Assembly: GCA_963848965.1 (NCBI GenBank)
Contig: CAWKFG010000004.1
Coordinates: 544,001-608,000, forward strand
Direction of reading: 5' to 3'
DNA: 64,000 nucleotides
Source: an uncultured bacterium
Lineage (GTDB): Bacteria; Babelota; Babeliae; Babelales; Babelaceae
Shown here: piece after piece, positions 1 to 64,000 of the stretch
Position numbering within the stretch: the stretch's first letter is position 1
Layout of the letters: the number at the start of each line of letters is the position of its first letter
Made by a program: the position numbers and the translations under genes
Notes under the pieces: model-generated
What the model was told of the DNA's origin: nothing
The model's input: only the letters and a program-made list of their open reading frames with translations
Databases searched by the model: none

Positions 1-150
1 TAAAACTTTTAAGCCTAGTGGTAAAAAAGTATAGACTCCTGCCATAAGCTTAGAAACATAGCCTGCTTGCTCTAAAAGCCGTGCATTAATACTAGGCTCT
101 TGTTGTGAAAGAAATTTTTTTGTTTTCGTAAAAAGGTGAGATTGTTTCAT
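1..150 (-). CDS. proS: Proline--tRNA ligase, N-terminal 50 codons (runs off the window start)
   Basis: Manual translation from ATG at 150: MKQSHLFTKTKKFLSQQEPSINARLLEQAGYVSKLMAGVYTFLPLGLKVL, a typical bacterial ProRS N-terminus. Not in the ORF track. Confidence 0.9.
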   Translation of the reverse strand, partial: MKQSHLFTKTKKFLSQQEPSINARLLEQAGYVSKLMAGVYTFLPLGLKVL

Positions 151-334
151 TGTAAACTCCAGTAAGCGTGAAAATTGGGTCTACAAGCAAATGCCCTCTA
201 AAGGCACATCAGCCTGCGACTACAGCCGACAGAGAAAAAGCGCTTGTTAATATTATTATTCTCTTAAAGATCGCCTTATGACAGCACTTAGTATATCACT
301 TTTTATAAAGATGTAGAGTATGCAGTTATATGTA

Positions 335-853
335 TCAGGCTCTATTTTCTGATAACCAGAGAAGAAACACTCCATAGCAGAAATACATCAAGCAGCTTGC
401 TAGATACCCACTAGGGGTTACTATAAGCGTTTGTATTGCATTCATAGGCTTTGAATCTTTCTTATGAGGAAGCTCAAGCAACTTATAATTTTGATAGAAA
501 AGAGCTGCGAGTATAAAAAAGTTTGCCATATGAACACTGGACTTTATCTCTTGAGTTTTAGCACCACTACCTACGAACGTAGGGAATGCTCTATGCAAGT
601 TACTCTGTACAAATTCATGTACCGATTTATAACCAGCGGGACTGTTTATATCAATCAAATTCATTTTGCTGTTAATAAGTAATGTTTCAAGGGCAGTTAA
701 ACTTATAAGAGATGCATATCTTACTGCTCTATTTTCTTCGTATTTTTTACAAAACTGCTGCCATAATCTCTGCATCTCTCCATGAGATGTTACAGAAGAG
801 GAAAGACTAAGTACAAGCACCCATAAAAAGATCTTACTAAAGCTTCTGATCAT
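335..853 (-). CDS. Hypothetical membrane/secreted protein
   Basis: 172-aa ORF with a hydrophobic N-terminus and 2-3 further hydrophobic segments; no family recognised. Confidence 0.6.
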   Translation of the reverse strand: MIRSFSKIFLWVLVLSLSSSVTSHGEMQRLWQQFCKKYEENRAVRYASLISLTALETLLINSKMNLIDINSPAGYKSVHEFVQSNLHRAFPTFVGSGAKTQEIKSSVHMANFFILAALFYQNYKLLELPHKKDSKPMNAIQTLIVTPSGYLASCLMYFCYGVFLLWLSENRA

Positions 854-954
854 TATTTCCCCCTACATTTTAGCTATTTTCAAGAATATTATTATACAAT
901 TGTATAATAAGCATCAATTTATTCAAGCAAGAGTAGATGGACTACTAGAATGAC

Positions 955-1524
955 TTAAGTTATTAGGAAGGTTCTTACAATACTTTGAGCTTCATCAAAA
1001 TTTTTATATGTTTTTAAAAAGAAAACTGGACATTCTTGCGCAGATATACCGCGTATCATCCAACTCATACGTTCAAGCACATGTTCATGCACAAGACAAA
1101 GAATAGGAGTAAGCGGAAGTCCTCTTTGGGGCTTTAAAAGAGCACGTTCAATTTCCATGCCAACACCGTGGCTTGGAGCATTAACAAGTGCAACAAAATG
1201 TGTAGCTTCATCAATCCAATTAATATCATTTGTTCTTACTGCAAACCAAGGTTCCGGATTTTCCCATAGTTCTTGTATGCTTTTTCCTGTTCTGCGAGCA
1301 AGAATAGCTCTCATCTCCTCTGGATTTCTCGCAGCTACATGCTCACTCAAAACCTCTGCACCCTCTTCAATCATATAAGAGACAAGATGCCACGCAAAAG
1401 CAGGATCAATCTCTGATGCTCCCTTAATTGAGCCAGAATAGTATACTTTTAATCCTGCAAATAAGTTGCCTTTTATGTGTCTTTCTTTATAGTGGTTTTG
1501 ATACATAGTATCCTTATAAATCAA
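955..1524 (-). CDS. 2'-deoxynucleoside 5'-phosphate N-hydrolase (DNPH1/Rcl, nucleoside deoxyribosyltransferase superfamily)
   Basis: Motifs VYYSGSIKG, VLSEHVA, DINWIDEA and PSHGVGMEIERA match the DNPH1 pattern. The true start may be downstream. Confidence 0.75.
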   Translation of the reverse strand: MIYKDTMYQNHYKERHIKGNLFAGLKVYYSGSIKGASEIDPAFAWHLVSYMIEEGAEVLSEHVAARNPEEMRAILARRTGKSIQELWENPEPWFAVRTNDINWIDEATHFVALVNAPSHGVGMEIERALLKPQRGLPLTPILCLVHEHVLERMSWMIRGISAQECPVFFLKTYKNFDEAQSIVRTFLIT

Positions 1525-1724
1525 AGATTGATGACAAAATTATACTATAAAATTGTGCCACGTACAATTTGAATACTACTTGACCAGCCAAGAGCTTTCT
1601 TAATTGTGAGCAGTAAAGTAAGCAGAATACGTGCGATAAACCAACAAAAATGTAAAAAGTATAGAATCTTAAAGATAAAGACTAATAGAGGTGACTGATG
1701 CAATTACTACATCGTTCGATAAGG

Positions 1725-2634
1725 ATGAACAAAAAATTTCTCTTGCTGTACATACTCTTTTTCTCTTCTTGTAATGCAATGAACTATATAACTACTCCTA
1801 TTGACAAAGCATGTTCTCTTCTTAATCAGTTAGGCGGCCATATTGGGCATACTTTTTACTCAAAAGGAAAAAAGCTCCGCCCATTAAATCAACAAGAGAT
1901 ACAAGAAGTTAGTGAGGTTATGAGATTATTAGATATCAATCAACCTATTTACTGTTTTGCGGATCTAAAGCCGGACAAAAAAACTAAAGATGGCTTTGGT
2001 TTAGGTGTTTTCAACCACATATACTTTCCAATAACCACCCTTCAACTGCTCTCAAATCCCAAAAAAGCTACTATTGGTCATGAGCTTATACATGTAAAAA
2101 GATACCATTCTCTTAAACGCTTTGCCAGAGGGATAAGTATTCCTAGTTTAGCAAGTACGTGCTTTTTCTGGTTACTTCATAGAAATAATGTTCCTCTAAA
2201 GATAAATATTCCTTTAAGCGCATTTGTATTTTTGCTCACTTTCCCTATACCCTTTCCTTTTGACAAAAGAATTAGACAAGGCAGAGGAAAAACAAGCAGA
2301 TAGAGAAGCTTTAAAAGTACTAGGTGTAGAAGTTGCCCGAAGTCTTATTGATATTCTTAATACGTATGCTAAAGGAGATAACAAAGAAGAAGACAAAAAG
2401 CCGTTTTTAGAAAGAATAGCATACATTAATGAGCTTTTTCCAAAAACAGTAGAAGAGTCCCCTCAAGAAGTTCCACAAGCAGAGGAAGATCAACCTTACG
2501 AAGAGCCAGAAATGATAGCTCCTGCTCCAAATCCAACACAACCCTTACCCGCTCCTTCAGCTAAAAACTCTTCTAAACCAAAAAAACGTGGTGGAAAACA
2601 TAGAGGAAAAAACAAACAAGTAACTAACAAATAG
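1725..2634 (+). pseudogene. Secreted M48-like zinc metallopeptidase split by a 1-nt frameshift (pseudogene or assembly indel)
   Basis: HELIH is in ORF 1698..2303 and EEKQAD is in ORF 2224..2634. Removing one C from the C-run at 2250-2252 joins them into ~302 aa. Signal peptide MNKKFLLL...SCNA-M. Confidence 0.7.
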
Positions 2635-2688
2635 TATGCTCATTTGTGTGCAATTAGAACCTAAGAACACTTACGATAAGGACTAAAC

Positions 2689-3060
2689 ATGAGTACACGA
2701 GAAATTATCCTCGGCAAAAAAGGTGAAGAGCTTGTAGCTTCTTACCTACAAAAGCAAGGGTTTATTATACAAGCTATGAATTATCGAATAAAAGCAGGTG
2801 AGATTGATATTATTGCAGCTAAACATGAGGTCATGGCTTTTGTAGAGGTAAAACTTCGCCAAAATCCGCAATTTCCTCTCTCTGAACTTATAGTGCCTGC
2901 TAAGCAAAAAAAGATAATAAAAGCTGCACTCTGGTACATTGCAAGTAAGCGCTTACAAGATATGGTATTCCGATTCGACGTAGCACTTTTAGAACCACAA
3001 GGAAGTGAGTATACTATTACTTATATTGAAAACGCTTTTACTGCTTTTGAGTATTCATGA
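2689..3060 (+). CDS. yraN: YraN/UPF0102 family endonuclease
   Basis: Motifs GKKGEE, GEIDII, FVEVK, RFDV and IENAF. Confidence 0.92.
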   Translation: MSTREIILGKKGEELVASYLQKQGFIIQAMNYRIKAGEIDIIAAKHEVMAFVEVKLRQNPQFPLSELIVPAKQKKIIKAALWYIASKRLQDMVFRFDVALLEPQGSEYTITYIENAFTAFEYS

Positions 3061-3702
3061 ACGAACTCACAAAAAGAACGTTAACAGGTATAATTTTACT
3101 AGCTCTTCTTACGTATTCTATTCTCTATGCTCCTTCTTGGGTTTTTCCACTATTAGCAGCGCTTATTCTTGGCATTATACTTCTTACCGAGTGGCCACGC
3201 CTGTTTGATTATAAAAAGCCTCTCTTTTGGCTTATGCTACCTTATTTGCTCATTCCCTTTTCTCTTATGAGTATCCTACAATTAGAGGGTTATAGATTGC
3301 TCAACTTTCTTCTTATCTTAATGGTTGCAGCACATGATACTGGTTCTTATATTATAGGCAAGCGTTGGGGTAAGTATAAGATTGTTCCTACCATAAGCCC
3401 TGGTAAAACATGGGAAGGTTTTATTGGAGGGTGCGCAGTGACTTTTTTGGTAGCACTTCTCTTTTTTAGTTTTTATCAATTACCTTCTTTTACGTTTCTC
3501 TTTCTTTTTAGTTTAACAGTATCTACTCTTGCTTTTTTGGGAGATATTTTTGAATCCTATCTTAAAAGAAGAGCTCATCTTAAAGACTCTGGCACTATTT
3601 TGCCAGGACATGGAGGACTTTTAGATAGAGATAGATAGTATATTATTTGTTGCAGTCTTTATATATTTTATGCATAAAGTACTCTGGAGCTTATTATTAT
3701 AG
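3057..3702 (+). CDS. cdsA: Phosphatidate cytidylyltransferase with a 1-nt insertion near the C-terminus
   Basis: Motifs SPGKTWEG, GDIFESYLKR and KDSGTILPGHGGLLDR. The ORF stops at 3638, but deleting the G at ~3630 restores LDR-IDSILF... through to TAG at 3700-3702. Confidence 0.88.
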
Positions 3703-3712
3703 AAGGAGAAGT

Positions 3713-4264
3713 ATGTTTGAAGGATGGTACGAGACTCTTAATTGGCTACTTGGCCTTGATCAACAATGGCTTGAATTAAGTCATATGATTTTGCGTGCTC
3801 TTATTGTATATGCTTTAGGTATAGTGCTTATTCGCTTTGATAAGCGCTTTATAGGAGAGCGTACTGCATTTGATACGATTTTACGCTTTTTAATAGGCTC
3901 TGCTTTAGCAAATGGTATTACTGGTAATTCTTCTTATTTTCCTACTGTAGGTATGGCATTATTTCTTGTTTTTTTAAATCGATTTATTGCATGGCTCAGC
4001 TTTTATAGTAAAGCTGCTGAAAAAATAGTTAAAGGATCTAATGATATACTTTATAAAAATAACGATATTCAATGGCCAGCAATGCAACGTAATCTTATCA
4101 CCGAAGACGATCTTTTAAGCGACGTACGCAAAAATGCTGGTTTATCTGAGCTTAAACAGGTAAAAGAAGTAATATTTGAAAACAGTGGTGATATAAGCAT
4201 TATACCAAAAGCATCTCAACGTACTTCCAACCATAGACGCAATCAAGAAGATGAAGGCGAATAA
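3713..4264 (+). CDS. DUF421/YetF family membrane protein
   Basis: AAGGAG Shine-Dalgarno precedes ATG 3713; three TM segments; C-terminal ITEDDLLSDVR...FENSGDISII typical of YetF. Confidence 0.8.
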   Translation: MFEGWYETLNWLLGLDQQWLELSHMILRALIVYALGIVLIRFDKRFIGERTAFDTILRFLIGSALANGITGNSSYFPTVGMALFLVFLNRFIAWLSFYSKAAEKIVKGSNDILYKNNDIQWPAMQRNLITEDDLLSDVRKNAGLSELKQVKEVIFENSGDISIIPKASQRTSNHRRNQEDEGE

Positions 4265-4401
4265 CCTTTTGACAATCTTATATTCAAGCAATTCCGCAAC
4301 AGGCAATCATAATTACTACATTTGTAGGATTAGCTATCTTAGTATGGTATTTTAATGCTTTACATAGAGTATAAAGTAAGCCCTGGAAACCCAGGACTTA
4401 T

Positions 4402-5652
4402 TTATTGCATAAGCTGTGTTACAAGTTCTTTTTGTGGTACTTTTTGTTCTGCGCCTGTTATCATATTTTTTACTGTAATAAGCTTTTGAGCTTGTTCTTC
4501 TGGTCCTATAAGAAGAGCATACTTAGCAGAAAGTTTGTTTGCTTTACGCATCATACTTTTAATTGACTCTCCTTCAAGAAGTATCTCTGTGCATAGTCCT
4601 CGTGCTTGCAGTTCATCTGCTATAAGTAATGCAAGTGATTGTTGTTCAGGAGTAAGCGGAATAATAACATGAAGTGCAGGTAATTGTGGCAGTATCAGTT
4701 TATCTTTTATTCTTTCAAGCATTAAAAGTAATCGTTCTATGCCCATAGCAGCACCAACTGAAGGTTGATCTTCTTTACTGCCAATAATCTTTGCAAGCTG
4801 ATTATATCTACCACCAGCACAGAAAGCATTTTGTGCTCCAAGTTCTGTGCTTACAAACTCAAATACTGTTTTTTCGTAGTAATCAAGGCCGCGCACAAGT
4901 GTTGGGCTATAGGAATAGGAAACTGAAAGGTGCTCTAAATTATTTTTGAGTTCTTGCCATTCTTTTTCGCATGCAGGACATAAATAGTCTGCTATCTTTG
5001 GAGCATCCTTGTATAATATTTTACACGTTTCATTTTTGCAATCAAAGATGCGCATGATATTTTTTTCTTTACGTATCTGGCAGGTAGGGCAAATTTGTGA
5101 TGCTTTATCGCCTAAGAAGGCATACAATTCTTTTTGATAAACGGCTCTGTCAGCTGCACAACCTAAAAAGTTAATAAGCAAACCATAGGTATCTAATTTA
5201 AGTACTTCAAAGAAAAATCTATCGAGCATCTTAAGAAGTTGTACATCCTGGTTAATGGAACTTGAGCCAATAACTTCTATGCTTGCTTGATGAAATTGCC
5301 TATATCTTCCTTTTTGTGGACGTTCGTGGCGAAACATAGGTCCCCAGAGGAATACTTTCCATGGAGTTTGCATTACTCCATTGTTTACAAAGGCTCGTAC
5401 AATTGCTGCAGTTGCTTCTGGGCGTAAGCATATTGATTCTTCATCAGAATCAGTTTTTACCACGTACATTTCTTTGGTAACAACATCAGTTTCTGTGCCT
5501 AAAGAGCGCTTGAAAAGCTCAAGTGGTTCTAAAAGAGGGGTTGCTATCTCTGTAAAATTGTATGTTGTAAGGTGCTTTTTAAGCTGCTCAATTAAAAAAT
5601 TAAATAAGGTAAGGTCAAGAAAATCTTGAGTTCCTTTGATGCGATTAAACAT
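4402..5652 (-). CDS. hisS: Histidine--tRNA ligase
   Basis: Motifs KGTQD, LRPEATA, RHERPQKGRYRQFHQ, LVRGLDYY and GGRY. Confidence 0.98.
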   Translation of the reverse strand: MFNRIKGTQDFLDLTLFNFLIEQLKKHLTTYNFTEIATPLLEPLELFKRSLGTETDVVTKEMYVVKTDSDEESICLRPEATAAIVRAFVNNGVMQTPWKVFLWGPMFRHERPQKGRYRQFHQASIEVIGSSSINQDVQLLKMLDRFFFEVLKLDTYGLLINFLGCAADRAVYQKELYAFLGDKASQICPTCQIRKEKNIMRIFDCKNETCKILYKDAPKIADYLCPACEKEWQELKNNLEHLSVSYSYSPTLVRGLDYYEKTVFEFVSTELGAQNAFCAGGRYNQLAKIIGSKEDQPSVGAAMGIERLLLMLERIKDKLILPQLPALHVIIPLTPEQQSLALLIADELQARGLCTEILLEGESIKSMMRKANKLSAKYALLIGPEEQAQKLITVKNMITGAEQKVPQKELVTQLMQ

Positions 5653-5747
5653 AGTTTTGCCATTTATAAAAATAGTTCGGTCTTTTTTCTTAATGTACCT
5701 ATTTTAGCAAGATAAGTCGAATTGCCAAAAGATAAAGGGGTGCTTAA

Positions 5748-5770
5748 AGGGAAAGACTTTCTCTTTCCCT
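5748..5770 (-). terminator. Probable intrinsic terminator
   Basis: 9-bp stem AGGGAAAGA/TCTTTCCCT directly after the 5780..6529 stop. Confidence 0.5.
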
Positions 5771-5779
5771 ATCAAATAC

Positions 5780-6529
5780 TTAGTGTCCTGCCTTAGGGAT
5801 GTGTTTAATTTGAACTTCTGGGTTAAATTGGATGTGTTTACCTTTACCTTGATCTTCGGCTTCCGCTATAAAAATAGCGCCATCGGGATCAATAGTAATA
5901 ATAAGAGTTGGTGTTCGACCACTTGGTTTGTAGCTAGCAGTATGTTCTCTCTTTTGAGAGTCTATAGTAATAATCGTAAGAGGTACTGTTCTTATTACAT
6001 CTAGATTAAGCTTTTTATCTTCACTAGGTTTAACTTGAAAAGTCTCTTTACCTACATGTAGTCTAACGTTAAACGGAGAAAGATTATTAACGCGCTTTAT
6101 TACCACTGATTCTTCTGGTTTTGCAAGAGGAGGTTGTATTCGTATAGCAGTTGCTAATTGATCTGCTGGTTGTATAGGCTCTATGTTAGGCAAATCAGTT
6201 TGATAAGCGCCTGTCCCTCTTGGACCGTTGACTATATAATCTATTGCGCCTGTTCTTCCACTAGGGGTATAGGAAGCTATGTTTTTTCCTCCTTGAAACA
6301 CTTTAAGAGTATATGAAGGAGTTAAAGGTAAATTAACAATCTTTCCTTTTTTCTCATCTACATTAACTGTGTCTAGTACTGTCTTATCTTTCGTAATGAG
6401 TATGCGTACTACTTCATCAGAAAGATTAATAATTTTATGGAGCTGCGTTTTATTTGGTTCTCTTTCCATGGCACAGATTCCAAAAGTTGTAACATAAACA
6501 CTTATTATAATAAAATATTTAATAAACAT
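5780..6529 (-). CDS. Secreted hypothetical protein with two tandem homologous beta-rich domains
   Basis: Signal peptide ...ICA-MERE. Repeated unit NLS..VR...NL...ASY(T/K)PSGRT occurs twice. Confidence 0.65.
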   Translation of the reverse strand: MFIKYFIIISVYVTTFGICAMEREPNKTQLHKIINLSDEVVRILITKDKTVLDTVNVDEKKGKIVNLPLTPSYTLKVFQGGKNIASYTPSGRTGAIDYIVNGPRGTGAYQTDLPNIEPIQPADQLATAIRIQPPLAKPEESVVIKRVNNLSPFNVRLHVGKETFQVKPSEDKKLNLDVIRTVPLTIITIDSQKREHTASYKPSGRTPTLIITIDPDGAIFIAEAEDQGKGKHIQFNPEVQIKHIPKAGH

Positions 6530-6619
6530 GCGTTCCTCTCTTAATTTACTAATACAATTTTTACAAGTATAGCAAAAGATGGATGTAAAGTATAAGCCTC
6601 TTGTGTTCTATGTGCTAGT

Positions 6620-7348
6620 TCATCTTTTTGTAAGAAGTTTGAGTATCTCTGGCTGTTCTGTAAGTCTTATGGTTCTATAGCCATAGTCGTCTTGAGTATT
6701 GGGATTGGCACCCTTGTTTAGAAGAAATTCTACTATATTTTTATGTCCGCCTAGGGTAGCACTCATTAAGGGTGTAAATCCTCTATTGTCAGGCTTGTTA
6801 ACGTCTGCTCCGCGTTCTACTAGGTATTGAACTATAGGTAAATGTCCTGTATATGCTGCTCGCCCAAGTAGAGTAGATTGTCCAAAATTACGATTAGGAT
6901 TCCATTTTTGTTTTTCTATAAAATCTTTTACTTGGTCTACATTGCCTTTATTAATAGTAGAAAGAAGTTGTTCTTCTTGGTTATAGTTATTTTCCCATTT
7001 CATATGGCTAATGGCTGGTAGAGCAAGTCTTTGAGCTATGTATGGTTGTTTATTAACATTACGGAATTTTCTATCTAAGTAGTTGATGAAGGCTCTTATA
7101 AATTCGTCGTTATTAAATAAGGATGTATGTTCTCCTTGTGCATTTAACTTCGTTACAATGTTCATAGCTTCAGTTAAATCTTTTGCTTTATCTATAGATT
7201 GTAGTACTGCTTGTAGATCTGGTCCTGTTTTTAGTTCTTCTGGTAGGTATTTAAATGCATCTTCTTGTATTTGTTTATGTTCTGTTTTCATAGCAAAAGT
7301 GGTGCTAAAGAAGCTTCCTACAATCGTAATAATTATGTATTTTTTCAT
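6620..7348 (-). CDS. Secreted ankyrin-repeat protein with a weak F-box-like N-terminal motif
   Basis: Signal peptide ...TFA-MKTE; FKYLPEELK; ankyrin repeats such as GFTPLMSATLGGHKNIVEFLLNKGANPN. Confidence 0.85.
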   Translation of the reverse strand: MKKYIIITIVGSFFSTTFAMKTEHKQIQEDAFKYLPEELKTGPDLQAVLQSIDKAKDLTEAMNIVTKLNAQGEHTSLFNNDEFIRAFINYLDRKFRNVNKQPYIAQRLALPAISHMKWENNYNQEEQLLSTINKGNVDQVKDFIEKQKWNPNRNFGQSTLLGRAAYTGHLPIVQYLVERGADVNKPDNRGFTPLMSATLGGHKNIVEFLLNKGANPNTQDDYGYRTIRLTEQPEILKLLTKR

Positions 7349-7586
7349 TATATCTCCCTCTCTTTATATTATAACTTTTATTATTTTAATATAAAACATT
7401 CTATTTGAATTATTCAAGAATTGAGGGTTTCTGTTTTATACATAACAAAGATAAGTATAAATGGCTATTATTATAGTATATTGAGCATGCTTGATTAATG
7501 TAGGAGTGGCAATGGAGAGAAGCAGTTGCTTATAACATTCTATTTATTAGTATGGACTACTAGAGGATAAAACGTGAGTTGGTGAC

Positions 7587-7755
7587 GGGCAACCAGGGGG
7601 TTCCCCTGGTTGCTTGACTTCGCGGAGCGACTGCTATTGCAAAAAATCGGTACGATTTTTTGCTTTAAAAGAACAAGCGAGGAGCTTTAGCTCTGAGCAA
7701 ATGCGGTGGAGTGCAGAGGTGAGCCTCTGCCGGGTTGCAAGGGCAGCGCCCTTGC
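7587..7755. other. GC-rich intergenic cluster of hairpins
   Basis: Perfect stems at 7589-7613 (11 bp), 7639-7663 (11 bp), 7713-7730 (7 bp) and 7737-7755 (8 bp). Confidence 0.7.
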
Positions 7756-7763
7756 CTGAAGAA

Positions 7764-7793
7764 TTGACTTTAAGAGTAAGAAGGTGGTACAAA
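7764..7793 (+). promoter_or_regulatory. Possible sigma70 promoter for the 7829 operon
   Basis: TTGACT followed by TG-G-TACAAA, upstream of AAGGAG and ATG 7829. Confidence 0.35.
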
Positions 7794-7828
7794 AGAACAA
7801 GGCTTAGTTTTCAAGGAAGGAGAAAATC

Positions 7829-9382
7829 ATGTCAAAGCTGCTTAAGATTTTGGGAGTAACTCTAAGTGTTTGTTCGGCGATACATCCGCGTAGTGTTGTA
7901 TCGAGTCATACATTCTTTTCGATAAGGCCATTTTTTCAGTCGGGTACGCCTTTGCGAGTTTCATTTTTTAGAAATGATTTGTTGGATGAAACGCAGGGTA
8001 TTGGTGGTGCATTTGAAACGGTGGTGTATGGTGGTCAAATTGATAATGTGGGTGTCGGTAAGATTGCACGGTTCTTTTTGCCTGGCGGATGTACTGCTTG
8101 TTGTTTGAATGTAAGGGAATTTAATCCTACGGTAGAGGCTAATCCTGCAAATACGGAAGATGGTAGTCTTACAAAAGATTTGGAAGCACGCCATTTTAAT
8201 ATTCATACGGTGAATGAGAATTTTGCAAGTCGTGTTTGTTTTAGGCCTGAGCATAAAGTGTTTGGTATTGGCTTTGCTTATAAGCAGGTTCTTACACGTC
8301 GTTGTGATGGTGGTGCTCGTTTTTGGTTTGAGCTTGGTTTTCCTGTAGAGCGTGTAGAAAATAGAGTGCGAGTGCGCGAGAGGATAGAAAATAATGGTGG
8401 TGGTGCTCGTAATGAAATTGGTTTAGATAATAGTCTGCGAGTAGGAACAATGCGTGAAGCATTACGACAGAAGAACTGGCTTTTTGGCAAAATCGATTCA
8501 AAGTGCCATGTAGAATGGGGAGTTGCTGATGTTGAACTGAAGATAGGCTACAATAGCATTACTTGTGAAACATGTACGTTGAGTTCTTATCTTGGAGTCG
8601 TCATTCCAACAGGTACAAAAGTACGTAGCCATGTGCTTTTTGAGCCTATTGTCGGCAACAACCATCATTTTGCATTTCTGCTTGGCAATACAATTGGATT
8701 TGAATTATGGAAAAAAAGCTGTTATAATTTATCAATGTATGTTGATGGGGTTACAAGATATCTGTTTAGAAACCATCAAATACGTACATTTGATTTAATA
8801 GGTAGACCGTGGAGTCGTTATATGGAAGTTTATAGAACTTCAGAAGACGCAGCTACTGCTGCAGCAACTAACAATCCTAACAGTGGCACGTCAGGTATTA
8901 ATGTATTTACGCAGTGTGTAGAAGTAAGTGCACATCTGTCAGCTAATTTTAATACAGGATTTGTATTCTCATGGCAAAGGGATTGTGCAAGTTGGATAGC
9001 AGAATTTGGTTATAACTTTTTTGCACGTCAGGCAGAAGTAGTTGAACTTGAGGGAGATACCTCTATAAGTACAGTAGCGTTGAAGGGGGTGAACGGAAAC
9101 GGTACTACCACTGCAGCACGCACCATTAAAAACAATTTCCAACAATCAGTATTTACGTTTGCAGAACGCTATCAAGCACTGACAAATTGTGATATAGATT
9201 TAGAATCTGCAGCTCATCCTGCTACACTTTCGTATACGTTGTATGCTTCATTAGGATATAAGTGGGAACGTGAATGTCCGCTTTTTGTAGCATTTGGTGG
9301 TTCATATGAGTTTGCAGTAAATGAGATTAATACAACCCCAGATAGATGGCTTGTATGGGGTAAATTTGGATTTACTTTTTAA
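7829..9382 (+). CDS. Cys-rich outer-membrane beta-barrel protein (putative porin)
   Basis: Signal peptide, alternating aromatic beta-strand pattern, C-terminal beta-signal WGKFGFTF ending in Phe, many Cys. Confidence 0.7.
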   Translation: MSKLLKILGVTLSVCSAIHPRSVVSSHTFFSIRPFFQSGTPLRVSFFRNDLLDETQGIGGAFETVVYGGQIDNVGVGKIARFFLPGGCTACCLNVREFNPTVEANPANTEDGSLTKDLEARHFNIHTVNENFASRVCFRPEHKVFGIGFAYKQVLTRRCDGGARFWFELGFPVERVENRVRVRERIENNGGGARNEIGLDNSLRVGTMREALRQKNWLFGKIDSKCHVEWGVADVELKIGYNSITCETCTLSSYLGVVIPTGTKVRSHVLFEPIVGNNHHFAFLLGNTIGFELWKKSCYNLSMYVDGVTRYLFRNHQIRTFDLIGRPWSRYMEVYRTSEDAATAAATNNPNSGTSGINVFTQCVEVSAHLSANFNTGFVFSWQRDCASWIAEFGYNFFARQAEVVELEGDTSISTVALKGVNGNGTTTAARTIKNNFQQSVFTFAERYQALTNCDIDLESAAHPATLSYTLYASLGYKWERECPLFVAFGGSYEFAVNEINTTPDRWLVWGKFGFTF

Positions 9383-9400
9383 TATATAAAGGAAAACACT

Positions 9401-11692
9401 ATGCAAAATAAATTGTGGCTATTTTTAGGCTGTACAATACTCTCTACCAGCCTCTTTGGTGTGGTGGGTATTGACGACTTTAGAAAGTCGTATATCGCCC
9501 CCTCTGGTATGGTAAACAGAAGTGAGCTCATTGCTGAGTTTAATCGGCTTTCTCCGCTGAACCAGAGATTAGCAAATGCAATGCTTATAAACAGATTTAA
9601 GAAAAATATTACCCAATTACGGCAGGAAGAGCTTGCTGCAATAAGAGCTGGAAGAGCTCCTGTATTCTCAAGACGTGCTCCTCGAGTTGCACCTAAGCAG
9701 GTTTTACCTGTTCAACCTTCGGTAAAGGCTGAACGCCCAGATAAACAAGAGCGTAAGCAAAAACAAAAACATCATCAAGATAAGCATGACAAGCGTAAAG
9801 CGAGAATCGCTGCTTTACAAAAGGCTGCAGCACGCAAAGCAACACTTGCTAAAAAAAGAGCTGCTGCTCGAAAAAAAGCGCATGCTTATAAAGCAAAACA
9901 AAAAGCTCAATTAAGAAAAGCGAAAGCAACAGCTTGTAAAATAGCTCGTCAATTACGACAAGCACAAAAAGCACGTGAAGCTCAAGAAAAAGCAGCTAGA
10001 ATAAAAGCTGCTCAAGCACTTGCTGCTCAACAAGCTAAACAATTAGAAGCTGCACGTAAAGCACAAGAAGCACAGCAAGCACAATTACGTGCTGAACGAG
10101 AAGCTGCTAATCAAGCGGTAGTAATTAAATTACGTGAACAGGTAAAAGAAGCTTCTGTACACTTAGCTCAAGAAGTAAGCAAAAAAGATGCTATCAAAAA
10201 AGATCTTGAACAAAGTCTTCTTGACGTAAGAGCACGTCTTGCTGTTGGTCCTCAACCGGATGTTGTACATATTACTAACGACATTACTAATGCACAAGCT
10301 CGTTATGCTCAGTATCAACAAGCTGTTGCAGCGACTGAAAAAAGTGCTTCAGATTTTAACTTCTCAGCACAGCTTATAATTCAAAATCAGCATGTTCCTC
10401 GAAATGAAAAAGAACGTGCTGTTCAACAATCTGCACATGCTCTTAAGGGTGCTCAAGAATCGCGTCACGACAGAGATGCTAAAGCACAAGAACTTAAAAG
10501 AGTTCAAAAAGAGTTTGAGAAGGTAAAGACCCGTATAGGACAAGATGAAGCACTTCGTGCTGAAGTAGAAGGCCTTATGCATATGGCAGAAAATGTGCGT
10601 AAAGACGTGCAAACGGCTTTAGCTGGTATGAATGCTCTTTCTATTGCAGATTTAGACACTAGGCTCAAAAAACTTGATACAACGAAGAAGGAACTTGTAA
10701 GTGCTCTTGGCAAGGCTCTAGAAAACGTTGAAAAAGTAAAACCTGCTCAAGAAGTTAATCTAAGAAACGCTCTTGAAACTGCTCGCAAAGAGATTGCAGC
10801 TCTTGATCTTTCTCCTCTTGCTAAAAGAATTGACGTGCTTAAGGCTCAGCAAGCAGAGCTTGAGAAGAAAGCTGTAGAAGAAGCCAAGCAGGTTGTTGAA
10901 GCAGTAAGCAGAAAGGTAACTGATCTTGCTGAACGATATAACCAATTTAGAGAAGCAAAAGGTAAACTTATTGGCTTAATGAGCGGTGCTCATGTAACTC
11001 ATGATAAGCTAGAAGAAGCTATAACTGAATACAAGAAGCATGTAGGACCGATTACTGCTCGCCTTGAAGATCTCGATAAGGATAACGCTGTGATCAAGCT
11101 TCGTGCAATTGAACCACATAGCGAACTTTTAGATAAAATAGAACAAGTAAAACTTGCTATTCAACCTGGACAAACAGAGGCACTTATACATCGAGCAGAG
11201 CTACAAGCAAAGGCACAGTTATTGAAAGCTCAAGAAGTACCTCCTGTACCAAGTAGAAGTGCTGCACCTGCTGTTGCTCCTGCTTCTTCTCAGGGACCAG
11301 TACCACCTGCTCGAGTAACGCCCGTAACACAACCATCGCAGGTTGTTATTACACTCGATGCAGCAGCACAAAATACTCCTACTTTTAAAGCAGGTAACAT
11401 AACTCTAGATGCACATAAACCAGAAGAATTCATACAGCTTATAGAGAAACTTGATGAAGGTACTGTTGATGCTTTAGCTAAAGAGCTTATTACAGCTACT
11501 GATAAAGCAGACAAAGACGATACTCGCTTGAGCGCCCTTTATAAACTTATGGATATCTATGGTCTTGCCTTCCAAAACAAGCAAGAAAAGGTTAAGGAAA
11601 AAATGCGTCGTCTCATGACACCAGCGTTTAATGCTGTAACAAATACAGGAGATAGTCGTTATATTGGAATACAAGGTCAGATAATACTCTAG
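9401..11692 (+). CDS. Exported long coiled-coil protein with a highly basic Lys/Ala/Arg segment
   Basis: Signal peptide; segment KAAARKATLAKKRAAARKKAHAYKAKQK; extended heptad region; Pro-rich linker. Confidence 0.7.
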   Translation: MQNKLWLFLGCTILSTSLFGVVGIDDFRKSYIAPSGMVNRSELIAEFNRLSPLNQRLANAMLINRFKKNITQLRQEELAAIRAGRAPVFSRRAPRVAPKQVLPVQPSVKAERPDKQERKQKQKHHQDKHDKRKARIAALQKAAARKATLAKKRAAARKKAHAYKAKQKAQLRKAKATACKIARQLRQAQKAREAQEKAARIKAAQALAAQQAKQLEAARKAQEAQQAQLRAEREAANQAVVIKLREQVKEASVHLAQEVSKKDAIKKDLEQSLLDVRARLAVGPQPDVVHITNDITNAQARYAQYQQAVAATEKSASDFNFSAQLIIQNQHVPRNEKERAVQQSAHALKGAQESRHDRDAKAQELKRVQKEFEKVKTRIGQDEALRAEVEGLMHMAENVRKDVQTALAGMNALSIADLDTRLKKLDTTKKELVSALGKALENVEKVKPAQEVNLRNALETARKEIAALDLSPLAKRIDVLKAQQAELEKKAVEEAKQVVEAVSRKVTDLAERYNQFREAKGKLIGLMSGAHVTHDKLEEAITEYKKHVGPITARLEDLDKDNAVIKLRAIEPHSELLDKIEQVKLAIQPGQTEALIHRAELQAKAQLLKAQEVPPVPSRSAAPAVAPASSQGPVPPARVTPVTQPSQVVITLDAAAQNTPTFKAGNITLDAHKPEEFIQLIEKLDEGTVDALAKELITATDKADKDDTRLSALYKLMDIYGLAFQNKQEKVKEKMRRLMTPAFNAVTNTGDSRYIGIQGQIIL

Positions 11693-11700
11693 GAACTACT

Positions 11701-12117
11701 ATGATAGGAAAAGCACTTTTATACTCTCTTATTTTCAGTATATGCTCTTTGGCATATGCTCTTGATGATCAATATTGGAATAGCATCGTTTGTACAATTG
11801 TACAAAAAGGCGACGCCAAAGGAGAGAAATCAGAGGTTGATAAAGACTTTGCTCTCCAAGCTTATCGTAATATAAGCTCAAAGAGCATCGGTCTTGCAGC
11901 GCTAGCAGGCGAGTTGATTAAACGAACCTTTAACATTGCTGAGTTACCTAAACGGTTTGACGAGCTTTCTCAAGAAGAAGTTGCAAACGAAACGCAAAAT
12001 CTTCTTGTAAAGCCAAAAAGCCACGGTGGCTTTAGAGACTTTCTTGAAGGTCAAAAGGTAACTATTGTTGAAGAGCAAAAAAACTCTCAACGAGCAGTAT
12101 CTGTTAAAGTCAGTTAA
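11701..12117 (+). CDS. Exported hypothetical protein
   Basis: Signal peptide ...AYA-LDD; starts 8 nt after the previous stop. Confidence 0.65.
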   Translation: MIGKALLYSLIFSICSLAYALDDQYWNSIVCTIVQKGDAKGEKSEVDKDFALQAYRNISSKSIGLAALAGELIKRTFNIAELPKRFDELSQEEVANETQNLLVKPKSHGGFRDFLEGQKVTIVEEQKNSQRAVSVKVS

Positions 12118-12131
12118 GTAACTACTTAAGA

Positions 12132-12159
12132 GCCGAGGGAAGTTCCCTCGGCCTTTTTT
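12132..12159 (+). terminator. Intrinsic terminator of the 7829-12117 operon
   Basis: GCCGAGGGA-AGT-TCCCTCGGC followed by a T-tract. Confidence 0.85.
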
Positions 12160-12207
12160 ATGCTATACTAGAGCCCGTTAGTTTCACTCTTTACCTGTGA
12201 GGGCTCT

Positions 12208-13392
12208 ATGAAAATACTTTTTCTCTTCTCTCTATTTCTTTGTACTTCACTCTGTGCATTAGAAGAACCGCCAGTACTTAATGGTATTGATGTGCTTGTA
12301 AAAGATCAGTATACACAACTTAAAGGCCATACTATAGGGCTTATTACCAATCATACAGGTCATAATTATCAAAGAACAAGTACCATTGATTTACTGTATA
12401 AAGCGCCTGGAGTAACACTCAAGGCACTTTTTAGTCCAGAACATGGTATACGTGGCCTCGTAGATACACAGGTAGATGATAGCAAAGATGAAAAAACTGG
12501 ACTGCCTATTTATAGTTTATATGGAGCTACACGTATTCCACAACCAGAACAGCTTAAGAGGCTTACTGCTCTTGTATTTGATATACAGGATATTGGATGT
12601 AGATTCTATACGTATATCTCTACTTTAGGCCTTTGTATGGAAGCTGCAGCAAAAGCAGGATTAAAATTTTTTGTGCTTGATAGAGTAAATCCTATTAATG
12701 GTGTTACTGTCGATGGGCCTGTGCTTGTCGATAAGCCAAGCTTTACAGCATATCATCCAATTGCAGTACAGCATGGTATGACAGTAGGAGAATTAGCATG
12801 CATGTTTAATAAGGAAAAAGAACTGAATCTCGACTTAGTGGTAATTCCTGTACAGGGATGGAAAAGAGAGCAGTGGTTTAGTGAGACAGGACAGCCATGG
12901 ACAAACCCTTCACCAAACATGCGTAGCCTCACACAAGCTACGTTATATCCTGGTATAGGACTCCTTGAAAGAATGGCCCTCTCAGTAGGACGAGGAACCG
13001 ATACACCATTTGAGGTAGTAGGAGCGCCTTATATTAATGAGTTACAGTTATACGCTGAGTTGCATAAAGCAGATCTTAAGGGTGTTACTTTTGTACCTGT
13101 ACAGTTTACTCCTAGAGGAAACATATTTAAGGATGAGCTCTGTAAGGGCGTCAACATTATTGTTCTTGATAGAACGCTTTTTTCTGCCATAGACGTTGGT
13201 ATTACACTTGCACAAGCATTATACACGTTATATCCAAATCAGCTTAATTTTTCACAATTTAATACATTACTGTGCCAATCAAAGACCTTGAAAGCTATTG
13301 AGAATAAAGAATCATCTAAAGAGATTCGGGCATTATGGGCTCTTAGCTTAGAAGAGTTTAAAAGAAGAAGAAGATGCTATTTACTCTACTAA
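12208..13392 (+). CDS. namZ: Exo-beta-N-acetylmuramidase NamZ (DUF1343) family
   Basis: Motifs GLITNHTG, LFSPEHG, FDIQDIGCRFYTY, HGMTVGELA, PSPNM and SVGRGT; signal peptide. Confidence 0.9.
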   Translation: MKILFLFSLFLCTSLCALEEPPVLNGIDVLVKDQYTQLKGHTIGLITNHTGHNYQRTSTIDLLYKAPGVTLKALFSPEHGIRGLVDTQVDDSKDEKTGLPIYSLYGATRIPQPEQLKRLTALVFDIQDIGCRFYTYISTLGLCMEAAAKAGLKFFVLDRVNPINGVTVDGPVLVDKPSFTAYHPIAVQHGMTVGELACMFNKEKELNLDLVVIPVQGWKREQWFSETGQPWTNPSPNMRSLTQATLYPGIGLLERMALSVGRGTDTPFEVVGAPYINELQLYAELHKADLKGVTFVPVQFTPRGNIFKDELCKGVNIIVLDRTLFSAIDVGITLAQALYTLYPNQLNFSQFNTLLCQSKTLKAIENKESSKEIRALWALSLEEFKRRRRCYLLY

Positions 13393-13433
13393 AGTAAACT
13401 ATTTTCGACATAGTCGGTGATTCTGTCAAAATT

Positions 13434-13458
13434 AAGAGGGAAGCATAGCTTCCCTCTT
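13434..13458. terminator. Hairpin between convergent namZ and secA
   Basis: AAGAGGGAAGC-ATA-GCTTCCCTCTT, 11-bp stem. Confidence 0.7.
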
Positions 13459-13461
13459 CTG

Positions 13462-16017
13462 TTATTTCTTACCGCAGCACTTTTTATATTTTTTACCGGA
13501 GCCGCAGGTACATTCATCATTACGACCAACTTTATCAGCAGTTCGCTGATGAGTTACTTGAATATCTGCCGTTGGATCTTCTGGTCCCATAAGATTAAGC
13601 TCTTCAAATTCGCGCTCACGTCTTCTTTCAAATTCATGGTAGTTGAAGTGCTCAATGTTAATATGGAATACATGATGTACAACTTCTGCCCGAATTTCGC
13701 GCATCATATCTTCAAACATAGCAAATGCTTCACGCTTATATTCAATAAGCGGATTCTTTTGACCCCAGCTACGTAAGCTAATACCTTCTTTTAAGTGATC
13801 AAGGTTAAGCATATGTTGCTTCCATGATTGATCAATTGTTTCAAGCATTACCCACTTATGAGCTTCGCGCATCATCTCTTCTTTCTGTTGTGCTCGAGCT
13901 TGTTCAAGAGTAGTATTGTAGCGTTGCAAGAGAAACTGGAGCAGTCTATCTTGAAGTGCATCTGGTGCAGTTATGCCATCAAATCCTTGGCTCGTAAACT
14001 CTTTTTCATCTATACCTGTCATATGAGCAATTGCTTTTACAACTTCTTGAGCTGCTTCTTGAGTAAGCGTACGTCCTTGTGCATGGGCTGTAACAACATC
14101 TAAAAGAGCACTTTCTATCATATCATGGACAAGCACTGCAATATGCTCTTCGCCTTCAAGCACTTCTCGACGAACCTTATAAATAACTGTTCTTTGTTGA
14201 TTTAATACATCATCATACTCAAGAAGGTTACGTCTAATATCAAAATTATGTTTTTCTACTTTCTCTTGTGCAGCCTCAATACGCTTAGAGATAAAGCCTG
14301 ATTCTATAGTTTCTTCTTCTGTCATACCAATACGCTGCATATTCTTTTTAATGGTATCTCCAGCAAAGATACGAATAAGGTCATCTTCTAAAGAGATATA
14401 GAAGCGCGATTCACCAGGATCTCCTTGACGACCAGAACGACCACGAAGCTGATTATCAATACGGCGACTTTCATGCCGTTCAGTACCAAGAATATAGAGC
14501 CCTCCTGCTTGTACTGATTCTGGAGCAAGCTTAATGTCAGTACCGCGACCTGCCATATTAGTAGCAATAGTCACGTGGCCTTGTTCACCTGCATGAGCTA
14601 CAATTTCTGCTTCCCGCGCGTGATTTTTAGCATTAAGAACATCATGAGGAATATTACTAGCAGTAAGAATCATACTCAGCAATTCAGAAGTCTCAATTGC
14701 AATAGTACCAATAAGTACCGGTTGTCCTTTTTCATGGCGCTGTCTTACATCTTCAGCAATTGCTTTGTATTTAGCATTCTTTGTTAAAAAGATAAGATCT
14801 GCTTGGTCAATTCTGATCATTGGTTGATTAGTTGGAATACTAACAACATCCAGTTTATAAATTTTATGAAACTCTTCTGCCTCAGTGCTTGCCGTACCGG
14901 TCATACCCGCAAGCTTTTTGTAAAGCCTAAAATAATTTTGAAGAGTTATAGAAGCAAGCGTTTGTGATTCACGTTCAATACGAACATTTTCTTTTGCTTC
15001 AATTGCCTGATGCAGTCCATCACTATACCGTCTACCTGGCAAAATACGCCCAGTAAATTCATCTACAATAAGCACTTGATCTTCTTTTACCACGTAATGT
15101 ACATCGCGCTTAAAGAGTGCGTGCGCTCGTAAAGCCTGTGTTACATGGTGCAAGAGCTTTAAATTTTCAAGAGCATAGAGATTTTCAATACCAAAGAATG
15201 TTTCAATCTTGTCATTACCTGACTCAGTTAACTGTACAGAACGAGTTTTTTCATCAACTTCGTAATCGGTTCCTTGCACAAGGTTAAACATCGCTCTATT
15301 TGCATCTACATAAAGCTTACTACTTTCATCAGATGATCCTGAAATAATAAGCGGTGTTCGTGCTTCGTCAATCAAGATAGAGTCAACTTCATCGACAATA
15401 CCATAACTGAGATCTCGTTGTACATAATCTGCTAGCCTGAACTTCATATTATCACGCAGATAATCAAAACCAAGCTCATTATTTGTAGCATACGTAATGT
15501 CAGCATTATATGCATTTTTACGATCTTGATCAGAAGATGAATTTTGAATAATACCAAGAGAAAGACCTAAGTGGTTATAAATAGGGCTCATCCATTCAGC
15601 ATCACGACGAGCCAAATAGTCGTTAACGGTAATTAAATGAACACCTTTTCCTGTAAGTGCATTAAGATACAAAGGCAACGTAGAAGTAAGGGTTTTACCT
15701 TCCCCTGTTTTCATCTCTGCTATTTTACCTTGATGTAATACCATCCCACCAATAAGCTGTACATCAAAGTGGCGTTGCCCTATCTTTCGTCGTGCAGTTT
15801 CTCGAACAACAGCAAATGCCTCAGGCAGAATATCATCAAGCGATCTTCCTCGTTCAAGGTGATCTTTAAACTCACCTGTTTTTGCAGTAAGCTGCTCATC
15901 TGATAATGTTTCAATTGTTCGTTCAAGTTCGTTAATTCTACTAACTAGTGGCTGCAACTTTTTAAGTTGCCGCGCGTTATTTGTTCCAAAAATCTTTGCA
16001 AGTATTGCTGCAATCAT
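13462..16017 (-). CDS. secA: Preprotein translocase ATPase SecA
   Basis: Motifs EMKTGEGKT, DEVDSILIDEARTP and ATNMAGRGTDI; SEC-C tail CTCGSGKKYKKCC. Confidence 0.99.
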   Translation of the reverse strand: MIAAILAKIFGTNNARQLKKLQPLVSRINELERTIETLSDEQLTAKTGEFKDHLERGRSLDDILPEAFAVVRETARRKIGQRHFDVQLIGGMVLHQGKIAEMKTGEGKTLTSTLPLYLNALTGKGVHLITVNDYLARRDAEWMSPIYNHLGLSLGIIQNSSSDQDRKNAYNADITYATNNELGFDYLRDNMKFRLADYVQRDLSYGIVDEVDSILIDEARTPLIISGSSDESSKLYVDANRAMFNLVQGTDYEVDEKTRSVQLTESGNDKIETFFGIENLYALENLKLLHHVTQALRAHALFKRDVHYVVKEDQVLIVDEFTGRILPGRRYSDGLHQAIEAKENVRIERESQTLASITLQNYFRLYKKLAGMTGTASTEAEEFHKIYKLDVVSIPTNQPMIRIDQADLIFLTKNAKYKAIAEDVRQRHEKGQPVLIGTIAIETSELLSMILTASNIPHDVLNAKNHAREAEIVAHAGEQGHVTIATNMAGRGTDIKLAPESVQAGGLYILGTERHESRRIDNQLRGRSGRQGDPGESRFYISLEDDLIRIFAGDTIKKNMQRIGMTEEETIESGFISKRIEAAQEKVEKHNFDIRRNLLEYDDVLNQQRTVIYKVRREVLEGEEHIAVLVHDMIESALLDVVTAHAQGRTLTQEAAQEVVKAIAHMTGIDEKEFTSQGFDGITAPDALQDRLLQFLLQRYNTTLEQARAQQKEEMMREAHKWVMLETIDQSWKQHMLNLDHLKEGISLRSWGQKNPLIEYKREAFAMFEDMMREIRAEVVHHVFHINIEHFNYHEFERRREREFEELNLMGPEDPTADIQVTHQRTADKVGRNDECTCGSGKKYKKCCGKK

Positions 16018-16107
16018 CTCTATCCTTAATTATAAATTTTTTATTCTCCAGAAGATAAATACACACTATTATATCATACTCTTACAAGCGAGTCACTACT
16101 CGAGCAG

Positions 16108-16836
16108 TTATTTAAGAGCTACAATAGTAAGCTGCCGTGCTGCTTGTGCTCCTTGGCGTCTATGTGAGCAAAAAGACTCATGACATATTGTACAAATATT
16201 ATAGTTACAATGGAAAGATTCTTTTTTTACTCCGTATGCTTCAAGCAATAGCTTATTAAAAAGAGGCAAATCAAAATAGAGGTCCTGTCTATGGTAAAAA
16301 AGTACCTGATCAGTAAGATCAAATCCTTTAAGATTATTTTCAAAATCAGGAGTCACTTTATAACAACAACCACGGGCTGAAGGACCAAAAAATATTCGTA
16401 TATGCTCAAGCTTTGTACCACATTCTTTTTCCATTGCCTGTACTGTCTTGATCGCTATGTTGCTTACTGATCCCACCCATCCTGCATGGCAAATACCAAT
16501 AGCATGTGAAAGACTATCATAAAAAACAATAGGAAGGCAATCAGCAGTATATACTCCTAAGCCTATATGTCCTAATTGTGTAACGAGGTAGTCACCCTCT
16601 TCCTTATGCTTGATAAGCGCTATTGCCTTATCTGGAGATACCACTATTCCTTTATCACTGTGTGTTTGCTTTAAGAACAGAAGCTTTTCGAGCTGCATAA
16701 GTTTTTTAATGCGATTTAAAGAGCTGTTTTTCCACAACTCTTCTTGTGCACAATCTTGTGTACATACATCACGTGCTAGCCCTGTACGAGCATCACCAAA
16801 ATAAATGGAAAGTAAAGGATCACTATGTAAAATCAT
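16108..16836 (-). CDS. pgeF: PgeF/YfiH family purine nucleoside phosphorylase / peptidoglycan editing factor
   Basis: Motifs QTHS, TADCLP, HAGW, GPSA..CCY and SHRR. Confidence 0.9.
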   Translation of the reverse strand: MILHSDPLLSIYFGDARTGLARDVCTQDCAQEELWKNSSLNRIKKLMQLEKLLFLKQTHSDKGIVVSPDKAIALIKHKEEGDYLVTQLGHIGLGVYTADCLPIVFYDSLSHAIGICHAGWVGSVSNIAIKTVQAMEKECGTKLEHIRIFFGPSARGCCYKVTPDFENNLKGFDLTDQVLFYHRQDLYFDLPLFNKLLLEAYGVKKESFHCNYNICTICHESFCSHRRQGAQAARQLTIVALK

Positions 16837-16924
16837 GATACAACTAAAATCAATTGCATAATAGTATTTTTATAAGTATACCACAGTTGTCTTACTTTAG
16901 CAAATTGGCTCTCGAAAGCAAGCA

Positions 16925-19900
16925 TCACTTTTTCTCTTCATCCTGTTTTTTGTAACGTTCTTCAAACTCTTTTATCCTTTCTTCGAAAAGAGCTTCACCT
17001 CCACCATCAAGATTAGCTTTTTTACAACATTCTTCTAACTCTTGCATTTCTTTTCTAGCAAGACTGCCAACGTCAAGGATCTGTCGTACTTCTGCAAGTT
17101 CTTTTTTGAGCTTTGGACCTTTTCTTTGTAGTTTCTTCATATGTTGTGTAAGAATCTTTTTAACTCCTATAGCACTAACTTTACCTGCTAAATCAATTGC
17201 ATCAAAGCCATCTTGATTTTTCAATTGCACATTAGCTCCCGCTTGTAAAAGAAGCTTTACTAGTTCTTCCTGCTTTTTTGTAGATTCTACCGTTAAACTA
17301 GAGCCTAGAGTTCTATTATCACATGCAAGTATAAGTGCTGTATTACCTATTTTATTCTGTATATTAATCGATGCCCCTTTTTCAATAAGATATCGCGCTA
17401 CATCTAGGCGTTGATTCATACAAGCAAATAGTAATGCAGTACATCCTTCTTTACTAACTATATCAAGCTTTGCTCCTTTTTCTACAAGAAGCTTTACTAT
17501 ATCATACGAGCCACGCTCAGCTGCGCCCATTAATGGTGTACCTCCTGCAAAGTTCTGAACGTTTGGACAAGCTCCTTTATTCAGTAAAAGCTGTACTATG
17601 TCTAAAGAGTTTACTTCTACTGCCGCTAACAAAGGATTGCCACCAAACTTATTTGATTTTTCTATGTTTGCTCCTCTTTCAAGCAATAAGGTCACAAGCT
17701 CTTTATTTTTCTTCTCACAGGCACCAATAAGTGGGGTACCTCCTAATTTATTTTGTTGGTCTATATCAGCACCTGCATCAAGAAGTAATTGCATAAGTTT
17801 TTCATCCTGTTTTTCACAAGCTACAAGCAGCAGAGTCCCACCTTGTGTGGTAAGTCTATTAACATTGGCACCATATTCAAGAAGAAGCTTAACAGTTTCA
17901 TAGGACCCCTGTGATAGTGCAAGAATTAAGGGACTATTACCATTATTATCACATCCTTCAACATCTATATGTGGAAGAGAAAGAAGCAGTTGTACTATTT
18001 CTTCATTACCTTTTATAAGCGCTTGCATTAAGGGAGTCATACCAGCAGTATTTCTGGCATGTGGATTTGCACCTGCTTCAATAAGGCACTTTACCACTTC
18101 CGGCACACTGCTATCACACGCACAATGAAGAACGGTATTGCCATTAGGTAAAACGTACTTTGGATCTGCTCCGTGGCAAAGCAGCATTTTTACAACGTCT
18201 CTATCTTTTGTTTTTGAGATACATGCTGCACTGAGAGCAATTGCTCCGCAAGGATCGCTTTCAGTTATACAAGCACCAGCACGTAAAAGAATTTCTACAA
18301 TTTCTCGTGACCCTTGAATACATGCAGCCATAAGGGGAGTCCATCCACGTTTATTAACATGATGGATATCTATAGAGGGTACTTTTAAAAGCATTTCAAC
18401 CACTTCTTTTGATTCTGCATCGCAAGCATAAGTTAAAGGAGTTGAGCCATCTTTGTCTTGGATGTTAATTGGTAGGCCTTGTTTTAAAAGAAATTCTAAA
18501 GCTGTTACTTTGTTCCTAATAATGAAATCTTTTAACTCTTCACTAAAATCTGATATCGTGGATATATCTAAATTTCCTTTTTGTACAAGCAGCTCAGCTA
18601 TATCCCAAGCATCCACTGCAAGAACAAGAAAGAGCATTTTATAAGTGGCAGGAAGCCCATAGTCTAAACAGAGCTTTATGAGATCATAGGTAACTCCATA
18701 AGAAAAAAGAAAGTTCTCCACTTCTTTACTTTTGACAAGATAACCATACTTCGCCTTATCAAAAAGAAGTCTAAGTGCTCCTGTTTTTTTCTCTTTAATC
18801 AAGTACTCTATAATTTCTAGTTTGTGTTTATCATTGAGCAATTCAAGAAAGCTATTCCTGTTAAGTGTCTCAAATTCTTCACCAACAGATTCTTGTGAGA
18901 GCTCAGTTAATTCTGAAAATGCAGCTAATTTTCTACAAAGTATTTCCATTTCACGCGTTTCAGCCTGTTTTACGAGCTCTTTGAGCGTTTGGGGAATCCC
19001 TTTAAAGTTAATAAGATCAGAAATAGTTTTGCCTGCCTTATTTCTACACAAAACTGAAGCTCCACTTTGAACTAACATACTACTTATCTCATACCTCTTT
19101 CCTAAAACTGCATAATGAAGAGCTGTACACCCTTGATTATCTTGTGTATTAAGCTCAAGATGTGGACATTCCAAAAGCGCTTGAACTGCTTCTGTATTGC
19201 CTTGTTGTACTGCAACTATTAAAGGGGTTATCCCGCGCTCATGTACATAGTTAAGATCACTAGTTATACCTTGCCTTAATGTTTGATGATCATTAAAATA
19301 GGCTGCTATCATTGCGTGGCAATAGCCTTGTGCTTTAAGTTCCTCAGTTACCCTCTGCCTTCGTTCATGTTCTTGTGCTTGCAACGCCTCTTCTTTTCTT
19401 TTTTGCTCAAACTCTTGCAAACAGGCAACAAGAGGAGTCTGCGATTGAGCATAATATAGAGCAGTATGTCCTGCTTTAGTTTTAGCATGTATATCAGCTC
19501 CCGATGAACACAACACAGTAACCATTTTTATATTATGAGATTTTACTGCTCGCATTACTATAGTTTCTCCGTGCTCATTAGCATAGTCAAGCGCACGAGG
19601 ATAATAAGTAAGAAATGCCTCGACTATTTCTACAGAACAGGTACTTACAAGCTCTAAAAGAGCTTCTCCTGCTTGCTGTACCCCAAACTTAACTATTTCC
19701 TGAGCAAGACATAGATTAAAGAGACTAATATCACCTTCACGAGCTATATTCAAAATCATTTTATATACTAACGTAGGAAGCTGAGAAGCTATAAAACGAA
19801 CGAGTTCAATATCTTTGTTATCTAACGCTCTTTTACAACACGTAAGTATACTTTCCTCTCTTATTATCCCATGTTCAATAAGAAGTTTCATACTAGCAGT

Positions 19901-21901
19901 ATCTCTATTGTCAAAAGCTATAACAAAGGCATCACGTTGTTTATCGTCAACCGAAGATGTGGAAGCACATTGTAGTTCAATTATTTGCTGCGCTAATTCA
20001 TACTTCTTCTCTCGGATTGCATATAAAAATGGCGTACAGCCATCTCTGCTTATCTTTTTATTCTTAAAAAGAAGCAATGCTGCTTTTCTCTCTTCAGTTA
20101 AAGAACCCTTACGAATATCTGATTGCAATACCTGATATTTCTGTTGCAGAGCTTCTTTCTCCTTTTGCTCTCTTTCACGCAAAGGTGCATTAAGCCCTTC
20201 TACAACGGTTAAAAGCGTTGAAGCAATGAGCTTGCTTTTATGTTTTTGAGCATAATCACAAATGCTTATGCCATAAGGAGATAGTATACGAGGATCTGCT
20301 CCCATTTGAAGAAGTATCTCTACAAGTTCCTGATGCTCATGTTCTACTGCATACATGAGAGCAGTTACATTATACTCATTATGCTCATTGACATTAACAC
20401 CTTGAGCAAGAAGTTTTTTTACTGCGCTTACATTCTTAGTGTGTACTGCATACATAAGTTCTGTTGCTTTGTTTTCTTCAAGCCATGCACGTTTTTTTTG
20501 CATAAACTGCTCAATGCTCTGTACAATGGCTTTACCGTTATACTTTTTAGCCAGCACTAAAGCTGTTTCTCCTTTTGCGTTTACCAGACTAACATCTGCA
20601 CCATAGTCTAACAAAAGGTTTACTAAGGACAATCTATCAAGCATAACTGCATGCATTAACGCAGTATTTCCTTCGCTATCCTGTGTATCTACGTCTGTAT
20701 TATGCTCGTGCAAGAGCTCAATAATAGCTTTGCATCTGTCATTATCGTCTTTCTCTTCTTGCAATGCTTGTACTGCTAACATTAAAGCGGTTCTTTTATA
20801 CTTATCCTGTATATGCGGGTTTGCACCAGAACGGAGTAATAATTCTACATTATCAATATGTTTATAGGTAGCTGCAAGCATAAGCGGTGTATGGCCGTCA
20901 TTATTTTGCTTATTAATCGTATCTAGATCACAAAGCATTAATACACAACGGAAACTCTCTCCCTGAGCTGCATAATGGAGTGGCGTAGCGCCTTTTTTAT
21001 TACTTGTAGCACATGAAGCTTCATGCATAAGAAGTAAAGAAACGAGTTCAGTATTACCTGAAAGTGCTGCTCGCATAAGAGGAGTAACTCCCTCAGAAGT
21101 AGTTACCTCAGGATCCGCTTCAATAGAAAGCATATTCAACACCTTTTGATAATCCTGTTGCTCTACTGCTTCTATAAGCTTAGGAACTTTTATATAACTT
21201 GCCACTTGTTGTTGCTGTGAAGGCACCTTCTTAGAGACATTATATGTTTTTTGCCGCTGCACAAGCTCACGTATATCTTGTTCAATATGTGGCAACTTTT
21301 TGTTTATAAGAGGAAAGAGCGTAAGAATGTGCATGCTTTTACTAATACGAGGGCATCCCTTTATTACCATCTGTACTGGTACATCTTCATTATTACCAGA
21401 AGCAGGTATAACAGTAACGATATAGGTTTTATACATGCTACAGCTTTCACGTTTCTCTTCCTGTATATGTACCGTTCCCTCTGTCATAAGACGATGTATA
21501 TAGGCAATGACATCTTTTTTTTGCCAACCAACTGGGAAAAATGTTTTTACGTCTGCTACCCCTTGATGTATAACATAGCCTTGATGAAATTTTCCGCTAT
21601 CTTCTACGGCTACAACTTGATGTAAAGGGGTAAATGTACCAAGCGTTACTCCTTCTTTTAATAAAGACTTATGGGGCGCTGGTGCATATACATGGAAACC
21701 TGAAATCGTATGTACGTCTTTTGATACACATATTTTCTGGCATCTTACAACGTGATTAAGAACATCTTTTAACGGTAAAATGTGATGATATCCATCAAGA
21801 ACAAGCTCTACTGAGCTTTCACTTTCTATAATGGGAGTTTGTTCTTTCTCCATTGCAAAAAGAGCACTGCTCACACTTAAAAAGATAATAAATTTATACA
21901 T
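16925..21901 (-). CDS. Secreted EndoU-like nuclease / ankyrin-repeat protein, paralog 1
   Basis: Signal peptide ...LFA-MEKE; LNH(50)...SGFH(70)...K(119)TFFPVGW...ILTLFP; more than 20 ankyrin repeats. Confidence 0.85.
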   Translation of the reverse strand: MYKFIIFLSVSSALFAMEKEQTPIIESESSVELVLDGYHHILPLKDVLNHVVRCQKICVSKDVHTISGFHVYAPAPHKSLLKEGVTLGTFTPLHQVVAVEDSGKFHQGYVIHQGVADVKTFFPVGWQKKDVIAYIHRLMTEGTVHIQEEKRESCSMYKTYIVTVIPASGNNEDVPVQMVIKGCPRISKSMHILTLFPLINKKLPHIEQDIRELVQRQKTYNVSKKVPSQQQQVASYIKVPKLIEAVEQQDYQKVLNMLSIEADPEVTTSEGVTPLMRAALSGNTELVSLLLMHEASCATSNKKGATPLHYAAQGESFRCVLMLCDLDTINKQNNDGHTPLMLAATYKHIDNVELLLRSGANPHIQDKYKRTALMLAVQALQEEKDDNDRCKAIIELLHEHNTDVDTQDSEGNTALMHAVMLDRLSLVNLLLDYGADVSLVNAKGETALVLAKKYNGKAIVQSIEQFMQKKRAWLEENKATELMYAVHTKNVSAVKKLLAQGVNVNEHNEYNVTALMYAVEHEHQELVEILLQMGADPRILSPYGISICDYAQKHKSKLIASTLLTVVEGLNAPLREREQKEKEALQQKYQVLQSDIRKGSLTEERKAALLLFKNKKISRDGCTPFLYAIREKKYELAQQIIELQCASTSSVDDKQRDAFVIAFDNRDTASMKLLIEHGIIREESILTCCKRALDNKDIELVRFIASQLPTLVYKMILNIAREGDISLFNLCLAQEIVKFGVQQAGEALLELVSTCSVEIVEAFLTYYPRALDYANEHGETIVMRAVKSHNIKMVTVLCSSGADIHAKTKAGHTALYYAQSQTPLVACLQEFEQKRKEEALQAQEHERRQRVTEELKAQGYCHAMIAAYFNDHQTLRQGITSDLNYVHERGITPLIVAVQQGNTEAVQALLECPHLELNTQDNQGCTALHYAVLGKRYEISSMLVQSGASVLCRNKAGKTISDLINFKGIPQTLKELVKQAETREMEILCRKLAAFSELTELSQESVGEEFETLNRNSFLELLNDKHKLEIIEYLIKEKKTGALRLLFDKAKYGYLVKSKEVENFLFSYGVTYDLIKLCLDYGLPATYKMLFLVLAVDAWDIAELLVQKGNLDISTISDFSEELKDFIIRNKVTALEFLLKQGLPINIQDKDGSTPLTYACDAESKEVVEMLLKVPSIDIHHVNKRGWTPLMAACIQGSREIVEILLRAGACITESDPCGAIALSAACISKTKDRDVVKMLLCHGADPKYVLPNGNTVLHCACDSSVPEVVKCLIEAGANPHARNTAGMTPLMQALIKGNEEIVQLLLSLPHIDVEGCDNNGNSPLILALSQGSYETVKLLLEYGANVNRLTTQGGTLLLVACEKQDEKLMQLLLDAGADIDQQNKLGGTPLIGACEKKNKELVTLLLERGANIEKSNKFGGNPLLAAVEVNSLDIVQLLLNKGACPNVQNFAGGTPLMGAAERGSYDIVKLLVEKGAKLDIVSKEGCTALLFACMNQRLDVARYLIEKGASINIQNKIGNTALILACDNRTLGSSLTVESTKKQEELVKLLLQAGANVQLKNQDGFDAIDLAGKVSAIGVKKILTQHMKKLQRKGPKLKKELAEVRQILDVGSLARKEMQELEECCKKANLDGGGEALFEERIKEFEERYKKQDEEKK

Positions 21902-21913
21902 AGCTTATCTCAC

Positions 21914-24900
21914 TTATTTTTTCTTAGCACGTATATGTTCAAGTAAAAGAGCTTGAATTTCTTTATGTTTTAACTCAGACGCTAGAGTAAGCGCATCCTT
22001 CCTTTGGTTATTTTTTATAGAGCAATCAGCACCATGCTGCAAAAGCACCTGCACAACCTCTTTACGATTATTCATAGCCGCATGCATAAGTGCAGTATTG
22101 CCAGAAATTTCTTGTATATTTACATCTGCCTTATACTTTAACAAAGAATTGACTATTCTTAAAAATCCATGAGAAGATGCTGTAATTAAAGCAGTACAAC
22201 TTTGAACTCCCTGTATATTAACATGAGCGCCAGCTTTTAGTAAATGCTCTACTGTATCTGCACATCCACTTGCTGCAGCACACAACAGAGGGGTATTTTT
22301 ATCTATCCCTGCTTTATTAACATTTACACCATACTTAATCAGAAGCTCAACAACAGAAGCAGTATCTTTAAGAGTACATAATCTTATTAAAACAGGATTT
22401 CCCTGCTTATCAAGTGAGTTAGGTGAAACTTCTGCTTCCAATAAAAGCTTAATTATTGGGTAATTACCAAGGTGACAGGCAGCAACAAATGCCATAGCTT
22501 TATACGTGTCTTTTATTTCCTGGGATAAAAGATACCGCACAACTTCAACTTGGTCTGCCGCTACAGCCGATATAAGAGGATTAAAATTTTTATCAACAGT
22601 ATGTACATCAGCACCCTTTGCTATAAGGAATCGCGCTAACCGTTCATGCCCTTTAGTACATGCATAGGTAAGAGCACTGTAGTTGTCTTTCGTTACAGCG
22701 TTTATTAAAGCTCCACGAGCCAAAAGTAGTATCACAATATCTTCATGATTCTTATCACACGCAACTGTTAAAGGAGTTCGTCCATCTGGAAGTTTAACGT
22801 TAGCGGATGCTCCTCGATCTAAGAAATACCGCACCATATCAGGCCTATTTTCTAGCACAGGAGCAAAGAGGATATGTGAGGCCTTTTTTTCATCACAGCT
22901 ATCCATATCTAAGCCATGGCTCAATAAAAATTCTACTACTTCTTCATTACCTCTACAGCTTACATTCCAAAATATATTACGCCACATATGATCATTCTTA
23001 TCTACAGAAGGATAGTAAGAAAACAGTAAACGTGCTATTTCATTCGTTTTTCTATCAATAGCAATTCTAAAAGCATTTCCGCTCATGTTATTTTTTATAG
23101 AAACATCCGCACCTGCTTGCAAAAGAAGTTTCACAACTTCCGTATGTCCCATAAAACATGCAAGATGAAGAGCGGTATTTCCTTCATTGTTTGCACAATT
23201 AACCCGAGCACCTTTTTTAAGAAAGAACCTTACCAGTGGAACTCGTCCTGCCTGGCTTGCCACCATAAGCGGAGTACCATCATTCTTATCTGCCATATTA
23301 ACATCGGCTCCAGCATCAAGTAAAAAGGTAATAAGCTCATCCTGCTTTTCCATACAAGCAGCTAACAAAGGAGTAATGCCATCAGTCTCATCACAACAAT
23401 TGAGAGAGACACCTTTTTTTACAAGAAGTTCAATAAGCCCCTTAACGTTGTTTATATGAAGGAGTCTATGAAGTATCAAGCCAGGAAAATCATTTCTTAT
23501 GCGCCTACAGAGTTCAACCAAAACATTCGAAGCTAGCTGCCTGTTTTCAGATACAGATTCATGACAATATTCAATTAAGAACTTTATAGTATCTTCAGAA
23601 AAGTTTCTTTGTATAAGATTCAGAAGCATGCGCCATGTAACAGGAGCTCCATATCTAATAAGCAATTGAGCTTTTTCAAATGCACTTTCATCTTGCATTT
23701 CTATATTCCAGGTTTTTAGCATTGATAAATGATCTGTTTTTTTAAGAAGTATTTCAACACTATCAAGATGACCATTATTCAACAGAACCGCAATAATTGT
23801 TTCTTTAAACTTTGTTCTAAAAAAGTTAAAAGGCGTACGAGCATTAATCTCATCAAAGCGTTTTTCTTTTTCTACAGTTGAAACATCTTCTGACAAACTA
23901 TCAATAATTGCTTGAATTTCTCCTACTTCAGCTGCTAGAAGCAGTTCTTTTATATGAGTGGCTGTAGCTTTTAAACTTACTATATTCGATGCTACTTTAA
24001 ACAGCTCTTCCATCTGCACAGCAGATAGTTTTAAATTAAGCATGTCAAAAGCCGTTCTTTGGTTATTATCAACAATTAAAGCAGCTACTCCACTGCGCAC
24101 TAACTCTTCTGCAATAGTATGATGCTTATTAAGCACAGCATACATAAGAGCAGTTAAACCTTGGTTATCTTTTTGGTTTTTATTACATCCCTGTTTTTTC
24201 ACAAGCGCTCTTATTGCCTCTAGATGTCCTTTTTGAGCTGCTATCATTAAAGCCGTTGTACCATCTTTAGTAGCGCAATTAACATCACATGTTATATCAT
24301 TCTCAATAGCTTTATCATCATTATAATGAGCAGCTATCATTAAAGCTGAATATCCTTGGATTCTGAGCCCTTCAACTGTCTTTTGTATGTGTTCTCGCTC
24401 TTGTGCTTGAACAGTTGTTTTCACTTTCGCTTGCTCAATCTTTTGTAATAGCATAAAGACAGGACTTTTAGAATGTGTATAATCAAACACAGTACGCCCA
24501 CTGGTTGTTCTACTTTCTAAAGATGCACCTGCATTGTATAATCGAGTTATAACATCTTCTCTCTGAACTTTTGCAGCTATCATAAGCGCTGTTTCTCCGT
24601 ACCCATTAGCATACATCACAGTAGCAGGATAGCATGCAATAATAAGGTCAATAATAGCTGTAGTAGATCTTTGTACTGCAGCTACTAAAAGTTCACCTGC
24701 CTGCACCTCATCAAGTTGTAGACCACTATGCTCTAAAAGAAACTCAACGCATTCTTTATCTGGTTTAGAAAGAGCATTATATAACATCTTTATGAGTACA
24801 TAAGGAACAGTATGCGCAAATACCTCTAATAAAGCATTTTTTTGGGTAGTCATTGCTTTTTGAAAGCACTGTTCTATAGTACTTTCCTTTGGTATACCAT

Positions 24901-26929
24901 GGTTGAAAAGAAGCTTAATCATTATAAGATCTTCATTATCGCATGCAATAGAAAGAGCGTCTCTCTTATTATCATCCAAAGCATACGAGACAAACTGCTC
25001 TTTTATCATCTGTTCTACGAGGTTATATTTCTTCTCTCGTACCGCGTATAAAAATGGCGTACAGCCATCTTTAGATATCTTACGCTCTTGCAAAATAGAA
25101 AGCGCTTCTCTTCCTGCTTGAGTTAAACAGTCATGAGCAAGATCTGATTGCAAAGCTTTTAATTTCTCTTGTAATACTATTTTTTCTTTTTGCTCTTTCT
25201 CTTTGAAGGAAGCAGCATATTTTTCCATATGTCTTTCTACAAGAAGCTTTATCCTTTGGTCTATCTGTGTGCTTTCTTGTACATACTGATATAGCGGATA
25301 TTTATAAGGAGTTGTAAGCCGAGGATCGGCATCAGTCTCTAAAAGTTGTTGTAAAAGTTTTATGTTATTGGTTTCTACAGCAAAAAACAGTGCTGTATGA
25401 CCATAAGCCCCTTGCTCATTGCTATCTGCACCTGAGGCAAGCATCTTTTTTACCTTATTTTCATTACCAGTAAAAACAGCATACATAAGTTCCGTTGCTG
25501 CGCATTCTCGTAACCACTCATGCTTTTCTTGTATATGTTTTTCAATACAATGTGCAATAGCAGTATATGAACGCTTTTTTGCTAAACTTAAAGCAGATTC
25601 TCCCTTTTTATTTTTCATCTCTGTATCTGCATAAAATCTCAAAAGGAGTTCAACAAAAGATAAACGGTCAAGGTCCGTTGCATGCATTAAAGCCGTCATC
25701 TCGTCTGTATCATATGCATCTCTATCTGCTCCGTGCATAAGCAAGAGCTCTATAAGAGCTTTACACAACAAAAGATCTTCTTTCTTTCTATGCACTGCAG
25801 TTACTGCCATACTTAAAGGAGTTCGCTTATAGGTATCTCTGCAATTGGTATCTGCACCAAAACGTACTAAAAGCTCTGCAATATCAACAAGTTTCTGATC
25901 AATAGCAAGCATAAGTGGAGTTATACCTTCGTTATTAGGCCTATTAATAGTTTCTTTATCTAAAAGGCTTAATACACAGTGGAAATCTCCTGAGAGTACT
26001 GCATAATGCAATGGAGTATTGCCTTTATGATCTCAAGCTGTTTTAGATGCATTGTTAAGAAGCAACAGAGATACAAGTTCCCACTCTCCACTTCGTGCTG
26101 CTTTCATTAAAGGAGTTGTTCCTTCTTGAGTAGCTCCTTCAATATTAGCTCCTAATGAAATAAGATGTGTTACACGTTGAAAATCTTTTTGCTCTATAGC
26201 TGTAAATAATTTTGAAACTTTAACTCGTTTTTTCCTTTGTGCTTGCTGGCAGGGAAGCCTTTGCTCAAGCAAATATTTTTTTTGTTCTTGTATACAAGCA
26301 TGAACGCTCACTTCAAGAGAAGAAAGATTTCCTTTAATAAGAGGAAAAAGAGTAATAATGCGCATGAGTCTTTCTGCTTTTGGACATCCCTTAAGAACCA
26401 TATATAAAGGAGTATCTTCTGAGTGCGCTTGAGATGGCACTAAAGTAACTTGATATGTTTTAAAGCTGCTAGAGCTTTCTTGAGCCTCTTCTTTAATTTT
26501 TACAGTTCCTTCTGCCATAAGGCGATGTATATAGGCAATAATATCCTTTCTCTGCCATCCTACAGGAAAAAATGCCTTAGGGCATGCTACGCCAAAGTAG
26601 ACAACATATCCCTTATGAAACTTTGTTATATCTCCTAATGCTAGTACTTTATGAAGAGGACTAAACGCACTAATAGTCTCTTTACCATCACTTGTAGTCT
26701 TTATTGAAGGATATACATGAAAGCCAGAGATAGTAAGCTCTTCTCTTGATTTTGGCACTTGCTGGCAACCATAGAGGTGATTGAGGACATCTTTTAGTGG
26801 TAAAATATGATGTACTCCATCAAGAACAAGTTCTAGCGAACTTTCTGCTTCTATAATCTGCTCTTGCTCTTTTTCCATAGCCCAAAGAGTCGGCACTATG
26901 CTTAAAAAAAGCGCTAATAATATATACAT
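21914..26929 (-). pseudogene. Secreted EndoU-like nuclease / ankyrin-repeat protein, paralog 2, interrupted by one in-frame TGA
   Basis: ORFs 26033..26929 and 21914..26011 are in the same frame, reading SKTA*DHKGNTPLHYAV. Motifs LNH...SGFH...PKAFFPVGW...IITLFP. Confidence 0.85.
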
Positions 26930-26969
26930 TATGTGTCCTACAAATTTTAGGATTTATTTTTTAGAGTAA

Positions 26970-26996
26970 GGGCTGTTGCGATTTAAGCAACAGCCC
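26970..26996 (-). terminator. Hairpin between paralogs 3 and 2
   Basis: GGGCTGTTGC/GCAACAGCCC 10-bp stem with only a weak U-tract. Confidence 0.55.
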
Positions 26997-27003
26997 GCTT
27001 CCG

Positions 27004-30000
27004 TTAGTGTGGTGGTTGCTCGGCACTTGTTTGTTTTGCATATTCAAGAACGAGTTTTTTGATCTCTAATGCTCGAGCGTCCATGTCTCTTAACTGATGT
27101 TTTTTATATCTTTGAGCGTACGTCATATTTCCTGTACCTGTATTAAAAGTAAGTGCCATACCTCCATTATACTTACCAGGTCGCACGATATCAAACACAG
27201 TGCTACCCTCTTTATTTTTAAGCGAAAGATTTACTCTACGCGTAGAGAGTAATAACTGCACGATTTCCTTATGATTATTATAGCATGCGATTATTAAAGG
27301 AGTGTCCGCTTCTAAAATAACACAGACTGCCTGACTTGTAGGGTTCATAAAAATATACGCTGGCATCTGCGAAGAATATGTCTTAAGTCTTACTTGAGCA
27401 TTAACATCTGCACTTGCTTCAAGTAGAAGCTTTACAATATCTGCTCTTCCTATAGAACATGCTTTTGCTAAAGGAGTAAGGCCAGCTTCATCTAAAATAT
27501 TTGTACGTGCACCAGCTGCTAGTAAAAGCTGTACTATTTGAGCGTGGCCTCTATCACATGCACACCGTAAAGGAATCATTCCTGGACTGCCCTGAGCATT
27601 TACATCTATTCCTTTTTTAATAAGATAGTGCACTATTTCGGCTTCTCCTACTGCACATGCTAAGCAAAAGAAATTGATAACATCTTTCTTAGTTACATCT
27701 ACCTTAATAGCTTCAGAAAGTAAAAGCTCTCTAAATATTCTTCTACTTTGCAAATACTTTTCATCAAAAATATGCAGCTCAGAAATTCCTTCTTTATAAT
27801 GAGCATCTAATGAAGCACCAGCTTCAAATAAAACCTTTACTATCTCCTTATGTCCGCTTAAAGCAGCAAGCAAAAGAGCTGTATGAGCATGATCACACGT
27901 CTGATTAGGATTTGCGCCCAAATGTAGTAATAATTTTACTGCCTCTAGATTGCCTTGTTCTGCTGCAATAAGAAGAGCTGTATGACCATCAGCAATTTTA
28001 CCATCTACGGGTACACCAGCTTGTACAAGTTGATATACGATAGCAGAATGATTGTTAACAATTGCCGAATATAATGCCGTCAATCCTTTAACATCAGAAG
28101 TATTTACATGAGCGCCTGCTTTTATAAGCGCTGCTACTACATCTGCATATCCTTCTTCAGCCGCATGCATTAACGCAGTACACTTTTCCTCATCTTGAGC
28201 ATTCACATTCGCTCCACGCTTAAGAAGTAAAGAAACAATCTCAAGGTTTCCTTTATTTGCAGCATCTTGTAAAGCAGTCCATCCTTCACTATCAGCCTGA
28301 TCAATAGAGGCGCCTGCTTGCAATAAAAGTTTTCCTGCTTTTTTATTACCTACCCGGCAGGCAACACCTAGAAGATGAACACCACTATAGTTGTGATTTA
28401 CGTCTTTTATATAGCCTGTAATAAAGCGTGGTAGGACAACGCCTTCTTTGTCATGTTCACAAAGTGCTGAAAATATGCTAACACTCTCTTCATTACCACC
28501 CATTTCTACAGTACCTGTATTTAATAAAAGCTGTGCTAATGCAAGTTTACCTGCTTCTAAGGCAGACAGTACTATCTTAGCAGGAATACAAGTATAATAG
28601 TTTAGAAGAGTAATAACGATCGCAGAATCATTACATTGTACAGCATATTCTAAAGGATCAAGAAGCGCTTTTTCCTGCTTTTTTTGTGGATAAGGCATAA
28701 CATTAAGAAGCATCTTAAGCATATCTGCTCGACCTAATCCAACAACCTGATTAATAAGGTATATTTTATCATCATCATGCAACTTCCTTAAATGAAATTT
28801 AAATCTATCAAAATAAGTTGCAATTTCAGCAGGAACAGACATTTTTGCTCCTAAGCTTAGATATATAGATAACTCTTGCCGCAGTTTTCGTTTTGCAGAT
28901 TCTTTAACAAATGGAGGAACTTCTTGCATCTCAAGCAGTTGCATAATACTTTCACCAGCTTTATTTACAAAGCATACAACCGCCCCTGCAGCTATAAGAG
29001 CTTGTGCAATTTCATAGTGCTTGTATTTTACTGCATACATTAAAGCAGTATTGCTTATTACATCTGCCTGATTTACCTTGACACCTTGTTTTGCAAGAAG
29101 CATACGAACCATATCACTCGCTCCTTGACAAGCTGCAATCATAAGAGCAGTCTGCTTTGATTTGTCACATGCATTTACGTCATCATTACTACGTTGAACA
29201 GCTTCTTTTTCACCAAAATGAACAGCTATCATTAACGGAGTACACCCTTCTTCTTCGAGCTTCTTTTGTACAAGCTCTTTAGTTTGTAAGTGTTGTACTC
29301 TCAGAGCTTCTTCTTTTTTCCTTTTCTCAGGAGTTTCTAATAGATTGCATAAATGAGCATTATATTTTGCATGATCTAGAGCACTAGCACCATCTTTATC
29401 TTTCAGATGTATATTTGCACCAGCATTAGAAAGCAGTTCAACAATACTATAACGCTCTAACTTTACCGCTCTCATAAGCGGAGTTTCTCCTCTTTCATAA
29501 GCATAATCAATACCAAAAGCACAGTATTTAAGCATGATTTTAACTATACTTTCATCTAAGCTTTGAATAGCTTCAAACAGAAGTTGTCCTGCTTGCTCTG
29601 GTGTAAGTTCAATAATATGTTCTTGAAAGATAAGTTCCACTGTGCTTACTTCATGCTTTGTTATGGCTTTGCGGATAAAACTATAGACAGTGTACAGTGC
29701 TTTTTGGGCAAGAAGTCGTGCACGTGCGTACTTTTTATGTGTAAGCACAGCCGTAAAATTATGCTCTATACTAGATCCTCTCACTTTTCCGCTTGCAATA
29801 AGCAAAGATACCATTTCACTATCTTCATTATCAAGTGCAATACAAAGAGCATCTCTATTGTTACTATCTTCAGCTTGAGTAGATGCTCCTAAAGCAAGTA
29901 ATTGAGATACTGCATTATACTTGCGCTCTCGCACTGCATAGAGTAAAGGAGTACAGCCATCCTTACTCATAGCTTGATTATTAAATTGCGAAATGATCTC

Positions 30001-31794
30001 TAAAGGAACTTTGCTTACATCATTCTTCATAATATAATCATGCAAAAGAACAAACTTTCGTTGCCGCTCATTATTTTCTTTTGTCCTCTTTTCCTTAAGA
30101 AGAGCACGATACTCTTGTGCCGCTTGCTCTATTACCTCTCTTACTGAAGGAAGTATTTTTGAGTTCTGATGTACATAATGATCAATGCTCTGAGCATACT
30201 GCGTTTGAAAACAAGGATTCGCTCCTTTTTGAAGAAGTACTTGCACAAGTTCAAGATTATTATTATCTGCAGCAAAAAAGAGAGCTGTTCTTCCTACGTT
30301 ATCTTGCTCATCTATTTCATGTGATACTACAAGCTGTTTTACCTGTGCTGTATTATTGCTATACGCTGCATATAAAAATTCGCTTGCTGCATAGTCTTTC
30401 ATCCAAGTATTTTTACGCTCAATAACACGCTCTATACATTTTAAAAGAGTCTGATCTGCATTCTTTTTAGCAAGAGAAAGCGTCGATTCACCTCTGTTAT
30501 TCTTCAAAGTATAACCTGCATGAGCATTTAACAGAAGCTCGACAAGAGGTATTTTATTGTGAAATGCAGCATGAATAAGAGCACTGTCTCCTGCCTTATC
30601 TTGAGCGTCTATTTCCGCTCCATATTTTATAAGTAATTCTACTATAGCCTTATAGAACAGAGTTCCTTTAGGATCTACCTGAGTCACTGCATGCATAAGT
30701 GCAGTTCTTCCAAAAGCATCTTTTGCATTAAGTTCAACATGCCATTGAAGAAGTAAGCTTACTATATCAACATGTTTATTTATAACAGCAAGCATTAAGG
30801 GAGTTATTCCTTCATTATTCTGAGCATTTAAAGTTTCAGGACTTATAAGTCCTAAAACACAGTAAAAGTCTCCTGATTGTACTGCATAATGAAGCACTGT
30901 ATTACGTTTGTCATCACACGCTGTCTTTGAAGCACCATATTCAAGTAAAGTATTTACCAAACACCAGTCTCCAGCCTTTGCACACATCATAAGAGGAGTA
31001 ATGCCTCTTTCATTTGCTATAGTAGGATCTGCCCCTTTTTCTAGAAGCTCTATCACTTTTGATACATACCCTTCCTCTACAGCCTGTATAAGCTCTGGCT
31101 TTCTTTCTACTTTCTTTACCGTATTCAAGCCTTTTGCTTGCTGTACAGCAAATGATTCAAGGTTTGCCAAGGGATAGTCTTTGTGTTGTATTTCTGGATA
31201 TACCGTAAGTATATGCATACTCTCTTTGACACCAGGACATCCAAGCACAAAAAGTCGCAGTGGCGTTATCAATCTACTTACAGGCAAAGGAATCATCTTA
31301 ACACGATATACCTTATAGCTCTCACTTGTACGTTCCTTACGTTCTTTTACCTGCAATTCGCTTTCTTGGTGCATTCCCTTAATATAGTGAGCTATATCAT
31401 GGATGTTCCAATTACACGGAAAAAAAGTTTTTGGCGCTTTACAGACTTTTCCTCGATAGATAACATAGCCTGTATGAAATGAATAGATATCTCCTAATGC
31501 AACGATCCACAGTCCTGGCGTTAATTTGCATAACGTAGCACCGTTTCCAAGATCTATCTTTTCTGCAGTAGTACCATACCAGTGGAATCCTTTAACACAT
31601 ATCTCTTTGGTCAAAGGATCAGTGAGTATCTGATAATTGCAAATATGGGCAAGCACTTTCTGTAACGAGATAGTATACGGAACACTTTCTAACTTAAGAG
31701 TAACACTCATGCTATCTTCAGGAGCTTTTTCCATAGCACTTACAGAAGAAATGCAGAGAAAAAGACTCAAGACGAGCGTCAATAATTTCTTCAT
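27004..31794 (-). CDS. Secreted EndoU-like nuclease / ankyrin-repeat protein, paralog 3
   Basis: Signal peptide ...VSA-MEKA; LAH...KGFH...PKTFFPCNW...ILTVYP; more than 20 ankyrin repeats. Confidence 0.85.
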   Translation of the reverse strand: MKKLLTLVLSLFLCISSVSAMEKAPEDSMSVTLKLESVPYTISLQKVLAHICNYQILTDPLTKEICVKGFHWYGTTAEKIDLGNGATLCKLTPGLWIVALGDIYSFHTGYVIYRGKVCKAPKTFFPCNWNIHDIAHYIKGMHQESELQVKERKERTSESYKVYRVKMIPLPVSRLITPLRLFVLGCPGVKESMHILTVYPEIQHKDYPLANLESFAVQQAKGLNTVKKVERKPELIQAVEEGYVSKVIELLEKGADPTIANERGITPLMMCAKAGDWCLVNTLLEYGASKTACDDKRNTVLHYAVQSGDFYCVLGLISPETLNAQNNEGITPLMLAVINKHVDIVSLLLQWHVELNAKDAFGRTALMHAVTQVDPKGTLFYKAIVELLIKYGAEIDAQDKAGDSALIHAAFHNKIPLVELLLNAHAGYTLKNNRGESTLSLAKKNADQTLLKCIERVIERKNTWMKDYAASEFLYAAYSNNTAQVKQLVVSHEIDEQDNVGRTALFFAADNNNLELVQVLLQKGANPCFQTQYAQSIDHYVHQNSKILPSVREVIEQAAQEYRALLKEKRTKENNERQRKFVLLHDYIMKNDVSKVPLEIISQFNNQAMSKDGCTPLLYAVRERKYNAVSQLLALGASTQAEDSNNRDALCIALDNEDSEMVSLLIASGKVRGSSIEHNFTAVLTHKKYARARLLAQKALYTVYSFIRKAITKHEVSTVELIFQEHIIELTPEQAGQLLFEAIQSLDESIVKIMLKYCAFGIDYAYERGETPLMRAVKLERYSIVELLSNAGANIHLKDKDGASALDHAKYNAHLCNLLETPEKRKKEEALRVQHLQTKELVQKKLEEEGCTPLMIAVHFGEKEAVQRSNDDVNACDKSKQTALMIAACQGASDMVRMLLAKQGVKVNQADVISNTALMYAVKYKHYEIAQALIAAGAVVCFVNKAGESIMQLLEMQEVPPFVKESAKRKLRQELSIYLSLGAKMSVPAEIATYFDRFKFHLRKLHDDDKIYLINQVVGLGRADMLKMLLNVMPYPQKKQEKALLDPLEYAVQCNDSAIVITLLNYYTCIPAKIVLSALEAGKLALAQLLLNTGTVEMGGNEESVSIFSALCEHDKEGVVLPRFITGYIKDVNHNYSGVHLLGVACRVGNKKAGKLLLQAGASIDQADSEGWTALQDAANKGNLEIVSLLLKRGANVNAQDEEKCTALMHAAEEGYADVVAALIKAGAHVNTSDVKGLTALYSAIVNNHSAIVYQLVQAGVPVDGKIADGHTALLIAAEQGNLEAVKLLLHLGANPNQTCDHAHTALLLAALSGHKEIVKVLFEAGASLDAHYKEGISELHIFDEKYLQSRRIFRELLLSEAIKVDVTKKDVINFFCLACAVGEAEIVHYLIKKGIDVNAQGSPGMIPLRCACDRGHAQIVQLLLAAGARTNILDEAGLTPLAKACSIGRADIVKLLLEASADVNAQVRLKTYSSQMPAYIFMNPTSQAVCVILEADTPLIIACYNNHKEIVQLLLSTRRVNLSLKNKEGSTVFDIVRPGKYNGGMALTFNTGTGNMTYAQRYKKHQLRDMDARALEIKKLVLEYAKQTSAEQPPH

Positions 31795-31961
31795 ACTTAT
31801 TCCAATAGAAAATTTGTTAACTTTACATTTATAATTTAGAGTAAGTATATAGTATTATTTAATTATTTATTTGTCAAATAGATAGGCGTGGGGTTGATAG
31901 TAAAATAGGTAAGAAGCCAGACTTTCTTTCTAGCATAAGAGAAGGGGCATACGCCCCCTCC

Positions 31962-32780
31962 TTATTTCTGAGGTATTACTACAGTTTCTAATTTTTTCCG
32001 CTGATCTTCTAGCCATTTATCTAATGCTTTGTTAAAGTTTGCATACTCGCTTTTTGGAAAGGCCTTTTTTAATGCATCAGCAAGACCCACTGCTGGATAA
32101 TCTGGAAAATAAGGTTTAAGTAAATTAATTATTCCCTCTACATATGCCATACTAACCGGCTTCTTGATAGTAAACTTAACAAAAAGCTCAAGAGCTGATT
32201 GTACAAAGCCAAAATCTTTTGCTACAGTATACCCTCTTGCTGGTCCTCCTAGTAAATAAGCTTCAAGATATTGAGGTATCCCTCCAAGAGCAATTTCTTC
32301 ATCCGGAGTTAATCCTTTTTGACCAGCGCCTTCTTCTACCCATTTAGTAAACATTTTTGTAAAGTAGGGATATTGTTTAAATTTTTCTGCCATCTCAGTA
32401 GTTATATAGGTACGTTCAAGACTTGGATACACTTCTTTAAACGCACTTACTATTGCATCAAACACAGAAGGCGTTGCAAGTGCCTCTTGAGCAATAATAG
32501 GTTCTAAAAGATTAAGAAGAGCATCTAACTCAATGAGCACACTTTTAGTTCGCATCTCTCTAGGAGCCAATCCTTTTTCATACTGCTGAAGGATATCCGA
32601 TAAATGGAATCTGATTGTTTCTGCTCTAAGTTCTAGAGGTAATCTTAAAAGAAAAGAAGGATCAAGCTCTTTAGGCTTTATAATACCAAGCTTTTCAAGA
32701 CCCTTTTTAACTTTCCTCATACCAAAGAGTGAAAAGGGAGCGCTCCCTATAAAAATGAAGAGTAAAATTCTTTTATTCAT
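31962..32780 (-). CDS. Secreted helical protein with an F-box-like N-terminal motif
   Basis: Signal peptide ...LFG-MRK; motif LLRLPLELRAETI. Confidence 0.65.
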   Translation of the reverse strand: MNKRILLFIFIGSAPFSLFGMRKVKKGLEKLGIIKPKELDPSFLLRLPLELRAETIRFHLSDILQQYEKGLAPREMRTKSVLIELDALLNLLEPIIAQEALATPSVFDAIVSAFKEVYPSLERTYITTEMAEKFKQYPYFTKMFTKWVEEGAGQKGLTPDEEIALGGIPQYLEAYLLGGPARGYTVAKDFGFVQSALELFVKFTIKKPVSMAYVEGIINLLKPYFPDYPAVGLADALKKAFPKSEYANFNKALDKWLEDQRKKLETVVIPQK

Positions 32781-32943
32781 ACAATCTCCTTTAATGTAAC
32801 TATTTATCCAATTAAAATAAGAATACTATAAAAGCAGTTATTATTTCAAGATTGTAAAATAATATACAATTATATGAAAATTACAGGTAAATTTACTCTG
32901 GTAAATATTTTTTTAGATAATATCGTATAAGGAGCTATATCAC

Positions 32944-32977
32944 TGAATAACTCCTGGCTAAAGCCAGTGGCTTTCTT
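32944..32977 (-). mobile_element. Orphan IS200/IS605-like terminal hairpin
   Basis: Minus strand reads AAGCCACTGGCTTTAGCCAGGAGTTATTCA, resembling IS605/tnpB right-end palindromes; no transposase nearby. Confidence 0.45.
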
Positions 32978-33020
32978 GATCTTTAAGTAAAACATTTCTA
33001 GCAGTGATGTTTCTACGTAG

Positions 33021-33045
33021 AAAGGGCTCCCTTAAGGAGCCCTTT
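33021..33045 (-). terminator. Terminator after ftsZ
   Basis: AAAGGGCTCC-CTTAA-GGAGCCCTTT. Confidence 0.75.
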
Positions 33046-33046
33046 T

Positions 33047-34204
33047 TTATCGTTGTTTTTCTTGCATCATTCTGCGCATAATGGCAGGAATATCAAGATT
33101 ATTAAGATCTATTGTTGAATTTTCTTGTGCTGGAACTATATTGATAGGATCTGGAGCTTTGGTAGCAACAGAAACTGTGTGTCGCTCTGCAACACGAGCT
33201 GCTATTTCAACAGCAGGTTCAGAGTTTGTTTGAGGAAATCCTGTTGCAATCACTGTTACCGTTACTTCATCACGTAATGATTCATCAATAACAGAGCCTA
33301 AAATAATAGTAGCATCTTCGTGCACCTGCTCATAAACAACAGATGCTGCTTCACTCATTTCATGAAGTCCTAAATCTGAACTACCACTAATATTAAGAAC
33401 AACACCTTGAGCTCCTGTTACACTCATTTTATCAAGAAGCGGAGAAGAAATAGCCTGCATAGCGGCTTCTCTAGCTCTATCTTCACCTGAGGCTCTTCCA
33501 GTTCCAATAATTGCAAACCCTTTGCGTTTCATAACTGTTTTGAGATCTGCAAAGTCAACGTTAATATGCCCTGGCTTGGATATGATGTCTGCTATTGCTC
33601 GAATAAACTGATTAAGAACATTATTTATCTCTTTAAATGCTTCTAAAAGAGTCACTTTACGCTTCGCTTTATCCTCTTTATCTAAAAGCCTTTGATTTGG
33701 TATAACAATAAGCGTATCAACCTCTTTAACCAGTTCATCAAGCGCTTTTTGAGCTACCTTCATACGCCGCATACCTTCAATCATAAACGGCTTGGTAACA
33801 ACAGCCACTGTAAGAATATCTTTTTCTTTCAAAGCTCGTGCGATAACAGGTAATGCTCCAGAACCAGTTCCTCCACCAAGGCCGCCAACTAAAAAGACAA
33901 CATCCGCATCTTTTAAAACGCGTACAAGAGTACTTAGATCTTCTTCTGCAGCCATACGGCCAACATCAGGATTAGCACCTGCACCTAAACCTCTGGTGGA
34001 TTTAATGCCCAACTGTATCTTATGCGGAGCATTTGATAATTTTAATGCCTGCGCATCAGTGTTAGCAACCATAAACTCTACATTTTCATAGCCAGCATCA
34101 ATCATGCTATTGACCATATTGCTACCGCCGCCCCCTACACCAAGTACCTTAATACGAGCAATAGGCATGCTTTGGCTCATGATTTCAGATTCAAAATCTA
34201 TCAT
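33047..34204 (-). CDS. ftsZ: Cell division protein FtsZ
   Basis: Motifs GVGGGG, NTDAQAL, GGGTGSG and INVDFAD; C-terminal peptide DIPAIMRR. Confidence 0.99.
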   Translation of the reverse strand: MIDFESEIMSQSMPIARIKVLGVGGGGSNMVNSMIDAGYENVEFMVANTDAQALKLSNAPHKIQLGIKSTRGLGAGANPDVGRMAAEEDLSTLVRVLKDADVVFLVGGLGGGTGSGALPVIARALKEKDILTVAVVTKPFMIEGMRRMKVAQKALDELVKEVDTLIVIPNQRLLDKEDKAKRKVTLLEAFKEINNVLNQFIRAIADIISKPGHINVDFADLKTVMKRKGFAIIGTGRASGEDRAREAAMQAISSPLLDKMSVTGAQGVVLNISGSSDLGLHEMSEAASVVYEQVHEDATIILGSVIDESLRDEVTVTVIATGFPQTNSEPAVEIAARVAERHTVSVATKAPDPINIVPAQENSTIDLNNLDIPAIMRRMMQEKQR

Positions 34205-34250
34205 TCTACTACTCCTTTCCAGACAAAGCTTGCTATGCCTGTTTTTTACA

Positions 34251-35489
34251 TTAGAAGAAATCTGACACCCATGACTTCATACGCCACAGGATACGGCTAA
34301 TAAGCGGTCCCGTCAACTGTTCCATTGAAACTCCCTTACTTGTTTTCATCAGATGCAAAAGCAATCCGTATGAAGTAGCATATAAAGGACTTTCAAGCGA
34401 CTCTTTAAACATGTGCGGTACATGGGGGATACCTATGCGTGCCGGAGCACCAAGCATAAGTTCTGACACTTCCTTCATTCCTTTTAAAAGTGCTCCACCA
34501 CCTGTAAGCACAATACCAGCTGGCATAAGATGCTCAAGGCCTTGTTGAGTTATTTCCTTTTGTACCATTACTAAAAGCTCATTTATTCGTGGCTCTATAA
34601 TATAAAATAACTCATGTGCGGTAACACGTTTATTTTCGCCGCCATGAACCATCTCTACTTCGAAACTGTCTTTAAAGTCAAGAGTCAAGTTATTTGTTGT
34701 ACCAAATTCTTGCTTTATACGCTCAGCATCCTTCAAAGTAGTACGCAAGCATAAGGCAATATCGTGAGTAACGTGATTTCCAGCAATAGGAAATATTTTT
34801 GTATACCGAATAGTACCTTGTTGATAAATAGCAAAATCTGAAGTACCACCTCCAATGTCTAAAAGAGCTACTCCTAATTCCCTTTCATCTCTACTAAGCA
34901 CCGATTCGGCAGAAGCAAGCGGCTCTAATACTACATCGATAACCCCTATCCCTGCCATTTGGCAGCACCGTATAATATTTTGTACAGAGGCAATAGAACC
35001 AGTAATAATATGCACTTGTGCTTCTAATCGAACACCAAACATTCCTACAGGGTCCATCACCTTCTGCTGACTATCAATCATAAAATATTGTGGTAACACA
35101 TGTAGGATTTGCTGCCCTTCTGCAATTACTACTGCTTTTGCAGCAGAAAGAACACACGCAACATCATATGCTCGAATTCTACCATGCTTGATAGGGATCA
35201 TACCATGAGAGTTAATAGACTGAATATGTGCTCCAGAGATACCAACGACAGCAGATTCAACCTTACAACCAGCCATCATCTCTGCCTCTTTAAGAGCAAG
35301 CTTAATAGCATGTACTGCCTGAGCAATATCAACCACTACCCCACGCGCAATTCCATAGGAAGGAGCCTTACCTATCCCTAAAATAGTAAGACTATTGTCG
35401 CCCACCTTTTGCGCTATAAGAACGCAGATTTTTGTTGTCCCTATATCAACAGCTACCAGTAGATTATCAGACACTATTTGACTTTTCAT
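34251..35489 (-). CDS. ftsA: Cell division protein FtsA
   Basis: Motifs DIGTTKI, DIGGGTSD and VLTGGGA; adjacent to ftsZ. Confidence 0.97.
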   Translation of the reverse strand: MKSQIVSDNLLVAVDIGTTKICVLIAQKVGDNSLTILGIGKAPSYGIARGVVVDIAQAVHAIKLALKEAEMMAGCKVESAVVGISGAHIQSINSHGMIPIKHGRIRAYDVACVLSAAKAVVIAEGQQILHVLPQYFMIDSQQKVMDPVGMFGVRLEAQVHIITGSIASVQNIIRCCQMAGIGVIDVVLEPLASAESVLSRDERELGVALLDIGGGTSDFAIYQQGTIRYTKIFPIAGNHVTHDIALCLRTTLKDAERIKQEFGTTNNLTLDFKDSFEVEMVHGGENKRVTAHELFYIIEPRINELLVMVQKEITQQGLEHLMPAGIVLTGGGALLKGMKEVSELMLGAPARIGIPHVPHMFKESLESPLYATSYGLLLHLMKTSKGVSMEQLTGPLISRILWRMKSWVSDFF

Positions 35490-36222
35490 AGTTTAACTCC
35501 CCCCCGAGCGGCCCACAAACTACTGAGCCTTTTAAACGAACGTCAACCCTTATCCCCTTTTTATAAAAATCTTTCCTTTCTTCATAAATACGCTGCGCAT
35601 AAGCAAGCTTTTCTTTTGCATGTATACTTAGAGTATCAGCAACAATCACAAAACTTTTATCTCTTTGTGAACGCAATAAGATCTCATCCTTTGAATTCCA
35701 CGTTATACTAAAATGTTCAAACAATTCTGGTGATAATGCTAACAAAGATGTATATGATGATGGCACCTTAAGATGATGAAGGTATTCTGGCGTTTGCACA
35801 TGCAGAGTAAGAATGCCTTCTACCATATCACTATTAAAGTACTTCTTTTGTACTAATGACCCTACGTGTGTAAGAATATACGGCGTACTTTTAAAAACAG
35901 GCTCAAGTTGTATTCGCGGCTCATACGCTTTTACTTGTACACAAGCTACTTGAGATCCCCTATAAGAGATAGATACACTTGATATGCATGGACATTCTTT
36001 TTTTAACTCTGTATAAATACCGTGCGCTCCTAAAGAACGAACTGGTACTTTGCTTACCTTCTCTTTAATCCACTGTTGTACTTTATAGCTTAATCTGTTA
36101 TCACAAGTAACAAGCACAGAGTGCGGAATAACTAAAGAGTAGAGCTGCCAGCAAACTGCTCCGCTCAACCCCATAAGAAAAAAACGATGAATGTTTTTTA
36201 AGATCCCCTGTATGATCTTCAT
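35467..36222 (-). CDS. ftsQ: Divergent FtsQ/DivIB-like protein
   Basis: N-terminal TM segment, POTRA-like region and C-terminal VDVR; overlaps the ftsA start. Confidence 0.6.
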   Translation of the reverse strand: MKIIQGILKNIHRFFLMGLSGAVCWQLYSLVIPHSVLVTCDNRLSYKVQQWIKEKVSKVPVRSLGAHGIYTELKKECPCISSVSISYRGSQVACVQVKAYEPRIQLEPVFKSTPYILTHVGSLVQKKYFNSDMVEGILTLHVQTPEYLHHLKVPSSYTSLLALSPELFEHFSITWNSKDEILLRSQRDKSFVIVADTLSIHAKEKLAYAQRIYEERKDFYKKGIRVDVRLKGSVVCGPLGGELNYEKSNSV

Positions 36223-36311
36223 TACTTTCCCCCTATTTTACTATCCTTATAGCGCATTAGAGGTTGCTAAGTCAACAATTAGCCATAAAAAAAGACCAAC
36301 CCCTTATGCTC

Positions 36312-36340
36312 TTGACAGCAGTACCGCATTTTGATACTAT
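36312..36340 (+). promoter_or_regulatory. sigma70 promoter of hicAB
   Basis: TTGACA, 17-nt spacer, then TACTAT preceded by TG (extended -10). Confidence 0.6.
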
Positions 36341-36371
36341 TATACTAAAGCCCTTAAGAGGTTAAAAGTTT

Positions 36372-36635
36372 ATGAATAATAAACATAAGAGTATATTAGA
36401 AGCGATATTCAAACTACCAACTCAAGCAAATATAAAATGGAAAGATATTGAAGCATTATTTATACATTTAGGTGCTCGAGTAGTAGAAGGTAGAGGATCA
36501 AGAGTAAGAATAATACTTAATGGTATTCCTGCTAACTTTCATAGACCTCACCCTCGCCGAGAAGCAACTAAGGGAGCAGTAGAAGCTGCACGAAGATTTT
36601 TAAAAGATACAGGAGCTTACAATGATAAAATATAA
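36372..36635 (+). CDS. hicA: HicA toxin
   Basis: Motifs NIKWKDIEALF, EGRGSRVR and FHRPHP. Confidence 0.92.
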   Translation: MNNKHKSILEAIFKLPTQANIKWKDIEALFIHLGARVVEGRGSRVRIILNGIPANFHRPHPRREATKGAVEAARRFLKDTGAYNDKI

Positions 36636-36954
36636 AGGTTATGTAGGAAAAATAACATACGATAGCACTTTAAAGGTATTTCATGGAGATGTTATAGGTT
36701 TAAACCATGTGATTACTTTTGAAGGAACAACTCCGAAAGAAATAGAACAAAGCTTTCAAGATGCTATTGACGATTATCTTGAAATGTGCCAAGAAGAAGG
36801 TATACAACCAGAAAGGACTTTTTCTGGCAAGTTTATGCTAAGGCTTTCTCCTGATCTTCACGCAAAACTTGTTCATGAAGCAACGCTTCACAATAAAAGT
36901 CTTAATGAATATGTTGCTGATACTTTAAGCTCTCTACATAAATCATCTAAGTAA
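36622..36954 (+). CDS. hicB: HicB antitoxin
   Basis: Motifs YKGY, ITFEG, AIDDYL, FSGKFMLR and SLNEYV; overlaps hicA. Confidence 0.92.
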   Translation: MIKYKGYVGKITYDSTLKVFHGDVIGLNHVITFEGTTPKEIEQSFQDAIDDYLEMCQEEGIQPERTFSGKFMLRLSPDLHAKLVHEATLHNKSLNEYVADTLSSLHKSSK

Positions 36955-36960
36955 GACCTA

Positions 36961-37143
36961 CAAATTCAATATGACTTGAATTACTTAATCTTACGAAGAT
37001 GCCACTATAGTAAGCTTGACTACCCACAAGATTTTAATTGTTGTTAGGCATGCAAAAAGAGAAGAGCGGATCCGACCTTAGATTACAAATGTTCAAGAGA
37101 ATGTCAAAAGAAACATTGGATCAATCATAAAGCATTTTGCAAA
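36961..37143 (+). pseudogene. Decayed MYND-type zinc-finger fragment
   Basis: Reads ...NCC*ACKKRRADPTLDYKCSRECQKKHWINHKAFCK; CS..CQ..HW..HK..C is the zf-MYND C-terminal signature. Not in the ORF track. Confidence 0.65.
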
Positions 37144-37218
37144 GTAAAGCTACACTTGATACTCAAGCTACTACTTAACCTTTATATTGAAAACTCAACA
37201 GCTTTGAAGTTTCTCTCG

Positions 37219-40200
37219 TTATAAACCCGAAAGTTCTTCACTTGCAATTGGTCTTGCTGTTATTGGTGATGAAGCATTTAGTAACTGTTCAATTCGGTTA
37301 TACAATTCCTTTTGTTCTTTATCTTGAGAGCGTGCGCTCAATAGCCTTGCTCTATGCACTGGATCTTGCTTAAGGAATGCATTTTTTCTTCGCAGAGTAA
37401 AGAATAAAGCTAAATATCGAACAACTGGTACATGCCCTTGAGAGACTGCAAAAAGCAGAGCTTCTTGTAATACAGAAAGTTCTACTTGTTTTTCCAATAG
37501 CAGCCTCTTTACTTCATTTACATCTCCTTTTATTGCTGCAAGCTGCAACGGATTATCTAGTATAGTGCCAAGAGTCTCGATAAGTATTGGATCGGTATTG
37601 TCTACTAAAGCACCGTAATTTAAGAGCAATCGTACAATAGCTGTATGACCCTTTTTTACAGCGCTTTGCAAACTTTGTTCTAAACCATTAATACTATTGA
37701 TATCTGCAAGAGTCAAGAGAGCATGAACAACATCTGTATAGCCAAACGTTGCTGCAATGTGCATAGAGGTCTTTCCTTGCTGATTTTTAGCATTAAGAGA
37801 GGCTCCTTGCTTTAATGCTTGTCTAACTTGTTCAACGTCACCCATTGCTACGGCAGTAAGCAACTGCGCATCAAACATTGCTGCATCAAGCTGTGCTGGT
37901 ACTCCCCTACATAGTGGACATCTACTACCAGATTTTATCACAGTACTTACACAGTGTGGATGAAATACATGACCACACGGTAAAGCCATTAACTTTTCAC
38001 CCTGTTGGTATTCTTCAAGACAAATCGTACAGTTTTTTGCATCTTTGTTATCTTGGTTATTGCTCTTTGATACAGCAGGTGAACTGGCAAAATTTTCCGC
38101 CTTTTCTTGTGAGCTTCTTGGTTCTGCCTGAAAAGCTTTATGTGTGCGGATGCTCTTAGTATGTTCCCGCAGTACATGCTCTATGTATTTATACCGATCT
38201 TCCTCACCGCCATACGCCTGTGCGCGCTCTAATAATACTATGACATGACGCAAAGCAGTTACTTCAAGAAAATTACTTGCCCCTTGGTTTATAATAAGGG
38301 GTATCAAGTATTCAACAATATGACCATGTCCCTGTCCAATAGCAAGCATTAATGCCTCTTGTAAAACAAGATAGGAAGTTTGCGCTGTTGCCATTGCTTT
38401 TACCGTAGTATAATTGCCTAGCACTGAGGCCAAAAGTAATTCTTGCTTACCAAGTATTTCTTGTATTATTTCTATAACCAGAGAGTCAAAAACGTTTAAT
38501 TGTGCACCATGTTGCAATAACATTCGTATACTATCTAATCGCTTTTTTTCTAAAGCACGATGTAAAGGTGCTTGTCCCCATTGGTCTTGCAGATTAATTT
38601 TAATAAGCGGCTGTGCTAAAAGAACTTGCACAACGGGGTTATGCCCATGCCAAACAGCTATATGTAACGGGGTTGCACCATGATTATTGTGAGCGTTAAC
38701 ATCACTATGAGGAACTGCTAACAATGCTTGAACAATAGCTTTATGTCCCCAAGATGCAGCAAGCCAGAGTGCGGTTTCTCTATTACTATTTTGTGCTTGA
38801 ATATCTGCTCCATCAGCTAACGCCCGTTGCACTTCACGGACATCCCCTTGTTGAGCAGCTTGTAGAAGCCTTAAATTAGCTGATTCTTGAGAAGTTGAGA
38901 TCAGTGGCACTTGAGACTGTGATTTATTTTGAAAATTCTCTCTATCAGACTGCACGCTCTTAGTTGGCAATAAGTCTGTTTTTGTAATAGCTGTAAGCGT
39001 ACTCGATCCTACTGCAGGGCTTTCTTGGATCGATTGCTTTTCAATACTTGAAGAAACAGAAGGCATATCCCTTTCTAGAAGGCTCGCCTTTATTTGTGGC
39101 TCTTCGTGAATTTTTTGTATAAGAGGAACTAGGTCTATCAATAACTGTTCTATATGTTTATATTGTTCCTGCCTTTTTAATTTTCCTATATCTTGATAGA
39201 GCTTATCTTGATTGTGCTTTTCTTGTTTCAACAATTCTAACTTAGACTGAATTAATTTTAAGCGCGGATCTTTCTTTTTTTCTGACGACTCTTTAAAGAG
39301 GCCTTCCCCATCTCCACCGAACAGTTCCCCTTTACCCAAGGCATTCATCCTTTCAATTGTCTCCATCTCACTTTTTAATTTTTTTATACCCATTTCTAAT
39401 TTTTCAATACTATTTTTTAGTTTTTCTTGATAGCGTTGCTCTTCTGCTTTAGTCATAGTATATGTTGAAAGTAATTGTACATGGAACAACGCCTCTTGAT
39501 GAATAAAATCCTTTGCCTCTCGTTTTACCAGAAGAGGAACAAGGTATTCTATAACAGGAATATGTCTTTGCCCTATTGCATAAAGAAGCGCTTTTTGAAG
39601 GAGCCCACTATGTGTTTGTTCTGTAGCTAAAGCTTTTACTTGATCAACAGAACCAAGCACTGAGGCTAAGAAGAGTGGATGGGTACTAAAGAGCTTTTTC
39701 AAAGCTGGTATAACATTGTTATGGTCAGCAGGGCTGAGCAACGCTCCATGGCGTAATAGAAGTTGTACAAAACTCCATTTTTCCATTTTGACAGCCAAAG
39801 ACAAAGAGTCTGTTCCAATGCACATACCAGGAGTAGCAAGCAGAGCCTTAACAATTCTTTCATAACCTTTATTAACAGCCACATCTACTAGCGCTGTTTG
39901 CGTACTCGTACTATCAATATCCGGAATGGCAAGAAATGCCTTAACAATTCCTTCATAACCTTGCGCTGTAGCTAAAAACAATGCTGTAGATTTTTCTTTA
40001 TTTAGAGCATTAACATTAATACCGGGAGCAGCAAGGAGAGCTTTTACAATAGTTTCATGTCCATTTTGAGCAGCTAAATGTAATGGTGTATAGCCCTCTT
40101 TACTTTGAGCATTAATATCAATAGTAGGAGCTGCAAGGTCATCTAATGAATTAACAGCCCTATCATGAATAGCAAGAATACTTCTCACAACTTTCTCATA

Positions 40201-41445
40201 ACCATATTGAGCTGCATAGCGTAATATTTCCTCTACTCTGCTATCTTGAAAATTACTAAGAAAGAGCGATTCTGGCTTTGCGTTATCCAGTTTATTACTA
40301 TTGATTTCAGCGTATTCTAAAAACATTTTTATCGTATTTATATCACCACTTTGTACCGCAAATTGCCAAGGAGTCCATCCATGCTTATCTTTACCATTAA
40401 CCTTAATAGAGGGAACAGCAAGAAGTGCTTTCACTATACCTTCATATTTTATACCGGCCAATCCTGAACCCCTTGCCGCCAGGTGCAAAAGGCTCTGTCC
40501 ATCATTATTTTCAGCATTAACCTCGATTGCTGGTACTGCAAGAAGTACTTTCATTATACTTTCATAATTATGGCTATAGACTGAACTGCTTACTACCTGA
40601 TGCAAAGGAGTATTTCCATAGTTATTTTTAGTATTAACCTTGATCGTAGGAACAGCTAAAAGTGCTTTCATTACATCTTCTCGCTTTAGCGATACTGCAT
40701 TATGCAAGGGTGTACTCCCATAGCAATCTTGAACATTAACTTCAATAGAAGGTATTTCAAGAAGAGCTCTCACTATTCCTTCATCTCTACGTGATGCATT
40801 ATGCAAAGGAGTACTACCACCCTTATCTTGAAGATTAACGTTGATAGTTGGCACTGCAAGAAGCGCCCTCGCTATGCCTTCATCTTCGCTCGCTGCATAA
40901 TGCAGGGGAGTACTACCACGCTTATCTTGAAGATTAACGTTGATAGTTGGCACTGCAAGAAGAGCTCTCACTATACCTTCATCACCCTTTAATACTGCAT
41001 CATGCAAAGGAGTCCTTCCTTCTATATCTTGAACATTAACATCGATAGTGGGAGCAGCAAGAAGAGCTTTCACTAAACTCGCCGCTTTATTAGAGTAACA
41101 TGCTATATGTAGAGGAGTCCGCCCCCTATCCTCAACATTAACATCTGCACCAGATTTAATTAAATCTTGGATAATAGAGAGGTCACCATCATCTTGTACT
41201 TCATACATAAGCAACTCGCCAAGTTTCTGAGCGCTCAGTTGCTTCGACTCAATCTTATCTTTAATACTTTTTTTACGCGTCTCCTCATATTTTTTTAGCT
41301 CCTCTTCGCTCGGCCCTTTCTCAGACGGCCTGTAAGACATAGCCCTCCACGGTACTTGATGAGCAGAACGCACTTTCTCTCTAAACATGCCATTAATAAA
41401 GGCGCTTGACACAAATAAAGTAAAAAGTAGCAATTTTCTAAGCAT
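37219..41445 (-). CDS. Secreted ankyrin-repeat protein with a RING-H2 finger
   Basis: Signal peptide ...ING-MFRE; many ankyrin repeats; CTIC-x14-CGHVFHPHC-x10-CPLC at 37909-38031. Confidence 0.9.
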   Translation of the reverse strand: MLRKLLLFTLFVSSAFINGMFREKVRSAHQVPWRAMSYRPSEKGPSEEELKKYEETRKKSIKDKIESKQLSAQKLGELLMYEVQDDGDLSIIQDLIKSGADVNVEDRGRTPLHIACYSNKAASLVKALLAAPTIDVNVQDIEGRTPLHDAVLKGDEGIVRALLAVPTINVNLQDKRGSTPLHYAASEDEGIARALLAVPTINVNLQDKGGSTPLHNASRRDEGIVRALLEIPSIEVNVQDCYGSTPLHNAVSLKREDVMKALLAVPTIKVNTKNNYGNTPLHQVVSSSVYSHNYESIMKVLLAVPAIEVNAENNDGQSLLHLAARGSGLAGIKYEGIVKALLAVPSIKVNGKDKHGWTPWQFAVQSGDINTIKMFLEYAEINSNKLDNAKPESLFLSNFQDSRVEEILRYAAQYGYEKVVRSILAIHDRAVNSLDDLAAPTIDINAQSKEGYTPLHLAAQNGHETIVKALLAAPGINVNALNKEKSTALFLATAQGYEGIVKAFLAIPDIDSTSTQTALVDVAVNKGYERIVKALLATPGMCIGTDSLSLAVKMEKWSFVQLLLRHGALLSPADHNNVIPALKKLFSTHPLFLASVLGSVDQVKALATEQTHSGLLQKALLYAIGQRHIPVIEYLVPLLVKREAKDFIHQEALFHVQLLSTYTMTKAEEQRYQEKLKNSIEKLEMGIKKLKSEMETIERMNALGKGELFGGDGEGLFKESSEKKKDPRLKLIQSKLELLKQEKHNQDKLYQDIGKLKRQEQYKHIEQLLIDLVPLIQKIHEEPQIKASLLERDMPSVSSSIEKQSIQESPAVGSSTLTAITKTDLLPTKSVQSDRENFQNKSQSQVPLISTSQESANLRLLQAAQQGDVREVQRALADGADIQAQNSNRETALWLAASWGHKAIVQALLAVPHSDVNAHNNHGATPLHIAVWHGHNPVVQVLLAQPLIKINLQDQWGQAPLHRALEKKRLDSIRMLLQHGAQLNVFDSLVIEIIQEILGKQELLLASVLGNYTTVKAMATAQTSYLVLQEALMLAIGQGHGHIVEYLIPLIINQGASNFLEVTALRHVIVLLERAQAYGGEEDRYKYIEHVLREHTKSIRTHKAFQAEPRSSQEKAENFASSPAVSKSNNQDNKDAKNCTICLEEYQQGEKLMALPCGHVFHPHCVSTVIKSGSRCPLCRGVPAQLDAAMFDAQLLTAVAMGDVEQVRQALKQGASLNAKNQQGKTSMHIAATFGYTDVVHALLTLADINSINGLEQSLQSAVKKGHTAIVRLLLNYGALVDNTDPILIETLGTILDNPLQLAAIKGDVNEVKRLLLEKQVELSVLQEALLFAVSQGHVPVVRYLALFFTLRRKNAFLKQDPVHRARLLSARSQDKEQKELYNRIEQLLNASSPITARPIASEELSGL
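40801..40985. repeat. Near-identical 99-nt tandem ankyrin-coding repeats
   Basis: CTTATCTTGAAGATTAACGTTGATAGTTGGCACTGCAAGAAG occurs twice, 99 nt apart. Confidence 0.85.
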
Positions 41446-41521
41446 TATGATTTCCTTCTTTCTTTTTGCAAAGAGCCTACTGAATGTTATCGCACATAGA
41501 TAACCTTCAAATTACCTACAT

Positions 41522-41650
41522 CTAATACAGGTCGATATCTGACCATGGGCTATTAGTACCTCTTGCGCGAGATCCAAAAAGATAGATCTTAGCATCTGAT
41601 ATAAGTGCTATAATTTTTGCTTTGCTTTTTTCCTCTACAGGAAACCGCAT
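41522..41650 (-). pseudogene. Truncated MNT-type nucleotidyltransferase (HEPN/MNT antitoxin-like)
   Basis: Reads MRFPVEEKSKAKIIALISDAKIYLFGSRARGTNSPWSDIDLY*; GS..RG...SDID motif followed by a frameshift/stop. Not in the ORF track. Confidence 0.75.
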
Positions 41651-42094
41651 ACTACTCTCGTCTAATTTATCTTATGCTTGTTTAATAATGCATGATCATT
41701 CTTATACTTGTCATCAGCTTAGCATATTCATCAGTAACCTGCAAAAATCTAACCGCAAGAAATAAGGACCAGCAAACAGTGTGGTGTCAATCTCAAGTAA
41801 TTTCTTCTGCTTTTTGGATATCAACTGAAGGCATAATTACTCTTTCCTTAAAGGGGGTGGAGTGGTCGTATTTCGCTATGATAACGAGCTACTCCACAAC
41901 CTACTTGCTTGAAATACACGGCGCTGACGTGTATTGTTATAATTTTTTTCAATTATTTATTCCAATATCTAGCCAAAGCAGTATTATGTTGCTCTCCTGA
42001 AGATCGGAGCGAATAGCATCAAAGAATGTTAATACTCATGAAAGAAAACAAATAAAAACAGGCTCTTTTTTCCCATTTCTTCACGCCTTTATTC

Positions 42095-42122
42095 AAAAAA
42101 AAGACCAACCCGTCGGTTGGCC
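42095..42122 (-). terminator. Intrinsic terminator
   Basis: Minus strand GGCCAACC-GACG-GGTTGGTC followed by T8. Confidence 0.8.
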
Positions 42123-42138
42123 TTATATTCAGTACTTT

Positions 42139-42576
42139 TTACTGCGCAAAAACTTGTAAAATTTCTGGATCCTGTGTAAGAGAAACTGGGCTTTCTTCAA
42201 AGTCATTACGTTGTAAAGGATCAGCACCTGCATCTAAAAGCATTTTGATAATTTCTTTATCTCCATATTTTACTGCCCCATGTAACGCCGAGTCACCGCT
42301 ATTGAGATTCTTAGCTTTTACATCAGCGCCGGCTTTTATAAGCATAGAAAGAATTTCTTTTTTGCCTCTGCTAGCAGCTTCGTATACAGCTGTTCTAAAA
42401 CCTGTAGGCCAAGTATCTGGTGAAAGACCGCCAGAAAGTAGACTAGCCATATCTTTAACCCTGTTTTCTGCAATAGCCCACCACATTTGTTGAGGAAGGT
42501 TATTAACATCCATACCATACGATAAGAATGAGAGTGAGCACAGTAGAATGAGCGCATATAAAGATCTAGTAACCAT
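42139..42576 (-). CDS. Small secreted ankyrin-repeat protein
   Basis: Signal peptide ...SYG-MDV; about 3 ankyrin repeats. Confidence 0.85.
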   Translation of the reverse strand: MVTRSLYALILLCSLSFLSYGMDVNNLPQQMWWAIAENRVKDMASLLSGGLSPDTWPTGFRTAVYEAASRGKKEILSMLIKAGADVKAKNLNSGDSALHGAVKYGDKEIIKMLLDAGADPLQRNDFEESPVSLTQDPEILQVFAQ

Positions 42577-42649
42577 AGTAATACTCCTATTTAATCTACT
42601 ATTTATTAATTTATGCTATAGCATTTATTCGATTAAGTCAAATAAGCAG

Positions 42650-43561
42650 TTATGCTAGGGTATTCTGCTTTTCTTTGATCAGGTTAGTGAGCACACTTAT
42701 AGCATGACTTAAAAATCGGCAATGTTTTTCAAGCAATTGAGCACTTTGTGGTAGACGATCAACTGTAGAATCAGATTTTACTGCATATATGATGAGACCA
42801 GCTAAACATACTATACTTGTTGAGAAAAATGTGGCAAAAGAGGAAGTAACATAAGGTTCATAACGGGCATCTCCGCCTGCCCATATCATTGTTGCAATCA
42901 TAACAATAAATAAGAGTGGTACGGGAGAAAAAACTGTACCAAGTGTATAAAAATCTTTTTTATCGTGCCCCGCTATATGTTTTTTAAGTACTATGCGACA
43001 AGCATCAAGCTGATTATAAAGCTTTTGGAGATTATTTTTCAAAGTAAGTATATCTTCTGTTGATAATTGTAAGCGAGTACGAAGCATATCATGAGTAACT
43101 GGTCCTACTATTGGGCTCTCTAATACCTGACTCCAATAAGCAGGTTTTACTTGAAGTAAATTATGTAAAAGAGCAGCAAAAGGAGCATAATCTCTCTTTC
43201 TCAACGTTGTTTCAAAAGGTCTTTCTTTTGTATACTCTGTCAGAGCTTCTTGTAGTTTTCTTGAAAGTTCTGTATGTGATTTTGCAGTTTTAAAATGTGC
43301 TACTATCATCTCCAGTCTCTGCGTATCAGCAGGAAAGATATGCTCTTGTTCCATAAAGCTCTCTACAATCTTTTGCGCTATTTCTGGAGTTAATCCATAG
43401 AGCCTTACAAGGTAGTTAAGAGCTGGATCATTTCCTTCAAGATATTCACAAATTTTAACCATAATATCTTTTGGCAAAGAGGAAACCTTGGGTTCTTTTT
43501 CCATAGCCAGAAGAGAAAAGCCTATGCTTATGGCACATAAGCTTTTTTGCCATAATTTCAT
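42650..43561 (-). CDS. Secreted F-box-like protein with two C-terminal TM segments (paralog A)
   Basis: ...LLA-MEKE; SSLPKDIMVKICEYL; hydrophobic hairpin near the C-terminus. Confidence 0.7.
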   Translation of the reverse strand: MKLWQKSLCAISIGFSLLAMEKEPKVSSLPKDIMVKICEYLEGNDPALNYLVRLYGLTPEIAQKIVESFMEQEHIFPADTQRLEMIVAHFKTAKSHTELSRKLQEALTEYTKERPFETTLRKRDYAPFAALLHNLLQVKPAYWSQVLESPIVGPVTHDMLRTRLQLSTEDILTLKNNLQKLYNQLDACRIVLKKHIAGHDKKDFYTLGTVFSPVPLLFIVMIATMIWAGGDARYEPYVTSSFATFFSTSIVCLAGLIIYAVKSDSTVDRLPQSAQLLEKHCRFLSHAISVLTNLIKEKQNTLA

Positions 43562-43717
43562 AAAAAACTCCTAAATTTATTTTTTATTATAAATTTATAT
43601 TAGCACTTTATAGAAATAAAACAAGCTCTTTTTCCTTATTTTCTTAGGCCTTTTGCGCTCTTTTTCTTTTTCCCTTATCTTAGGAGTTACTTATTAAAAT
43701 TATAATTACAAAGGAAC

Positions 43718-44908
43718 GTGACCATGAAAGCACAATTAAGCACCCTCGGATTCATAGTCTGTAGTGCACTAGCTTTTATACAAGCAATGGAGAGCATGCC
43801 TCGTATAAACCCATGTTATCCAGCAAATGAGTATAGATATACTATTAGCATTGCCGGTATTTCTTGCAAAGATTTCAAGGATAAGGTACGAGGCTGTGTC
43901 TTAGGGGCAGCTTTAGGTGATATGCTGGGAGCGCCAACAGAATTTATCTCTTCACGTGAAGCTATTAATAAAGTATATCCACCCTCTGGCATTACAGGTA
44001 TTGAGAGCTTTAAGGAAAAAGACTTTACAAAGGATGCTTCTGGCAAAAAAGTAGCTCCCTATACTGACGATACTGCCATGAGTATTCTTGTTTTAGAAAC
44101 TATTACATGTTTTAGCAGATCGCAGTTTAACCCTCCATCACAATGGAACATAAATGATGCTATGCATGATCTTGCATTGAGCTTTGTAAAAGATATGAAT
44201 AACCCTGCCGGTTGGGCACAACAAAGGCGAGCTCCTGGGCTTACCTGTTTACGTAATGTACAAGAGCTTGCCACACGGTTTGAAGCAATGGCCAGGAAGC
44301 ACAATAAAGATCCTCGTTTTTGGGCAGTTGGCAAACCAACAGAAGGTGGTTGCGGATCTGTTATGCGAGCACATCCCTTTGGCCTTATTTTTGCAGGAAA
44401 TATAGAAAAAGCAATAGAATGGGCAGTAGAACACTCCAAAATTACTCATGGAGCTCCTATGGCTTTAGCCGCCTGTGCCGCAATGGCATGCGGTGTCGCT
44501 CATGCTCTAAGAAACGAAAAGCCAGAAGCAGTTGCTCAAAGAATGTATGAAGTTGCAAAAAAATATGATAGTTATACAGCACAGCTTATAGAACGAGCAA
44601 TAGAATATGCCTATGATGCTCGCAAGCCAAGTGATGAAGTATTTAAAGAGTTTCAAGGATGGGCAGCTCATGAAGCTATTGCAGCTGCTACTTATGCATT
44701 TTTAAAGCATCCAGATGATCTGAAAAAAGCTATTCTCTTAGGAGTTAATACCCCTGGTGATAGCGATAGTATTGCTTCAATGGCAGGAGCTCTTGTAGGC
44801 GCTCGCATTGGCGCACAACAGATACCACAGGAATGGCTTGAAGTACTTGAAGGGAGTCAAAGACTTATACAGCTTGCTGATAATGTTGCAAATTTATATA
44901 AGAAATAG
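43718..44908 (+). CDS. Secreted ADP-ribosylglycohydrolase (ARH/DraG family)
   Basis: Motifs GAALGDMLGAPTEF, YTDDT, GCGSVMR and GDSDSIASMAG; signal peptide ...IQA-MES. Confidence 0.9.
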   Translation: MTMKAQLSTLGFIVCSALAFIQAMESMPRINPCYPANEYRYTISIAGISCKDFKDKVRGCVLGAALGDMLGAPTEFISSREAINKVYPPSGITGIESFKEKDFTKDASGKKVAPYTDDTAMSILVLETITCFSRSQFNPPSQWNINDAMHDLALSFVKDMNNPAGWAQQRRAPGLTCLRNVQELATRFEAMARKHNKDPRFWAVGKPTEGGCGSVMRAHPFGLIFAGNIEKAIEWAVEHSKITHGAPMALAACAAMACGVAHALRNEKPEAVAQRMYEVAKKYDSYTAQLIERAIEYAYDARKPSDEVFKEFQGWAAHEAIAAATYAFLKHPDDLKKAILLGVNTPGDSDSIASMAGALVGARIGAQQIPQEWLEVLEGSQRLIQLADNVANLYKK

Positions 44909-44911
44909 CTT

Positions 44912-45793
44912 CTAGCGCTTTTTTGCAATAAGTACATCAATAAAATCGAGCGTCGCCTTTAACGATGTACATTGATTCTGTAAAAGTTGAATAAGTGCTG
45001 GATAACTTGTAGGAATTTGTACGTTAAGACGTGCATCGTCTTCTTTGATGAAAATAACATAAACCATATCACCAAATACCAGCATAAATTGTAAAAGAAG
45101 AAGCCATCGTGAGAATGAAGCATATGGTTCTTCTAAGGAACCACACGCTATCGATGTAGCGCCTACAAAAAGCCATAGAGGCATTTTTAGAGTAAGCGGA
45201 GCACCATTTCTAAGACGGTGTGTTCTTTCAAGAGCCTGCTTTCTAGAGATAACAATAGAAAGAAAGTTTTGCATTTCAGTATAAAAAGCTTGCATAGTAT
45301 GACGCATCTCATGCAATCCTTCAAGTGTGAATTCACGTAACTTCTCATGCTTAAAGATCTCTGCTCGTCCGGAAGAAGAGAGTTCAATGAGTCTTCTAAA
45401 ATCGGTTAAATCTGTCTTATAAAGCGCAGTTTTCAGTGGAGAAAATAGACGATATGCATTAAGTGCAGCTTTAATCTTTGCTGATACATCAGCGTGAGGT
45501 TTAGCTTTTTGAAAGCTTTTTAATATGATTTCATCTGCTTTTGCGGTTGTTGGATAAGCCTTCGTTTTCTTAATAAAGCTTTCTACAACTTTTTTAGCAG
45601 TAGTTGGAGTAAGTCCATAAATTCTCATAAGATAATTAAGCGCTCGATCATCACCCTCAAGGCACTCAAGAATAAGCAAAATAGCATCCTTAGGTAAATC
45701 TTCAAATGAAAGCTTTGGCTTTTCCATAGAGAATATAGAAAAAGTAGCACATGTTAAAAAAGAGAACAACCCTAATCTTTTAAAAATAGTCAT
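44912..45793 (-). CDS. Secreted F-box-like protein with two C-terminal TM segments (paralog B)
   Basis: ...IFS-MEKP; EDLPKDAILLILECLEGDDRALNYLMRIYGLTP is closely similar to paralog A. Confidence 0.7.
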   Translation of the reverse strand: MTIFKRLGLFSFLTCATFSIFSMEKPKLSFEDLPKDAILLILECLEGDDRALNYLMRIYGLTPTTAKKVVESFIKKTKAYPTTAKADEIILKSFQKAKPHADVSAKIKAALNAYRLFSPLKTALYKTDLTDFRRLIELSSSGRAEIFKHEKLREFTLEGLHEMRHTMQAFYTEMQNFLSIVISRKQALERTHRLRNGAPLTLKMPLWLFVGATSIACGSLEEPYASFSRWLLLLQFMLVFGDMVYVIFIKEDDARLNVQIPTSYPALIQLLQNQCTSLKATLDFIDVLIAKKR

Positions 45794-45893
45794 AATAGCA
45801 AGTCCCTGAACATTTATTTAAAATTATAATATCTATTTAATTGTAACGAATATGCTATTTTTTTCAAGAAAACTTGTAAAACTAAGGAATACA

Positions 45894-46628
45894 TTAAATC
45901 TTCTTATTTGCATGAGCAATCAAAAAGAGCAAAATCCCTGCTGCAACTGAAGCATTGTATGAAATATCAGTGGTACGTTGGGGCAACCGTACCTGTTTGC
46001 CAAAAGAAAGAAGATTTTTTGCAATCCCTATTGCTTCATTACCAATAACAAGACAAAGAGGTTCTTGATAACTCATAGCTGTAGCATCTTCCCCTTCTAA
46101 AGTTGCTAGATAATTACTGTATCCGGCTTTTTTAAGCTCTTGCATAGCTTGTAAAGATGAAGCTGCTTCGTAAATTTCTAAATGCTCAGCAAGGCCTGCT
46201 GATGACTTGAGAGCAACAGCATTTAATGGTGCCGCTCCCTTAGCGCTCATAATAATACCATTAACTCCAGTACAATAAGCAGAACGTAAAATAGCTCCTA
46301 AATTACGAGGATCTTGAATGCCATCAAGCATGAGTAAAAATGGACTTTTTGCTGGCTCAAAAAACTTACGCCGATAAACAAAAGGAGCAGCCCATGCAAC
46401 CACACCTTGATGGTCAGTTGTTCCTGCAATACGCGTAAGTATATCACGCACTACATATTGAATTTGCGTTTCTTTTCCAAGTAAGGGAGCAATCATATCC
46501 CACGCCTTGGGAGCAGGTTTAGTAGTATAAATCGTGTAAATTTTTCTTTTTTTAGCCTTTAACAACTCAACGATAGGATGAATACCAAAGATAAGTTCCT
46601 GATTTTTTTGTTTTGTCATACGTTCCAC
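45894..46628 (-). CDS. rlmB: 23S rRNA 2'-O-methyltransferase, RlmB-like SPOUT
   Basis: Motifs IFGIHPI, HQGV, QDPRNLGAILRS, GNEAIG and SYNASVA. Confidence 0.85.
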   Translation of the reverse strand: MERMTKQKNQELIFGIHPIVELLKAKKRKIYTIYTTKPAPKAWDMIAPLLGKETQIQYVVRDILTRIAGTTDHQGVVAWAAPFVYRRKFFEPAKSPFLLMLDGIQDPRNLGAILRSAYCTGVNGIIMSAKGAAPLNAVALKSSAGLAEHLEIYEAASSLQAMQELKKAGYSNYLATLEGEDATAMSYQEPLCLVIGNEAIGIAKNLLSFGKQVRLPQRTTDISYNASVAAGILLFLIAHANKKI

Positions 46629-46953
46629 TTTCTTGCAAAAACTCTAGTATATTTATTGTATCATAAAGATTGTTTACCACAAACTAAGAAACCTCATTGC
46701 CTAATCACCTTATTAGTATAACAAGATTTATTGCATAGAGTTTTTTAACGACCAGAGAAATATTTTATAGACCTACAATACATAAAAAAACTTTATCTTA
46801 ACTAGCACTTTATAGTCTTAAATAATCCTAAATGTACTAATTTTAAAACCCCTTACTTGATTTTAAACAAAAAATCAGGTATAAATTTAAGTGTAAATAC
46901 CGTGTTAATTACTAGTATTTTACTTTAACCTAATCCCAAAGAGGAGGTTTTTT

Positions 46954-47607
46954 ATGAAACACATACTTACATCGCCAAAAGGGCTTTTTGCATTACTTTT
47001 AGTGTTTGGAATGAGTGTATCATCTCAAGCACGTATGCGCCATTTTGTTAATGACTTTTTTGAGGATGATTTCTTTGCTGATGCATTTGAAGATCACTTT
47101 GAACGCATGCAAGACCATATAAAAGAGATGAGAAAGCGTGCTGCCAGTTTTGGTCCAAGCAAAGAAGAGCGTGAAGCATTAAAAGAGGCACATGAAAATC
47201 TCTCAAAAATAAAAGCTACGATAGACAGTGATGATCACAATGTCTATATACGCTTTACTTTAGATGGAGTTACCAAAGATGATATTAAAATCGTTAAAAA
47301 GTCTAATGGCTTTTTAGGTACTATTCCAGCTAAAGATGGTCAAGTAGAATTCTTTGTTTCTCCTCACTATCTTGAAACTGCTCGTCATATTGAGCTTAAA
47401 AAAGAAAATAAAGATAGCAAGGATGCTAAAGAAGATAAAAAACAGGAAAAGAAAGCTGTGTACTACTACAGCACTTCTGCAACTGAAGTACAAAGCCTTC
47501 CGCATACTGTTGATCTTTCTTCAGCGCAAGCACAGACAAAAGACGCTACTTTAACCATTACTATTGCCAAGAAAAAAGAAGCAGTGCTTCCTATTACTCA
47601 CGGATAA
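46954..47607 (+). CDS. Hsp20/alpha-crystallin-like protein with a signal peptide
   Basis: Phe/Asp-rich N-region FFEDDFF and LPHTVD..SAQAQTKDATLTITIAK (ACD beta8-9-like); signal peptide ...SSQA. Confidence 0.6.
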   Translation: MKHILTSPKGLFALLLVFGMSVSSQARMRHFVNDFFEDDFFADAFEDHFERMQDHIKEMRKRAASFGPSKEEREALKEAHENLSKIKATIDSDDHNVYIRFTLDGVTKDDIKIVKKSNGFLGTIPAKDGQVEFFVSPHYLETARHIELKKENKDSKDAKEDKKQEKKAVYYYSTSATEVQSLPHTVDLSSAQAQTKDATLTITIAKKKEAVLPITHG

Positions 47608-47639
47608 TACCACGAGTATGGCACATAATACTACTTATG

Positions 47640-47669
47640 ATAAGGCCTTGAGATATCTCAAGGCCTTAT
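47640..47669. terminator. 30-bp perfect palindrome / terminator-like hairpin
   Basis: ATAAGGCCTTGAGAT-ATCTCAAGGCCTTAT. Confidence 0.6.
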
Positions 47670-47685
47670 TACTTCTAGGATTTGC

Positions 47686-48810
47686 ATGAACAATTACCGT
47701 ACCTGGATAGAACTTAGTAAAGATGCCCTGTTTTACAATATCGCTCAACTTAAAAAAGCAGCCAAAGAATCTGAACTTGCACTCGTTTTAAAAAGCAATG
47801 CTTATGGCCACGGAGCTCAGGCTATTGCTTCACTTGCCGATACACATCCAGATGTCTCATGGTTATGCACCGCAGGACTTAAAGAAGCACTCTCTTTACG
47901 TAGCTACGGCATTCAAAAACCACTTATTGCTCTTTCATATCTTGATGAAAGTTTTGAAGCTGCAATTACTCAAAATATTCATTGCTCTGTATACACATAT
48001 GAAGATGCTCAACATTTAAGCGCTGTTGCACAACAGCTTGGCAAACAAGCTTATGTACATGTTAAAGTAGATACGGGTATGTCTCGTCTTGGAGTCTTAG
48101 CAAGTGAAGCACTACCATTTATTAAAGCACTACAAAAGTTACCTCATCTTGTTATTTATGGAATTTTTACTCATCTTTGTGATACTTCTAATTCAGATCA
48201 AAGCTTTAGCCAGTTACAACTTAAGAGGTTTGATGAAGTCCTTGCAGCTTTACAAGAAGCACATATTTATATTCCTTGCATTCACGCTCAATCATCGAGC
48301 GGCTTATGTGTTCTTCCTGAGCGCTCTTATACGCTTGTACGAGCTGGAGCTTCTGTATACGGTATATGGAAGTCGCCACAACACAAAAAACTTTTACAAA
48401 ACTGCACTGAGGTTGACTTAAAACCAGTAATGACCTGGAAGACACGTATTATTCAACTTAAAAGAATTCCTGCAGGATCATATATAGGCTATGACAGGAC
48501 ATATAAAACTACACGGCCTACAGTTATAGCACTTGCTCCTATTGGCTATTGGGAAGGGTATCCGCGAAGCCTTTCTAACAAAGGCATTGTACTTATTAAT
48601 AACACACTGGCTCCCATTCTAGGTATTGTAAGCATGAATCTTACTGCTTTTGATGTTACTGACATTCCAGGTATTCAGCTTGGAGACAGTATTACCTTGT
48701 TAGGAAACCAATCTCCTATAACAGCTCAAGAGTGCGCTCAACGAGCAGGCATTATAACCAATGAGATAGTAACTCATATAAATCCAGAAGTTCCTAGAAT
48801 TATTGTTTAA
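47686..48810 (+). CDS. alr: Alanine racemase
   Basis: Motifs VLKSNAYGHG (PLP lysine), HVKVDTGMSRLG and IGYDRTY. Confidence 0.97.
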   Translation: MNNYRTWIELSKDALFYNIAQLKKAAKESELALVLKSNAYGHGAQAIASLADTHPDVSWLCTAGLKEALSLRSYGIQKPLIALSYLDESFEAAITQNIHCSVYTYEDAQHLSAVAQQLGKQAYVHVKVDTGMSRLGVLASEALPFIKALQKLPHLVIYGIFTHLCDTSNSDQSFSQLQLKRFDEVLAALQEAHIYIPCIHAQSSSGLCVLPERSYTLVRAGASVYGIWKSPQHKKLLQNCTEVDLKPVMTWKTRIIQLKRIPAGSYIGYDRTYKTTRPTVIALAPIGYWEGYPRSLSNKGIVLINNTLAPILGIVSMNLTAFDVTDIPGIQLGDSITLLGNQSPITAQECAQRAGIITNEIVTHINPEVPRIIV

Positions 48811-48827
48811 CCTTAAGGAATAGACAC

Positions 48828-49510
48828 ATGAAAAAGCATATTATTTTTATTTTTCTCATTTCTGTGCTAACACAGGAAAGCATAGTAGGTGAAAAAGCAA
48901 AAAATACTTTAATAATTTTTTAAACAGAACTAGCAGCGCTGGCAAAACCTCTCTATCAAAAGCACTTCACGACATATGCATAGAGCCATTACTTTATACA
49001 GGTATTGATTCATTCTTAGACATGTTTGCACCTCGCTTTATCATAACAGGTAAAGAAGCGCAACAAGGATTATTTTTTGAAGTTATAGCAGACCAAGAGA
49101 AACCATTTGTTAAGATTCACATTGGTAAATATGGCAAACAGCTTTTAGATGCGTTACCTTGGAGTATAAAAGCCATTGCCGATTGAGGTAACAAGCTTAT
49201 TATTGATGAAGTTTTATTTCACCCAGATCGGCTTAAACCATATGTTAAGGCACTAAAAAAACATAACGTATATTTTATTGGAGTAAAAACTCCTGTAGAA
49301 GTTATAGAAACTCGCGAAAAAGCTCGAAAAGAGCGCGTAATTGGTCTCGGCCGCTCGCTTATCGATATAGTACATCCACAAGGACGAATCTATGATCTTG
49401 AAATTGATACTTCAAAAGTAACTCCCGAAGAAGCTGCTCATATCATTTTAGACTATGTTGCTAAAAATCCTCGCCCTCAAGCGTTTAAAAATGCTTATAA
49501 ACACAAGTAA
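48828..49510 (+). pseudogene. Chloramphenicol phosphotransferase-like P-loop kinase pseudogene with a signal peptide
   Basis: Frameshift in the T-run at ~48916-48921; P-loop N(R)TSSAGKTS; in-frame TGA at 49184-49186; then GNKLIIDEV...REKARKER...YDLEIDTS. Not in the ORF track. Confidence 0.8.
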
Positions 49511-49515
49511 AGGCT

Positions 49516-49986
49516 CTACTTGACTGAAACCGTTTTTCCATTGGTAAGATCTTTCAGATCTGCAGAATGTAATTTAAAAACAGCATGAGGAGTTCCAGCT
49601 GCAGCCCACAGCTCTTTAAACTTAAAGAGCTCTTCATCAATGAATGTCTCTATTTTTTGCTTATGACCCACAGGTGGAATTCCTCCAATAGCAAAACCAG
49701 TTACTTCTTTAGTAAAATCTGCTTCTGCTTTTACAATCTCTTGCCCAATATATCCTGCAATTACTTTTTCGTTAACCCGATTTACCCCACTTGTAAGCAC
49801 AAGGACTGGTCTTTTTGTATCCTTTGTACGAAAAATAAGAGATTTAACAATCTGTGCAACTTCACAACCAATTACTGCAGCTGCTTCTTGTGCAGTACGA
49901 GTACTCGCTGGAAACTCAATAACTTTCATCTCGAGCCCTTTTTCTGAAAGCGCATCTTGTATACTTTGCGCATGCTTGCTTAACAC
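49516..49986 (-). CDS. YbaK/EbsC family aminoacyl-tRNA deacylase
   Basis: Motifs QIVKSLIF, TGFAIGGIPPVGH and WAAAG. Confidence 0.92.
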   Translation of the reverse strand: MLSKHAQSIQDALSEKGLEMKVIEFPASTRTAQEAAAVIGCEVAQIVKSLIFRTKDTKRPVLVLTSGVNRVNEKVIAGYIGQEIVKAEADFTKEVTGFAIGGIPPVGHKQKIETFIDEELFKFKELWAAAGTPHAVFKLHSADLKDLTNGKTVSVK

Positions 49987-50260
49987 AGGGGCTCCTTCAT
50001 AAATAGTCTCTTAATAAATAATCTTTGCATACATTGTACAGTTTTTATACGACGAGCACAAAACCCTTACAAGAATACATAAAGGGCTTTCTTAATTTCA
50101 AAATAACATAAAAGTTCATTTTTCCTTATTATATCTCTCAACTTCGAAAAGCAAGAGTGAATCGTATTTTTCCTGCATAAAAAGTATATTCACAAGAGCT
50201 TAAAAATGGTATAATTATAGTATTAACCTTTAAAAAATTACTTACCATTATAAGGATCTT

Positions 50261-50965
50261 ATGTATATCGTTGAGGGAAATATTGGAGCAGGCAAATCTA
50301 CATTTTTAAAGCTTATACAAGCTTGTTTACCTCATATTAGCGTTATTTTAGAGCCTGTAGAAAGTTGGCAGAATAAAATAGGTGGTCAGTCAGTACTTGC
50401 CAATTTTTACGAAAATCCTCAACGCTGGGCTTATACTATGGAAACTCTTACTATGATAGGGAGAGTACAAGAGCATTTAAAAGCGCAAGAACATCCTAAT
50501 CCTTTTCGCTTAATGGAACGTTCTATCTATTCTGGCCACTATTGCTTTGCAACAAATGGATACCAAACAGGATTCCTCACAGAACTTGAGTGGAAGCTGT
50601 ATCTATCATGGTTTAATTTTCTTATTACTGACAAATGTAAAGTACCTCATGGATTTATTTACCTTCGTGTAGATCCCGAGGTTGCTTATGAAAGAATACA
50701 AAAACGGCAACGGAGTGACGAAAGTGCTATAAGTCTTGACTATATCAAGCAAATTCACCAATGTCATGAAAACTTTTTACTTGAAAAAATTAACGTACTT
50801 CAAGAACTCGTAGCAACTCCTGTACTTGTGCTTGATTGCAATGCAGAGTTTGAAAAAGATGGAGCCCAATTTAGAGCTCATGCTCAAAAAGTTGTAGAAT
50901 TTATGCGTGCACATGTAGGAATGCAACGATATCACGGTTCCTGTACGTACCCAATCTTTTCATAG
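50261..50965 (+). CDS. Deoxynucleoside kinase (dCK/dGK family)
   Basis: Motifs EGNIGAGKST, EPV..W, ERS and R.R..E. Confidence 0.93.
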   Translation: MYIVEGNIGAGKSTFLKLIQACLPHISVILEPVESWQNKIGGQSVLANFYENPQRWAYTMETLTMIGRVQEHLKAQEHPNPFRLMERSIYSGHYCFATNGYQTGFLTELEWKLYLSWFNFLITDKCKVPHGFIYLRVDPEVAYERIQKRQRSDESAISLDYIKQIHQCHENFLLEKINVLQELVATPVLVLDCNAEFEKDGAQFRAHAQKVVEFMRAHVGMQRYHGSCTYPIFS

Positions 50966-50984
50966 AGGAATATTAGACCCTCTT

Positions 50985-51497
50985 TTATGCTTCAGCTTTC
51001 CTTGAAGATCTTCCTCTTCGTGTAGAAGATTCCTGGCCTGTTGCAGAACTTTCTTCTGAAGGCCCTTTGCTTTTTCTAGTTGAACTTGCAGTGCTTTTTC
51101 GCTCTGGTTTAATTTTTCGAGGTCCTGCTTTACTCTGTTTTGGCAAGATGATTCTTAAAACGCCATGATCAAGTTCTGCTCGTGTTTGCTCAGCAGACAC
51201 TGCTACAGGAAGATGAATAACTCGCTCAAAACCCCCGCGACGAATCTCTTTACTAAAATAGTTTCTTTCTTCAGTTTCATGCTCTTCTTCTCGAGTACCA
51301 GAAATTCGTATATTATCCCCTTCAACATGAATATCTACTTTATCTGGCTCAATACCTGGTACTTGCATCTCAATGACAACATTACCATTTTCTTCATAGA
51401 CATCTATTGCTAAATCTTTACCTGCAAACCCAGCTCTACCCAATTCTTCAAAAAGTTGATCTAATTCTGCCAATGGTCTCCATCGAATAATAGCCAT
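50985..51497 (-). CDS. Small heat-shock protein Hsp20
   Basis: Motifs IDVYE, PGIEPD, GGFERVIHLP and GVLRIILPK. Confidence 0.93.
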   Translation of the reverse strand: MAIIRWRPLAELDQLFEELGRAGFAGKDLAIDVYEENGNVVIEMQVPGIEPDKVDIHVEGDNIRISGTREEEHETEERNYFSKEIRRGGFERVIHLPVAVSAEQTRAELDHGVLRIILPKQSKAGPRKIKPERKSTASSTRKSKGPSEESSATGQESSTRRGRSSRKAEA

Positions 51498-51644
51498 ACT
51501 CTCTCCTTTTTATTTTTATTATTTTAGATAATTTTAAACGAGATCGACAAGTAAAATCAATACTATTTGAATTAAGTTGCTCGTAAAGTACATTGCAGAG
51601 CTCAAAGTTTAATTTTATCTAGGAGGAAACATGAAAAGGGCTAT

Positions 51645-51670
51645 AAAAAAAGGCACCCTATGAGTGCCTT
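51645..51670 (-). terminator. Terminator after tyrS
   Basis: AAGGCAC/GTGCCTT stem with a T-tract on the minus strand. Confidence 0.7.
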
Positions 51671-51685
51671 TAATCAAAATAAATT

Positions 51686-52882
51686 TTAGGAAATAATACG
51701 GTAGAATCTATGTTTACCTACTTTTATAAACATCTCTGGCTGCACCGCTATAAGCGCTTTAACATTGGTTACTTTTTCGTCACCAATATGCACTGCTCCT
51801 GCTTCAATGAGCCTGCGTGCCTCTGAATTAGTCTCAACAGCTTTAAGATGCCTTAACAAATCCACAATCCATACTTCTTTATTAAGCAATTCTGCAGCTT
51901 CTATAGGTTGTGCATGAGTATAATCTTTTTTCTGGAAAAGCTCTTCAAAAACATGGCGTGCTTGTGTAGCCTCTTCTGGCGACCAAAAACGAGCAATAAT
52001 GCCAAAAGCCATAGCCTTTTTAAGATCCATAGGATGCGCTTTGCCTGTTTCTACATCATGCTTCATAGAAGCAATTTCACCATCTGTTTTATGCAAGAGC
52101 ACATGATAATAGCGCCACATAAGATCATCAGAAATAGACATAAGCTTTCCATACACCTGATCTGCAGGCTCTGTAAGACCAATAGCATTGCCAAGAGATT
52201 TAGACATCTTCGCTTGACCATCAAGGCCCTCTAAGAGCGGCACTGTTAAAATTGCCTGCGGCTCTTGACCATAATGTTCCTGGAGATACCGTCCCATAAG
52301 AAGATTAAATGTTTGATCAGTTCCCCCAAGCTCTACATCTGCATGTAAAGCTACAGAATCATACCCTTGCATAAGCGGATACAAAAGTTCATGAAAGCCA
52401 ACACTTTGATGCTCTGCTATACGAGTTGCAAAATCTTCACGCTCAATGATACGAGCAAGTGTTACTTTTCCACAAAGCTCTACCCACTCTCTGCTTGTTA
52501 ATTTGTCAAGCCATTCTGAGTTATAGCGTACTGTTACTTTGTTTGGATCAAGAATTTTGCTTACTTGTTCAAAATAGGTTTTTGTATTATGAGCAATTTG
52601 TTCTGCAGAAAGCGGTGGCCGTGTTTTTGACCTTCCTGTTGGATCTCCAATAAGTGCTGTAAAATCCCCAATTAAAAAGATAACTTCATGCCCTAAATCT
52701 TGGAACTGCTTAAGCTTTGAAAGAGCAACAGCATGACCTAAATGCAAATCTGGTGCAGTAGGATCCATACCCAATTTTATACGTAATCTTTTACCCCATT
52801 CTAACTTTTTACGAAATTCATCTTCAGGAATAATCTGCTGAGCTCCTGCTCGTAATTGCTCAAAAGCGCTTTTAGTGCTCAT
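51686..52882 (-). CDS. tyrS: Tyrosine--tRNA ligase
   Basis: Motifs [16 protein letters not shown] and KMSKS; C-terminal S4 domain. Confidence 0.98.
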
Positions 52883-53646
52883 AAATGATATGCTCCAAAC
52901 AATAATGCGATTTTACAAGCTCCCCATATGGTAGTTTTCAAAAGATAATAACCAAGAGGGTCTGCAAAAAAGTAAACAATAATAAATGGTCCAAAAAATG
53001 AAAGATAATCTGCATATTCAATATATTTATACCCTTTTTCAAAACCAATTATAAGTGCATACCGCAGCCCATTTAAAATAATGCTAATCGTTGCAATAAA
53101 GATATTAAGGTACACAAGAGAAATTAACAGAAATGCAAAGATTATCGAGAATGTAGAATAATCTCCTTGAAATACCGTTGCTATATTCAAGTGAGGCGTA
53201 GAAGAAAATAATACTGTTAACGATTTGGCATAGTATCCAAAAAGCTTAAAAACTAACGACATAGTCATATCATGGCCAAATGTTCCTACAGAGATTACTA
53301 AAGCAATAAGCGCTAAAAATAAGCTTACAAGCGCTTCAGTAATATGCATAAGAGCTAATTTAAGTAACCGAAAACGACCACTGATTGCTAACGGGTTAAT
53401 CGGCACCATATGCGGCCAACCAATACGAAAAAGTACTACTGCTAAGAAACTAAAGATATCAAAGTGCACTAACGGATTAAGGCTTGCATATCCTGCTTCA
53501 TAAGCAGTATCGTCACCCATTTTTAAAGCAACCCACGTTTGAATTACCCCATTAATAGTAATAGATATAAAATATGCAAGTAGAAGAAGAACAAGAGAAA
53601 AAAGTGATTCTGCAAGAGCAAGATTGATCATAAAAACAATACACAA
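52879..53646 (-). CDS. Site-2 protease (M50)-like membrane protein lacking the catalytic motifs
   Basis: [17 protein letters not shown] and [10 protein letters not shown] are retained, but the HExxH position reads NGVIQ. Confidence 0.65.
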
Positions 53647-53811
53647 TGTTAAGAAATTTTATAGCAAGTTCCTCTTTATTATAGCATAATGCATTATTTT
53701 TGCCAACTACACTCAGCTTATTATCTCATAGATACGCTCATATATTGACAATGCGTATTCCTTCTTAGCATGCTAAAATTACTTTCATTTCATAACAAAA
53801 AAGGAGTGTAT

Positions 53812-54786
53812 ATGATTCACTTTTTTCTCAGCATACTTGCTTTATGTGCATTTTCTTGTCTGAGCGCAGAGCAGAGTAACGAGCAGCAAGGCATACCTTT
53901 AGAACAAGAAGTATCTACACGAAGCTGCAAAAAACACTGCTCTTGTAAAAGAAAGAGAAAGTGTACACAGTTTCAGGGCTTTGTTCCATGCAATGGACTT
54001 CAGCTTTTTACAACGCTCCAGGGGTGCGGTAAACAAACAATTGTATTTTTACATGGCTTTCCTGCAGATTCACAAGTGTGGAATCAACAAAGACAAGCAT
54101 TTAATAACTGCTATAGAACATTAGCATATGACCAAAGAGGATTTGGTAAATCAAGTCAACCTGCTGGACCCTATGACATTGCTGCATACGTACAAGATCT
54201 CCGTTGCGTTTTAGACCACTTTGGGATACAAAAACCGATTCTAGTTGGTCATTCGTTTTCAGGAGAAGTTGCTATTCAATTTGCTTCTCTCTTTCCAGAT
54301 AGAGTATGTAAGCTTGTACTTGTGAGCACCAGCGCTAAACTTGTTGCGAGCCCTGATTTTCCATTTGGCGCATCTCCTGAAGCCATAGGACAAATTGTAG
54401 CACTTATTCAAAAAAATCTACGTGCAGGGCTCACTGCATTTGTTAGTGCCGGCTTTCCAGAACCTAATACCGAAGCTCTACAACAACAAGTGATAGAACA
54501 AGGCTTACAATCAACTCAGGCAACTGTTCTAAGTTTCTTCCGTGATACAAGTCCTACTGATGTACGTCCTCTGCTTCCTTCAATTACTGTTCCAACACTT
54601 ATTGTTCATGGAACAAGTGATAACATAATTCCCTTCCCAGCAGGACTATTTTTACGAGACAACATTAGAAACTCTCAATTTGTTGCCTTTGAAGGTAAAG
54701 GTCATTTTCTTTTCTTGACCGATCCTACAAAGTTTACACAGGTAATGACAAATTTTTTACGTACAACCCCTGCTTGTTGCAGATAA
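53812..54786 (+). CDS. Exported alpha/beta hydrolase, copy 1
   Basis: AAGGAG then ATG 53812; motifs HGFP, DQRGFGKS, GHSFSG, HGTSD and GH; signal peptide and a Cys/Lys-rich linker. Confidence 0.88.
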   Translation: MIHFFLSILALCAFSCLSAEQSNEQQGIPLEQEVSTRSCKKHCSCKRKRKCTQFQGFVPCNGLQLFTTLQGCGKQTIVFLHGFPADSQVWNQQRQAFNNCYRTLAYDQRGFGKSSQPAGPYDIAAYVQDLRCVLDHFGIQKPILVGHSFSGEVAIQFASLFPDRVCKLVLVSTSAKLVASPDFPFGASPEAIGQIVALIQKNLRAGLTAFVSAGFPEPNTEALQQQVIEQGLQSTQATVLSFFRDTSPTDVRPLLPSITVPTLIVHGTSDNIIPFPAGLFLRDNIRNSQFVAFEGKGHFLFLTDPTKFTQVMTNFLRTTPACCR

Positions 54787-54802
54787 ACAGTACCTTTATA
54801 CT

Positions 54803-54830
54803 AAAAGGAGGCATATTCATGCCTCCTTTT
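54803..54830 (+). terminator. Terminator of hydrolase copy 1
   Basis: AAAAGGAGGCAT-ATTC-ATGCCTCCTTTT. Confidence 0.8.
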
Positions 54831-55017
54831 CTTTACTAACTTTTATGTCTTTTATTAAACTTGAGCATCAGTACTTGAAGGGTCTTTTTCTTTGCTTGAA
54901 AAACTTATATGCGATTGTACTGGCTTATTATTCAATAGATCCGTCCATATGTTGACAATAGCTATTTCTTCTTAGCATGCTAAAATTACTTTCATCTTAT
55001 AACCATAAGGAGCGTAT

Positions 55018-55992
55018 ATGATTCATTTTCTTTTCAGCATACTTGCTTTATGTGCATTTTCTTGTCTGAGCGCAGAGCAGAGTAACGAGCAACAAGGCAT
55101 ACCTTTAGAACAAGAAGTATCTACACGAAGCTGCAAAAAACACTGCTCTTGTAAAAGAAAGAGAAAGTGCACACAGTTTCAAGGTTTTGTTCCATGCAAT
55201 GGACTTCAACTCTTTACAACAGTACAAGGATGCGGTAAGCAAACAATTGTATTCTTACATGGCTTTCCTGCAGACTCACAAGTGTGGAATCAACAAAGAC
55301 AAGTGTTTAATAAGTGTTATAGAACGTTAGCATATGATCAAAGAGGATTTGGAAAATCAAGTCAACCTACAGGACCTTATGACGTTACTGCATATGCACA
55401 AGATCTTCGCTGTATCCTAGATCACTTTAGCATACAAAAACCGATTATAGTTGCCCACTCATTTGCAACAGAAGTTGTACTGAAATTTATTTCACTTTTT
55501 CCTGATAGAGTCTGTAAACTTGTGCTTGTCAGCGGAAATGCAAAATTCCTTGCAAGCCCAGACTATCCTTTTGGTGTACAGCCTGAATTTTTACAACAGT
55601 TAGTAACACTTGTACAAAGAAGCTTACTTGAAGGACTCACTGCATTTGTAAATCTTTCTTTTCCTGAACCTAATACTGAAGCTTTAAAAAAGCAAGTTCT
55701 TGAACAAGGTCTTCAGTCAAGCCAAGCCACTGTTTTAAGCTTTGGCCAAGGAATAGCTCCTACAGATGTACGTTCTGTTCTTCCGTCAATCACTATTCCA
55801 ACGCTCATTGTTCATGGGACAAACGATAACATATTCCCTTTCCAAGCAGGGCTATTTTTACGCGATAACATCAGAAACTCTCAATTTGTTGCCTTTGAAG
55901 GTAAAGGCCACTTTCCTTTCTTAACTGATCCTACAAGGTTTACACAAGTAGTAGAAAATTTCTTACGCTCAACTCCTGCTTGCTGCAGATAA
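55018..55992 (+). CDS. Exported alpha/beta hydrolase, copy 2 (tandem duplicate)
   Basis: N-terminus almost identical to copy 1; nucleophile elbow AHSFAT. Confidence 0.88.
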   Translation: MIHFLFSILALCAFSCLSAEQSNEQQGIPLEQEVSTRSCKKHCSCKRKRKCTQFQGFVPCNGLQLFTTVQGCGKQTIVFLHGFPADSQVWNQQRQVFNKCYRTLAYDQRGFGKSSQPTGPYDVTAYAQDLRCILDHFSIQKPIIVAHSFATEVVLKFISLFPDRVCKLVLVSGNAKFLASPDYPFGVQPEFLQQLVTLVQRSLLEGLTAFVNLSFPEPNTEALKKQVLEQGLQSSQATVLSFGQGIAPTDVRSVLPSITIPTLIVHGTNDNIFPFQAGLFLRDNIRNSQFVAFEGKGHFPFLTDPTRFTQVVENFLRSTPACCR

Positions 55993-56005
55993 CAGTCTAT
56001 TTATA

Positions 56006-56037
56006 AGAAAAAGAGGCATGAATATGCCTCTTTTTCT
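56006..56037. terminator. Bidirectional terminator
   Basis: AGAAAAAGAGGCAT-GAAT-ATGCCTCTTTTTCT between convergent genes. Confidence 0.8.
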
Positions 56038-56064
56038 GTGTAGCTTTTATGCTTACAAGTGCTA

Positions 56065-56799
56065 TTAATCTAGAGCATTAGTGCTTGAAAGAGCCTTTTC
56101 TGGTTGATTAAGGAGTGATGCAATTGACATACGTAAAGCCTGGCTTGGTGCAACAGATCGCTCTGTTCGCGTAGGTAAAGTAGGTATATCACGACTTGCT
56201 TCTTCTAGAGCCTGAAAAAATCTTGGCTCAGTTCCACGCGCTTGCTCACTTTGAGCTACACTTGCTAAAAAAGATAACGCAGGTACTTGCTCTATTACAC
56301 CTGATTCAATAATTTCGTCTTTTTCTAGCATCTGTGCTTTTTCATGCCGCTCTTTATGCTCATTTAATCGGCCCAAGCTATTAAAAGCACCATTACAATA
56401 ATCACACTTATAAGATTTTTCTTCTTGTCCTTGATGTACTAATACAACGTGTGTTTTAAGATCATTTGTTGCAAAAAAAGTATGTCCACAGTCATCACAT
56501 GTATAACGACGTTTCTTTTCATGTACCCGTTTCATATGTGTTCTTACGTTTCCTTGCTGGGTAAATTCTTTTCCGCATATAGTACAAGGATATTTTTTGC
56601 CTGTATGCGCGTTCATATGAATTTTTAAAATACCTTTGGTTCCAAAAGTTTTACTACATACTTCGCATGGATAGGTTTTTTTACTCCCATTTTCTTGTAT
56701 AGTTTGTTTGCGCTCAGCAATAGAAGGACTTATCTCCATCCCATATGTTTTTGCAAAAATGCACATCAGCATTATAATACCATAAAGTACTTTCATCAT
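56065..56799 (-). CDS. Secreted eukaryote-like protein with four C2H2 zinc fingers
   Basis: Four Y-x-C-x2-C-x3-F-x8-H-x3/4-H fingers; TGKKYP linker; signal peptide ...TYG-MEIS. Confidence 0.88.
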   Translation of the reverse strand: MMKVLYGIIMLMCIFAKTYGMEISPSIAERKQTIQENGSKKTYPCEVCSKTFGTKGILKIHMNAHTGKKYPCTICGKEFTQQGNVRTHMKRVHEKKRRYTCDDCGHTFFATNDLKTHVVLVHQGQEEKSYKCDYCNGAFNSLGRLNEHKERHEKAQMLEKDEIIESGVIEQVPALSFLASVAQSEQARGTEPRFFQALEEASRDIPTLPTRTERSVAPSQALRMSIASLLNQPEKALSSTNALD

Positions 56800-57011
56800 T
56801 ATCCTTATATAATATAAAATAATATTTTATTTAAGATTTGCTTAAGCAATGCAAAGTACTTATTATATTATCTATTTTAAAATTTTAGTCAAACCCCAGA
56901 GTACGTTATCTGCTTTTGTACGAGGATAAATACCTATTTTTGCTTTCGCTTTATACCTATGGTATAGTAAAAGAGAAATTATTTATACGCTCTTTGATTA
57001 TGTAATAAACG

Positions 57012-59477
57012 ATGGATAAAAAATACGATCATTTAAAAGCTGAAGCTGAAGCACAAGAATTATGGCACAAACAGGATACTTATGCTCTTGAGAATAATCC
57101 TGGTCCCCTCTATAGCATTGATACACCACCGCCTACAGTGTCTGGTTCATTGCACATAGGGCATATTTTTTCATATACACAAACTGATATTATTGCTCGC
57201 TATAAACGTATGAGCGGTTTTAGTGTTTTTTATCCCTTTGGTTTTGACGACAATGGGTTACCTACTGAGCGGTATGTTGAAAAAAAGCTTAATATTAATG
57301 CACATGCACTTACTCGCTCTGCTTTTATTGAACTGTGTTTACAAGAAACAGTTGCTATAGAAAAACAATTTGAACAGCTCTGGCGCCGTATTGGCCTTTC
57401 TGTTGACTGGAAACTCTCTTACTCTACCATTGATGAACGAGCACGTAACATATCACAGCTATCATTCATTGAGCTTTATAAAAAGGGCTTTATTTATCGT
57501 AAAAATGAGCCCGCTCCTTATTGCACTAATTGCAGGACATCGGTAGCCCAAGCTGAACTTGATGATGCTCAAAAAGCATCAACATTTAACGATGTTATTT
57601 TTACTTCAAACAATGAAAAATTGATCGTTGCTACAACACGTCCTGAACTATTACCTGCAGTTGTAGCACTCATGTATAATCCTCATGATACTCGCTATCA
57701 ACATCTTAAGGGACAAATAGCCATTACTCCTTTATTTGGCCAAGAAATACCTATTTTAGAAGATGAGGGTGTAGAGCTAGATAAGGGTACTGGTCTTGCT
57801 ATGGTATCTACCTTTGGTGATAAAGCAGATGTACAGTGGTTTAAAAAGCATAATCTTCCTTATAGACCTGCTATTGGTCTTGATGGAAAATGGTTAGAAA
57901 GCACAGGACCTCTTGCTGGCATGCGCGTAGCAACCGGCCGAGAGACAGTACTTAAGCTGCTTCAAGAGCACGGCCTTTTAGTAAGCTCACGACCTATTAG
58001 TCATGTGGTCAATGTTCATGAACGGTGCAAAAAAGAGATAGAGTATCTTGCATTACCACAATGGTTTTTATCATTATTGCCGTATAAACAAGAATTTCTC
58101 AGACTTGGCGACGAGATTGCCTGGTATCCTGAATTTATGAAAGCGCGGTACAAAGATTGGGTAGAAAATATTAGCTGGGATTGGTGTCTATCACGACAGC
58201 GTTTTTATGGAATTCCCTTTCCTACATGGCATTGCACTGCATGTGGAGAGATTCTTTTAGCTAATCCAAATGAGCTTCCTGTAGATCCTCAAGAAAAGCC
58301 TTATGAAGGTCCATGTCCACGATGTCATTCACGTGATATTAAGCCTGACACAGATGTTATGGACACGTGGAATACATCTTCGCTTACTCCCTATATTTGT
58401 GCAAGTCTTTACCGCAAAGAAACTAATGATCCCTTTAATGTTACTCATGCATTAGAATTTTTACCAATGACAATGCGTCCACAAGCACATGATATTATCA
58501 GAACGTGGGCCTTTGATACTATAGTAAAAGTATGGATGCATAATACTACTATACCATGGAATGACATTGTTATTTCTGGCCATGTATTGAGCACTGAAAA
58601 AGAAAAAATTTCTAAATCAAAAGGAAATAGTCCTCTTGCTCCTGAATCTCTTTTATCGGTCTATCCTGCTGATGCTATTAGATATTGGACTGCTTCCGGA
58701 AGTTTAGGATATGATACTGCGTTTTCTGAAAACCAATTAAGTATTGGACAAAAGTTGCTTATTAAACTGTGGAATGCATTTAGATTTGCACAGCCTTACT
58801 TAGAGCATTTTAATCCTAGACATGATACCCCTGCTTATCTTGGCCATGTCAATGAGTGGCTTTTAGATACTATCAGCGTTAGTTATAAAACATATATGAA
58901 ATACTTTCAGGTATACGAATTTAGTCTTGCTCTTGATACTATTGAAAAGTTTTTCTGGCATACATTCTGTGATAACTATTTAGAACTTATTAAAGATCAG
59001 CTTACTAATCCCGATAATTATTCTGCAGATGAAGTATATGCTACAAAATGGACATTATATCACGCTGGATTGCGTATTTTACAAATGTATGCCCCTTTTG
59101 TGCCCCATGTTACCGAAACTATCTATGGAATCCTTTATAGAACAACTATGCAAACGGCATCACTCCATCAAACAAAGTTTGATGATCATCAAACTTTGTA
59201 TACCTTTAAAGAGAGCACAGCGGCTATGGAAAAAATGCTTTCTCTTATTTCTCAAGTACGCAAACTTAAAAGCGAACATCAATTATCTTTACGAGCAGAT
59301 CTTGAAAAGCTTATATTTTACCCAACACACAAAGAAGATGCTCTTGTACTCCTTAAACAAGAGGCTCTTATTAAGGGTATTACACGAGCACAGACAGTTG
59401 AATATAAGTTAGAAAAACCAACAACTTCTACCCTTGAAGAACATGATGGTAAGTGGTATGCACATATAGTCCTATGA
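57012..59477 (+). CDS. valS: Valine--tRNA ligase (short, archaeal-type)
   Basis: Motifs DTPPPTVSGSLHIGH, DWCLSRQR, PQAHDIIRTW and KISKS; no long C-terminal coiled coil. Confidence 0.96.
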   Translation: MDKKYDHLKAEAEAQELWHKQDTYALENNPGPLYSIDTPPPTVSGSLHIGHIFSYTQTDIIARYKRMSGFSVFYPFGFDDNGLPTERYVEKKLNINAHALTRSAFIELCLQETVAIEKQFEQLWRRIGLSVDWKLSYSTIDERARNISQLSFIELYKKGFIYRKNEPAPYCTNCRTSVAQAELDDAQKASTFNDVIFTSNNEKLIVATTRPELLPAVVALMYNPHDTRYQHLKGQIAITPLFGQEIPILEDEGVELDKGTGLAMVSTFGDKADVQWFKKHNLPYRPAIGLDGKWLESTGPLAGMRVATGRETVLKLLQEHGLLVSSRPISHVVNVHERCKKEIEYLALPQWFLSLLPYKQEFLRLGDEIAWYPEFMKARYKDWVENISWDWCLSRQRFYGIPFPTWHCTACGEILLANPNELPVDPQEKPYEGPCPRCHSRDIKPDTDVMDTWNTSSLTPYICASLYRKETNDPFNVTHALEFLPMTMRPQAHDIIRTWAFDTIVKVWMHNTTIPWNDIVISGHVLSTEKEKISKSKGNSPLAPESLLSVYPADAIRYWTASGSLGYDTAFSENQLSIGQKLLIKLWNAFRFAQPYLEHFNPRHDTPAYLGHVNEWLLDTISVSYKTYMKYFQVYEFSLALDTIEKFFWHTFCDNYLELIKDQLTNPDNYSADEVYATKWTLYHAGLRILQMYAPFVPHVTETIYGILYRTTMQTASLHQTKFDDHQTLYTFKESTAAMEKMLSLISQVRKLKSEHQLSLRADLEKLIFYPTHKEDALVLLKQEALIKGITRAQTVEYKLEKPTTSTLEEHDGKWYAHIVL

Positions 59478-59920
59478 TCACTATTAAAAACACACAAAAA
59501 AAAGTAGAGCTTGATAAAAAGAAAGTACAAGCAGATGTACAAAAGATTTTAGACATTCTTAAGTACTCTGATTTCGATATTGGTATTTGGTTTACTGGTA
59601 ATAAAACTATACAAAAGTATAATCAAACATATCGCTCTAAGAATGTACCTACTGATATTCTTTCATTTCCCAATTACCCCTCGCTTAAACCAGGAGAGCG
59701 CATAAAAGCTCAAACAGAAGATGATCGCAATTTAGGAGATCTTATACTTTCACTAGAGTATGTTCAAAAAGATGCTCAACGGTTAAACATCTCCTTTGAA
59801 GATCGGCTCAAAGAACTTTTAGTGCATGGCATGTGCCATCTTCTTGGCTATGATCATATCGAAGATAAAGACTATAAACGTATGCGAGCAAAAGAGGTAT
59901 ATCTTCTTAAACATCTTTAG
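59474..59920 (+). CDS. ybeY: rRNA maturation endoribonuclease YbeY
   Basis: Motifs PTDILSF, LGD and HGMCHLLGYDH; ATGA overlap with the valS stop. Confidence 0.95.
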   Translation: MITIKNTQKKVELDKKKVQADVQKILDILKYSDFDIGIWFTGNKTIQKYNQTYRSKNVPTDILSFPNYPSLKPGERIKAQTEDDRNLGDLILSLEYVQKDAQRLNISFEDRLKELLVHGMCHLLGYDHIEDKDYKRMRAKEVYLLKHL

Positions 59921-60029
59921 TATGACTTGATGAGTAGCTGATAGCAGAAGAATAAGATATCTTTCTCAAAGCACTTACAAGTGTAAATACTATCATCACG
60001 ATAAGTAATAATACAACTGAAAAACGCAT
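59907..60029 (-). CDS. Possible 40-aa hydrophobic small protein or gene stub
   Basis: G-rich SD-like run before ATG 60029; MRFSVVLLLIVMIVFTLVSALRK... resembles a signal peptide. Confidence 0.3.
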   Translation of the reverse strand: MRFSVVLLLIVMIVFTLVSALRKISYSSAISYSSSHTKDV

Positions 60030-60184
60030 ATCTAGCCCCCCTATCTGATAGAACAAACACCATTTCTAGTGTAGTCACTATCCTTTTTTTGTCAATTTAA
60101 TTTAGCAACTTGCAAGCTTTTAATATAAGCATTATAATTACATTAATTACAAATAATCTATCTAATAAGCTCGGGGGGGCCACT

Positions 60185-61873
60185 ATGAAATTTATATATA
60201 GATATATTTTTATACTACTTTGTACTTCTTATGCGTATGCAATGGAACAGGATAAAGAACAGAAGTCGCGAGTACCATCTTTGTTTACTCTATGCCAAAG
60301 ACAAGCAATTACTGTTCTTTCTCAAGGACGGCTCAGCTTACGACAATTAAGAGAGCTTTTAGTTCTTTATAAAGATCTGCCTGCTAATATACTGACCCCT
60401 ATTATTTCATCGCTTGCTAATAATAACATCCTTCAACAAAACCATGGAGAAATTCCGCTGCTACTTGCTTTAGCAGAGTATTGTGCTTATCAAAGTAACA
60501 ATACCTGTTTGGAAAAAAACGCTCAAGAGATAAAAGAAGAAAGAAAAAAAGGTGAAGTACATAAAGGGGTAAGCAGAGATCACCTTCTTAGACGTCTTAA
60601 TCAAGCAATGGAACTGCCAGATACGTGTCCTTATGCAGCCCTTTTTATTACTCTTATCTCTAAAGCTCTTTACGCTGTCCAAGTACAAGATAGAGCATTT
60701 GAACAACCTTTGGTTACCGCCTGCCTTTATGATTATAAAACAGTTGTTGATTACCTTATTGCTCACCACACACGATTTCTCGACTTTACACATGCTGTAA
60801 TACAGCTTATGGAAAGAAACGAAGAAAAAGCTTGTATACTTATCAATCTTTTGAAAGATCGTAAAAAAAAGTTACAGACTCAAAGTCCCTTCTGCTTTGA
60901 TAGTAATAGTCTCTTTATACACGCCTTTACACACCGCTATACAAAGGTTCTACATTTGTTAGAAGCAGACATAGATTTTAAGGAGCTCCCTCTTGGATTC
61001 GTTCAGACTAATTATCTTTTTCTTAATAGATGGGCAGAAGATTGTATTTTAAGAGGAGATATATCACTATGCTCTCAGCTTATTGAGCGCATTAAAGCAA
61101 AGTGTGATATTAATCGTGTGTTGCTTCAAGTACCGGAATCTGGTTTTGCACATTCAACTCTCTTGTCAGCTGCTTTGACAAAAGAGTATGTAAAACTCGC
61201 TGCTTTATTACTTTCTCAAGGCGCAAATCCTAATAATGCATTACATGGAATACCTCTGTTGTATCAGACATGTCTACAAAATAATATTCTCCTTACTCAG
61301 CTGTTACTTGAATATGGTGCTAATGTTAACGCACGTTACCAACCAGAACAAGAAAATGAAGATACAGGTAATACAGCATTGCATATAGCAGCTCAACAGG
61401 GAAATGTAGATTGCGTTCGACTGCTTATAGAACATGGAGCACATATTACTATCAAAAACGAAGCAGATGTTACACCTTTACATAAAGCATGCTTCTATGG
61501 ACACAGTGAAATTGTGCAAGAACTTTTACAAAGAGGAGCAGAAGTAAATGCTCAAGATATAGAAGAAAGCACACCATTACATACCGCTTGCAAGCGAGCA
61601 GACCTTGAGCTTGTTAAGCTCTTACTTAAGCATAAGGCAGAAGTAAATAGTAAAACCGCTCTCGGACATACACCTCTTCATTCAGTGCTTTATGAACTTT
61701 TAGCAGATGATAGCAAAAAAGATCTACAAAAGCAGGTTATAGAGCTCCTTTTAGCTCATGGCGCTCAAATAGATGTAATGAACAATGATGATGATACTCC
61801 TTTAGATCTTGCTCAAGACTATGAAGATCCTGAAATCTTAGCTCTTTTTAAGGACAAAGGAAAAAAAGAGTAA
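60185..61873 (+). CDS. Secreted ankyrin-repeat protein with an N-terminal BC-box (SOCS-box-like)
   Basis: Start ATG 60185; ...AYA-MEQD; VPSLFTLCQRQAI; C-terminal ankyrin repeats. Confidence 0.85.
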   Translation: MKFIYRYIFILLCTSYAYAMEQDKEQKSRVPSLFTLCQRQAITVLSQGRLSLRQLRELLVLYKDLPANILTPIISSLANNNILQQNHGEIPLLLALAEYCAYQSNNTCLEKNAQEIKEERKKGEVHKGVSRDHLLRRLNQAMELPDTCPYAALFITLISKALYAVQVQDRAFEQPLVTACLYDYKTVVDYLIAHHTRFLDFTHAVIQLMERNEEKACILINLLKDRKKKLQTQSPFCFDSNSLFIHAFTHRYTKVLHLLEADIDFKELPLGFVQTNYLFLNRWAEDCILRGDISLCSQLIERIKAKCDINRVLLQVPESGFAHSTLLSAALTKEYVKLAALLLSQGANPNNALHGIPLLYQTCLQNNILLTQLLLEYGANVNARYQPEQENEDTGNTALHIAAQQGNVDCVRLLIEHGAHITIKNEADVTPLHKACFYGHSEIVQELLQRGAEVNAQDIEESTPLHTACKRADLELVKLLLKHKAEVNSKTALGHTPLHSVLYELLADDSKKDLQKQVIELLLAHGAQIDVMNNDDDTPLDLAQDYEDPEILALFKDKGKKE

Positions 61874-61886
61874 GCATACTGGGCCC

Positions 61887-62573
61887 TTATGTAGAGCCAG
61901 CACTTTCATCAGATGGAGCAGTTTCTTGAGCAAAGCTCGTAGTTTTTGAGAGCCACATAAGCTGTAGGTCAAGTATCTCTTCTTCTGAAAGCTGCCATGG
62001 TATTTGCGAACGTCGTAGTCGCTGTACAGTTTCATACAAACAAATGGCAACACTCACCGATATATTAAAGCTTTCAGTAAAGCCGTACATCGGAATTTTA
62101 GCAAAAAGATCTGCATGCTCAAGAGCATAGTGGCTCAATCCTTCTTGTTCAGTACCAAAAACAAGCGCTACTTTTTGAGTAAGCGGAAGTTCACTGATTA
62201 AAAGATCGTTTTTATGAGGCGTTGTTGCAACAATCTTATATCCTTCTTTTTTAAGCGCATCAAAACAGACTGCTGTATTATTAGTTTCTTTCTGATTATA
62301 ACGCTTGATAGTAAGCCATTGCGCCGCTCCTTTAGCTACGCTCTCATGAACATTAAATGTATGCTTTTGTTCAACGATATGCACATCTTGGACACCAAAG
62401 CAATCACACGAGCGCAAAGCAGCACTTGTATTATGTGCCTGAAAGATATCTTCAAGCACTACCGTTACATACCGAGTTCGCTCTTGTGCGTTTTTTTCTA
62501 TTTTTTCTCTGCGTGAAGATGTAAGGCGCTGTGCAAACTGATTAAAAAGCTCTTTTTTACGAGTAAGATCCAT
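61887..62573 (-). CDS. trmH: tRNA (guanosine-2'-O)-methyltransferase, TrmH family
   Basis: Motifs HNTSAALRSCDCFG, FGTEQEG and PMYGFTESFNISV. Confidence 0.88.
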   Translation of the reverse strand: MDLTRKKELFNQFAQRLTSSRREKIEKNAQERTRYVTVVLEDIFQAHNTSAALRSCDCFGVQDVHIVEQKHTFNVHESVAKGAAQWLTIKRYNQKETNNTAVCFDALKKEGYKIVATTPHKNDLLISELPLTQKVALVFGTEQEGLSHYALEHADLFAKIPMYGFTESFNISVSVAICLYETVQRLRRSQIPWQLSEEEILDLQLMWLSKTTSFAQETAPSDESAGST

Positions 62574-62766
62574 ATATATGCCTAAAATTTAAATAAAAAA
62601 TCATAAACATATCTAATGTACCAGTGTACAAACTTTCTGTATAGAATCCGATAATTCTAAAATAGCATAGAATCTCATTCAAATAGCAGGACGGCTGAAC
62701 TTGGTCTATATCCTGAGATTGCTCAGGAGTTCTCAAGAAGCTCACATCTCTTTAGGCAGAAGCAGC

Positions 62767-64000
62767 TCACTCAGAAATTTGTTGCCACAAGGAATTAATA
62801 GGTAATGCAAAAAGATTTTCACCAAATGGTATATATTGAGAACCGTTATATAGGACAATCCCTTTAATGAACTTCTTCTTCGCTTTTTCCTGTAAATATT
62901 TTAACCCTTTAAAATCTTGCGGAACCACTGTTTCACTATTTTTTACCTCTATGCCTACTATATATCCTGAACGATTCTCTAAAACAATATCGACTTCTTC
63001 ACCACTAAGAGCTCTAAAATGGTAAAGCTGTACCCTTATCTTACTCCAGGTCATCTGCTTTTTTAATTCATTAACTACAAAGTTTTCAAGTAGTTTTCCT
63101 GCAACACTATCTATTAAGACCTTTTCAAGAGTAACATCAAGCAAATAGGATAAAAGCCCAGAATCAATCAAATAAACTTTGGGAGATTTCATAAACCGTA
63201 TGGTAAAATTTGCGCTCCATGCTTGAACAAGATTAACAATGAAAATGGCTTCTAATAATGCCAGATACCGATGCACAGTCATAGTAACGATTTTAATATC
63301 TCGTGCAATTTCGGCTACATTTAAAAGATTTGAAGTTCTGTGAGATAAAATATTTAACAGCTTAGGAAATTCAGTTAGTTTCTCTATACTAGCCAGATCT
63401 TTAACATCCTTTTGTAATAATAGGTTTAAATAATTATACATCCATGCTTCAGATGATTCTTCATCCGTTTTCTGTACTGCAGGATACCCTCCTGTAATAA
63501 TTCTTTTGTACAGATTTTCTTTAGATAACTTTTCCTTAGGCGATCTAAGCTGTTTATCGTTAAATAGTGTTTCAATAAATAGTTCATCATGGTTATATAT
63601 TTCGCCCTGTGATAAAGGCATAAGATCAATGACTTCCAACCTGCCAGCAAGTGAATCACCAAGTCGAGGAATAAGTAATGGATTTGCTGACCCAGTAAGA
63701 AGATACCTTCCTGGTATACGATTTATATCTACATCCCTTTTAATAGCTAAAAAAATTTCTGGGACTCTTTGAATTTCGTCTATTATGACAGGTTTTTTTA
63801 AAGATAAAATAAATCCTGAAATATCACTTTTAGCAGCTAAATAAGTAATCTCATCATCAAATGTTACGTAATTATAATCTTTTTCTTGAACAAATTCTAA
63901 AGCAAGAGTTGTTTTACCAACTTGCCGAGCACCATTGATTAGAACCACTGGGCTACGATTTAATGCTTTACCTAAGATAGGCTTAATCTTTCTTTTAAAC
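62767..64000 (-). CDS. AAA+ ATPase with a DUF4143 domain (true start lies just beyond the window end)
   Basis: Motifs GARQVGKT, IDEIQ, LTGS, SLAGR and EVD...EVK; the frame stays open to 64000 (FKRKIKPILGKALNRSPVV). Confidence 0.88.
   Translation of the reverse strand, partial: FKRKIKPILGKALNRSPVVLINGARQVGKTTLALEFVQEKDYNYVTFDDEITYLAAKSDISGFILSLKKPVIIDEIQRVPEIFLAIKRDVDINRIPGRYLLTGSANPLLIPRLGDSLAGRLEVIDLMPLSQGEIYNHDELFIETLFNDKQLRSPKEKLSKENLYKRIITGGYPAVQKTDEESSEAWMYNYLNLLLQKDVKDLASIEKLTEFPKLLNILSHRTSNLLNVAEIARDIKIVTMTVHRYLALLEAIFIVNLVQAWSANFTIRFMKSPKVYLIDSGLLSYLLDVTLEKVLIDSVAGKLLENFVVNELKKQMTWSKIRVQLYHFRALSGEEVDIVLENRSGYIVGIEVKNSETVVPQDFKGLKYLQEKAKKKFIKGIVLYNGSQYIPFGENLFALPINSLWQQISE

Follow-up and report, generated by a model that had tools for sequence, protein, structure and literature searches.

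A Met-Glu junction behind the signal peptides of probable host-directed proteins in a Babeliales bacterium: a candidate sorting tag

In the genome studied here, from a member of the Babeliales (Dependentiae), which are obligate parasites of protists, many exported proteins are predicted to begin, directly behind the signal peptidase site, with methionine, most often followed by glutamate. This Met-Glu junction is real and class-specific. At least 65 unrelated families preserve it at the amino-acid level, and both an artefact of open reading frame (ORF) calling and a second start led by a Shine-Dalgarno sequence were excluded as its source. Judging from the sequences, our best reading, held tentatively, is that +1 Met followed by Glu, Lys or Gln may be a selected sorting tag at the mature N-terminus of host-directed cargo, read by the machinery of the bacterium itself, with mimicry of host N-termini as a close rival.

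The window analysed is a stretch of 64 kb. The initial annotation had listed 14 junctions in it at which Met follows a predicted signal peptide, and all 14 are present in the ORF translations, each with an ATG directly after the small -1 residue (a hyphen marks the predicted cut below, and coordinates span the signal peptide and the Met codon). Seven belong to ankyrin ORFs recognised by Pfam: TFA-MK of a 242-aa protein (7289..7348, minus strand, Met codon 7289-7291; ORF 6620), LFA-ME of a 1658-aa protein (21851..21901, minus, Met codon 21851-21853; ORF 16925), LWA-ME (26876..26929, minus, Met codon 26876-26878; ORF 26033), VSA-ME of a 1596-aa protein (31732..31794, minus, Met codon 31732-31734; ORF 27004), ING-MF of a 1408-aa ankyrin and RING protein (41386..41445, minus, Met codon 41386-41388; ORF 37219), SYG-MD of a 145-aa protein (42511..42576, minus, Met codon 42511-42513; ORF 42139) and AYA-ME of a 587-aa ORF (signal peptide MKFIYRYIFILLCTSYAYA, 60185..60244, plus, Met codon 60242-60244; ORF 60110). 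ORF 26033 is the N-terminal piece of a broken gene, whose reading frame is interrupted by a single in-frame TGA at 26033-26035. Two further junctions also precede Pfam-named domains, namely TYG-ME of a C2H2 zinc-finger protein (56737..56799, minus, Met codon 56737-56739; ORF 56065) and IQA-ME of an ADP-ribosylglycohydrolase (43718..43789, plus, Met codon 43787-43789; ORF 43718).

The remaining five of the 14 proteins match no Pfam family at E <= 1e-3 (ORFs 1698, 5780, 31962, 42650 and 44912). They carry CNA-MN in a frameshifted HExxH protein (signal peptide MNKKFLLLYILFFSSCNA, 1725..1781, plus, Met codon 1779-1781), ICA-ME in a 249-aa protein (6467..6529, minus, Met codon 6467-6469), LFG-MR in a 272-aa protein (32718..32780, minus, Met codon 32718-32720), LLA-ME in a 303-aa protein that has hydrophobic segments near its C-terminus (ORF 42650-43561; 43502..43561, minus, Met codon 43502-43504) and IFS-ME in its 293-aa paralogue (45725..45793, minus, Met codon 45725-45727). 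ORF 1698-2303 has its likely true start (MNKKF...) at position 1725, where its second in-frame ATG lies.

The claim that no intact protein bearing a eukaryote-like domain lacks the Met holds in the window by Pfam. Six contrast sites, all on the plus strand, are likewise as described and have no Met: CSA-IH of a 517-aa porin-like protein with no Pfam family (7829..7882), LFG-VV of a 763-aa coiled, Lys/Ala/Gln-rich protein (9401..9463), AYA-LD of a 138-aa protein (11701..11763), LCA-LE of NamZ, a Pfam-recognised exo-beta-N-acetylmuramidase (12208..12261), and LSA-EQ in an alpha/beta hydrolase (Pfam; 53812..53871, start taken at MIHFF) and in its tandem copy (Pfam; 55018..55077). Two signal-peptide-like ORFs absent from that first list, 335-853 (SHG-EM) and 46954-47607 (SQA-RM), also have a +1 residue other than Met. 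For at least 14 of the 20 listed sites to carry +1 Met by chance, with Met making up 1.77% of residues, the binomial P is 1e-20.

The enrichment extends far beyond the window. In the 1.73-Mb genome, genes were called crudely by taking the longest ORFs (1591 without overlap, minimum length 60 aa) and cleavage sites were predicted by our own -3/-1 and hydrophobicity rules. Of 746 signal-peptide-like ORFs, 173 (23%) have Met as the residue directly ahead of the first charge that follows the hydrophobic core; about 13 (13.2) would be expected from the Met background of 1.77% of residues (P = 3e-134). The enrichment is limited to this one position, adjoining offsets giving 1-5%, and a site picker blind to +1 still returned Met in 188 of 667 sites and, among the 179 with the best scores, in 87. 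Looser rules gave Met junctions in 257 and 325 of the 1591 ORFs. About one in every six to ten ORFs belongs to the class, each with a short Sec-type signal peptide.

The motif can be written [A/G/S]-M-[E/K/Q]-[K/P/Q/R]-[E/A/D/P], with the cut before M. Among the 173 junctions the -1 residue is A in 59, G in 49, S in 37 and Cys in 13, the -3 residue is L in 64, S in 23, I in 20, T in 19, V in 15 and A in 14, and the n-region holds K or R in 155. After Met, E is found in 65 of 133 cases, K in 27 (20%), Q in 24, D in 3, N in 2 and R in none, while small residues (7/133, 5%, against a background of 37%) and L/I/F/Y/W (3/133, 2%, against 28%) are rare. Conservation was not seen past +4, positions +5 to +13 holding about 0.3-0.4 bits. 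Synonymous codons around the junction match genome usage (e.g., GAA 68% against 67%), and the motif is selected at the amino-acid level. The Met proteins fall into 65 blastp clusters, 53 of them singletons, and represent at least 65 unrelated families; the residue after Met is Glu in 44 of the 53 singletons, in 27 of 30 members of other clusters and in 64 of 90 members of the ankyrin cluster. In non-Met signal peptides, by contrast, Glu is the first charged residue in only 175 of 573.

Genome-wide, the junction is found in 119 of 148 ankyrin ORFs (119 of the 132 with any junction) and in 14 of 17 C2H2 zinc-finger ORFs. A candidate junction of any kind was present in 920 ORFs; Met occupies it in 133 of the 147 that encode ankyrin or zinc-finger proteins and in 192 of the remaining 773 (odds ratio 29). 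In an 800-kb sample, ankyrin, C2H2, WD40, LRR or RING domains occur in 59 of 97 Met-class proteins and in 7 of 120 scanned non-Met signal-peptide-like proteins (Fisher P = 2e-19), two of the seven having a missed A-MQ or A-MK junction. No recognised envelope family was found by Pfam among these 97 Met-class proteins, in line with the proposal that probable envelope proteins lack the residue, and the suggested use of +1 Met as an effector predictor is borne out by strong class specificity. The best explanation is that the Met class comprises proteins meant for the host-cell interior (ankyrin, C2H2, WD40, LRR, RING, AAA, PP2C and many orphans), and that envelope-resident proteins have ordinary +1 residues.

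With regard to export, the genome encodes three secretins and two T2SS-type ATPases, and VirB4, FHIPEP and VipB were not matched in it; type II is the sole outer-membrane secretion system found here. Passages on relatives describe type II as the only or common secretion system in the phylum (PMC4378268, PMC4776705). Export signals are present in 797 of the 1591 ORFs, nearly half, as compared with 44% of proteins in one published account (PMC6561590), and ankyrin proteins with a signal peptide were given there as 78% and elsewhere as 79 of 126 (PMC4378268). The genome thus resembles the secretomes of Babela massiliensis and Chromulinavorax destructans, in which nearly half of the proteins carry export signals, most ankyrin proteins have a signal peptide and type II is the only outer-membrane route reported. 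It differs from them, as published, in the Met-Glu class mark: the "signal peptide", "secret..." and "N-terminal" passages of these papers (PMC6561590, PMC4378268) make no mention of a mark at +1, relative to which it is new, and no printed description of it was found.

If the sorting-tag reading is correct, Sec export followed by cleavage would leave a mature protein starting with Met-Glu, Met-Lys or Met-Gln, and this short tag could be recognised by a putative bacterial reader that separates onward cargo from proteins staying in the periplasm or outer membrane. The cargo could then travel on through the type II system, be loaded into vesicles or cross a host membrane at a later step. For some families the Met possibly began as the original start codon, with a minimal signal peptide grafted on, but it is now under selection. 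A close analogy lies in lipoprotein sorting (the "+2 rule" of Lol avoidance and the Bacteroidota lipoprotein export signal), where destination is set by the residues right after the signal-peptidase site, behind a lipidated Cys at +1 released by signal peptidase II. Here, in contrast, Met stands behind a type I site and a lipobox is missing, Cys occupying -1 in 13 of 173 junctions. In Plasmodium PEXEL and oomycete RxLR proteins, too, a short motif behind the signal peptide marks a host-bound subset, and processed PEXEL proteins begin with x-E/Q/D, which resembles M-E/Q; however, this is a bacterium, the RxL element is absent, no second protease is implied and the motif abuts the signal-peptidase site rather than lying 15-30 residues downstream.

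Across the Babeliales the habit recurs patchily, from 0 of 33 up to 15 of 46, and the preferred +2 residue differs by lineage (E in G008 and G021, V in G010, D/E/K in G025), flavours that would fit a co-evolving bacterial reader. Several observations count against such a tag. Whole lineages lack the habit (G014, 0/33; G005, 0/31; G056, 0/12 ankyrin ORFs and 2/99 signal peptides) although they possess type II secretion and ankyrin proteins with signal peptides. The number of secretin copies (2-3) does not track the habit, and signal peptidase I is encoded by a single copy, so that a dedicated processing enzyme is not seen. Some Met-class proteins begin MKR..., although Lys-Arg straight after the cut is unusual for Sec substrates, as known from E. 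coli. A universal tag is further contradicted by effector-like exports without Met in this genome (Macro, NSSA-D; DnaJ, ITA-D; clostripain-like, THTA-A) and by 13 relatives of the ADP-ribosylglycohydrolase in other genomes, which share its signal peptide without the Met.

A possible, though rather unlikely, alternative is that the mark acts on the host side: a Met start would resemble an unprocessed eukaryotic N-terminus, perhaps acetylated, and escape N-degron pathways in the host cytosol or nucleus, Met being retained as the next residue is large and the pair not being a Met-hydrophobic degron. The class is exactly that expected in the host cytosol or nucleus, the exported hydrolases of this genome and envelope proteins lacking Met. 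The depletion of small and hydrophobic residues after Met follows the Arg/N-degron, Met-hydrophobic degron and NatB rules, since a small second residue permits Met removal, whereas before Glu or Gln the Met is retained and forms a NatB-type N-terminus that is not a degron. Yet Asp and Asn, which fit NatB and N-degron logic equally well, are avoided, as are Arg and His, which would meet the same rules, and Lys, not a NatB residue, makes up a fifth of cases. Ala, Ser, Thr, Gly and Val at the N-terminus are as stabilising as Met but are hardly used at +1, Met filling 119 of 132 ankyrin junctions. These rules are eukaryote-wide, yet relatives vary at +2 or have no Met, the ADP-ribosylglycohydrolase relatives having Q, D, N or Y at the predicted +1. 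Acetylation of N-termini takes place mostly during translation, so that it may never reach a delivered protein. A precedent does exist for an effect of the N-terminal residue on the fate of a secreted bacterial protein in the host cytosol (PMC2518864).

It is improbable that the Met is a functionless fossil, left over from the start codon of a gene that was once cytoplasmic or was acquired horizontally and to which a signal peptide was grafted by 5' extension. The signal peptides are indeed minimal, with Met mostly at residue 19-23, and a DUF6829 protein found in one of 201 Babeliales genomes searched (G000 only) speaks for this reading: among its seven closest database relatives, P0001, P0002, P0005 and P0006 have [A/S]-M, P0004 has A-IM and P0007 has A-S, while P0003 lacks a signal peptide and starts at a Met aligned with the +1 Met. 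P0003, however, comes from a 3-kb contig and may be decayed or miscalled, as in the only signal-peptide-less example in the present genome (C1:123842-124075), directly upstream of which lies a decayed signal peptide. The signal peptide shared by the 13 Met-less ADP-ribosylglycohydrolase relatives makes the Met younger than the signal peptide in that family and thus not simply a fossil start. Moreover, Glu comes directly after the Met in 52-78% of cases, whereas 6.8% of non-exported proteins have it as their second residue. The Met is maintained by selection and not by mere descent, as the 65 clusters with 53 singletons and the ankyrin junctions, which hold Met (119/132) while adjoining positions are randomised, indicate.

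Very improbable, too, is dual initiation, in which the internal ATG would give a cytoplasmic isoform beside the exported one. The Met is necessarily an ATG, and the U-rich codons before it and A-rich codons (GAA AAA GAA) after it could allow Shine-Dalgarno-free initiation. The suspicion that it is an alternative start codon nevertheless found no support for a Shine-Dalgarno-led start: a Shine-Dalgarno-like match of at least 4 nt precedes 46% of the first starts of the class, but only 1.1% of these internal Met codons and 8.8% of internal Met codons taken at random. No purpose is apparent for keeping about 200 host-directed proteins in the cytoplasm as well, and relatives manage without the Met. 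That the Met is the true start and the signal peptide merely reflects a frame that happens to stay open in the AT-rich DNA upstream was tested and rejected as almost certainly wrong: longest-frame calls do stretch genes upstream wherever a start codon permits, but among virtual upstream peptides of 793 non-exported ORFs a hydrophobic core near the start occurs in 38 and the full pattern (core, 18-codon open frame and A/G/S at -1) in none, the real extensions show n-region K/R (155/173), little variation in length and small residues at -1 and -3, begin with ATG in 157 of 188 and own the Shine-Dalgarno-like sites, and published annotations of relatives likewise predict signal peptides on most ankyrin proteins (PMC6561590, PMC4378268).

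The junction looks like an undescribed address label on hundreds of exported host-manipulating proteins of a protist-parasitic bacterium. If the sorting-tag reading is true, one linear tag would give hundreds of fast-evolving, structurally unrelated effectors a common exit.

All 14 sites at which the initial annotation had placed Met directly after a predicted signal-peptidase-I site (here +1 Met, the next residue being +2) were found in the ORF translations of the window, with the ATG following a small -1 residue each time, and the sites of the six envelope-type proteins set against them also match that earlier reading. Given that Met makes up 1.77% of residues, the chance of 14 Met among these 20 sites is P = 1e-20. 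According to Pfam, seven of the 14 proteins contain ankyrin repeats, one of these together with a RING finger, one is a C2H2 zinc-finger protein and one an ADP-ribosylglycohydrolase, while a Pfam family is absent from the other five. Only one window ankyrin ORF, 21914-26011, lacks a signal peptide, and it represents the 3' portion of a TGA-split gene that has the junction LWA-ME (hyphens mark the predicted cut) in its 5' portion.

Several genes of the window deserve separate mention. The 1671-codon ankyrin frame at 21914-26929 (minus strand) has a single in-frame TGA at 26033-26035, where the paralogue at 27004-31794 has Cys (…ASKTAC…), and this TGA is a read-through site or else a nonsense mutation of very recent origin. 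Two overlapping plus-strand ORFs with frames one base apart (1698-2303 and 2224-2634, junction CNA-MN) gave nothing in Pfam at 1e-3, and 1698-2634 looks like a frameshifted HExxH (metalloprotease-like) gene. The tandem duplicate alpha/beta hydrolases at 53770-54786 and 55018-55992 (plus strand) are identical in their signal peptide and first ~50 mature residues, a Cys- and Lys-rich stretch (…CKKHCSCKRKRKC…), and both proteins end in PACCR. On either side of the ADP-ribosylglycohydrolase gene lie two minus-strand paralogues (42650-43561 and 44912-45793), in both of which MEK follows the signal peptide; their N-terminal LPKD…I.EYLEG.D.ALNYL is F-box-like by eye with no Pfam match, their C-terminal segments are hydrophobic, and how such Sec-exported proteins would leave the inner membrane is puzzling.

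Members of the Dependentiae are obligate parasites of protists, and the 40 genomes sampled from this phylum all belong to one order (Babeliales), with sizes of 0.8-1.9 Mb. The genome that contains the window (G000) comprises 1.73 Mb in five contigs with 37% G+C, the window being C4:544001-608000. Among named proteins, its SecA is closest to those of 'Candidatus Babeliales bacterium' (70% and 69% identity), 'candidate division TM6 bacterium' (66%) and 'Candidatus Dependentiae bacterium' (62%). A set of 1591 non-overlapping ORFs, each 60 aa or longer, was analyzed with three rules of our own for signal peptides and junctions. A signal-peptide-like or membrane-anchor-like hydrophobic stretch starts 797 of these ORFs, which accords with the export signals on 44% of genes given for a relative in the signal-peptide passages of PMC6561590; such passages also describe signal peptides on most ankyrin proteins of published relatives (PMC6561590, PMC4378268).

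The strict rule, requiring an N-terminal run of 10 or more uncharged residues that encloses a strongly hydrophobic 8-residue window and ends by residue 35, selects 746 ORFs, and Met stands directly before the first charge in 173 of them, against 13 expected, with A (70), Q (62), I (61) and L (60) as the runners-up. The enrichment is confined to this one position (23% versus 1-5% at offsets -8 to +8). A blind site picker, which ignores +1 and relies on the -3/-1 rule plus downstream polarity, placed Met at +1 in 188/667 cases and in 87/179 of the top-scoring sites. Looser rules gave 257 and 325 Met ORFs, the loosest taking in membrane-protein false positives. Based on the counts across strict, blind and looser rules, the proteins with a Met junction (the Met class) amount to somewhere between 11% and 20% of all G000 ORFs.

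The N-termini of the Met class are constructed like Sec-type signal peptides whose predicted signal-peptidase-I site lies just ahead of Met. Among the 173 strict-rule sequences, K/R lies ahead of the hydrophobic stretch in 155, residue 2 is Lys in 32% of the class, and those n-regions that were listed, where a Tat signal would have its twin-arginine motif, are mostly short and Lys-rich; the h-region, which is imposed by the selection rule, consists of L, I, F, S and V at -10 to -5, and Met itself lies at residue 19-23 in most cases. Small, uncharged residues were found at the -1/-3 positions as looked for: -3 is L (64), S (23), I (20), T (19), V (15) or A (14), -2 is frequently Y (48), F (28), Q (26) or L (25), and -1 is A (59), G (49), S (37), C (13) or T (9), A/G/S accounting for 145/173. 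Leu at -3 is commoner than in E. coli. Behind the Met, +2 is E (135), K (28), D (8) or R (2), the charge being imposed here by the strict rule, +3 is led by K (48), P (27), Q (22) and R (20), and +4 by E (43), A (21), D (19) and P (16). The cleanest view of +2 free of the charge condition comes from the 133 ankyrin and zinc-finger ORFs with a Met junction, in which E (65), K (27) and Q (24) predominate over D (3), N (2) and R (0); the share of small residues at this position is 5% versus 37% in the background, and that of L/I/F/Y/W 2% versus 28%.

Other signal types were considered and rejected. A lipoprotein signal for signal peptidase II would have an invariant Cys at +1, where this class has Met by definition, and Cys is found at -1 in only 13/173. 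A type IV pilin or pseudopilin leader, cut by prepilin peptidase, is short and charged and has Gly at -1, followed by Phe/Met and a hydrophobic stretch with Glu at +5; the Met class has the hydrophobic stretch before the cut and hydrophilic residues after it. A PEXEL- or RxLR-type motif 15-30 residues behind the signal peptide is not seen, as the information content past +4 is only 0.3-0.4 bits (n=173). A dedicated second signal peptidase I was likewise set aside, as G000 has one such gene (PF10502). The idea that the peptidase favors a hydrophobic +1, suggested by four of the six contrast proteins of the window (I, V, L, L), was dropped because ten exported enzymes elsewhere in G000 have ordinary +1 residues by eye (E, G, A, Q, D, D, H, E and similar).

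The mark is strongly tied to one class of proteins. A Pfam scan of 97 Met-class proteins from an 800-kb sample of G000 (first 600 aa, E <= 1e-5) assigned 42 to ankyrin, 10 to C2H2 zinc finger, four to WD40, two each to LRR and AAA, and one each to RING, FGase, DUF6829 and a weak DnaJ; 31 were family-less, a type IV pilin (PF07963) and an Rce1-like membrane protease were false signal peptides, and classical envelope families were absent. Among 120 of the 239 non-Met signal-peptide-like proteins of the same sample (every second by length rank, E <= 1e-8), there were five ankyrin and two WD40 proteins, two of these seven having in fact A-MQ or A-MK junctions overlooked by the classifier. Another 64 were family-less at this cut-off, a few were cytoplasmic false positives, and the other families were membrane, periplasmic or outer-membrane ones, such as SecY, SecDF, YidC, FtsH, FtsW, MreC, TolC-like OEP, M50, prepilin peptidase, ExbB, solute-binding protein, amidase_3, GH3, S9, C11, trypsin-like protease and multicopper oxidase. 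Eukaryote-like domains are found in 59/97 versus 7/120 proteins (Fisher P = 2e-19), the two scans differing in cut-off such that the Met-class count at 1e-8 would be ~54/97 rather than 59.

Genome-wide phmmer searches with window seeds retrieved 148 ankyrin ORFs (119 with a Met junction, 13 with another junction, 16 with none) and 17 zinc-finger ORFs (14, 1 and 2, respectively). Considering all 920 G000 ORFs with a candidate junction, Met is present in 133/147 ankyrin and zinc-finger ORFs versus 192/773 of the rest (odds ratio 29), and the enrichment of +1 Met in eukaryote-like-domain over other exported proteins, noted earlier for the window, extends to the genome. Exceptions are exported Macro, DnaJ and clostripain-like proteins with ordinary +1 residues. 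On contig C1 (232000-242000), seven or more C2H2 zinc-finger genes lie in tandem, and all encode a signal peptide followed by Met-Glu/Gln; the products would be exported eukaryote-type DNA-binding proteins.

The Met junction appears to be a product of selection rather than of shared descent. Clustering by blastp sorted the 173 mature sequences into 65 groups, the largest being an ankyrin cluster of 90, with 53 singletons, and Glu follows Met in 44/53 singletons and 27/30 members of small clusters, no less often than in the ankyrin cluster (64/90). The first charge is a Glu in only 175/573 of the other signal peptides, and at position 2 of non-exported proteins Glu accounts for 6.8%. Ankyrin paralogues retain Met at 119/132 junctions though the flanks are randomized. 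A motif at the RNA level was rejected, as synonymous codons at -1, +2, +3 and +4 match genome usage, the sole deviation being some surplus of T-ending codons at -1 (AGT for 51% of Ser versus 22%).

The habit of placing Met at +1 is widespread yet patchy across the order, with G000 as an extreme. When the same rules were applied to twelve other Babeliales genomes of seven families (100-200 kb of each), the strict Met fraction was 15/46 in G008, 8/38 in G002, 7/44 in G021, 14/89 in G025, 6/50 in G004, 10/87 in G003, 2/32 in G013, 3/60 in G010, 1/36 in G055, 2/99 in G056, 0/31 in G005 and 0/33 in G014, compared with 70/335 in the 800-kb sample of G000. Ankyrin ORFs have the Met junction in 5/6 (G002), 5/5 (G025), 16/24 (G003), 5/9 (G008), 3/10 (G010), 2/8 (G005) and 0/12 (G056) cases. 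The +2 residue also varies by lineage: G008 and G021 use E, G025 D/E/K and G056 H, and in G010 V is frequent. The DNA pattern for [A/G]-M-E-K-E matches 17 times in G000 (reversed control 0) and at least once in 112/201 Babeliales genomes, and since the maximum among the 200 others is six (G026), this MEKE flavor is an extreme of G000 and represents the wider habit poorly. Homologues of the non-repeat Met-class proteins in partial samples of the 12 relatives had Met in 21 cases, a signal peptide without Met in 45 and neither in three, a count based on the loose 325-ORF set with its membrane-protein false positives. A family of ankyrin ORFs in G056 (loci L035-L036) has signal peptides ending in …ITVSC-SQQ, which are lipobox-like and, among the ankyrin ORFs of the relatives, occur only there; this suggests that ankyrin proteins of that lineage may be lipoproteins instead of bearing the Met junction.

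Regarding the export route, the outer-membrane secretion systems found in G000 (88.7% complete) are type II-like only, with three tandem secretins and two T2SSE ATPases, and VirB4, FHIPEP and VipB gave no match in this genome. The secretin genes lie at C4:767163-774663 with open frames of 1153, 818 and 796 aa. The secretion passages of PMC4378268 and PMC4776705 likewise present a type II system as the sole or common secretion system of relatives, the latter giving two gspD copies for the phylum. Ten relatives have two or three secretin copies each, and an extra secretin as the reader of the mark was rejected, as copy numbers (3, 2, 3, 2, 2, 2 with the habit versus 2, 2, 3, 3, 3 without) show no link. 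The preconditions for type II cargo, namely the system genes and Sec-type signals on the class, are present in G000, the cargo status itself being putative.

After Sec export and cleavage, the mature protein would start with Met-Glu, Met-Lys or Met-Gln, and this N-terminus would be read by something. We tentatively favor a bacterial reader, for which the mature N-terminus would be a sorting tag parting onward cargo from envelope residents. This is favored because the choice is narrow (Met and not Ala, Ser or Thr, then Glu, Lys or Gln and not Asp, Asn or Arg), because the flavor of the motif drifts by lineage as in a co-evolving pair, because bacterial lipoproteins already encode their destination directly behind the cleavage site, and because one linear mark is the simplest shared exit for at least 65 unrelated folds. 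Against any functional reading stands the fact that some lineages and individual exported proteins do without the Met.

The near rival, which we regard as rather unlikely, is that the +1 Met mimics a host N-terminus, one of two possibilities raised by the initial annotation. Mimicry would explain why the mark is confined to host-acting proteins and why small and hydrophobic residues are avoided after Met. A NatB-type, non-degron N-terminus has Asp, Glu, Asn or Gln behind the Met; in the 133 ORFs Glu (65) and Gln (24) are in use, Asp (3) and Asn (2) are avoided, and Lys (27) lies outside the NatB definition. Mimicry leaves the avoidance of Asp and Asn unexplained, together with the disuse of other stabilizing +1 residues.

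Neutral fossilization of an old start codon, dual initiation and artefact are less likely than either a sorting tag or mimicry. That the Met is a fossil start codon onto which a signal peptide was grafted is improbable as a general cause, with one protein weakly for it and another against. The DUF6829 protein (C4:442017-443438; locus L080:9481-10899) occurs only in G000 among 201 Babeliales genomes, and its seven closest database relatives comprise four with [A/S]-M, one with A-IM, one with A-S and one without a signal peptide; the last begins at a Met aligned with the +1 Met and comes from a 3-kb contig, which makes the completeness of the gene uncertain. This pattern agrees weakly with grafting onto an old start codon. 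Relatives of this protein are found in black-yeast fungi (Exophiala, Cladophialophora and others) and as dual-specificity phosphatase fusions in other bacteria, and the G000 gene is likely a horizontal acquisition. When Met1 of signal-peptide-less homologues was aligned with the +1 Met, the peak lay at offset 0 (8/67), with six of the eight cases due to one 77-aa fragment. This fragment (C1:123842-124075), of the C2H2 zinc-finger family, has a decayed signal peptide upstream and is the only comparable case in G000. The window ADP-ribosylglycohydrolase, matched at E <= 1e-20 in 16/201 Babeliales genomes including G000, speaks against the fossil: a signal peptide is present in all 13 homologous ORFs with GDAxG close to the N-terminus, none has a small residue followed by Met at the junction by eye, and the predicted +1 is Q, T, Q, D, S, S, A, Q, Q, Y, N and similar. 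In this family the signal peptide is older than the Met. Grafting may be one origin of the +1 Met, and we concluded from these comparisons that it has also been gained on pre-existing signal peptides and is kept by selection.

Dual initiation, with the +1 Met as a second start, is more improbable still, since Shine-Dalgarno-like sites precede 46% of first starts and only 1.1% of the Met-junction codons, below the 8.8% of random internal Met codons; the concern that the Met is an alternative start codon has therefore been checked, and no Shine-Dalgarno-led start was found. An artefact has a negligible probability, as a hydrophobic core with 18 open codons and A/G/S at -1 lies upstream of the start in 0/793 signal-peptide-less ORFs, and the strict rule does not create the Met because the same scripts give 0/33, 0/31 and 2/99 (0-2%) in three relatives, negative controls which, like all genomes compared, lie inside the phylum.

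Type II cargo selection is a long-standing question, and the accepted view is that the signal is conformational. It is conceivable, if doubtful, that Met-Glu/Lys/Gln is a linear export or host-translocation signal that routes 170-320 unrelated effectors from the periplasm to the host in a type II-dependent parasite. If true, type II cargo would have its first simple sequence tag, a bacterial counterpart of PEXEL, and part of the phylum would gain a one-line effector predictor. The junction works like the post-cleavage sorting rules of lipoproteins, yet fails the lipoprotein signal test and is not a member of that group; its likeness to the PEXEL and RxLR motifs of eukaryotic parasites is functional only, and it is no member there either. 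We regard it as a novel variety of motif directly behind the signal peptide that marks a destination class. No description of the habit was found in full-text searches of the literature or in the signal-peptide and secretion passages of PMC6561590, PMC4378268 and PMC4776705, although any supplementary table of cleavage sites could show the pattern uncommented.

The set of eukaryote-like proteins that the Dependentiae send through Sec and apparently one type II system is very large and evolves fast, and a two-residue mark behind the cleavage site distinguishes it from envelope proteins (odds ratio ~25-29). The Met-Glu mark would offer a mutable handle on cargo choice, or on the eukaryotic N-terminal quality control of delivered, cleaved proteins. 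It may also provide a cheap effector predictor for uncultured Babeliales, in which many effectors are domain-less (31/97 of the sampled Met class).

Follow-up and report, generated by a model that had tools for sequence, protein, structure and literature searches.

What would a bacterium gain from three giant proteins encoded head to tail, each combining a nuclease-like head with a long ankyrin array and none adjoined by an immunity gene? The answer depends on what the head is, whether it appears capable of catalysis, how widely the architecture recurs, and where the proteins are likely to act.

Organization of the tandem array

An ORF reading of the whole 64-kb stretch of DNA analysed here (the window) places three co-oriented paralogs on the minus strand, separated by only 12 and 74 nt. 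An earlier interpretation made from the letters of the DNA, the sequence-only reading, had described three co-oriented paralogs of approximately 1600–1670 codons with these gaps, and this description proved exact:

16925..21901, minus strand: copy 1 (P0002; paralog 1 of the sequence-only reading), 1658 aa, signal-like N-terminus, EndoU-like head and ankyrin array; last of the three in the direction of transcription
21914..26929, minus strand: copy 2 (middle), 1672 codons in one frame with a single stop inside
27004..31794, minus strand: copy 3 (P0001), 1596 aa, signal-like N-terminus, EndoU-like head and ankyrin array; first of the three in the direction of transcription

Copies 1 and 2 share 39.8% identity over 1564 aligned positions. 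The head is the best-conserved part, with 58.9% identity between these two copies in the first 200 alignment columns, as against 22–48% in later 200-column windows. Including the three copies of the window, the genome encodes 7 paralogs of the head family in total. PgeF, SecA and FtsZ are encoded in the neighborhood of the array.

The head is a divergent EndoU-like domain

Behind the signal-like segment, all three copies carry a non-ankyrin head of approximately 180–190 aa:

21272..21841, minus strand: EndoU-like head of copy 1 (residues 21–210), with H50, H70, H106, K119, T194 and F196
26300..26866, minus strand: EndoU-like head of copy 2 (residues 22–210), with H51, H71, H105, K118, T193 and F195
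31150..31722, minus strand: EndoU-like head of copy 3 (residues 25–215), with H50, H71, H107, K122, T197 and Y199; the sequence used for structure modelling

The Pfam profile PF14436 (EndoU_bacteria) has a curated gathering cut-off of 25.3 bits. The head of copy 1 gave a sub-threshold match (E 0.018, 15.8 bits) spanning profile positions 18–128 of 129, and that of copy 3 a sub-threshold match collinear in the same way (E 0.1, 13.4 bits), while the Pfam scan returned no PF14436 row for copy 2 at E≤10. Sub-threshold collinear matches of 13.1–23.6 bits were found in 6 of the 7 genomic paralogs. When 30 of the 60 family members found were scanned, 18 matched the profile at E≤0.1 and 3 passed the cut-off (P0043, 29.8 bits; P0020, 27.9; P0033, 27.8). 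It was also passed by four giant copies of the N-terminal type in the genome G029 (30.7–39.2 bits), which match the profile of the window proteins at E 1e-33 to 1e-37. The window heads fall outside PF14436 in the strict sense, since all of them lie below 25.3 bits even though some of their relatives pass; we therefore place the window genes in a sister family that has diverged within the EndoU-like group.

Profile-profile comparison bears out the relationship. An alignment of 26 family sequences (A2) was compared by hhalign with an alignment of 26 canonical C-terminal EndoU domains from Dependentiae (A3), giving a probability of 98.6% and an E-value of 1.3e-15 over 130 aligned columns, with the His, G-F-H, K-x-FFP-x-x-W and T-x-Y-P motifs paired with their canonical counterparts. 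A motif pattern matched at E 1.3e-15 is far beyond chance at the level of sequence, and the head is homologous to, but divergent from, bacterial EndoU RNases. This significant homology assigns the predicted domain, at the superfamily level, to the EndoU-like group of the BECR fold. In a tree, the family occupies one side of a branch against the canonical EndoU domains (SH-aLRT 99), although a bias towards such a split is built in, because membership of each group was set by the profile used to retrieve it. Of the Pfam check proposed by the sequence-only reading, the relation to EndoU stands, but the gathering cut-off is not reached by the window heads.

Predicted structure and active site

The AlphaFold2 model of the copy 3 head (pLDDT 92.4, pTM 0.88) was compared with 48,161 representative solved chains. 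MERS Nsp15 ranked first (Z 6.1, 116 aligned), the EndoU toxin CdiA-CT STECO31 second (5hkq_A; Z 5.6, 121 of 143 aligned) and the EndoU 9ftw fifth (Z 4.9, 129 aligned), with EAV nsp11 and XendoU at ranks 17 and 36. In a second structure comparison the top three matches were all EndoU nucleases (Z 6.2, 5.8 and 5.2); by the tool's own scale a Z of approximately 6 is in the middling range. Foldseek recovered nothing for this model at E≤1e-3, the XendoU match at rank 5 having an E-value of 0.048 and a TM of 0.25. The Foldseek and AlphaFold check suggested earlier came out divided, with the EndoU fold top-ranked in the chain comparison but no significance in Foldseek. The model is consistent with the duplicated α/β BECR fold, at Z-scores of only 4.9–6.2 and with the non-significant Foldseek result.

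The nidoviral Nsp15/NendoU and eukaryotic XendoU/EndoU enzymes provide the best structure matches (Z 6.1–6.2, 113–116 aligned) and have catalytic residues in common with the head, but identity is only 8–13% and no tie beyond the superfamily is implied; moreover, the viral NendoU enzymes are hexamer-forming replicase subunits, unlike the window proteins. The head also bears an inserted β-hairpin with a third conserved His, unlike the bacterial EndoU toxins.

All three copies contain the motifs to which the sequence-only reading had drawn attention, namely L-x-H, G-F-H, K-x-F-F-P-x-x-W and I-(I/L)-T-x-(F/Y)-P, and these do not vary among the seven paralogs of the genome. The residues it had singled out, H50, H70 and K119, are exact for copy 1 and correspond to H51/H71/K118 in copy 2 and H50/H71/K122 in copy 3. 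In STECO31 the catalytic residues are given as H187, H204, K261, T262 and H321 in PMC9086364, and a 2026 BECR preprint also contributed to the reference features of EndoU-like active sites; the window heads keep the STECO31 order with similar spacing. As predicted from sequence, two His and the Lys lie in the N-terminal module and a Ser/Thr on the last strand. Across the 60 family representatives, retention is 57/60 for the first His, 59/60 for the second, 58/60 for the Lys, 56/60 for Thr/Ser and 58/60 for Tyr/Phe/His. The head has kept its predicted catalytic residues and is apparently intact. Taken with the hhalign result, the Pfam matches of the relatives and the structure ranks, the original proposal that the head is homologous to EndoU RNases is upheld.

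A stop codon in the middle copy

Copy 2 contains an in-frame stop codon that the sequence-only reading had missed:

26033..26035, minus strand: in-frame TGA at codon 299 of copy 2, falling among the first ankyrin repeats
26033–26929, minus strand: piece A of copy 2, 298 aa, comprising the signal, the head and one repeat
21914–26011, minus strand: piece B of copy 2, 1365 aa counted from TTG

At the position aligned with this TGA, copy 3 has Cys and copy 1 has Ser. TGA is an ordinary stop in this genome, ending 125 of the 694 ORFs of at least 300 aa, and copy 2 as assembled therefore encodes two separate pieces. None of the public reads mapped covered the codon. Copy 2 may be a pseudogene of very recent origin or a variant of the strain, or the stop may be an error of the assembly.

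Such a stop, and the strong divergence from PF14436, could be taken to mean that the heads are catalytically dead RNA- or ligand-binding modules, or the genes decaying relics. We regard this as very improbable: His, His, Lys and Thr/Ser are retained in 56–59 of the 60 representatives, two of the three window copies and six of the seven paralogs are intact over 1,225–1,658 codons, and only one stop interrupts the 1,672 codons of copy 2 despite only 33–40% identity to its two neighbors.

Phyletic distribution and domain architecture

The family is rare, with 60 matches at E≤1e-3 among 1.84 billion representatives, and is a small one confined to the order Babeliales of the phylum Dependentiae. 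Of 261 Dependentiae genomes, 6 contain strong matches; EndoU_bacteria as such is very common in the phylum, lying above the PF14436 cut-off in 79 of the 261. In all 60 representatives the head match begins at or before residue 66 (at approximately 21–25 in the window copies), and 37 of them are at least 1000 aa long. Some members have TPR, Sel1 or WD40 tails instead of ankyrins, and others consist of the head only (approximately 180–250 aa). A survey of related genomes, proposed earlier, shows that the architecture recurs, tandem arrays being present in G029 (12 copies), G242 (6) and G018 (4).

The tails span approximately 1,400 aa, with at least 20 ankyrin repeats per protein. Pfam PF00023 stretches number 21 in copy 1, 1+15 in copy 2 and 16 in copy 3, and a repeat HMM built from the window's own proteins detects 25, 24 and 22, respectively, at E≤0.1. 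The earlier count of more than 20 repeats each holds by this home-built HMM, the PF00023 counts being lower. In copy 3 the array is laid out as follows:

27238..31092, minus strand: ankyrin array of copy 3 (residues 235–1519), with non-matching stretches of 70–203 aa between blocks

In keeping with a host-directed role, a giant ankyrin protein encoded nearby in the window has a eukaryote-type RING finger.

Immunity genes, export and lifestyle

No immunity-like gene adjoins the window copies: the intervals measure 12, 74, 88 and 167 nt, and PgeF is encoded next downstream. Behind the single canonical C-terminal EndoU toxin of the genome (C5:20870-25384) lie two immunity-like ORFs of 131 aa, paralogous to each other and with no homolog elsewhere in the genome. 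The claim that the array lacks an immunity gene is thus sustained for the adjacent genes, and the immunity-like ORFs of the canonical toxin have no second copy. The proteins do not conform to a polymorphic toxin system as defined by Zhang et al. 2012, given the N-terminal domain (60/60) and the lack of an immunity gene directly downstream.

Signal-like N-termini, read by eye, are present in all three copies, with a short n-region, a hydrophobic core of 10–14 residues and a small residue at −1, so that the N-terminal placement of the head behind an export signal stands as originally claimed. In copy 3 the segment is as follows:

31735..31794, minus strand: signal-peptide-like segment of copy 3 (residues 1–20), with Met directly at the predicted +1

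The arrangement in which Met and a polar residue come right after the hydrophobic core recurs throughout the genome: 214 of 563 ORFs with hydrophobic N-termini show it, compared with 38 of 563 when a control position is examined. The predicted signal could also be an uncleaved anchor that holds the protein in the periplasm. The export genes of the genome include those for three secretins and two T2SS-type ATPases.

The bacterial EndoU toxins (PF14436; CdiA-CT of E. coli STEC_O31, PDB 5HKQ) possess a homologous catalytic domain in which His, His, Lys and the Thr-x-Tyr strand follow one another as they do here, but as a C-terminal tip behind delivery repeats, whereas the window proteins place it at the N-terminus behind a Sec-type signal and in front of ankyrin arrays, score below the Pfam cut-off and have no immunity gene. 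Might they nonetheless be classical antibacterial toxins, whose heads kill competitors such as co-infecting symbionts, with immunity encoded elsewhere or unneeded? EndoU_bacteria is presented mainly as a polymorphic-toxin domain in PMC3482391, and its frequency in the phylum and the canonical copy in this very genome speak in the same direction. Nevertheless, we give this reading little credence: the domain is not a C-terminal tip, Pfam detects no RHS, filamentous-haemagglutinin, T5SS or T6SS delivery parts in the three proteins, TssC and VirB4 were not found in the genome (88.7% complete), no immunity-like gene is nearby, and the immunity-like ORFs of the canonical toxin are restricted to one locus.

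Dependentiae are parasites of protists. The relatives of the FtsZ encoded beside the array are titled Dependentiae, Babeliales or TM6, and from these and passages of PMC6561590 we infer an intracellular lifestyle. The same source reports signal peptides in 78% of the ankyrin proteins of Chromulinavorax, and describes incomplete metabolic pathways in Dependentiae together with a predicted secretion of nucleases for scavenging.

A candidate family of host-directed RNase effectors

On balance, and with modest confidence, we lean towards the explanation that these are Sec/secretin-exported, host-directed RNase effectors, as far as sequence can indicate. They are probably a weapon against the host cell and not against rival bacteria, and export from the bacterium followed by action on host RNA is plausible. 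With its N-terminal Sec-type signal, the EndoU-like head would be the first part to emerge beyond the inner membrane and the ankyrin tail would follow. Lying directly behind the signal, the head would be kept unfolded in the RNA-containing cytoplasm, so that an immunity protein would be unneeded. The outer membrane may be crossed via the secretin/type II-like apparatus of the genome. The head itself is predicted to be an active, probably metal-independent endoribonuclease leaving 2',3'-cyclic phosphate ends; host RNA would be its target, and the fast-diverging ankyrin tail might select a host protein or compartment. The more specific roles put forward by the sequence-only reading, namely host RNA shut-off, nucleotide harvesting and antiviral action, stay at the level of proposals.

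The position of the nuclease directly after the export signal would equally suit a nutritional enzyme that, in the periplasm, on the surface or in vesicles, degrades host RNA to importable nucleotides for a parasite incapable of synthesizing them, with the ankyrins as tether or scaffold. EndoU enzymes are endonucleases whose products are oligonucleotides and not mononucleotides, which argues against such a role, and a rapidly diverging ankyrin array of 1,400 aa, kept in 37 of 60 representatives, is hard to square with bulk digestion. The pathway gaps and predicted secreted scavenging nucleases of Dependentiae (PMC6561590) favor it, as does the fact that a periplasmic RNase requires no immunity gene; we consider it rather unlikely overall.

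The ankyrin domain of RNase L has a regulatory role, and the sequence-only reading had invoked a similar gating here. The array might fold back on the head and silence it pending the binding of a host ligand or partner, or might act as immunity in cis, ankyrin repeats being listed among the immunity proteins of some toxins (Imm-ank, PMC3482391), which is an analogy only. No kinase, pseudokinase or KEN domain was matched by Pfam at E≤1 in any copy, leaving RNase L-like gating unsupported. Although RNase L also unites an ankyrin domain and an RNase in one polypeptide, the likeness is one of analogy: RNase L has a pseudokinase and, at its C-terminus, an unrelated KEN nuclease, so that its domains run in the opposite order. 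The family members with TPR, Sel1 or WD40 tails, and those with the head only, further argue against an obligatory lock between ankyrins and head, and the gated or cis-immune form appears improbable to us.

Other known proteins offer parallels. As described in PMC3482391, Mimivirus, a parasite inside amoebae, pairs Ntox19, a BECR-fold RNase, with ankyrin repeats; that protein is set apart by its description as viral and cytoplasmic, by its other BECR family and by not being Sec-exported. We found no published description of an N-terminal EndoU domain joined to an ankyrin array, in line with the sequence-only reading, which knew of none; the idea of a host-directed toxin–ankyrin protein is not new, given the precedent of Tox-REase-8. 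Zhang et al. 2012 (PMC3482391) describe proteins of Wolbachia and Amoebophilus in which Tox-REase-8 is joined to ankyrin arrays and which lack an immunity gene, and read these proteins as host-directed. Tox-REase-8 is a restriction-endonuclease DNase from bacteria of another phylum, whereas the window proteins have an EndoU-like RNase at the extreme N-terminus and are encoded by tandem genes. Like those proteins, they combine a nuclease toxin domain with an ankyrin array, lack an immunity gene and belong to a bacterium that presumably lives inside eukaryotic cells.

Organization of the three-gene array

The array consists of three frames, numbered by window coordinate and transcribed in the order 3, 2, 1:

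16925-21901, minus strand: copy 1, 1658 codons
21914-26929, minus strand: copy 2, 1672 codons
27004-31794, minus strand: copy 3, 1596 codons

The ORF list and the translations bear out the sequence-only reading of three co-oriented genes separated by gaps of 12 and 74 nt. Each product had also been credited with a Sec signal, and by-eye reading agrees: every copy begins with a short n-region that leads into a 10-14-residue hydrophobic core, after which a small residue precedes a Met. The succession of a non-ankyrin head and ankyrin repeats likewise recurs in all copies, with a head of about 190 aa rather than the ~170 aa first proposed. More than 20 repeats per copy had been claimed; a repeat HMM built from the array's own proteins counts 25, 24 and 22 repeats, and PF00023 stretches number 21, 1+15 and 16. 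Between copies 1 and 2 conservation is highest in the head: the first 200 alignment columns are 58.9% identical, later 200-column windows 22-48%.

Absent from that reading was an in-frame TGA at 26033-26035 of copy 2, where copy 3 has an aligned Cys and copy 1 an aligned Ser. The use of TGA as a sense codon was rejected, since it is an ordinary stop in the window's genome (G000), where it ends 125 of the 694 ORFs of at least 300 aa, copy 1 included. The copies are old duplicates that align collinearly from end to end at 33-40% identity; a single stop among the 1672 codons of such an old duplicate thus suggests that the mutation is very recent, that it is a strain variant, or that the assembly is in error here. 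The search of public sequencing runs turned up one of soil DNA, containing 6% of the words sampled, and listed none of RNA; three contigs from the soil run (151-329 nt, identical to the window) cover regions other than the TGA. Promoter-like sites showed no enrichment (53, versus 54.4 in shuffles), and no convincing minus-strand terminator was found between the copies.

The head as a divergent EndoU domain

The head had been assigned to the bacterial EndoU RNases (PF14436, EndoU_bacteria), with H50, H70 and K119 of copy 1 as key residues; these positions are exact. In the Pfam check, PF14436 (cut-off 25.3 bits) gave only sub-threshold matches to copy 1 (E 0.018, profile positions 18-128 of 129) and copy 3 (E 0.1) and none to copy 2. 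Pfam was also run on 30 of the 60 family representatives, chosen to include every short one, those long ones in which ankyrin motifs were not obvious, and a handful of the rest. PF14436 was listed for 18 of the 30, and 3 passed its cut-off. A PF14436 search of 261 genomes of the phylum further recovered four giant copies of the N-terminal type in another Dependentiae genome (G029) at 30.7-39.2 bits, and the same four genes match the profile of the seven heads of G000 (A1) at E 1e-33 to 1e-37. Sequence searches of the PDB with one head or with the 7-sequence profile returned no EndoU chain, as did a search with the canonical EndoU domain of G000 itself, and a single head used against genome contigs retrieved no relative.

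When a 26-sequence family alignment (A2) was compared by hhalign with 26 canonical C-terminal EndoU domains, all from Dependentiae (A3), the two matched with a probability of 98.6% (E 1.3e-15) over 130 aligned columns. The L-x-H, G-F-H, K-x-FFP-x-x-W and T-x-Y-P motifs of the family thereby align with the canonical H-I-F, G-F-H-H, K-x-T-FFP-x-x-W and T-A-Y-P. What sets the family apart from canonical EndoU is an inserted hairpin bearing one more conserved His, the third, which 58 of 60 representatives have.

AlphaFold2 on A2 yields a confident model (pLDDT 92.4, pTM 0.88). Foldseek against the PDB found nothing at E<=1e-3, XendoU being fifth at E 0.048. Re-ranking of Foldseek's top 1000 places EndoU nucleases in positions 1-3. 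On alignment of the model to 48,161 representative solved chains, MERS Nsp15 is first (Z 6.1, 116 aligned), CdiA-CT STECO31, an EndoU toxin that acts against bacteria, second (Z 5.6, 121 of 143) and a calcium-activated EndoU fifth (Z 4.9, 129 aligned), these Z-scores being modest, of a size possible without kinship, and to be weighed only jointly with the sequence evidence. EAV nsp11 (rank 17) and XendoU (rank 36) follow, with other BECR-fold RNases, RelE and CdiA-CT Kp342, lying between the EndoU ranks. The profile alignment and the structural ranking together uphold the assignment: the head is almost certainly an EndoU homolog, and we conclude that it is a divergent EndoU-like RNase domain, outside the boundary of the present Pfam model and inside the superfamily.

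The active site of STECO31 comprises H187, H204, K261, T262 and H321 (PMC9086364). The family residues occur in the same order with comparable spacing, and across the 60 representatives the first His is kept in 57, the second in 59, the Lys in 58, the Thr/Ser in 56 and the Tyr/Phe/His in 58, with the exceptions being mostly fragments. By these residues the head looks catalytically intact and is probably active as an RNase; the rival reading of a dead domain has to be weighed against the same counts.

Distribution and origin of the family

The genome of the window (1.73 Mb, 5 contigs) encodes seven paralogs in frames of 1225-1658 aa, with the head always N-terminal. The family is small: run against 1.84 billion representative proteins, A1 retrieved no more than 60 at E<=1e-3. 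In all 60 the match begins at or before residue 66, and 37 are at least 1000 aa long. Most of their tails are ankyrin; in some representatives the tail matches TPR, Sel1 or WD40, and roughly twelve proteins (131-275 aa) consist of the head alone.

Of the 261 genomes surveyed from the phylum, 20 contain A1 matches (E<=1e-3). Only six of them (G000, G018, G029, G032, G093 and G242) have strong matches (E<=1e-12) that lie in giant frames, and these six represent three taxonomic families within a single order; in the other 14 the weak matches mostly sit on canonical PF14436 domains. The strong matches are arranged in tandem: G029 has 12 copies, G242 has 6 and G018 has 4, and because their spacing approximates gene length these arrays leave no room for extra genes. 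Canonical EndoU_bacteria is far commoner in the phylum, scoring above the cut-off in 79 of the 261 genomes. In a quick, unrooted maximum-likelihood tree one branch (SH-aLRT 99) splits the 26 family heads from the 26 canonical domains, groups predefined by the profiles that found them; such a split fits a single origin. The FtsZ encoded in the window is 49-72% identical to genes from assemblies labelled Candidatus Dependentiae, Candidatus Babeliales and candidate division TM6.

Several partial EndoU_bacteria domains often succeed one another within 1-2 kb, some with stops (e.g. G096:C7:145024-146750 and G206:C12:82907-85471). In these obligate intracellular bacteria, such clusters resemble polymorphic-toxin loci that include orphan toxin cassettes.

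Gene neighbourhood and the immunity question

The array lies between PgeF and SecA downstream and, upstream, a 272-aa orphan and FtsZ. The following genes of the window and of the remaining genome are relevant:

31962-32780, minus strand: 272-aa orphan between ftsZ and the array, with its own signal-like N-terminus
37219-41445, minus strand: ankyrin-repeat protein of 1408 aa with a RING finger of eukaryotic type at residues 1138-1180 (zf-RING_2, E 7.9e-14, 52.1 bits)
43718-44908, plus strand: 396-aa ORF with weak ADP-ribosylarginine hydrolase and DraG matches (E ~1e-20, far below the equivalog cut-offs)
G000:C5:20870-25384 (locus L038, 19572-25384): canonical toxin-like gene of 1504 aa, EndoU at residues 1369-1488, at Pfam's cut-off
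G000:C4:678341-698945 (loci L154 and L155): second giant tandem array, four ORFs of 1521-1773 aa

The absence of an immunity gene, claimed at the outset, was corroborated: with gaps of 12, 74, 88 and 167 nt there is neither space nor a candidate beside the window genes, and the 272-aa orphan has no match in Pfam or NCBIfam. The canonical, polymorphic-toxin-like gene of L038 offers an internal contrast to this immunity-less array. Its downstream neighbours are a 131-aa ORF, a SpoU-methylase-like ORF (143 aa) and another ORF of 131 aa; the first and last of these are paralogs (42% identical) with no Pfam match and no other homolog within G000. An antibacterial toxin is a less likely rival reading, against which the missing immunity gene speaks. 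The RING-ankyrin protein, a few kb from the EndoU array, is a likely effector of the host ubiquitin system. In the ORFs of the second giant array Pfam recognizes ankyrin repeats only and no head domain.

Proposed mode of action and its precedents

Dependentiae are widespread, almost uncultured protist parasites, and about one-tenth of their genes encode ankyrin proteins of unknown function. We envisage a scheme in which: (a) the head would be an active endoribonuclease; (b) it would be threaded through Sec first, and hence be unfolded in the cytoplasm, which could explain the missing immunity gene; (c) the outer membrane would be crossed via a secretin pathway, vesicles or lysis; and (d) host RNA would be the target, with the diversifying repeat tail choosing the site of action. 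Less likely rivals to this scheme are a nutritional nuclease and an ankyrin-gated nuclease. The host target is favoured by three pieces of context, namely the protist lifestyle, the RING-ankyrin neighbour and a published precedent. For the first, the Chromulinavorax paper (PMC6561590) places Dependentiae within protists and reports signal peptides on most of their ankyrin proteins. For the last, Zhang et al. (PMC3482391) likewise read nuclease-ankyrin proteins of Wolbachia and Amoebophilus that lack immunity genes as host-directed. On balance, we lean slightly towards the full host-effector reading of the array.

A bolder combination of these elements is a tentative possibility that we would not yet call probable: Babeliales might have made an antibacterial EndoU cassette into a new class of anti-eukaryote effectors through an N-terminal move behind a Sec signal, which would render immunity unnecessary, together with swappable tails (ankyrin, TPR, Sel1 or WD40) and tandem amplification, each copy delivering its RNase to a different host RNA-protein complex. 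Were this true, host tRNA, rRNA or mRNA would undergo targeted cleavage while the protist cell is taken over.

The catalytic domain belongs to a known kind, and the nuclease-ankyrin concept has a precedent in Tox-REase-8; what is new is the architecture, in which a Sec signal and an N-terminal EndoU head are joined to a giant repeat tail, in tandem arrays that lack an immunity gene. That this architecture was undescribed, as the sequence-only reading supposed, agrees with a full-text literature search (EndoU with ankyrin, symbiont or effector; Dependentiae with EndoU), which found no main text describing it. Within the pertinent passages of the Chromulinavorax paper (PMC6561590) endoU figures solely as a cytoplasmic endonuclease, and the main text of a 2026 BECR preprint contains no ankyrin, Dependentiae, Babeliales or signal peptide. 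Among 10 family proteins looked up, the sources name 4: two as 'ankyrin repeat protein', one as 'uncharacterized protein' and one as 'hypothetical protein'. Because some relatives exceed Pfam's cut-off, an EndoU-plus-Ank architecture is probably shown for them already in automatic domain databases.

The family would provide some Dependentiae ankyrin proteins with a concrete candidate activity, a putative RNase head with the classical His-His-Lys site. It also suggests a simple route from interbacterial toxin domain to host-directed effector without an immunity gene, by relocation directly behind an export signal. If the tails guide the RNase to specific complexes of the host, the arrays would constitute a natural library of targeted RNases.

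Export apparatus and the signal-head junctions

Among the genes of G000 are those for three secretins and two T2SS-type ATPases; models for VirB4 (T4SS) and TssC (T6SS) found no match in this 88.7% complete assembly. A crude screen detected a hydrophobic N-terminus in 563 of 1241 ORFs of at least 150 aa, and 214 of these 563 carry a Met plus a polar residue within ~12 residues past the hydrophobic core (e.g. window 31735-31794 and 32718-32780); a control position in these proteins gives 38 of 563. The EndoU family has the same junction, consisting of a small residue, Met and Glu or Gln. One possibility is a lineage-specific signal-peptidase site with Met at +1, another a second start codon. 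Behind the EndoU head, many family members, head-only proteins included, possess a short conserved helix resembling Leu-x-x-Leu-Ala-x-Gln-Gln (A2 columns ~285-300; residues ~207-220 of copy 3), with a possible role as linker or processing site.

Follow-up and report, generated by a model that had tools for sequence, protein, structure and literature searches.

The window, a 64,000-nucleotide stretch of DNA from an uncultured bacterium of the phylum Dependentiae, encodes a protein that combines a Sec-type leader with four tandem C2H2 zinc fingers and a short conserved tail module, and that, judged by its sequence, represents, as a divergent single copy, an extensive accessory family of C2H2 arrays with leaders, which the Dependentiae have expanded lineage by lineage. 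The explanation that we prefer, with roughly even confidence, is that this protein would be exported through Sec, that its fingers would be bound to nucleic acid, in all likelihood the DNA of the host, and that the tail module would engage a host partner. Referring to it as a candidate nucleomodulin is a fair hypothesis in the light of its bacterial origin, its leader, its eukaryote-type C2H2 array and the existence of paralogs that vary at DNA-contacting positions.

The gene is an intact open-reading frame (ORF) on the minus strand, running uninterrupted over positions 56065-56799 as an earlier, sequence-only reading of this DNA had noted, and it encodes 244 aa from its first ATG or 243 aa from its second. 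An AAGGA Shine-Dalgarno-like site at 56802-56806 precedes the first ATG by 2 nt and the second by 5 nt. Translation probably starts at the second ATG (56796), in view of the 5-nt spacing and in agreement with both the 243-aa database entry and the start of the only ortholog, P0005. That entry is the protein's own, identical in sequence, and was the sole return of a word-indexed homolog search. After predicted removal of the leader, the mature protein would comprise ~224 aa (~25 kDa). The AlphaFold model, computed from the single sequence, has a mean pLDDT of 44 and was used for helix positions alone. The features of the locus are as follows, in window coordinates and protein residues.

56006..56037, no strand assigned: 14-bp perfect hairpin with a U run, likely a bidirectional intrinsic terminator (RNA folding).
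56065..56799, minus strand: zinc-finger protein coding sequence (ORF, Pfam and PDB sequence search), likely start 56796.
56107..56130, minus strand: MSIASLLN, residues 224-231, the eh1-like motif of the sequence-only reading, absent from the ortholog.
56197..56277, minus strand: conserved tail module, residues 175-201, LSFLASVAQS...EPRFFQALEEA, with 17 of 27 residues identical in P0005 and two predicted short amphipathic helices.
56344..56673, minus strand: four tandem C2H2 fingers, residues 43-152 (Pfam and PDB sequence search).
56506..56517, minus strand: KKRR, residues 95-98, in the linker between fingers 2 and 3, a possible nuclear-import patch; K95, K96 and R97 are kept in the ortholog, R98 is not.
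56740..56799, minus strand: leader, residues 1-20, with K3, core V4-A16, K17 and T-Y-G, then M21-E22; 'small residue-Met' class.
56800..57011, no strand assigned: 212-bp divergent intergenic region common to this gene and valS, with a ribosome-binding site and a presumed promoter.

The four fingers follow the pattern C-x2-C-x12-H-x3/4-H (residues 43-65, 70-93, 99-122 and 130-152) and score far above the Pfam gathering cut-offs, at 63.7 bits against 25.2 for zf-C2H2 (PF00096, E=1.2e-17) and 68.8 bits against 27 for zf-C2H2_4 (PF13894, E=2e-19). By both pattern and cut-off these are classical C2H2 units, and the earlier description of four tandem Kruppel-like fingers holds. Among solved structures, sequence similarity is highest to Aart, a designed protein with six fingers (2i13, E=1.2e-36), and to ZNF568 (5v3m) and CTCF (7w1m), within a set of PDB sequence matches ranging from E=1e-36 to 1e-28, well outside what chance would give. 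At helix positions -1, +2, +3 and +6, fingers 1 to 4 carry T, G, I, I; Q, G, N, T; A, N, D, T; and S, G, R, E, respectively, and the Ile residues at +3 and +6 of finger 1 are unusual for base contacts. The linkers read TGKK, which is near canonical, EKKRR, which is of the same length and basic, and QGQEEKS, which is longer. The second of these contains the basic KKRR stretch that the earlier reading had pointed out; it fits the nuclear-import pattern K-K/R-x-K/R, reads KKRP in P0005, and has counterparts in several family members in which basic clusters flank the fingers.

Compared with eukaryotic Krueppel/TFIIIA C2H2 proteins, the finger pattern, the zinc ligands, the core Phe and Leu residues and the tandem layout are the same, whereas the window protein is bacterial, carries a Sec-type leader, is without KRAB, BTB or SCAN, joins its fingers by three non-canonical linkers and ends in an orphan tail. 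Bacteria do have zinc-coordinating Cys2His2 DNA-binding regulators of their own in the Ros/MucR proteins. Those, however, contain a single, larger, non-classical domain, act inside the bacterium and have no leader, unlike the four classical PF00096 fingers and the leader seen here.

The protein belongs to a numerous family in its own genome and beyond. The genome has 80 PF00096 matches, and a pattern scan placed fingers in about 18 ORFs, 14 of which begin with a leader, the remaining four being apparent fragments or split genes. Nine of these finger genes lie in tandem at C1:233-242 kb, with 2-12 fingers each (5-12 in seven of them), and five more at C1:612-620 kb. Across the phylum, PF00096 matches at E<=1e-5 were found in at least 46 of 261 genomes and at least 29 of 145 genera, lower bounds because at most 31 candidates were scored per genome; one genome, G002, has none in this count, yet gives 16 matches to the window protein. 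The best-scoring loci of the other genomes, a non-random sample, yielded 56 different ORFs of two or more fingers, 52 of them 5'-complete. By a crude hydropathy rule 42 of these 52 begin with a leader-like segment, and several that fail the rule can be seen to have leaders as well. A second scan of genome contigs took highly specific patterns from the paralog alignment; it gave 5 loci and is uninformative on other phyla.

The clearest pattern within the family is found in the nine-gene cluster, whose linkers are the classical HTGEKPY. Across its 49 finger units of 28 residues, Shannon entropy peaks at three sites of the helix, +3 (2.95 bits), +6 (2.88 bits) and -1 (2.69 bits), and is close to 0 at the zinc ligands as well as at the Phe and Leu of the core. 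Positions -1, +3 and +6 are the canonical base-contacting positions in C2H2-DNA complexes, and similar variability at these positions, together with the HTGEKPY linker, is a property of eukaryotic KZNF proteins. On this comparison of paralogs, the variability of the cluster bears the signature of arrays whose DNA targets diversify. This pattern pertains to the paralogs at C1:233-242 kb, the window protein being a single copy. In the P0005 comparison all 16 zinc ligands are invariant, and the contact positions, with 8 of 16 identical, show no greater conservation than the remainder of the protein.

These same fingers could be read differently. The protein might be a host-cytoplasmic effector whose fingers bind RNA or protein instead of nuclear DNA, a reading to which we give a distinctly minor share of our confidence. 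RNA or protein binding is made possible by the hydrophobic Ile residues at +3 and +6 of finger 1 and by the three non-canonical linkers, and it finds an echo in weak Pfam matches, below cut-off, to finger families that bind dsRNA (zf-C2H2_jaz, E=0.0025) or ubiquitin (zf_UBZ, E=0.00021). Passages of the Chromulinavorax destructans paper also place the replication of that bacterium in the host cytoplasm, next to mitochondria (PMC6561590). The best matches of the array, however, are by far the DNA-binding arrays Aart, ZNF568 and CTCF; the contact residues of fingers 2-4 are polar, as is typical of DNA readers; and it is at the DNA-contact positions that the paralogs vary.

Export, which the binding of host DNA in the preferred reading would entail, is predicted from the N-terminus. 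Leaders were judged by inspection and by the crude hydropathy rule, and by these means the signal peptide proposed earlier is borne out, with the n-h-c organization expected of a Sec leader that can be cleaved: a positive n-region (K3), a hydrophobic core of 13 residues (V4-A16), then K17, and T18-Y-G20 before M21, which puts T at -3 and G at -1. The helix formed by residues 2-18 is the best-scoring part of the AlphaFold model, and 15 of residues 2-22 are identical in P0005. A lipoprotein was considered and ruled out, C13 having Met at its -1 position and being Gly in the ortholog.

Leaders of this general kind are abundant. Under the crude rule, 676 of the 1,436 ORFs of the genome have a hydrophobic N-terminus, in line with the 44% of coding sequences with signal peptides, enriched in ankyrin proteins, that passages of the C. 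destructans paper give for that organism (PMC6561590). The Sec-leader ankyrin and eukaryote-like proteins described in the same passages come from the same phylum, have the same kind of leader and would likewise be exported through Sec (PMC6561590). Within the leader-bearing set of the genome we distinguished a class defined by [GSACT]-Met directly after the hydrophobic core, usually followed by Glu or Gln, which occurs in 176 of the 676 leader ORFs as against 29 of the 760 others and to which the window protein (T-Y-G, then M-E) belongs. The class was compared with function by annotating with Pfam all 95 leader-bearing ORFs of C1:1-400 kb that have no further hydrophobic segments; two evident false leaders (NTP_transferase and ribosomal L14) were dropped before the count, and 43 ORFs with no Pfam match were left unclassified. 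Small residue-Met leaders were found in 28 of 32 ORFs with Ank, WD40, C2H2, LRR, RING or Mito_carr domains and in 1 of 18 bacterial-type leader ORFs, a difference whose Fisher p-value (1e-8) is inflated by paralogy and thus overstated, since paralogs are not independent. The bacterial-type set consisted of exported enzymes and binding proteins, namely DegP (two ORFs), S41, M23, PBP, GH3, SBP_bac_3, metallophosphatase, NAGPA, DUF5122 (two ORFs), S9, macro, rhodanese and HAD, together with AAA, Pyr_redox and acyltransferase, for which export is putative. The same split is seen among the leaders of the window, and 23 of the 42 leader-like finger proteins of other genomes have the small residue-Met form.

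The genome encodes three large secretins, two T2SSE ATPases and one S26 signal peptidase, and secA lies in the window; VirB4 and FHIPEP, taken as markers of type IV and type III secretion, and DsbA, DsbB and Thioredoxin_4 gave no match in this 88.7%-complete genome. With this inventory, Sec followed by signal peptidase and then by a secretin step or vesicles would be the most economical route, and in a periplasm without Dsb the finger cysteines would presumably stay reduced. A C-terminal LQFL-type motif was also considered as a general secretion tag and rejected, only 8 ORFs having it near the C-terminus, three of which form one paralog group.

The same machinery leaves room for a use of the protein by the bacterium itself, whether as a periplasmic, surface or membrane-tethered protein that binds nucleic acid or zinc (e.g. 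in DNA uptake tied to the pilus/secretin machinery) or as an anchored regulator of bacterial genes. Cleavage of the leader and release are predictions, and the three secretins are accompanied by two ATPases of the pilus/type II kind; we nonetheless consider this alternative unlikely. A hydrophobic core of 13 residues is short for a stable anchor, and the type of leader is the one common to ankyrin, WD40, LRR and RING proteins, not to housekeeping exported enzymes. The family, moreover, is patchy (46 of 261 genomes) and tandem-expanded, unlike core machinery, and the gene has no adjacent partner and a position on the valS side that is not kept in any of 5 same-family genomes.

The second part of the preferred reading, engagement of a host partner, concerns the tail. 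Among 40 relative genomes no ortholog was found, the finger region alone giving matches, and the ~90-residue tail has no relative in 260 other genomes of the phylum, where the best match (E=0.006 per genome) amounts to noise over 261 genomes. Searched against 1.84 billion representatives, the tail gave four matches, of which one, P0005, is a true relative. The other three, P0002-P0004, were set aside, being long multi-stretch repeat matches (the sequence of P0004 was inspected). P0005 has 208 aa, is encoded on a 141-kb contig, and is 56% identical overall to the window protein. It is known from its protein sequence alone, and it ends at a position aligned to residue 203. A search with the ortholog pair found nothing in genome contigs, and a tail query of the ESM Atlas gave no usable match. 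The pair search also brought up a metagenome locus, L051, with BTB and finger sequences, eukaryote-like in character, which was set aside as unrelated.

What P0005 retains of the tail is the stretch from LSFLASVA to FFQALEEA. The low-confidence AlphaFold model predicts helices at 173-187 and 191-203, and three helices in the tail as a whole, so that the earlier description of the tail as low-complexity does not apply in the usual sense of the term; LSFLASVA, noted in the same reading, is present at residues 175-182. On the comparison with P0005, constraint in the tail falls on the two-helix module, whose FFQALEEA helix may resemble Sin3-interaction or acidic activation motifs.

The sequence-only reading had looked elsewhere in the tail, to MSIASLLN, whose position at 56107-56130 (residues 224-231) it gave exactly, and had taken it for an eh1 motif. 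A mimic of a host transcriptional repressor, recruiting Groucho/TLE through this motif or, in a weaker form, a Tup1-like corepressor of a protist host, would indeed find some basis in the S-I-x-x-L-L core, which fits S[VI]xx[IL][LM] and lies in a predicted short helix near the C-terminus. The eh1 consensus FS[VI]xx[IL][LM] typically has Phe or Tyr in first place and is poorly specified without it, according to passages of PMC4943189. MSIASLL starts with Met in place of this defining residue, and when conservation in orthologs was checked, as the earlier reading had proposed, MSIASLLN was absent from P0005, the only ortholog. We reject eh1 membership for the motif.

Several further observations bear on the repressor mimic, which we regard as very improbable. 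In the proteome of 490,625 residues the looser, generally hydrophobic pattern [FMILV]S[IVL]..[ILV][LIVM] occurs 157 times, the strict F.[IV]..[IL][LIM] 118 times and the relaxed [FM]S[IV]..[IL]L 5 times, and the 260 other genomes of the phylum contain no relative of the tail that bears the motif. SISSLL does occur in another finger protein of the Dependentiae (genome G038, locus L020), ~15 residues from its C-terminus and after QAL; the pattern SI[AS]SLL, however, was set post hoc (~0.05 occurrences would be expected among the 56 other finger ORFs), the tails of the two proteins show no similarity by BLASTP, and the genes are not syntenic. Cultured Dependentiae infect amoebae and a chrysophyte, as passages of PMC6561590 relate, and Groucho/TLE proteins are, in the passages of PMC4943189 considered here, essentially limited to animals and a few unicellular relatives, with single finds in Naegleria and Trimastix, so that likely hosts are mostly without them. 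Tup-like proteins have a broader distribution, including Amoebozoa, and might bind versions of eh1 that lack Phe (same passages of PMC4943189); the Tup variant accordingly keeps a small probability. Of the nucleomodulin and repressor-mimic reading as a whole, the bacterial origin, the leader, the tandem C2H2 fingers and the phylum-wide family stand, whereas corepressor mimicry is unsupported.

The genomic setting bears on the origin of the gene. It sits on an 873-kb contig of a 1.73-Mb genome in 5 contigs, with a hydrolase gene (convergent) and valS (divergent) as direct neighbours, no adjacent partner gene at the locus, and secA, ftsZ, ftsA, hisS, tyrS, valS, ybeY and alr among the surrounding genes, where housekeeping functions alternate with giant ankyrin-repeat proteins and one ankyrin-RING protein. 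Its GC content is 36.7%, as compared with 37.2% for the window. The hairpin, 30 nt beyond the stop codon and common to the hydrolase and zinc-finger genes, folds with -23 kcal/mol (z=-6.85), and none of 200 shuffles folds as well; a simple promoter/terminator scanner listed no terminator, and the hairpin appeared on direct folding. In the 212-bp intergenic region promoter-like matches are no commoner than in shuffles. All 5 of the same-family genomes that were compared keep the order valS-ybeY. What lies upstream of valS differs from one of these genomes to the next, and in none of the five does a finger gene stand beside it. The differing upstream regions, taken together with the genome-like GC content, suggest that the gene was acquired or relocated in a lineage-specific event that was not recent.

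Eukaryotic contamination or a mis-binned host gene, which the typically eukaryotic C2H2 domain and a eukaryote-like multi-finger metagenome match (L051) might bring to mind, is excluded for practical purposes by this context, since the gene is embedded in an 873-kb contig amid bacterial housekeeping genes, has no introns, and has a bacterial ribosome-binding site and terminator, the GC content of its own genome and a leader of the Dependentiae type.

Dependentiae are obligate parasites of protists, and in the preferred reading the protein would act within such a host. We infer cleavage, host delivery, nuclear entry, a DNA ligand and an effect on transcription as parts of a course of events that would begin with export by SecA/SecYEG. 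The lone signal peptidase I would then cut between G20 and M21, and the mature protein would be released into the host cytoplasm via secretin/type II-like machinery or outer-membrane vesicles. It could enter the nucleus by virtue of its size or through the basic finger linker, and would there bind a site of 9-12 bp, with the tail module of residues 175-201 engaging a host partner.

The closest functional likeness for such a protein is with the TAL effectors of Xanthomonas and Ralstonia, which share the logic proposed here: a bacterial protein delivered into a eukaryotic host, with a modular repeat array whose base-contact residues vary, organized in multigene families. Basic patches, putative import signals in the Dependentiae proteins, are a further likeness, and acidic-hydrophobic C-termini occur in some Dependentiae paralogs. 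TAL effectors, on the other hand, have an unrelated repeat fold and are delivered by type III secretion without a Sec leader, and no type III marker was found here; their function has been demonstrated, whereas the Dependentiae finger proteins are known here from sequence alone. A bolder extension of the preferred reading, which we offer tentatively and hold to be improbable as a whole, is that Dependentiae possess a programmable, TAL-effector-like C2H2 system that rewrites protist transcription, with the small residue-Met leader marking host-bound cargo and giving escape from N-degrons. Such a system would consist of dozens of exported finger proteins per lineage, with diversified base-contact residues and with tails that vary between acidic-hydrophobic, basic, and the two-helix module of the window protein. 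Each mature effector would start with Met-Glu, Met-Gln or Met-Lys, like a cytosolic protein, and would thereby evade the N-degron surveillance of the host.

In the library searched, no paper joins Dependentiae with C2H2, the terms 'Dependentiae' and 'zinc finger' occurring together only in an irrelevant review. To our knowledge, the known bacterial nucleomodulins read DNA by means of bacterial inventions such as TAL repeats, or are chromatin enzymes. In the three places where a 2021 nucleomodulin review uses 'zinc finger' (PMC7819608), the term concerns host proteins or a MYND-binding domain. The three papers naming Babela, Vermiphilus or Chromulinavorax at the top of the matches listed contain neither 'C2H2' nor 'zinc finger', and the passages considered of the C. 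destructans paper (PMC6561590) leave C2H2 unmentioned and use 'zinc' once, for a transported metal. The C2H2 array family of the Dependentiae is probably unreported and effector-like.

For the gene in the window, these results describe a plausible effector with an orphan but conserved tail module, and the eh1 idea is one to be dropped. If the preferred reading is true, it would constitute a second, independent case of repeat-coded targeting of host DNA by bacteria, in which protist parasites would have turned the eukaryote's own transcription-factor scaffold to use, phylum-wide. It would open to test the effect of Dependentiae on host gene expression, the use of the small residue-Met leader as a computational marker of host-delivered proteins in the phylum, and the capacity of finger recognition codes to predict the host targets, and thereby the hosts, of uncultured lineages.

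A distinct class of export leader, in which a small residue and a Met come right after the hydrophobic core (as ME, MQ or MKR in most cases), is found throughout the window's own genome (G000, a Dependentiae MAG). Among the leader-bearing ORFs of G000:C1:1-400000, this ending is carried by 28 of 32 proteins with eukaryote-type domains and by 1 of 18 bacterial-type proteins, the latter mostly housekeeping exported enzymes, and it also occurs in finger proteins from other Dependentiae genomes. The window contains the following features.

5780-6529 (-), 16925-21901 (-), 27004-31794 (-), 42650-43561 (-): small residue-Met leader
44912-45793 (-), 60110-61873 (+): small residue-Met leader
43718-44908 (+): ADP-ribosylglycohydrolase, small residue-Met leader (IQA-ME)
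16925-31794 (-): run of giant ankyrin proteins with leaders (1658, 1365 and 1596 aa)
37219-41445 (-): ankyrin protein with a RING finger (1408 aa)
53770-54786 (+), 55018-55992 (+): tandem alpha/beta-hydrolase paralogs

The ADP-ribosylglycohydrolase is probably exported, given its leader, and the ankyrin-RING protein is a candidate E3 ligase mimic. An L-P-x-[DE]-[LI] stretch occurs early in the leader-bearing ORFs 42650-43561 and 44912-45793 and in about ten leader-bearing ORFs at G000:C1:579-602 kb, none of these ORFs, in either region, having a Pfam match; the stretch resembles the beginning of an F-box, and the ORFs probably constitute an unannotated effector family. The two hydrolases have identical leaders without the Met ending, closely followed in both by a Cys/Lys-rich insert, CKKHCSCKRKRKC. 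A HicB-family antitoxin gene is also present in the window, at 36622-36954 (+).

Elsewhere in G000, nine C2H2 genes lie in tandem on one strand at C1:233097-241884 (loci L001-L008 and L018), encoding 2-12 fingers apiece (5-12 in seven of the nine) with HTGEKPY linkers, almost identical leaders and a basic RKR...KRQKK stretch ahead of the first finger. Entropy across these fingers peaks at the DNA-contact helix positions -1, +3 and +6. One 63-aa frame of the cluster is interrupted by TAG and may therefore be a decayed copy. The second cluster, C1:611851-619643, holds five finger genes (at most 1209 aa and 10 fingers); three of the five proteins end in acidic-hydrophobic, D-[IV]-L-Q-F-L-type C-termini that look like activation domains, and ORFs 612717-613367 and 613304-614116, overlapping by 64 nt, may be a single frameshift-split gene. 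In another Dependentiae genome (G038), a leader-bearing five-finger protein of 280 aa (ORF 1306-2148 (-) of locus L020, G038:C1:214955-218272), convergent with lysS, has a tail with QAL...SISSLL and then an acidic end, the former reminiscent in sequence of QALRMSIASLL in the window zinc-finger protein.

Regarding secretion, three secretin genes of unusual length sit next to one another at G000:C4:764526-775000, their open frames measuring 1153, 818 and 796 aa, and the 88.7%-complete G000 yielded no match to VirB4, FHIPEP, DsbA, DsbB or Thioredoxin_4. The Met of the leader class could possibly represent the original start codon, kept behind an added leader, or an N-terminus stable inside the host cytosol.
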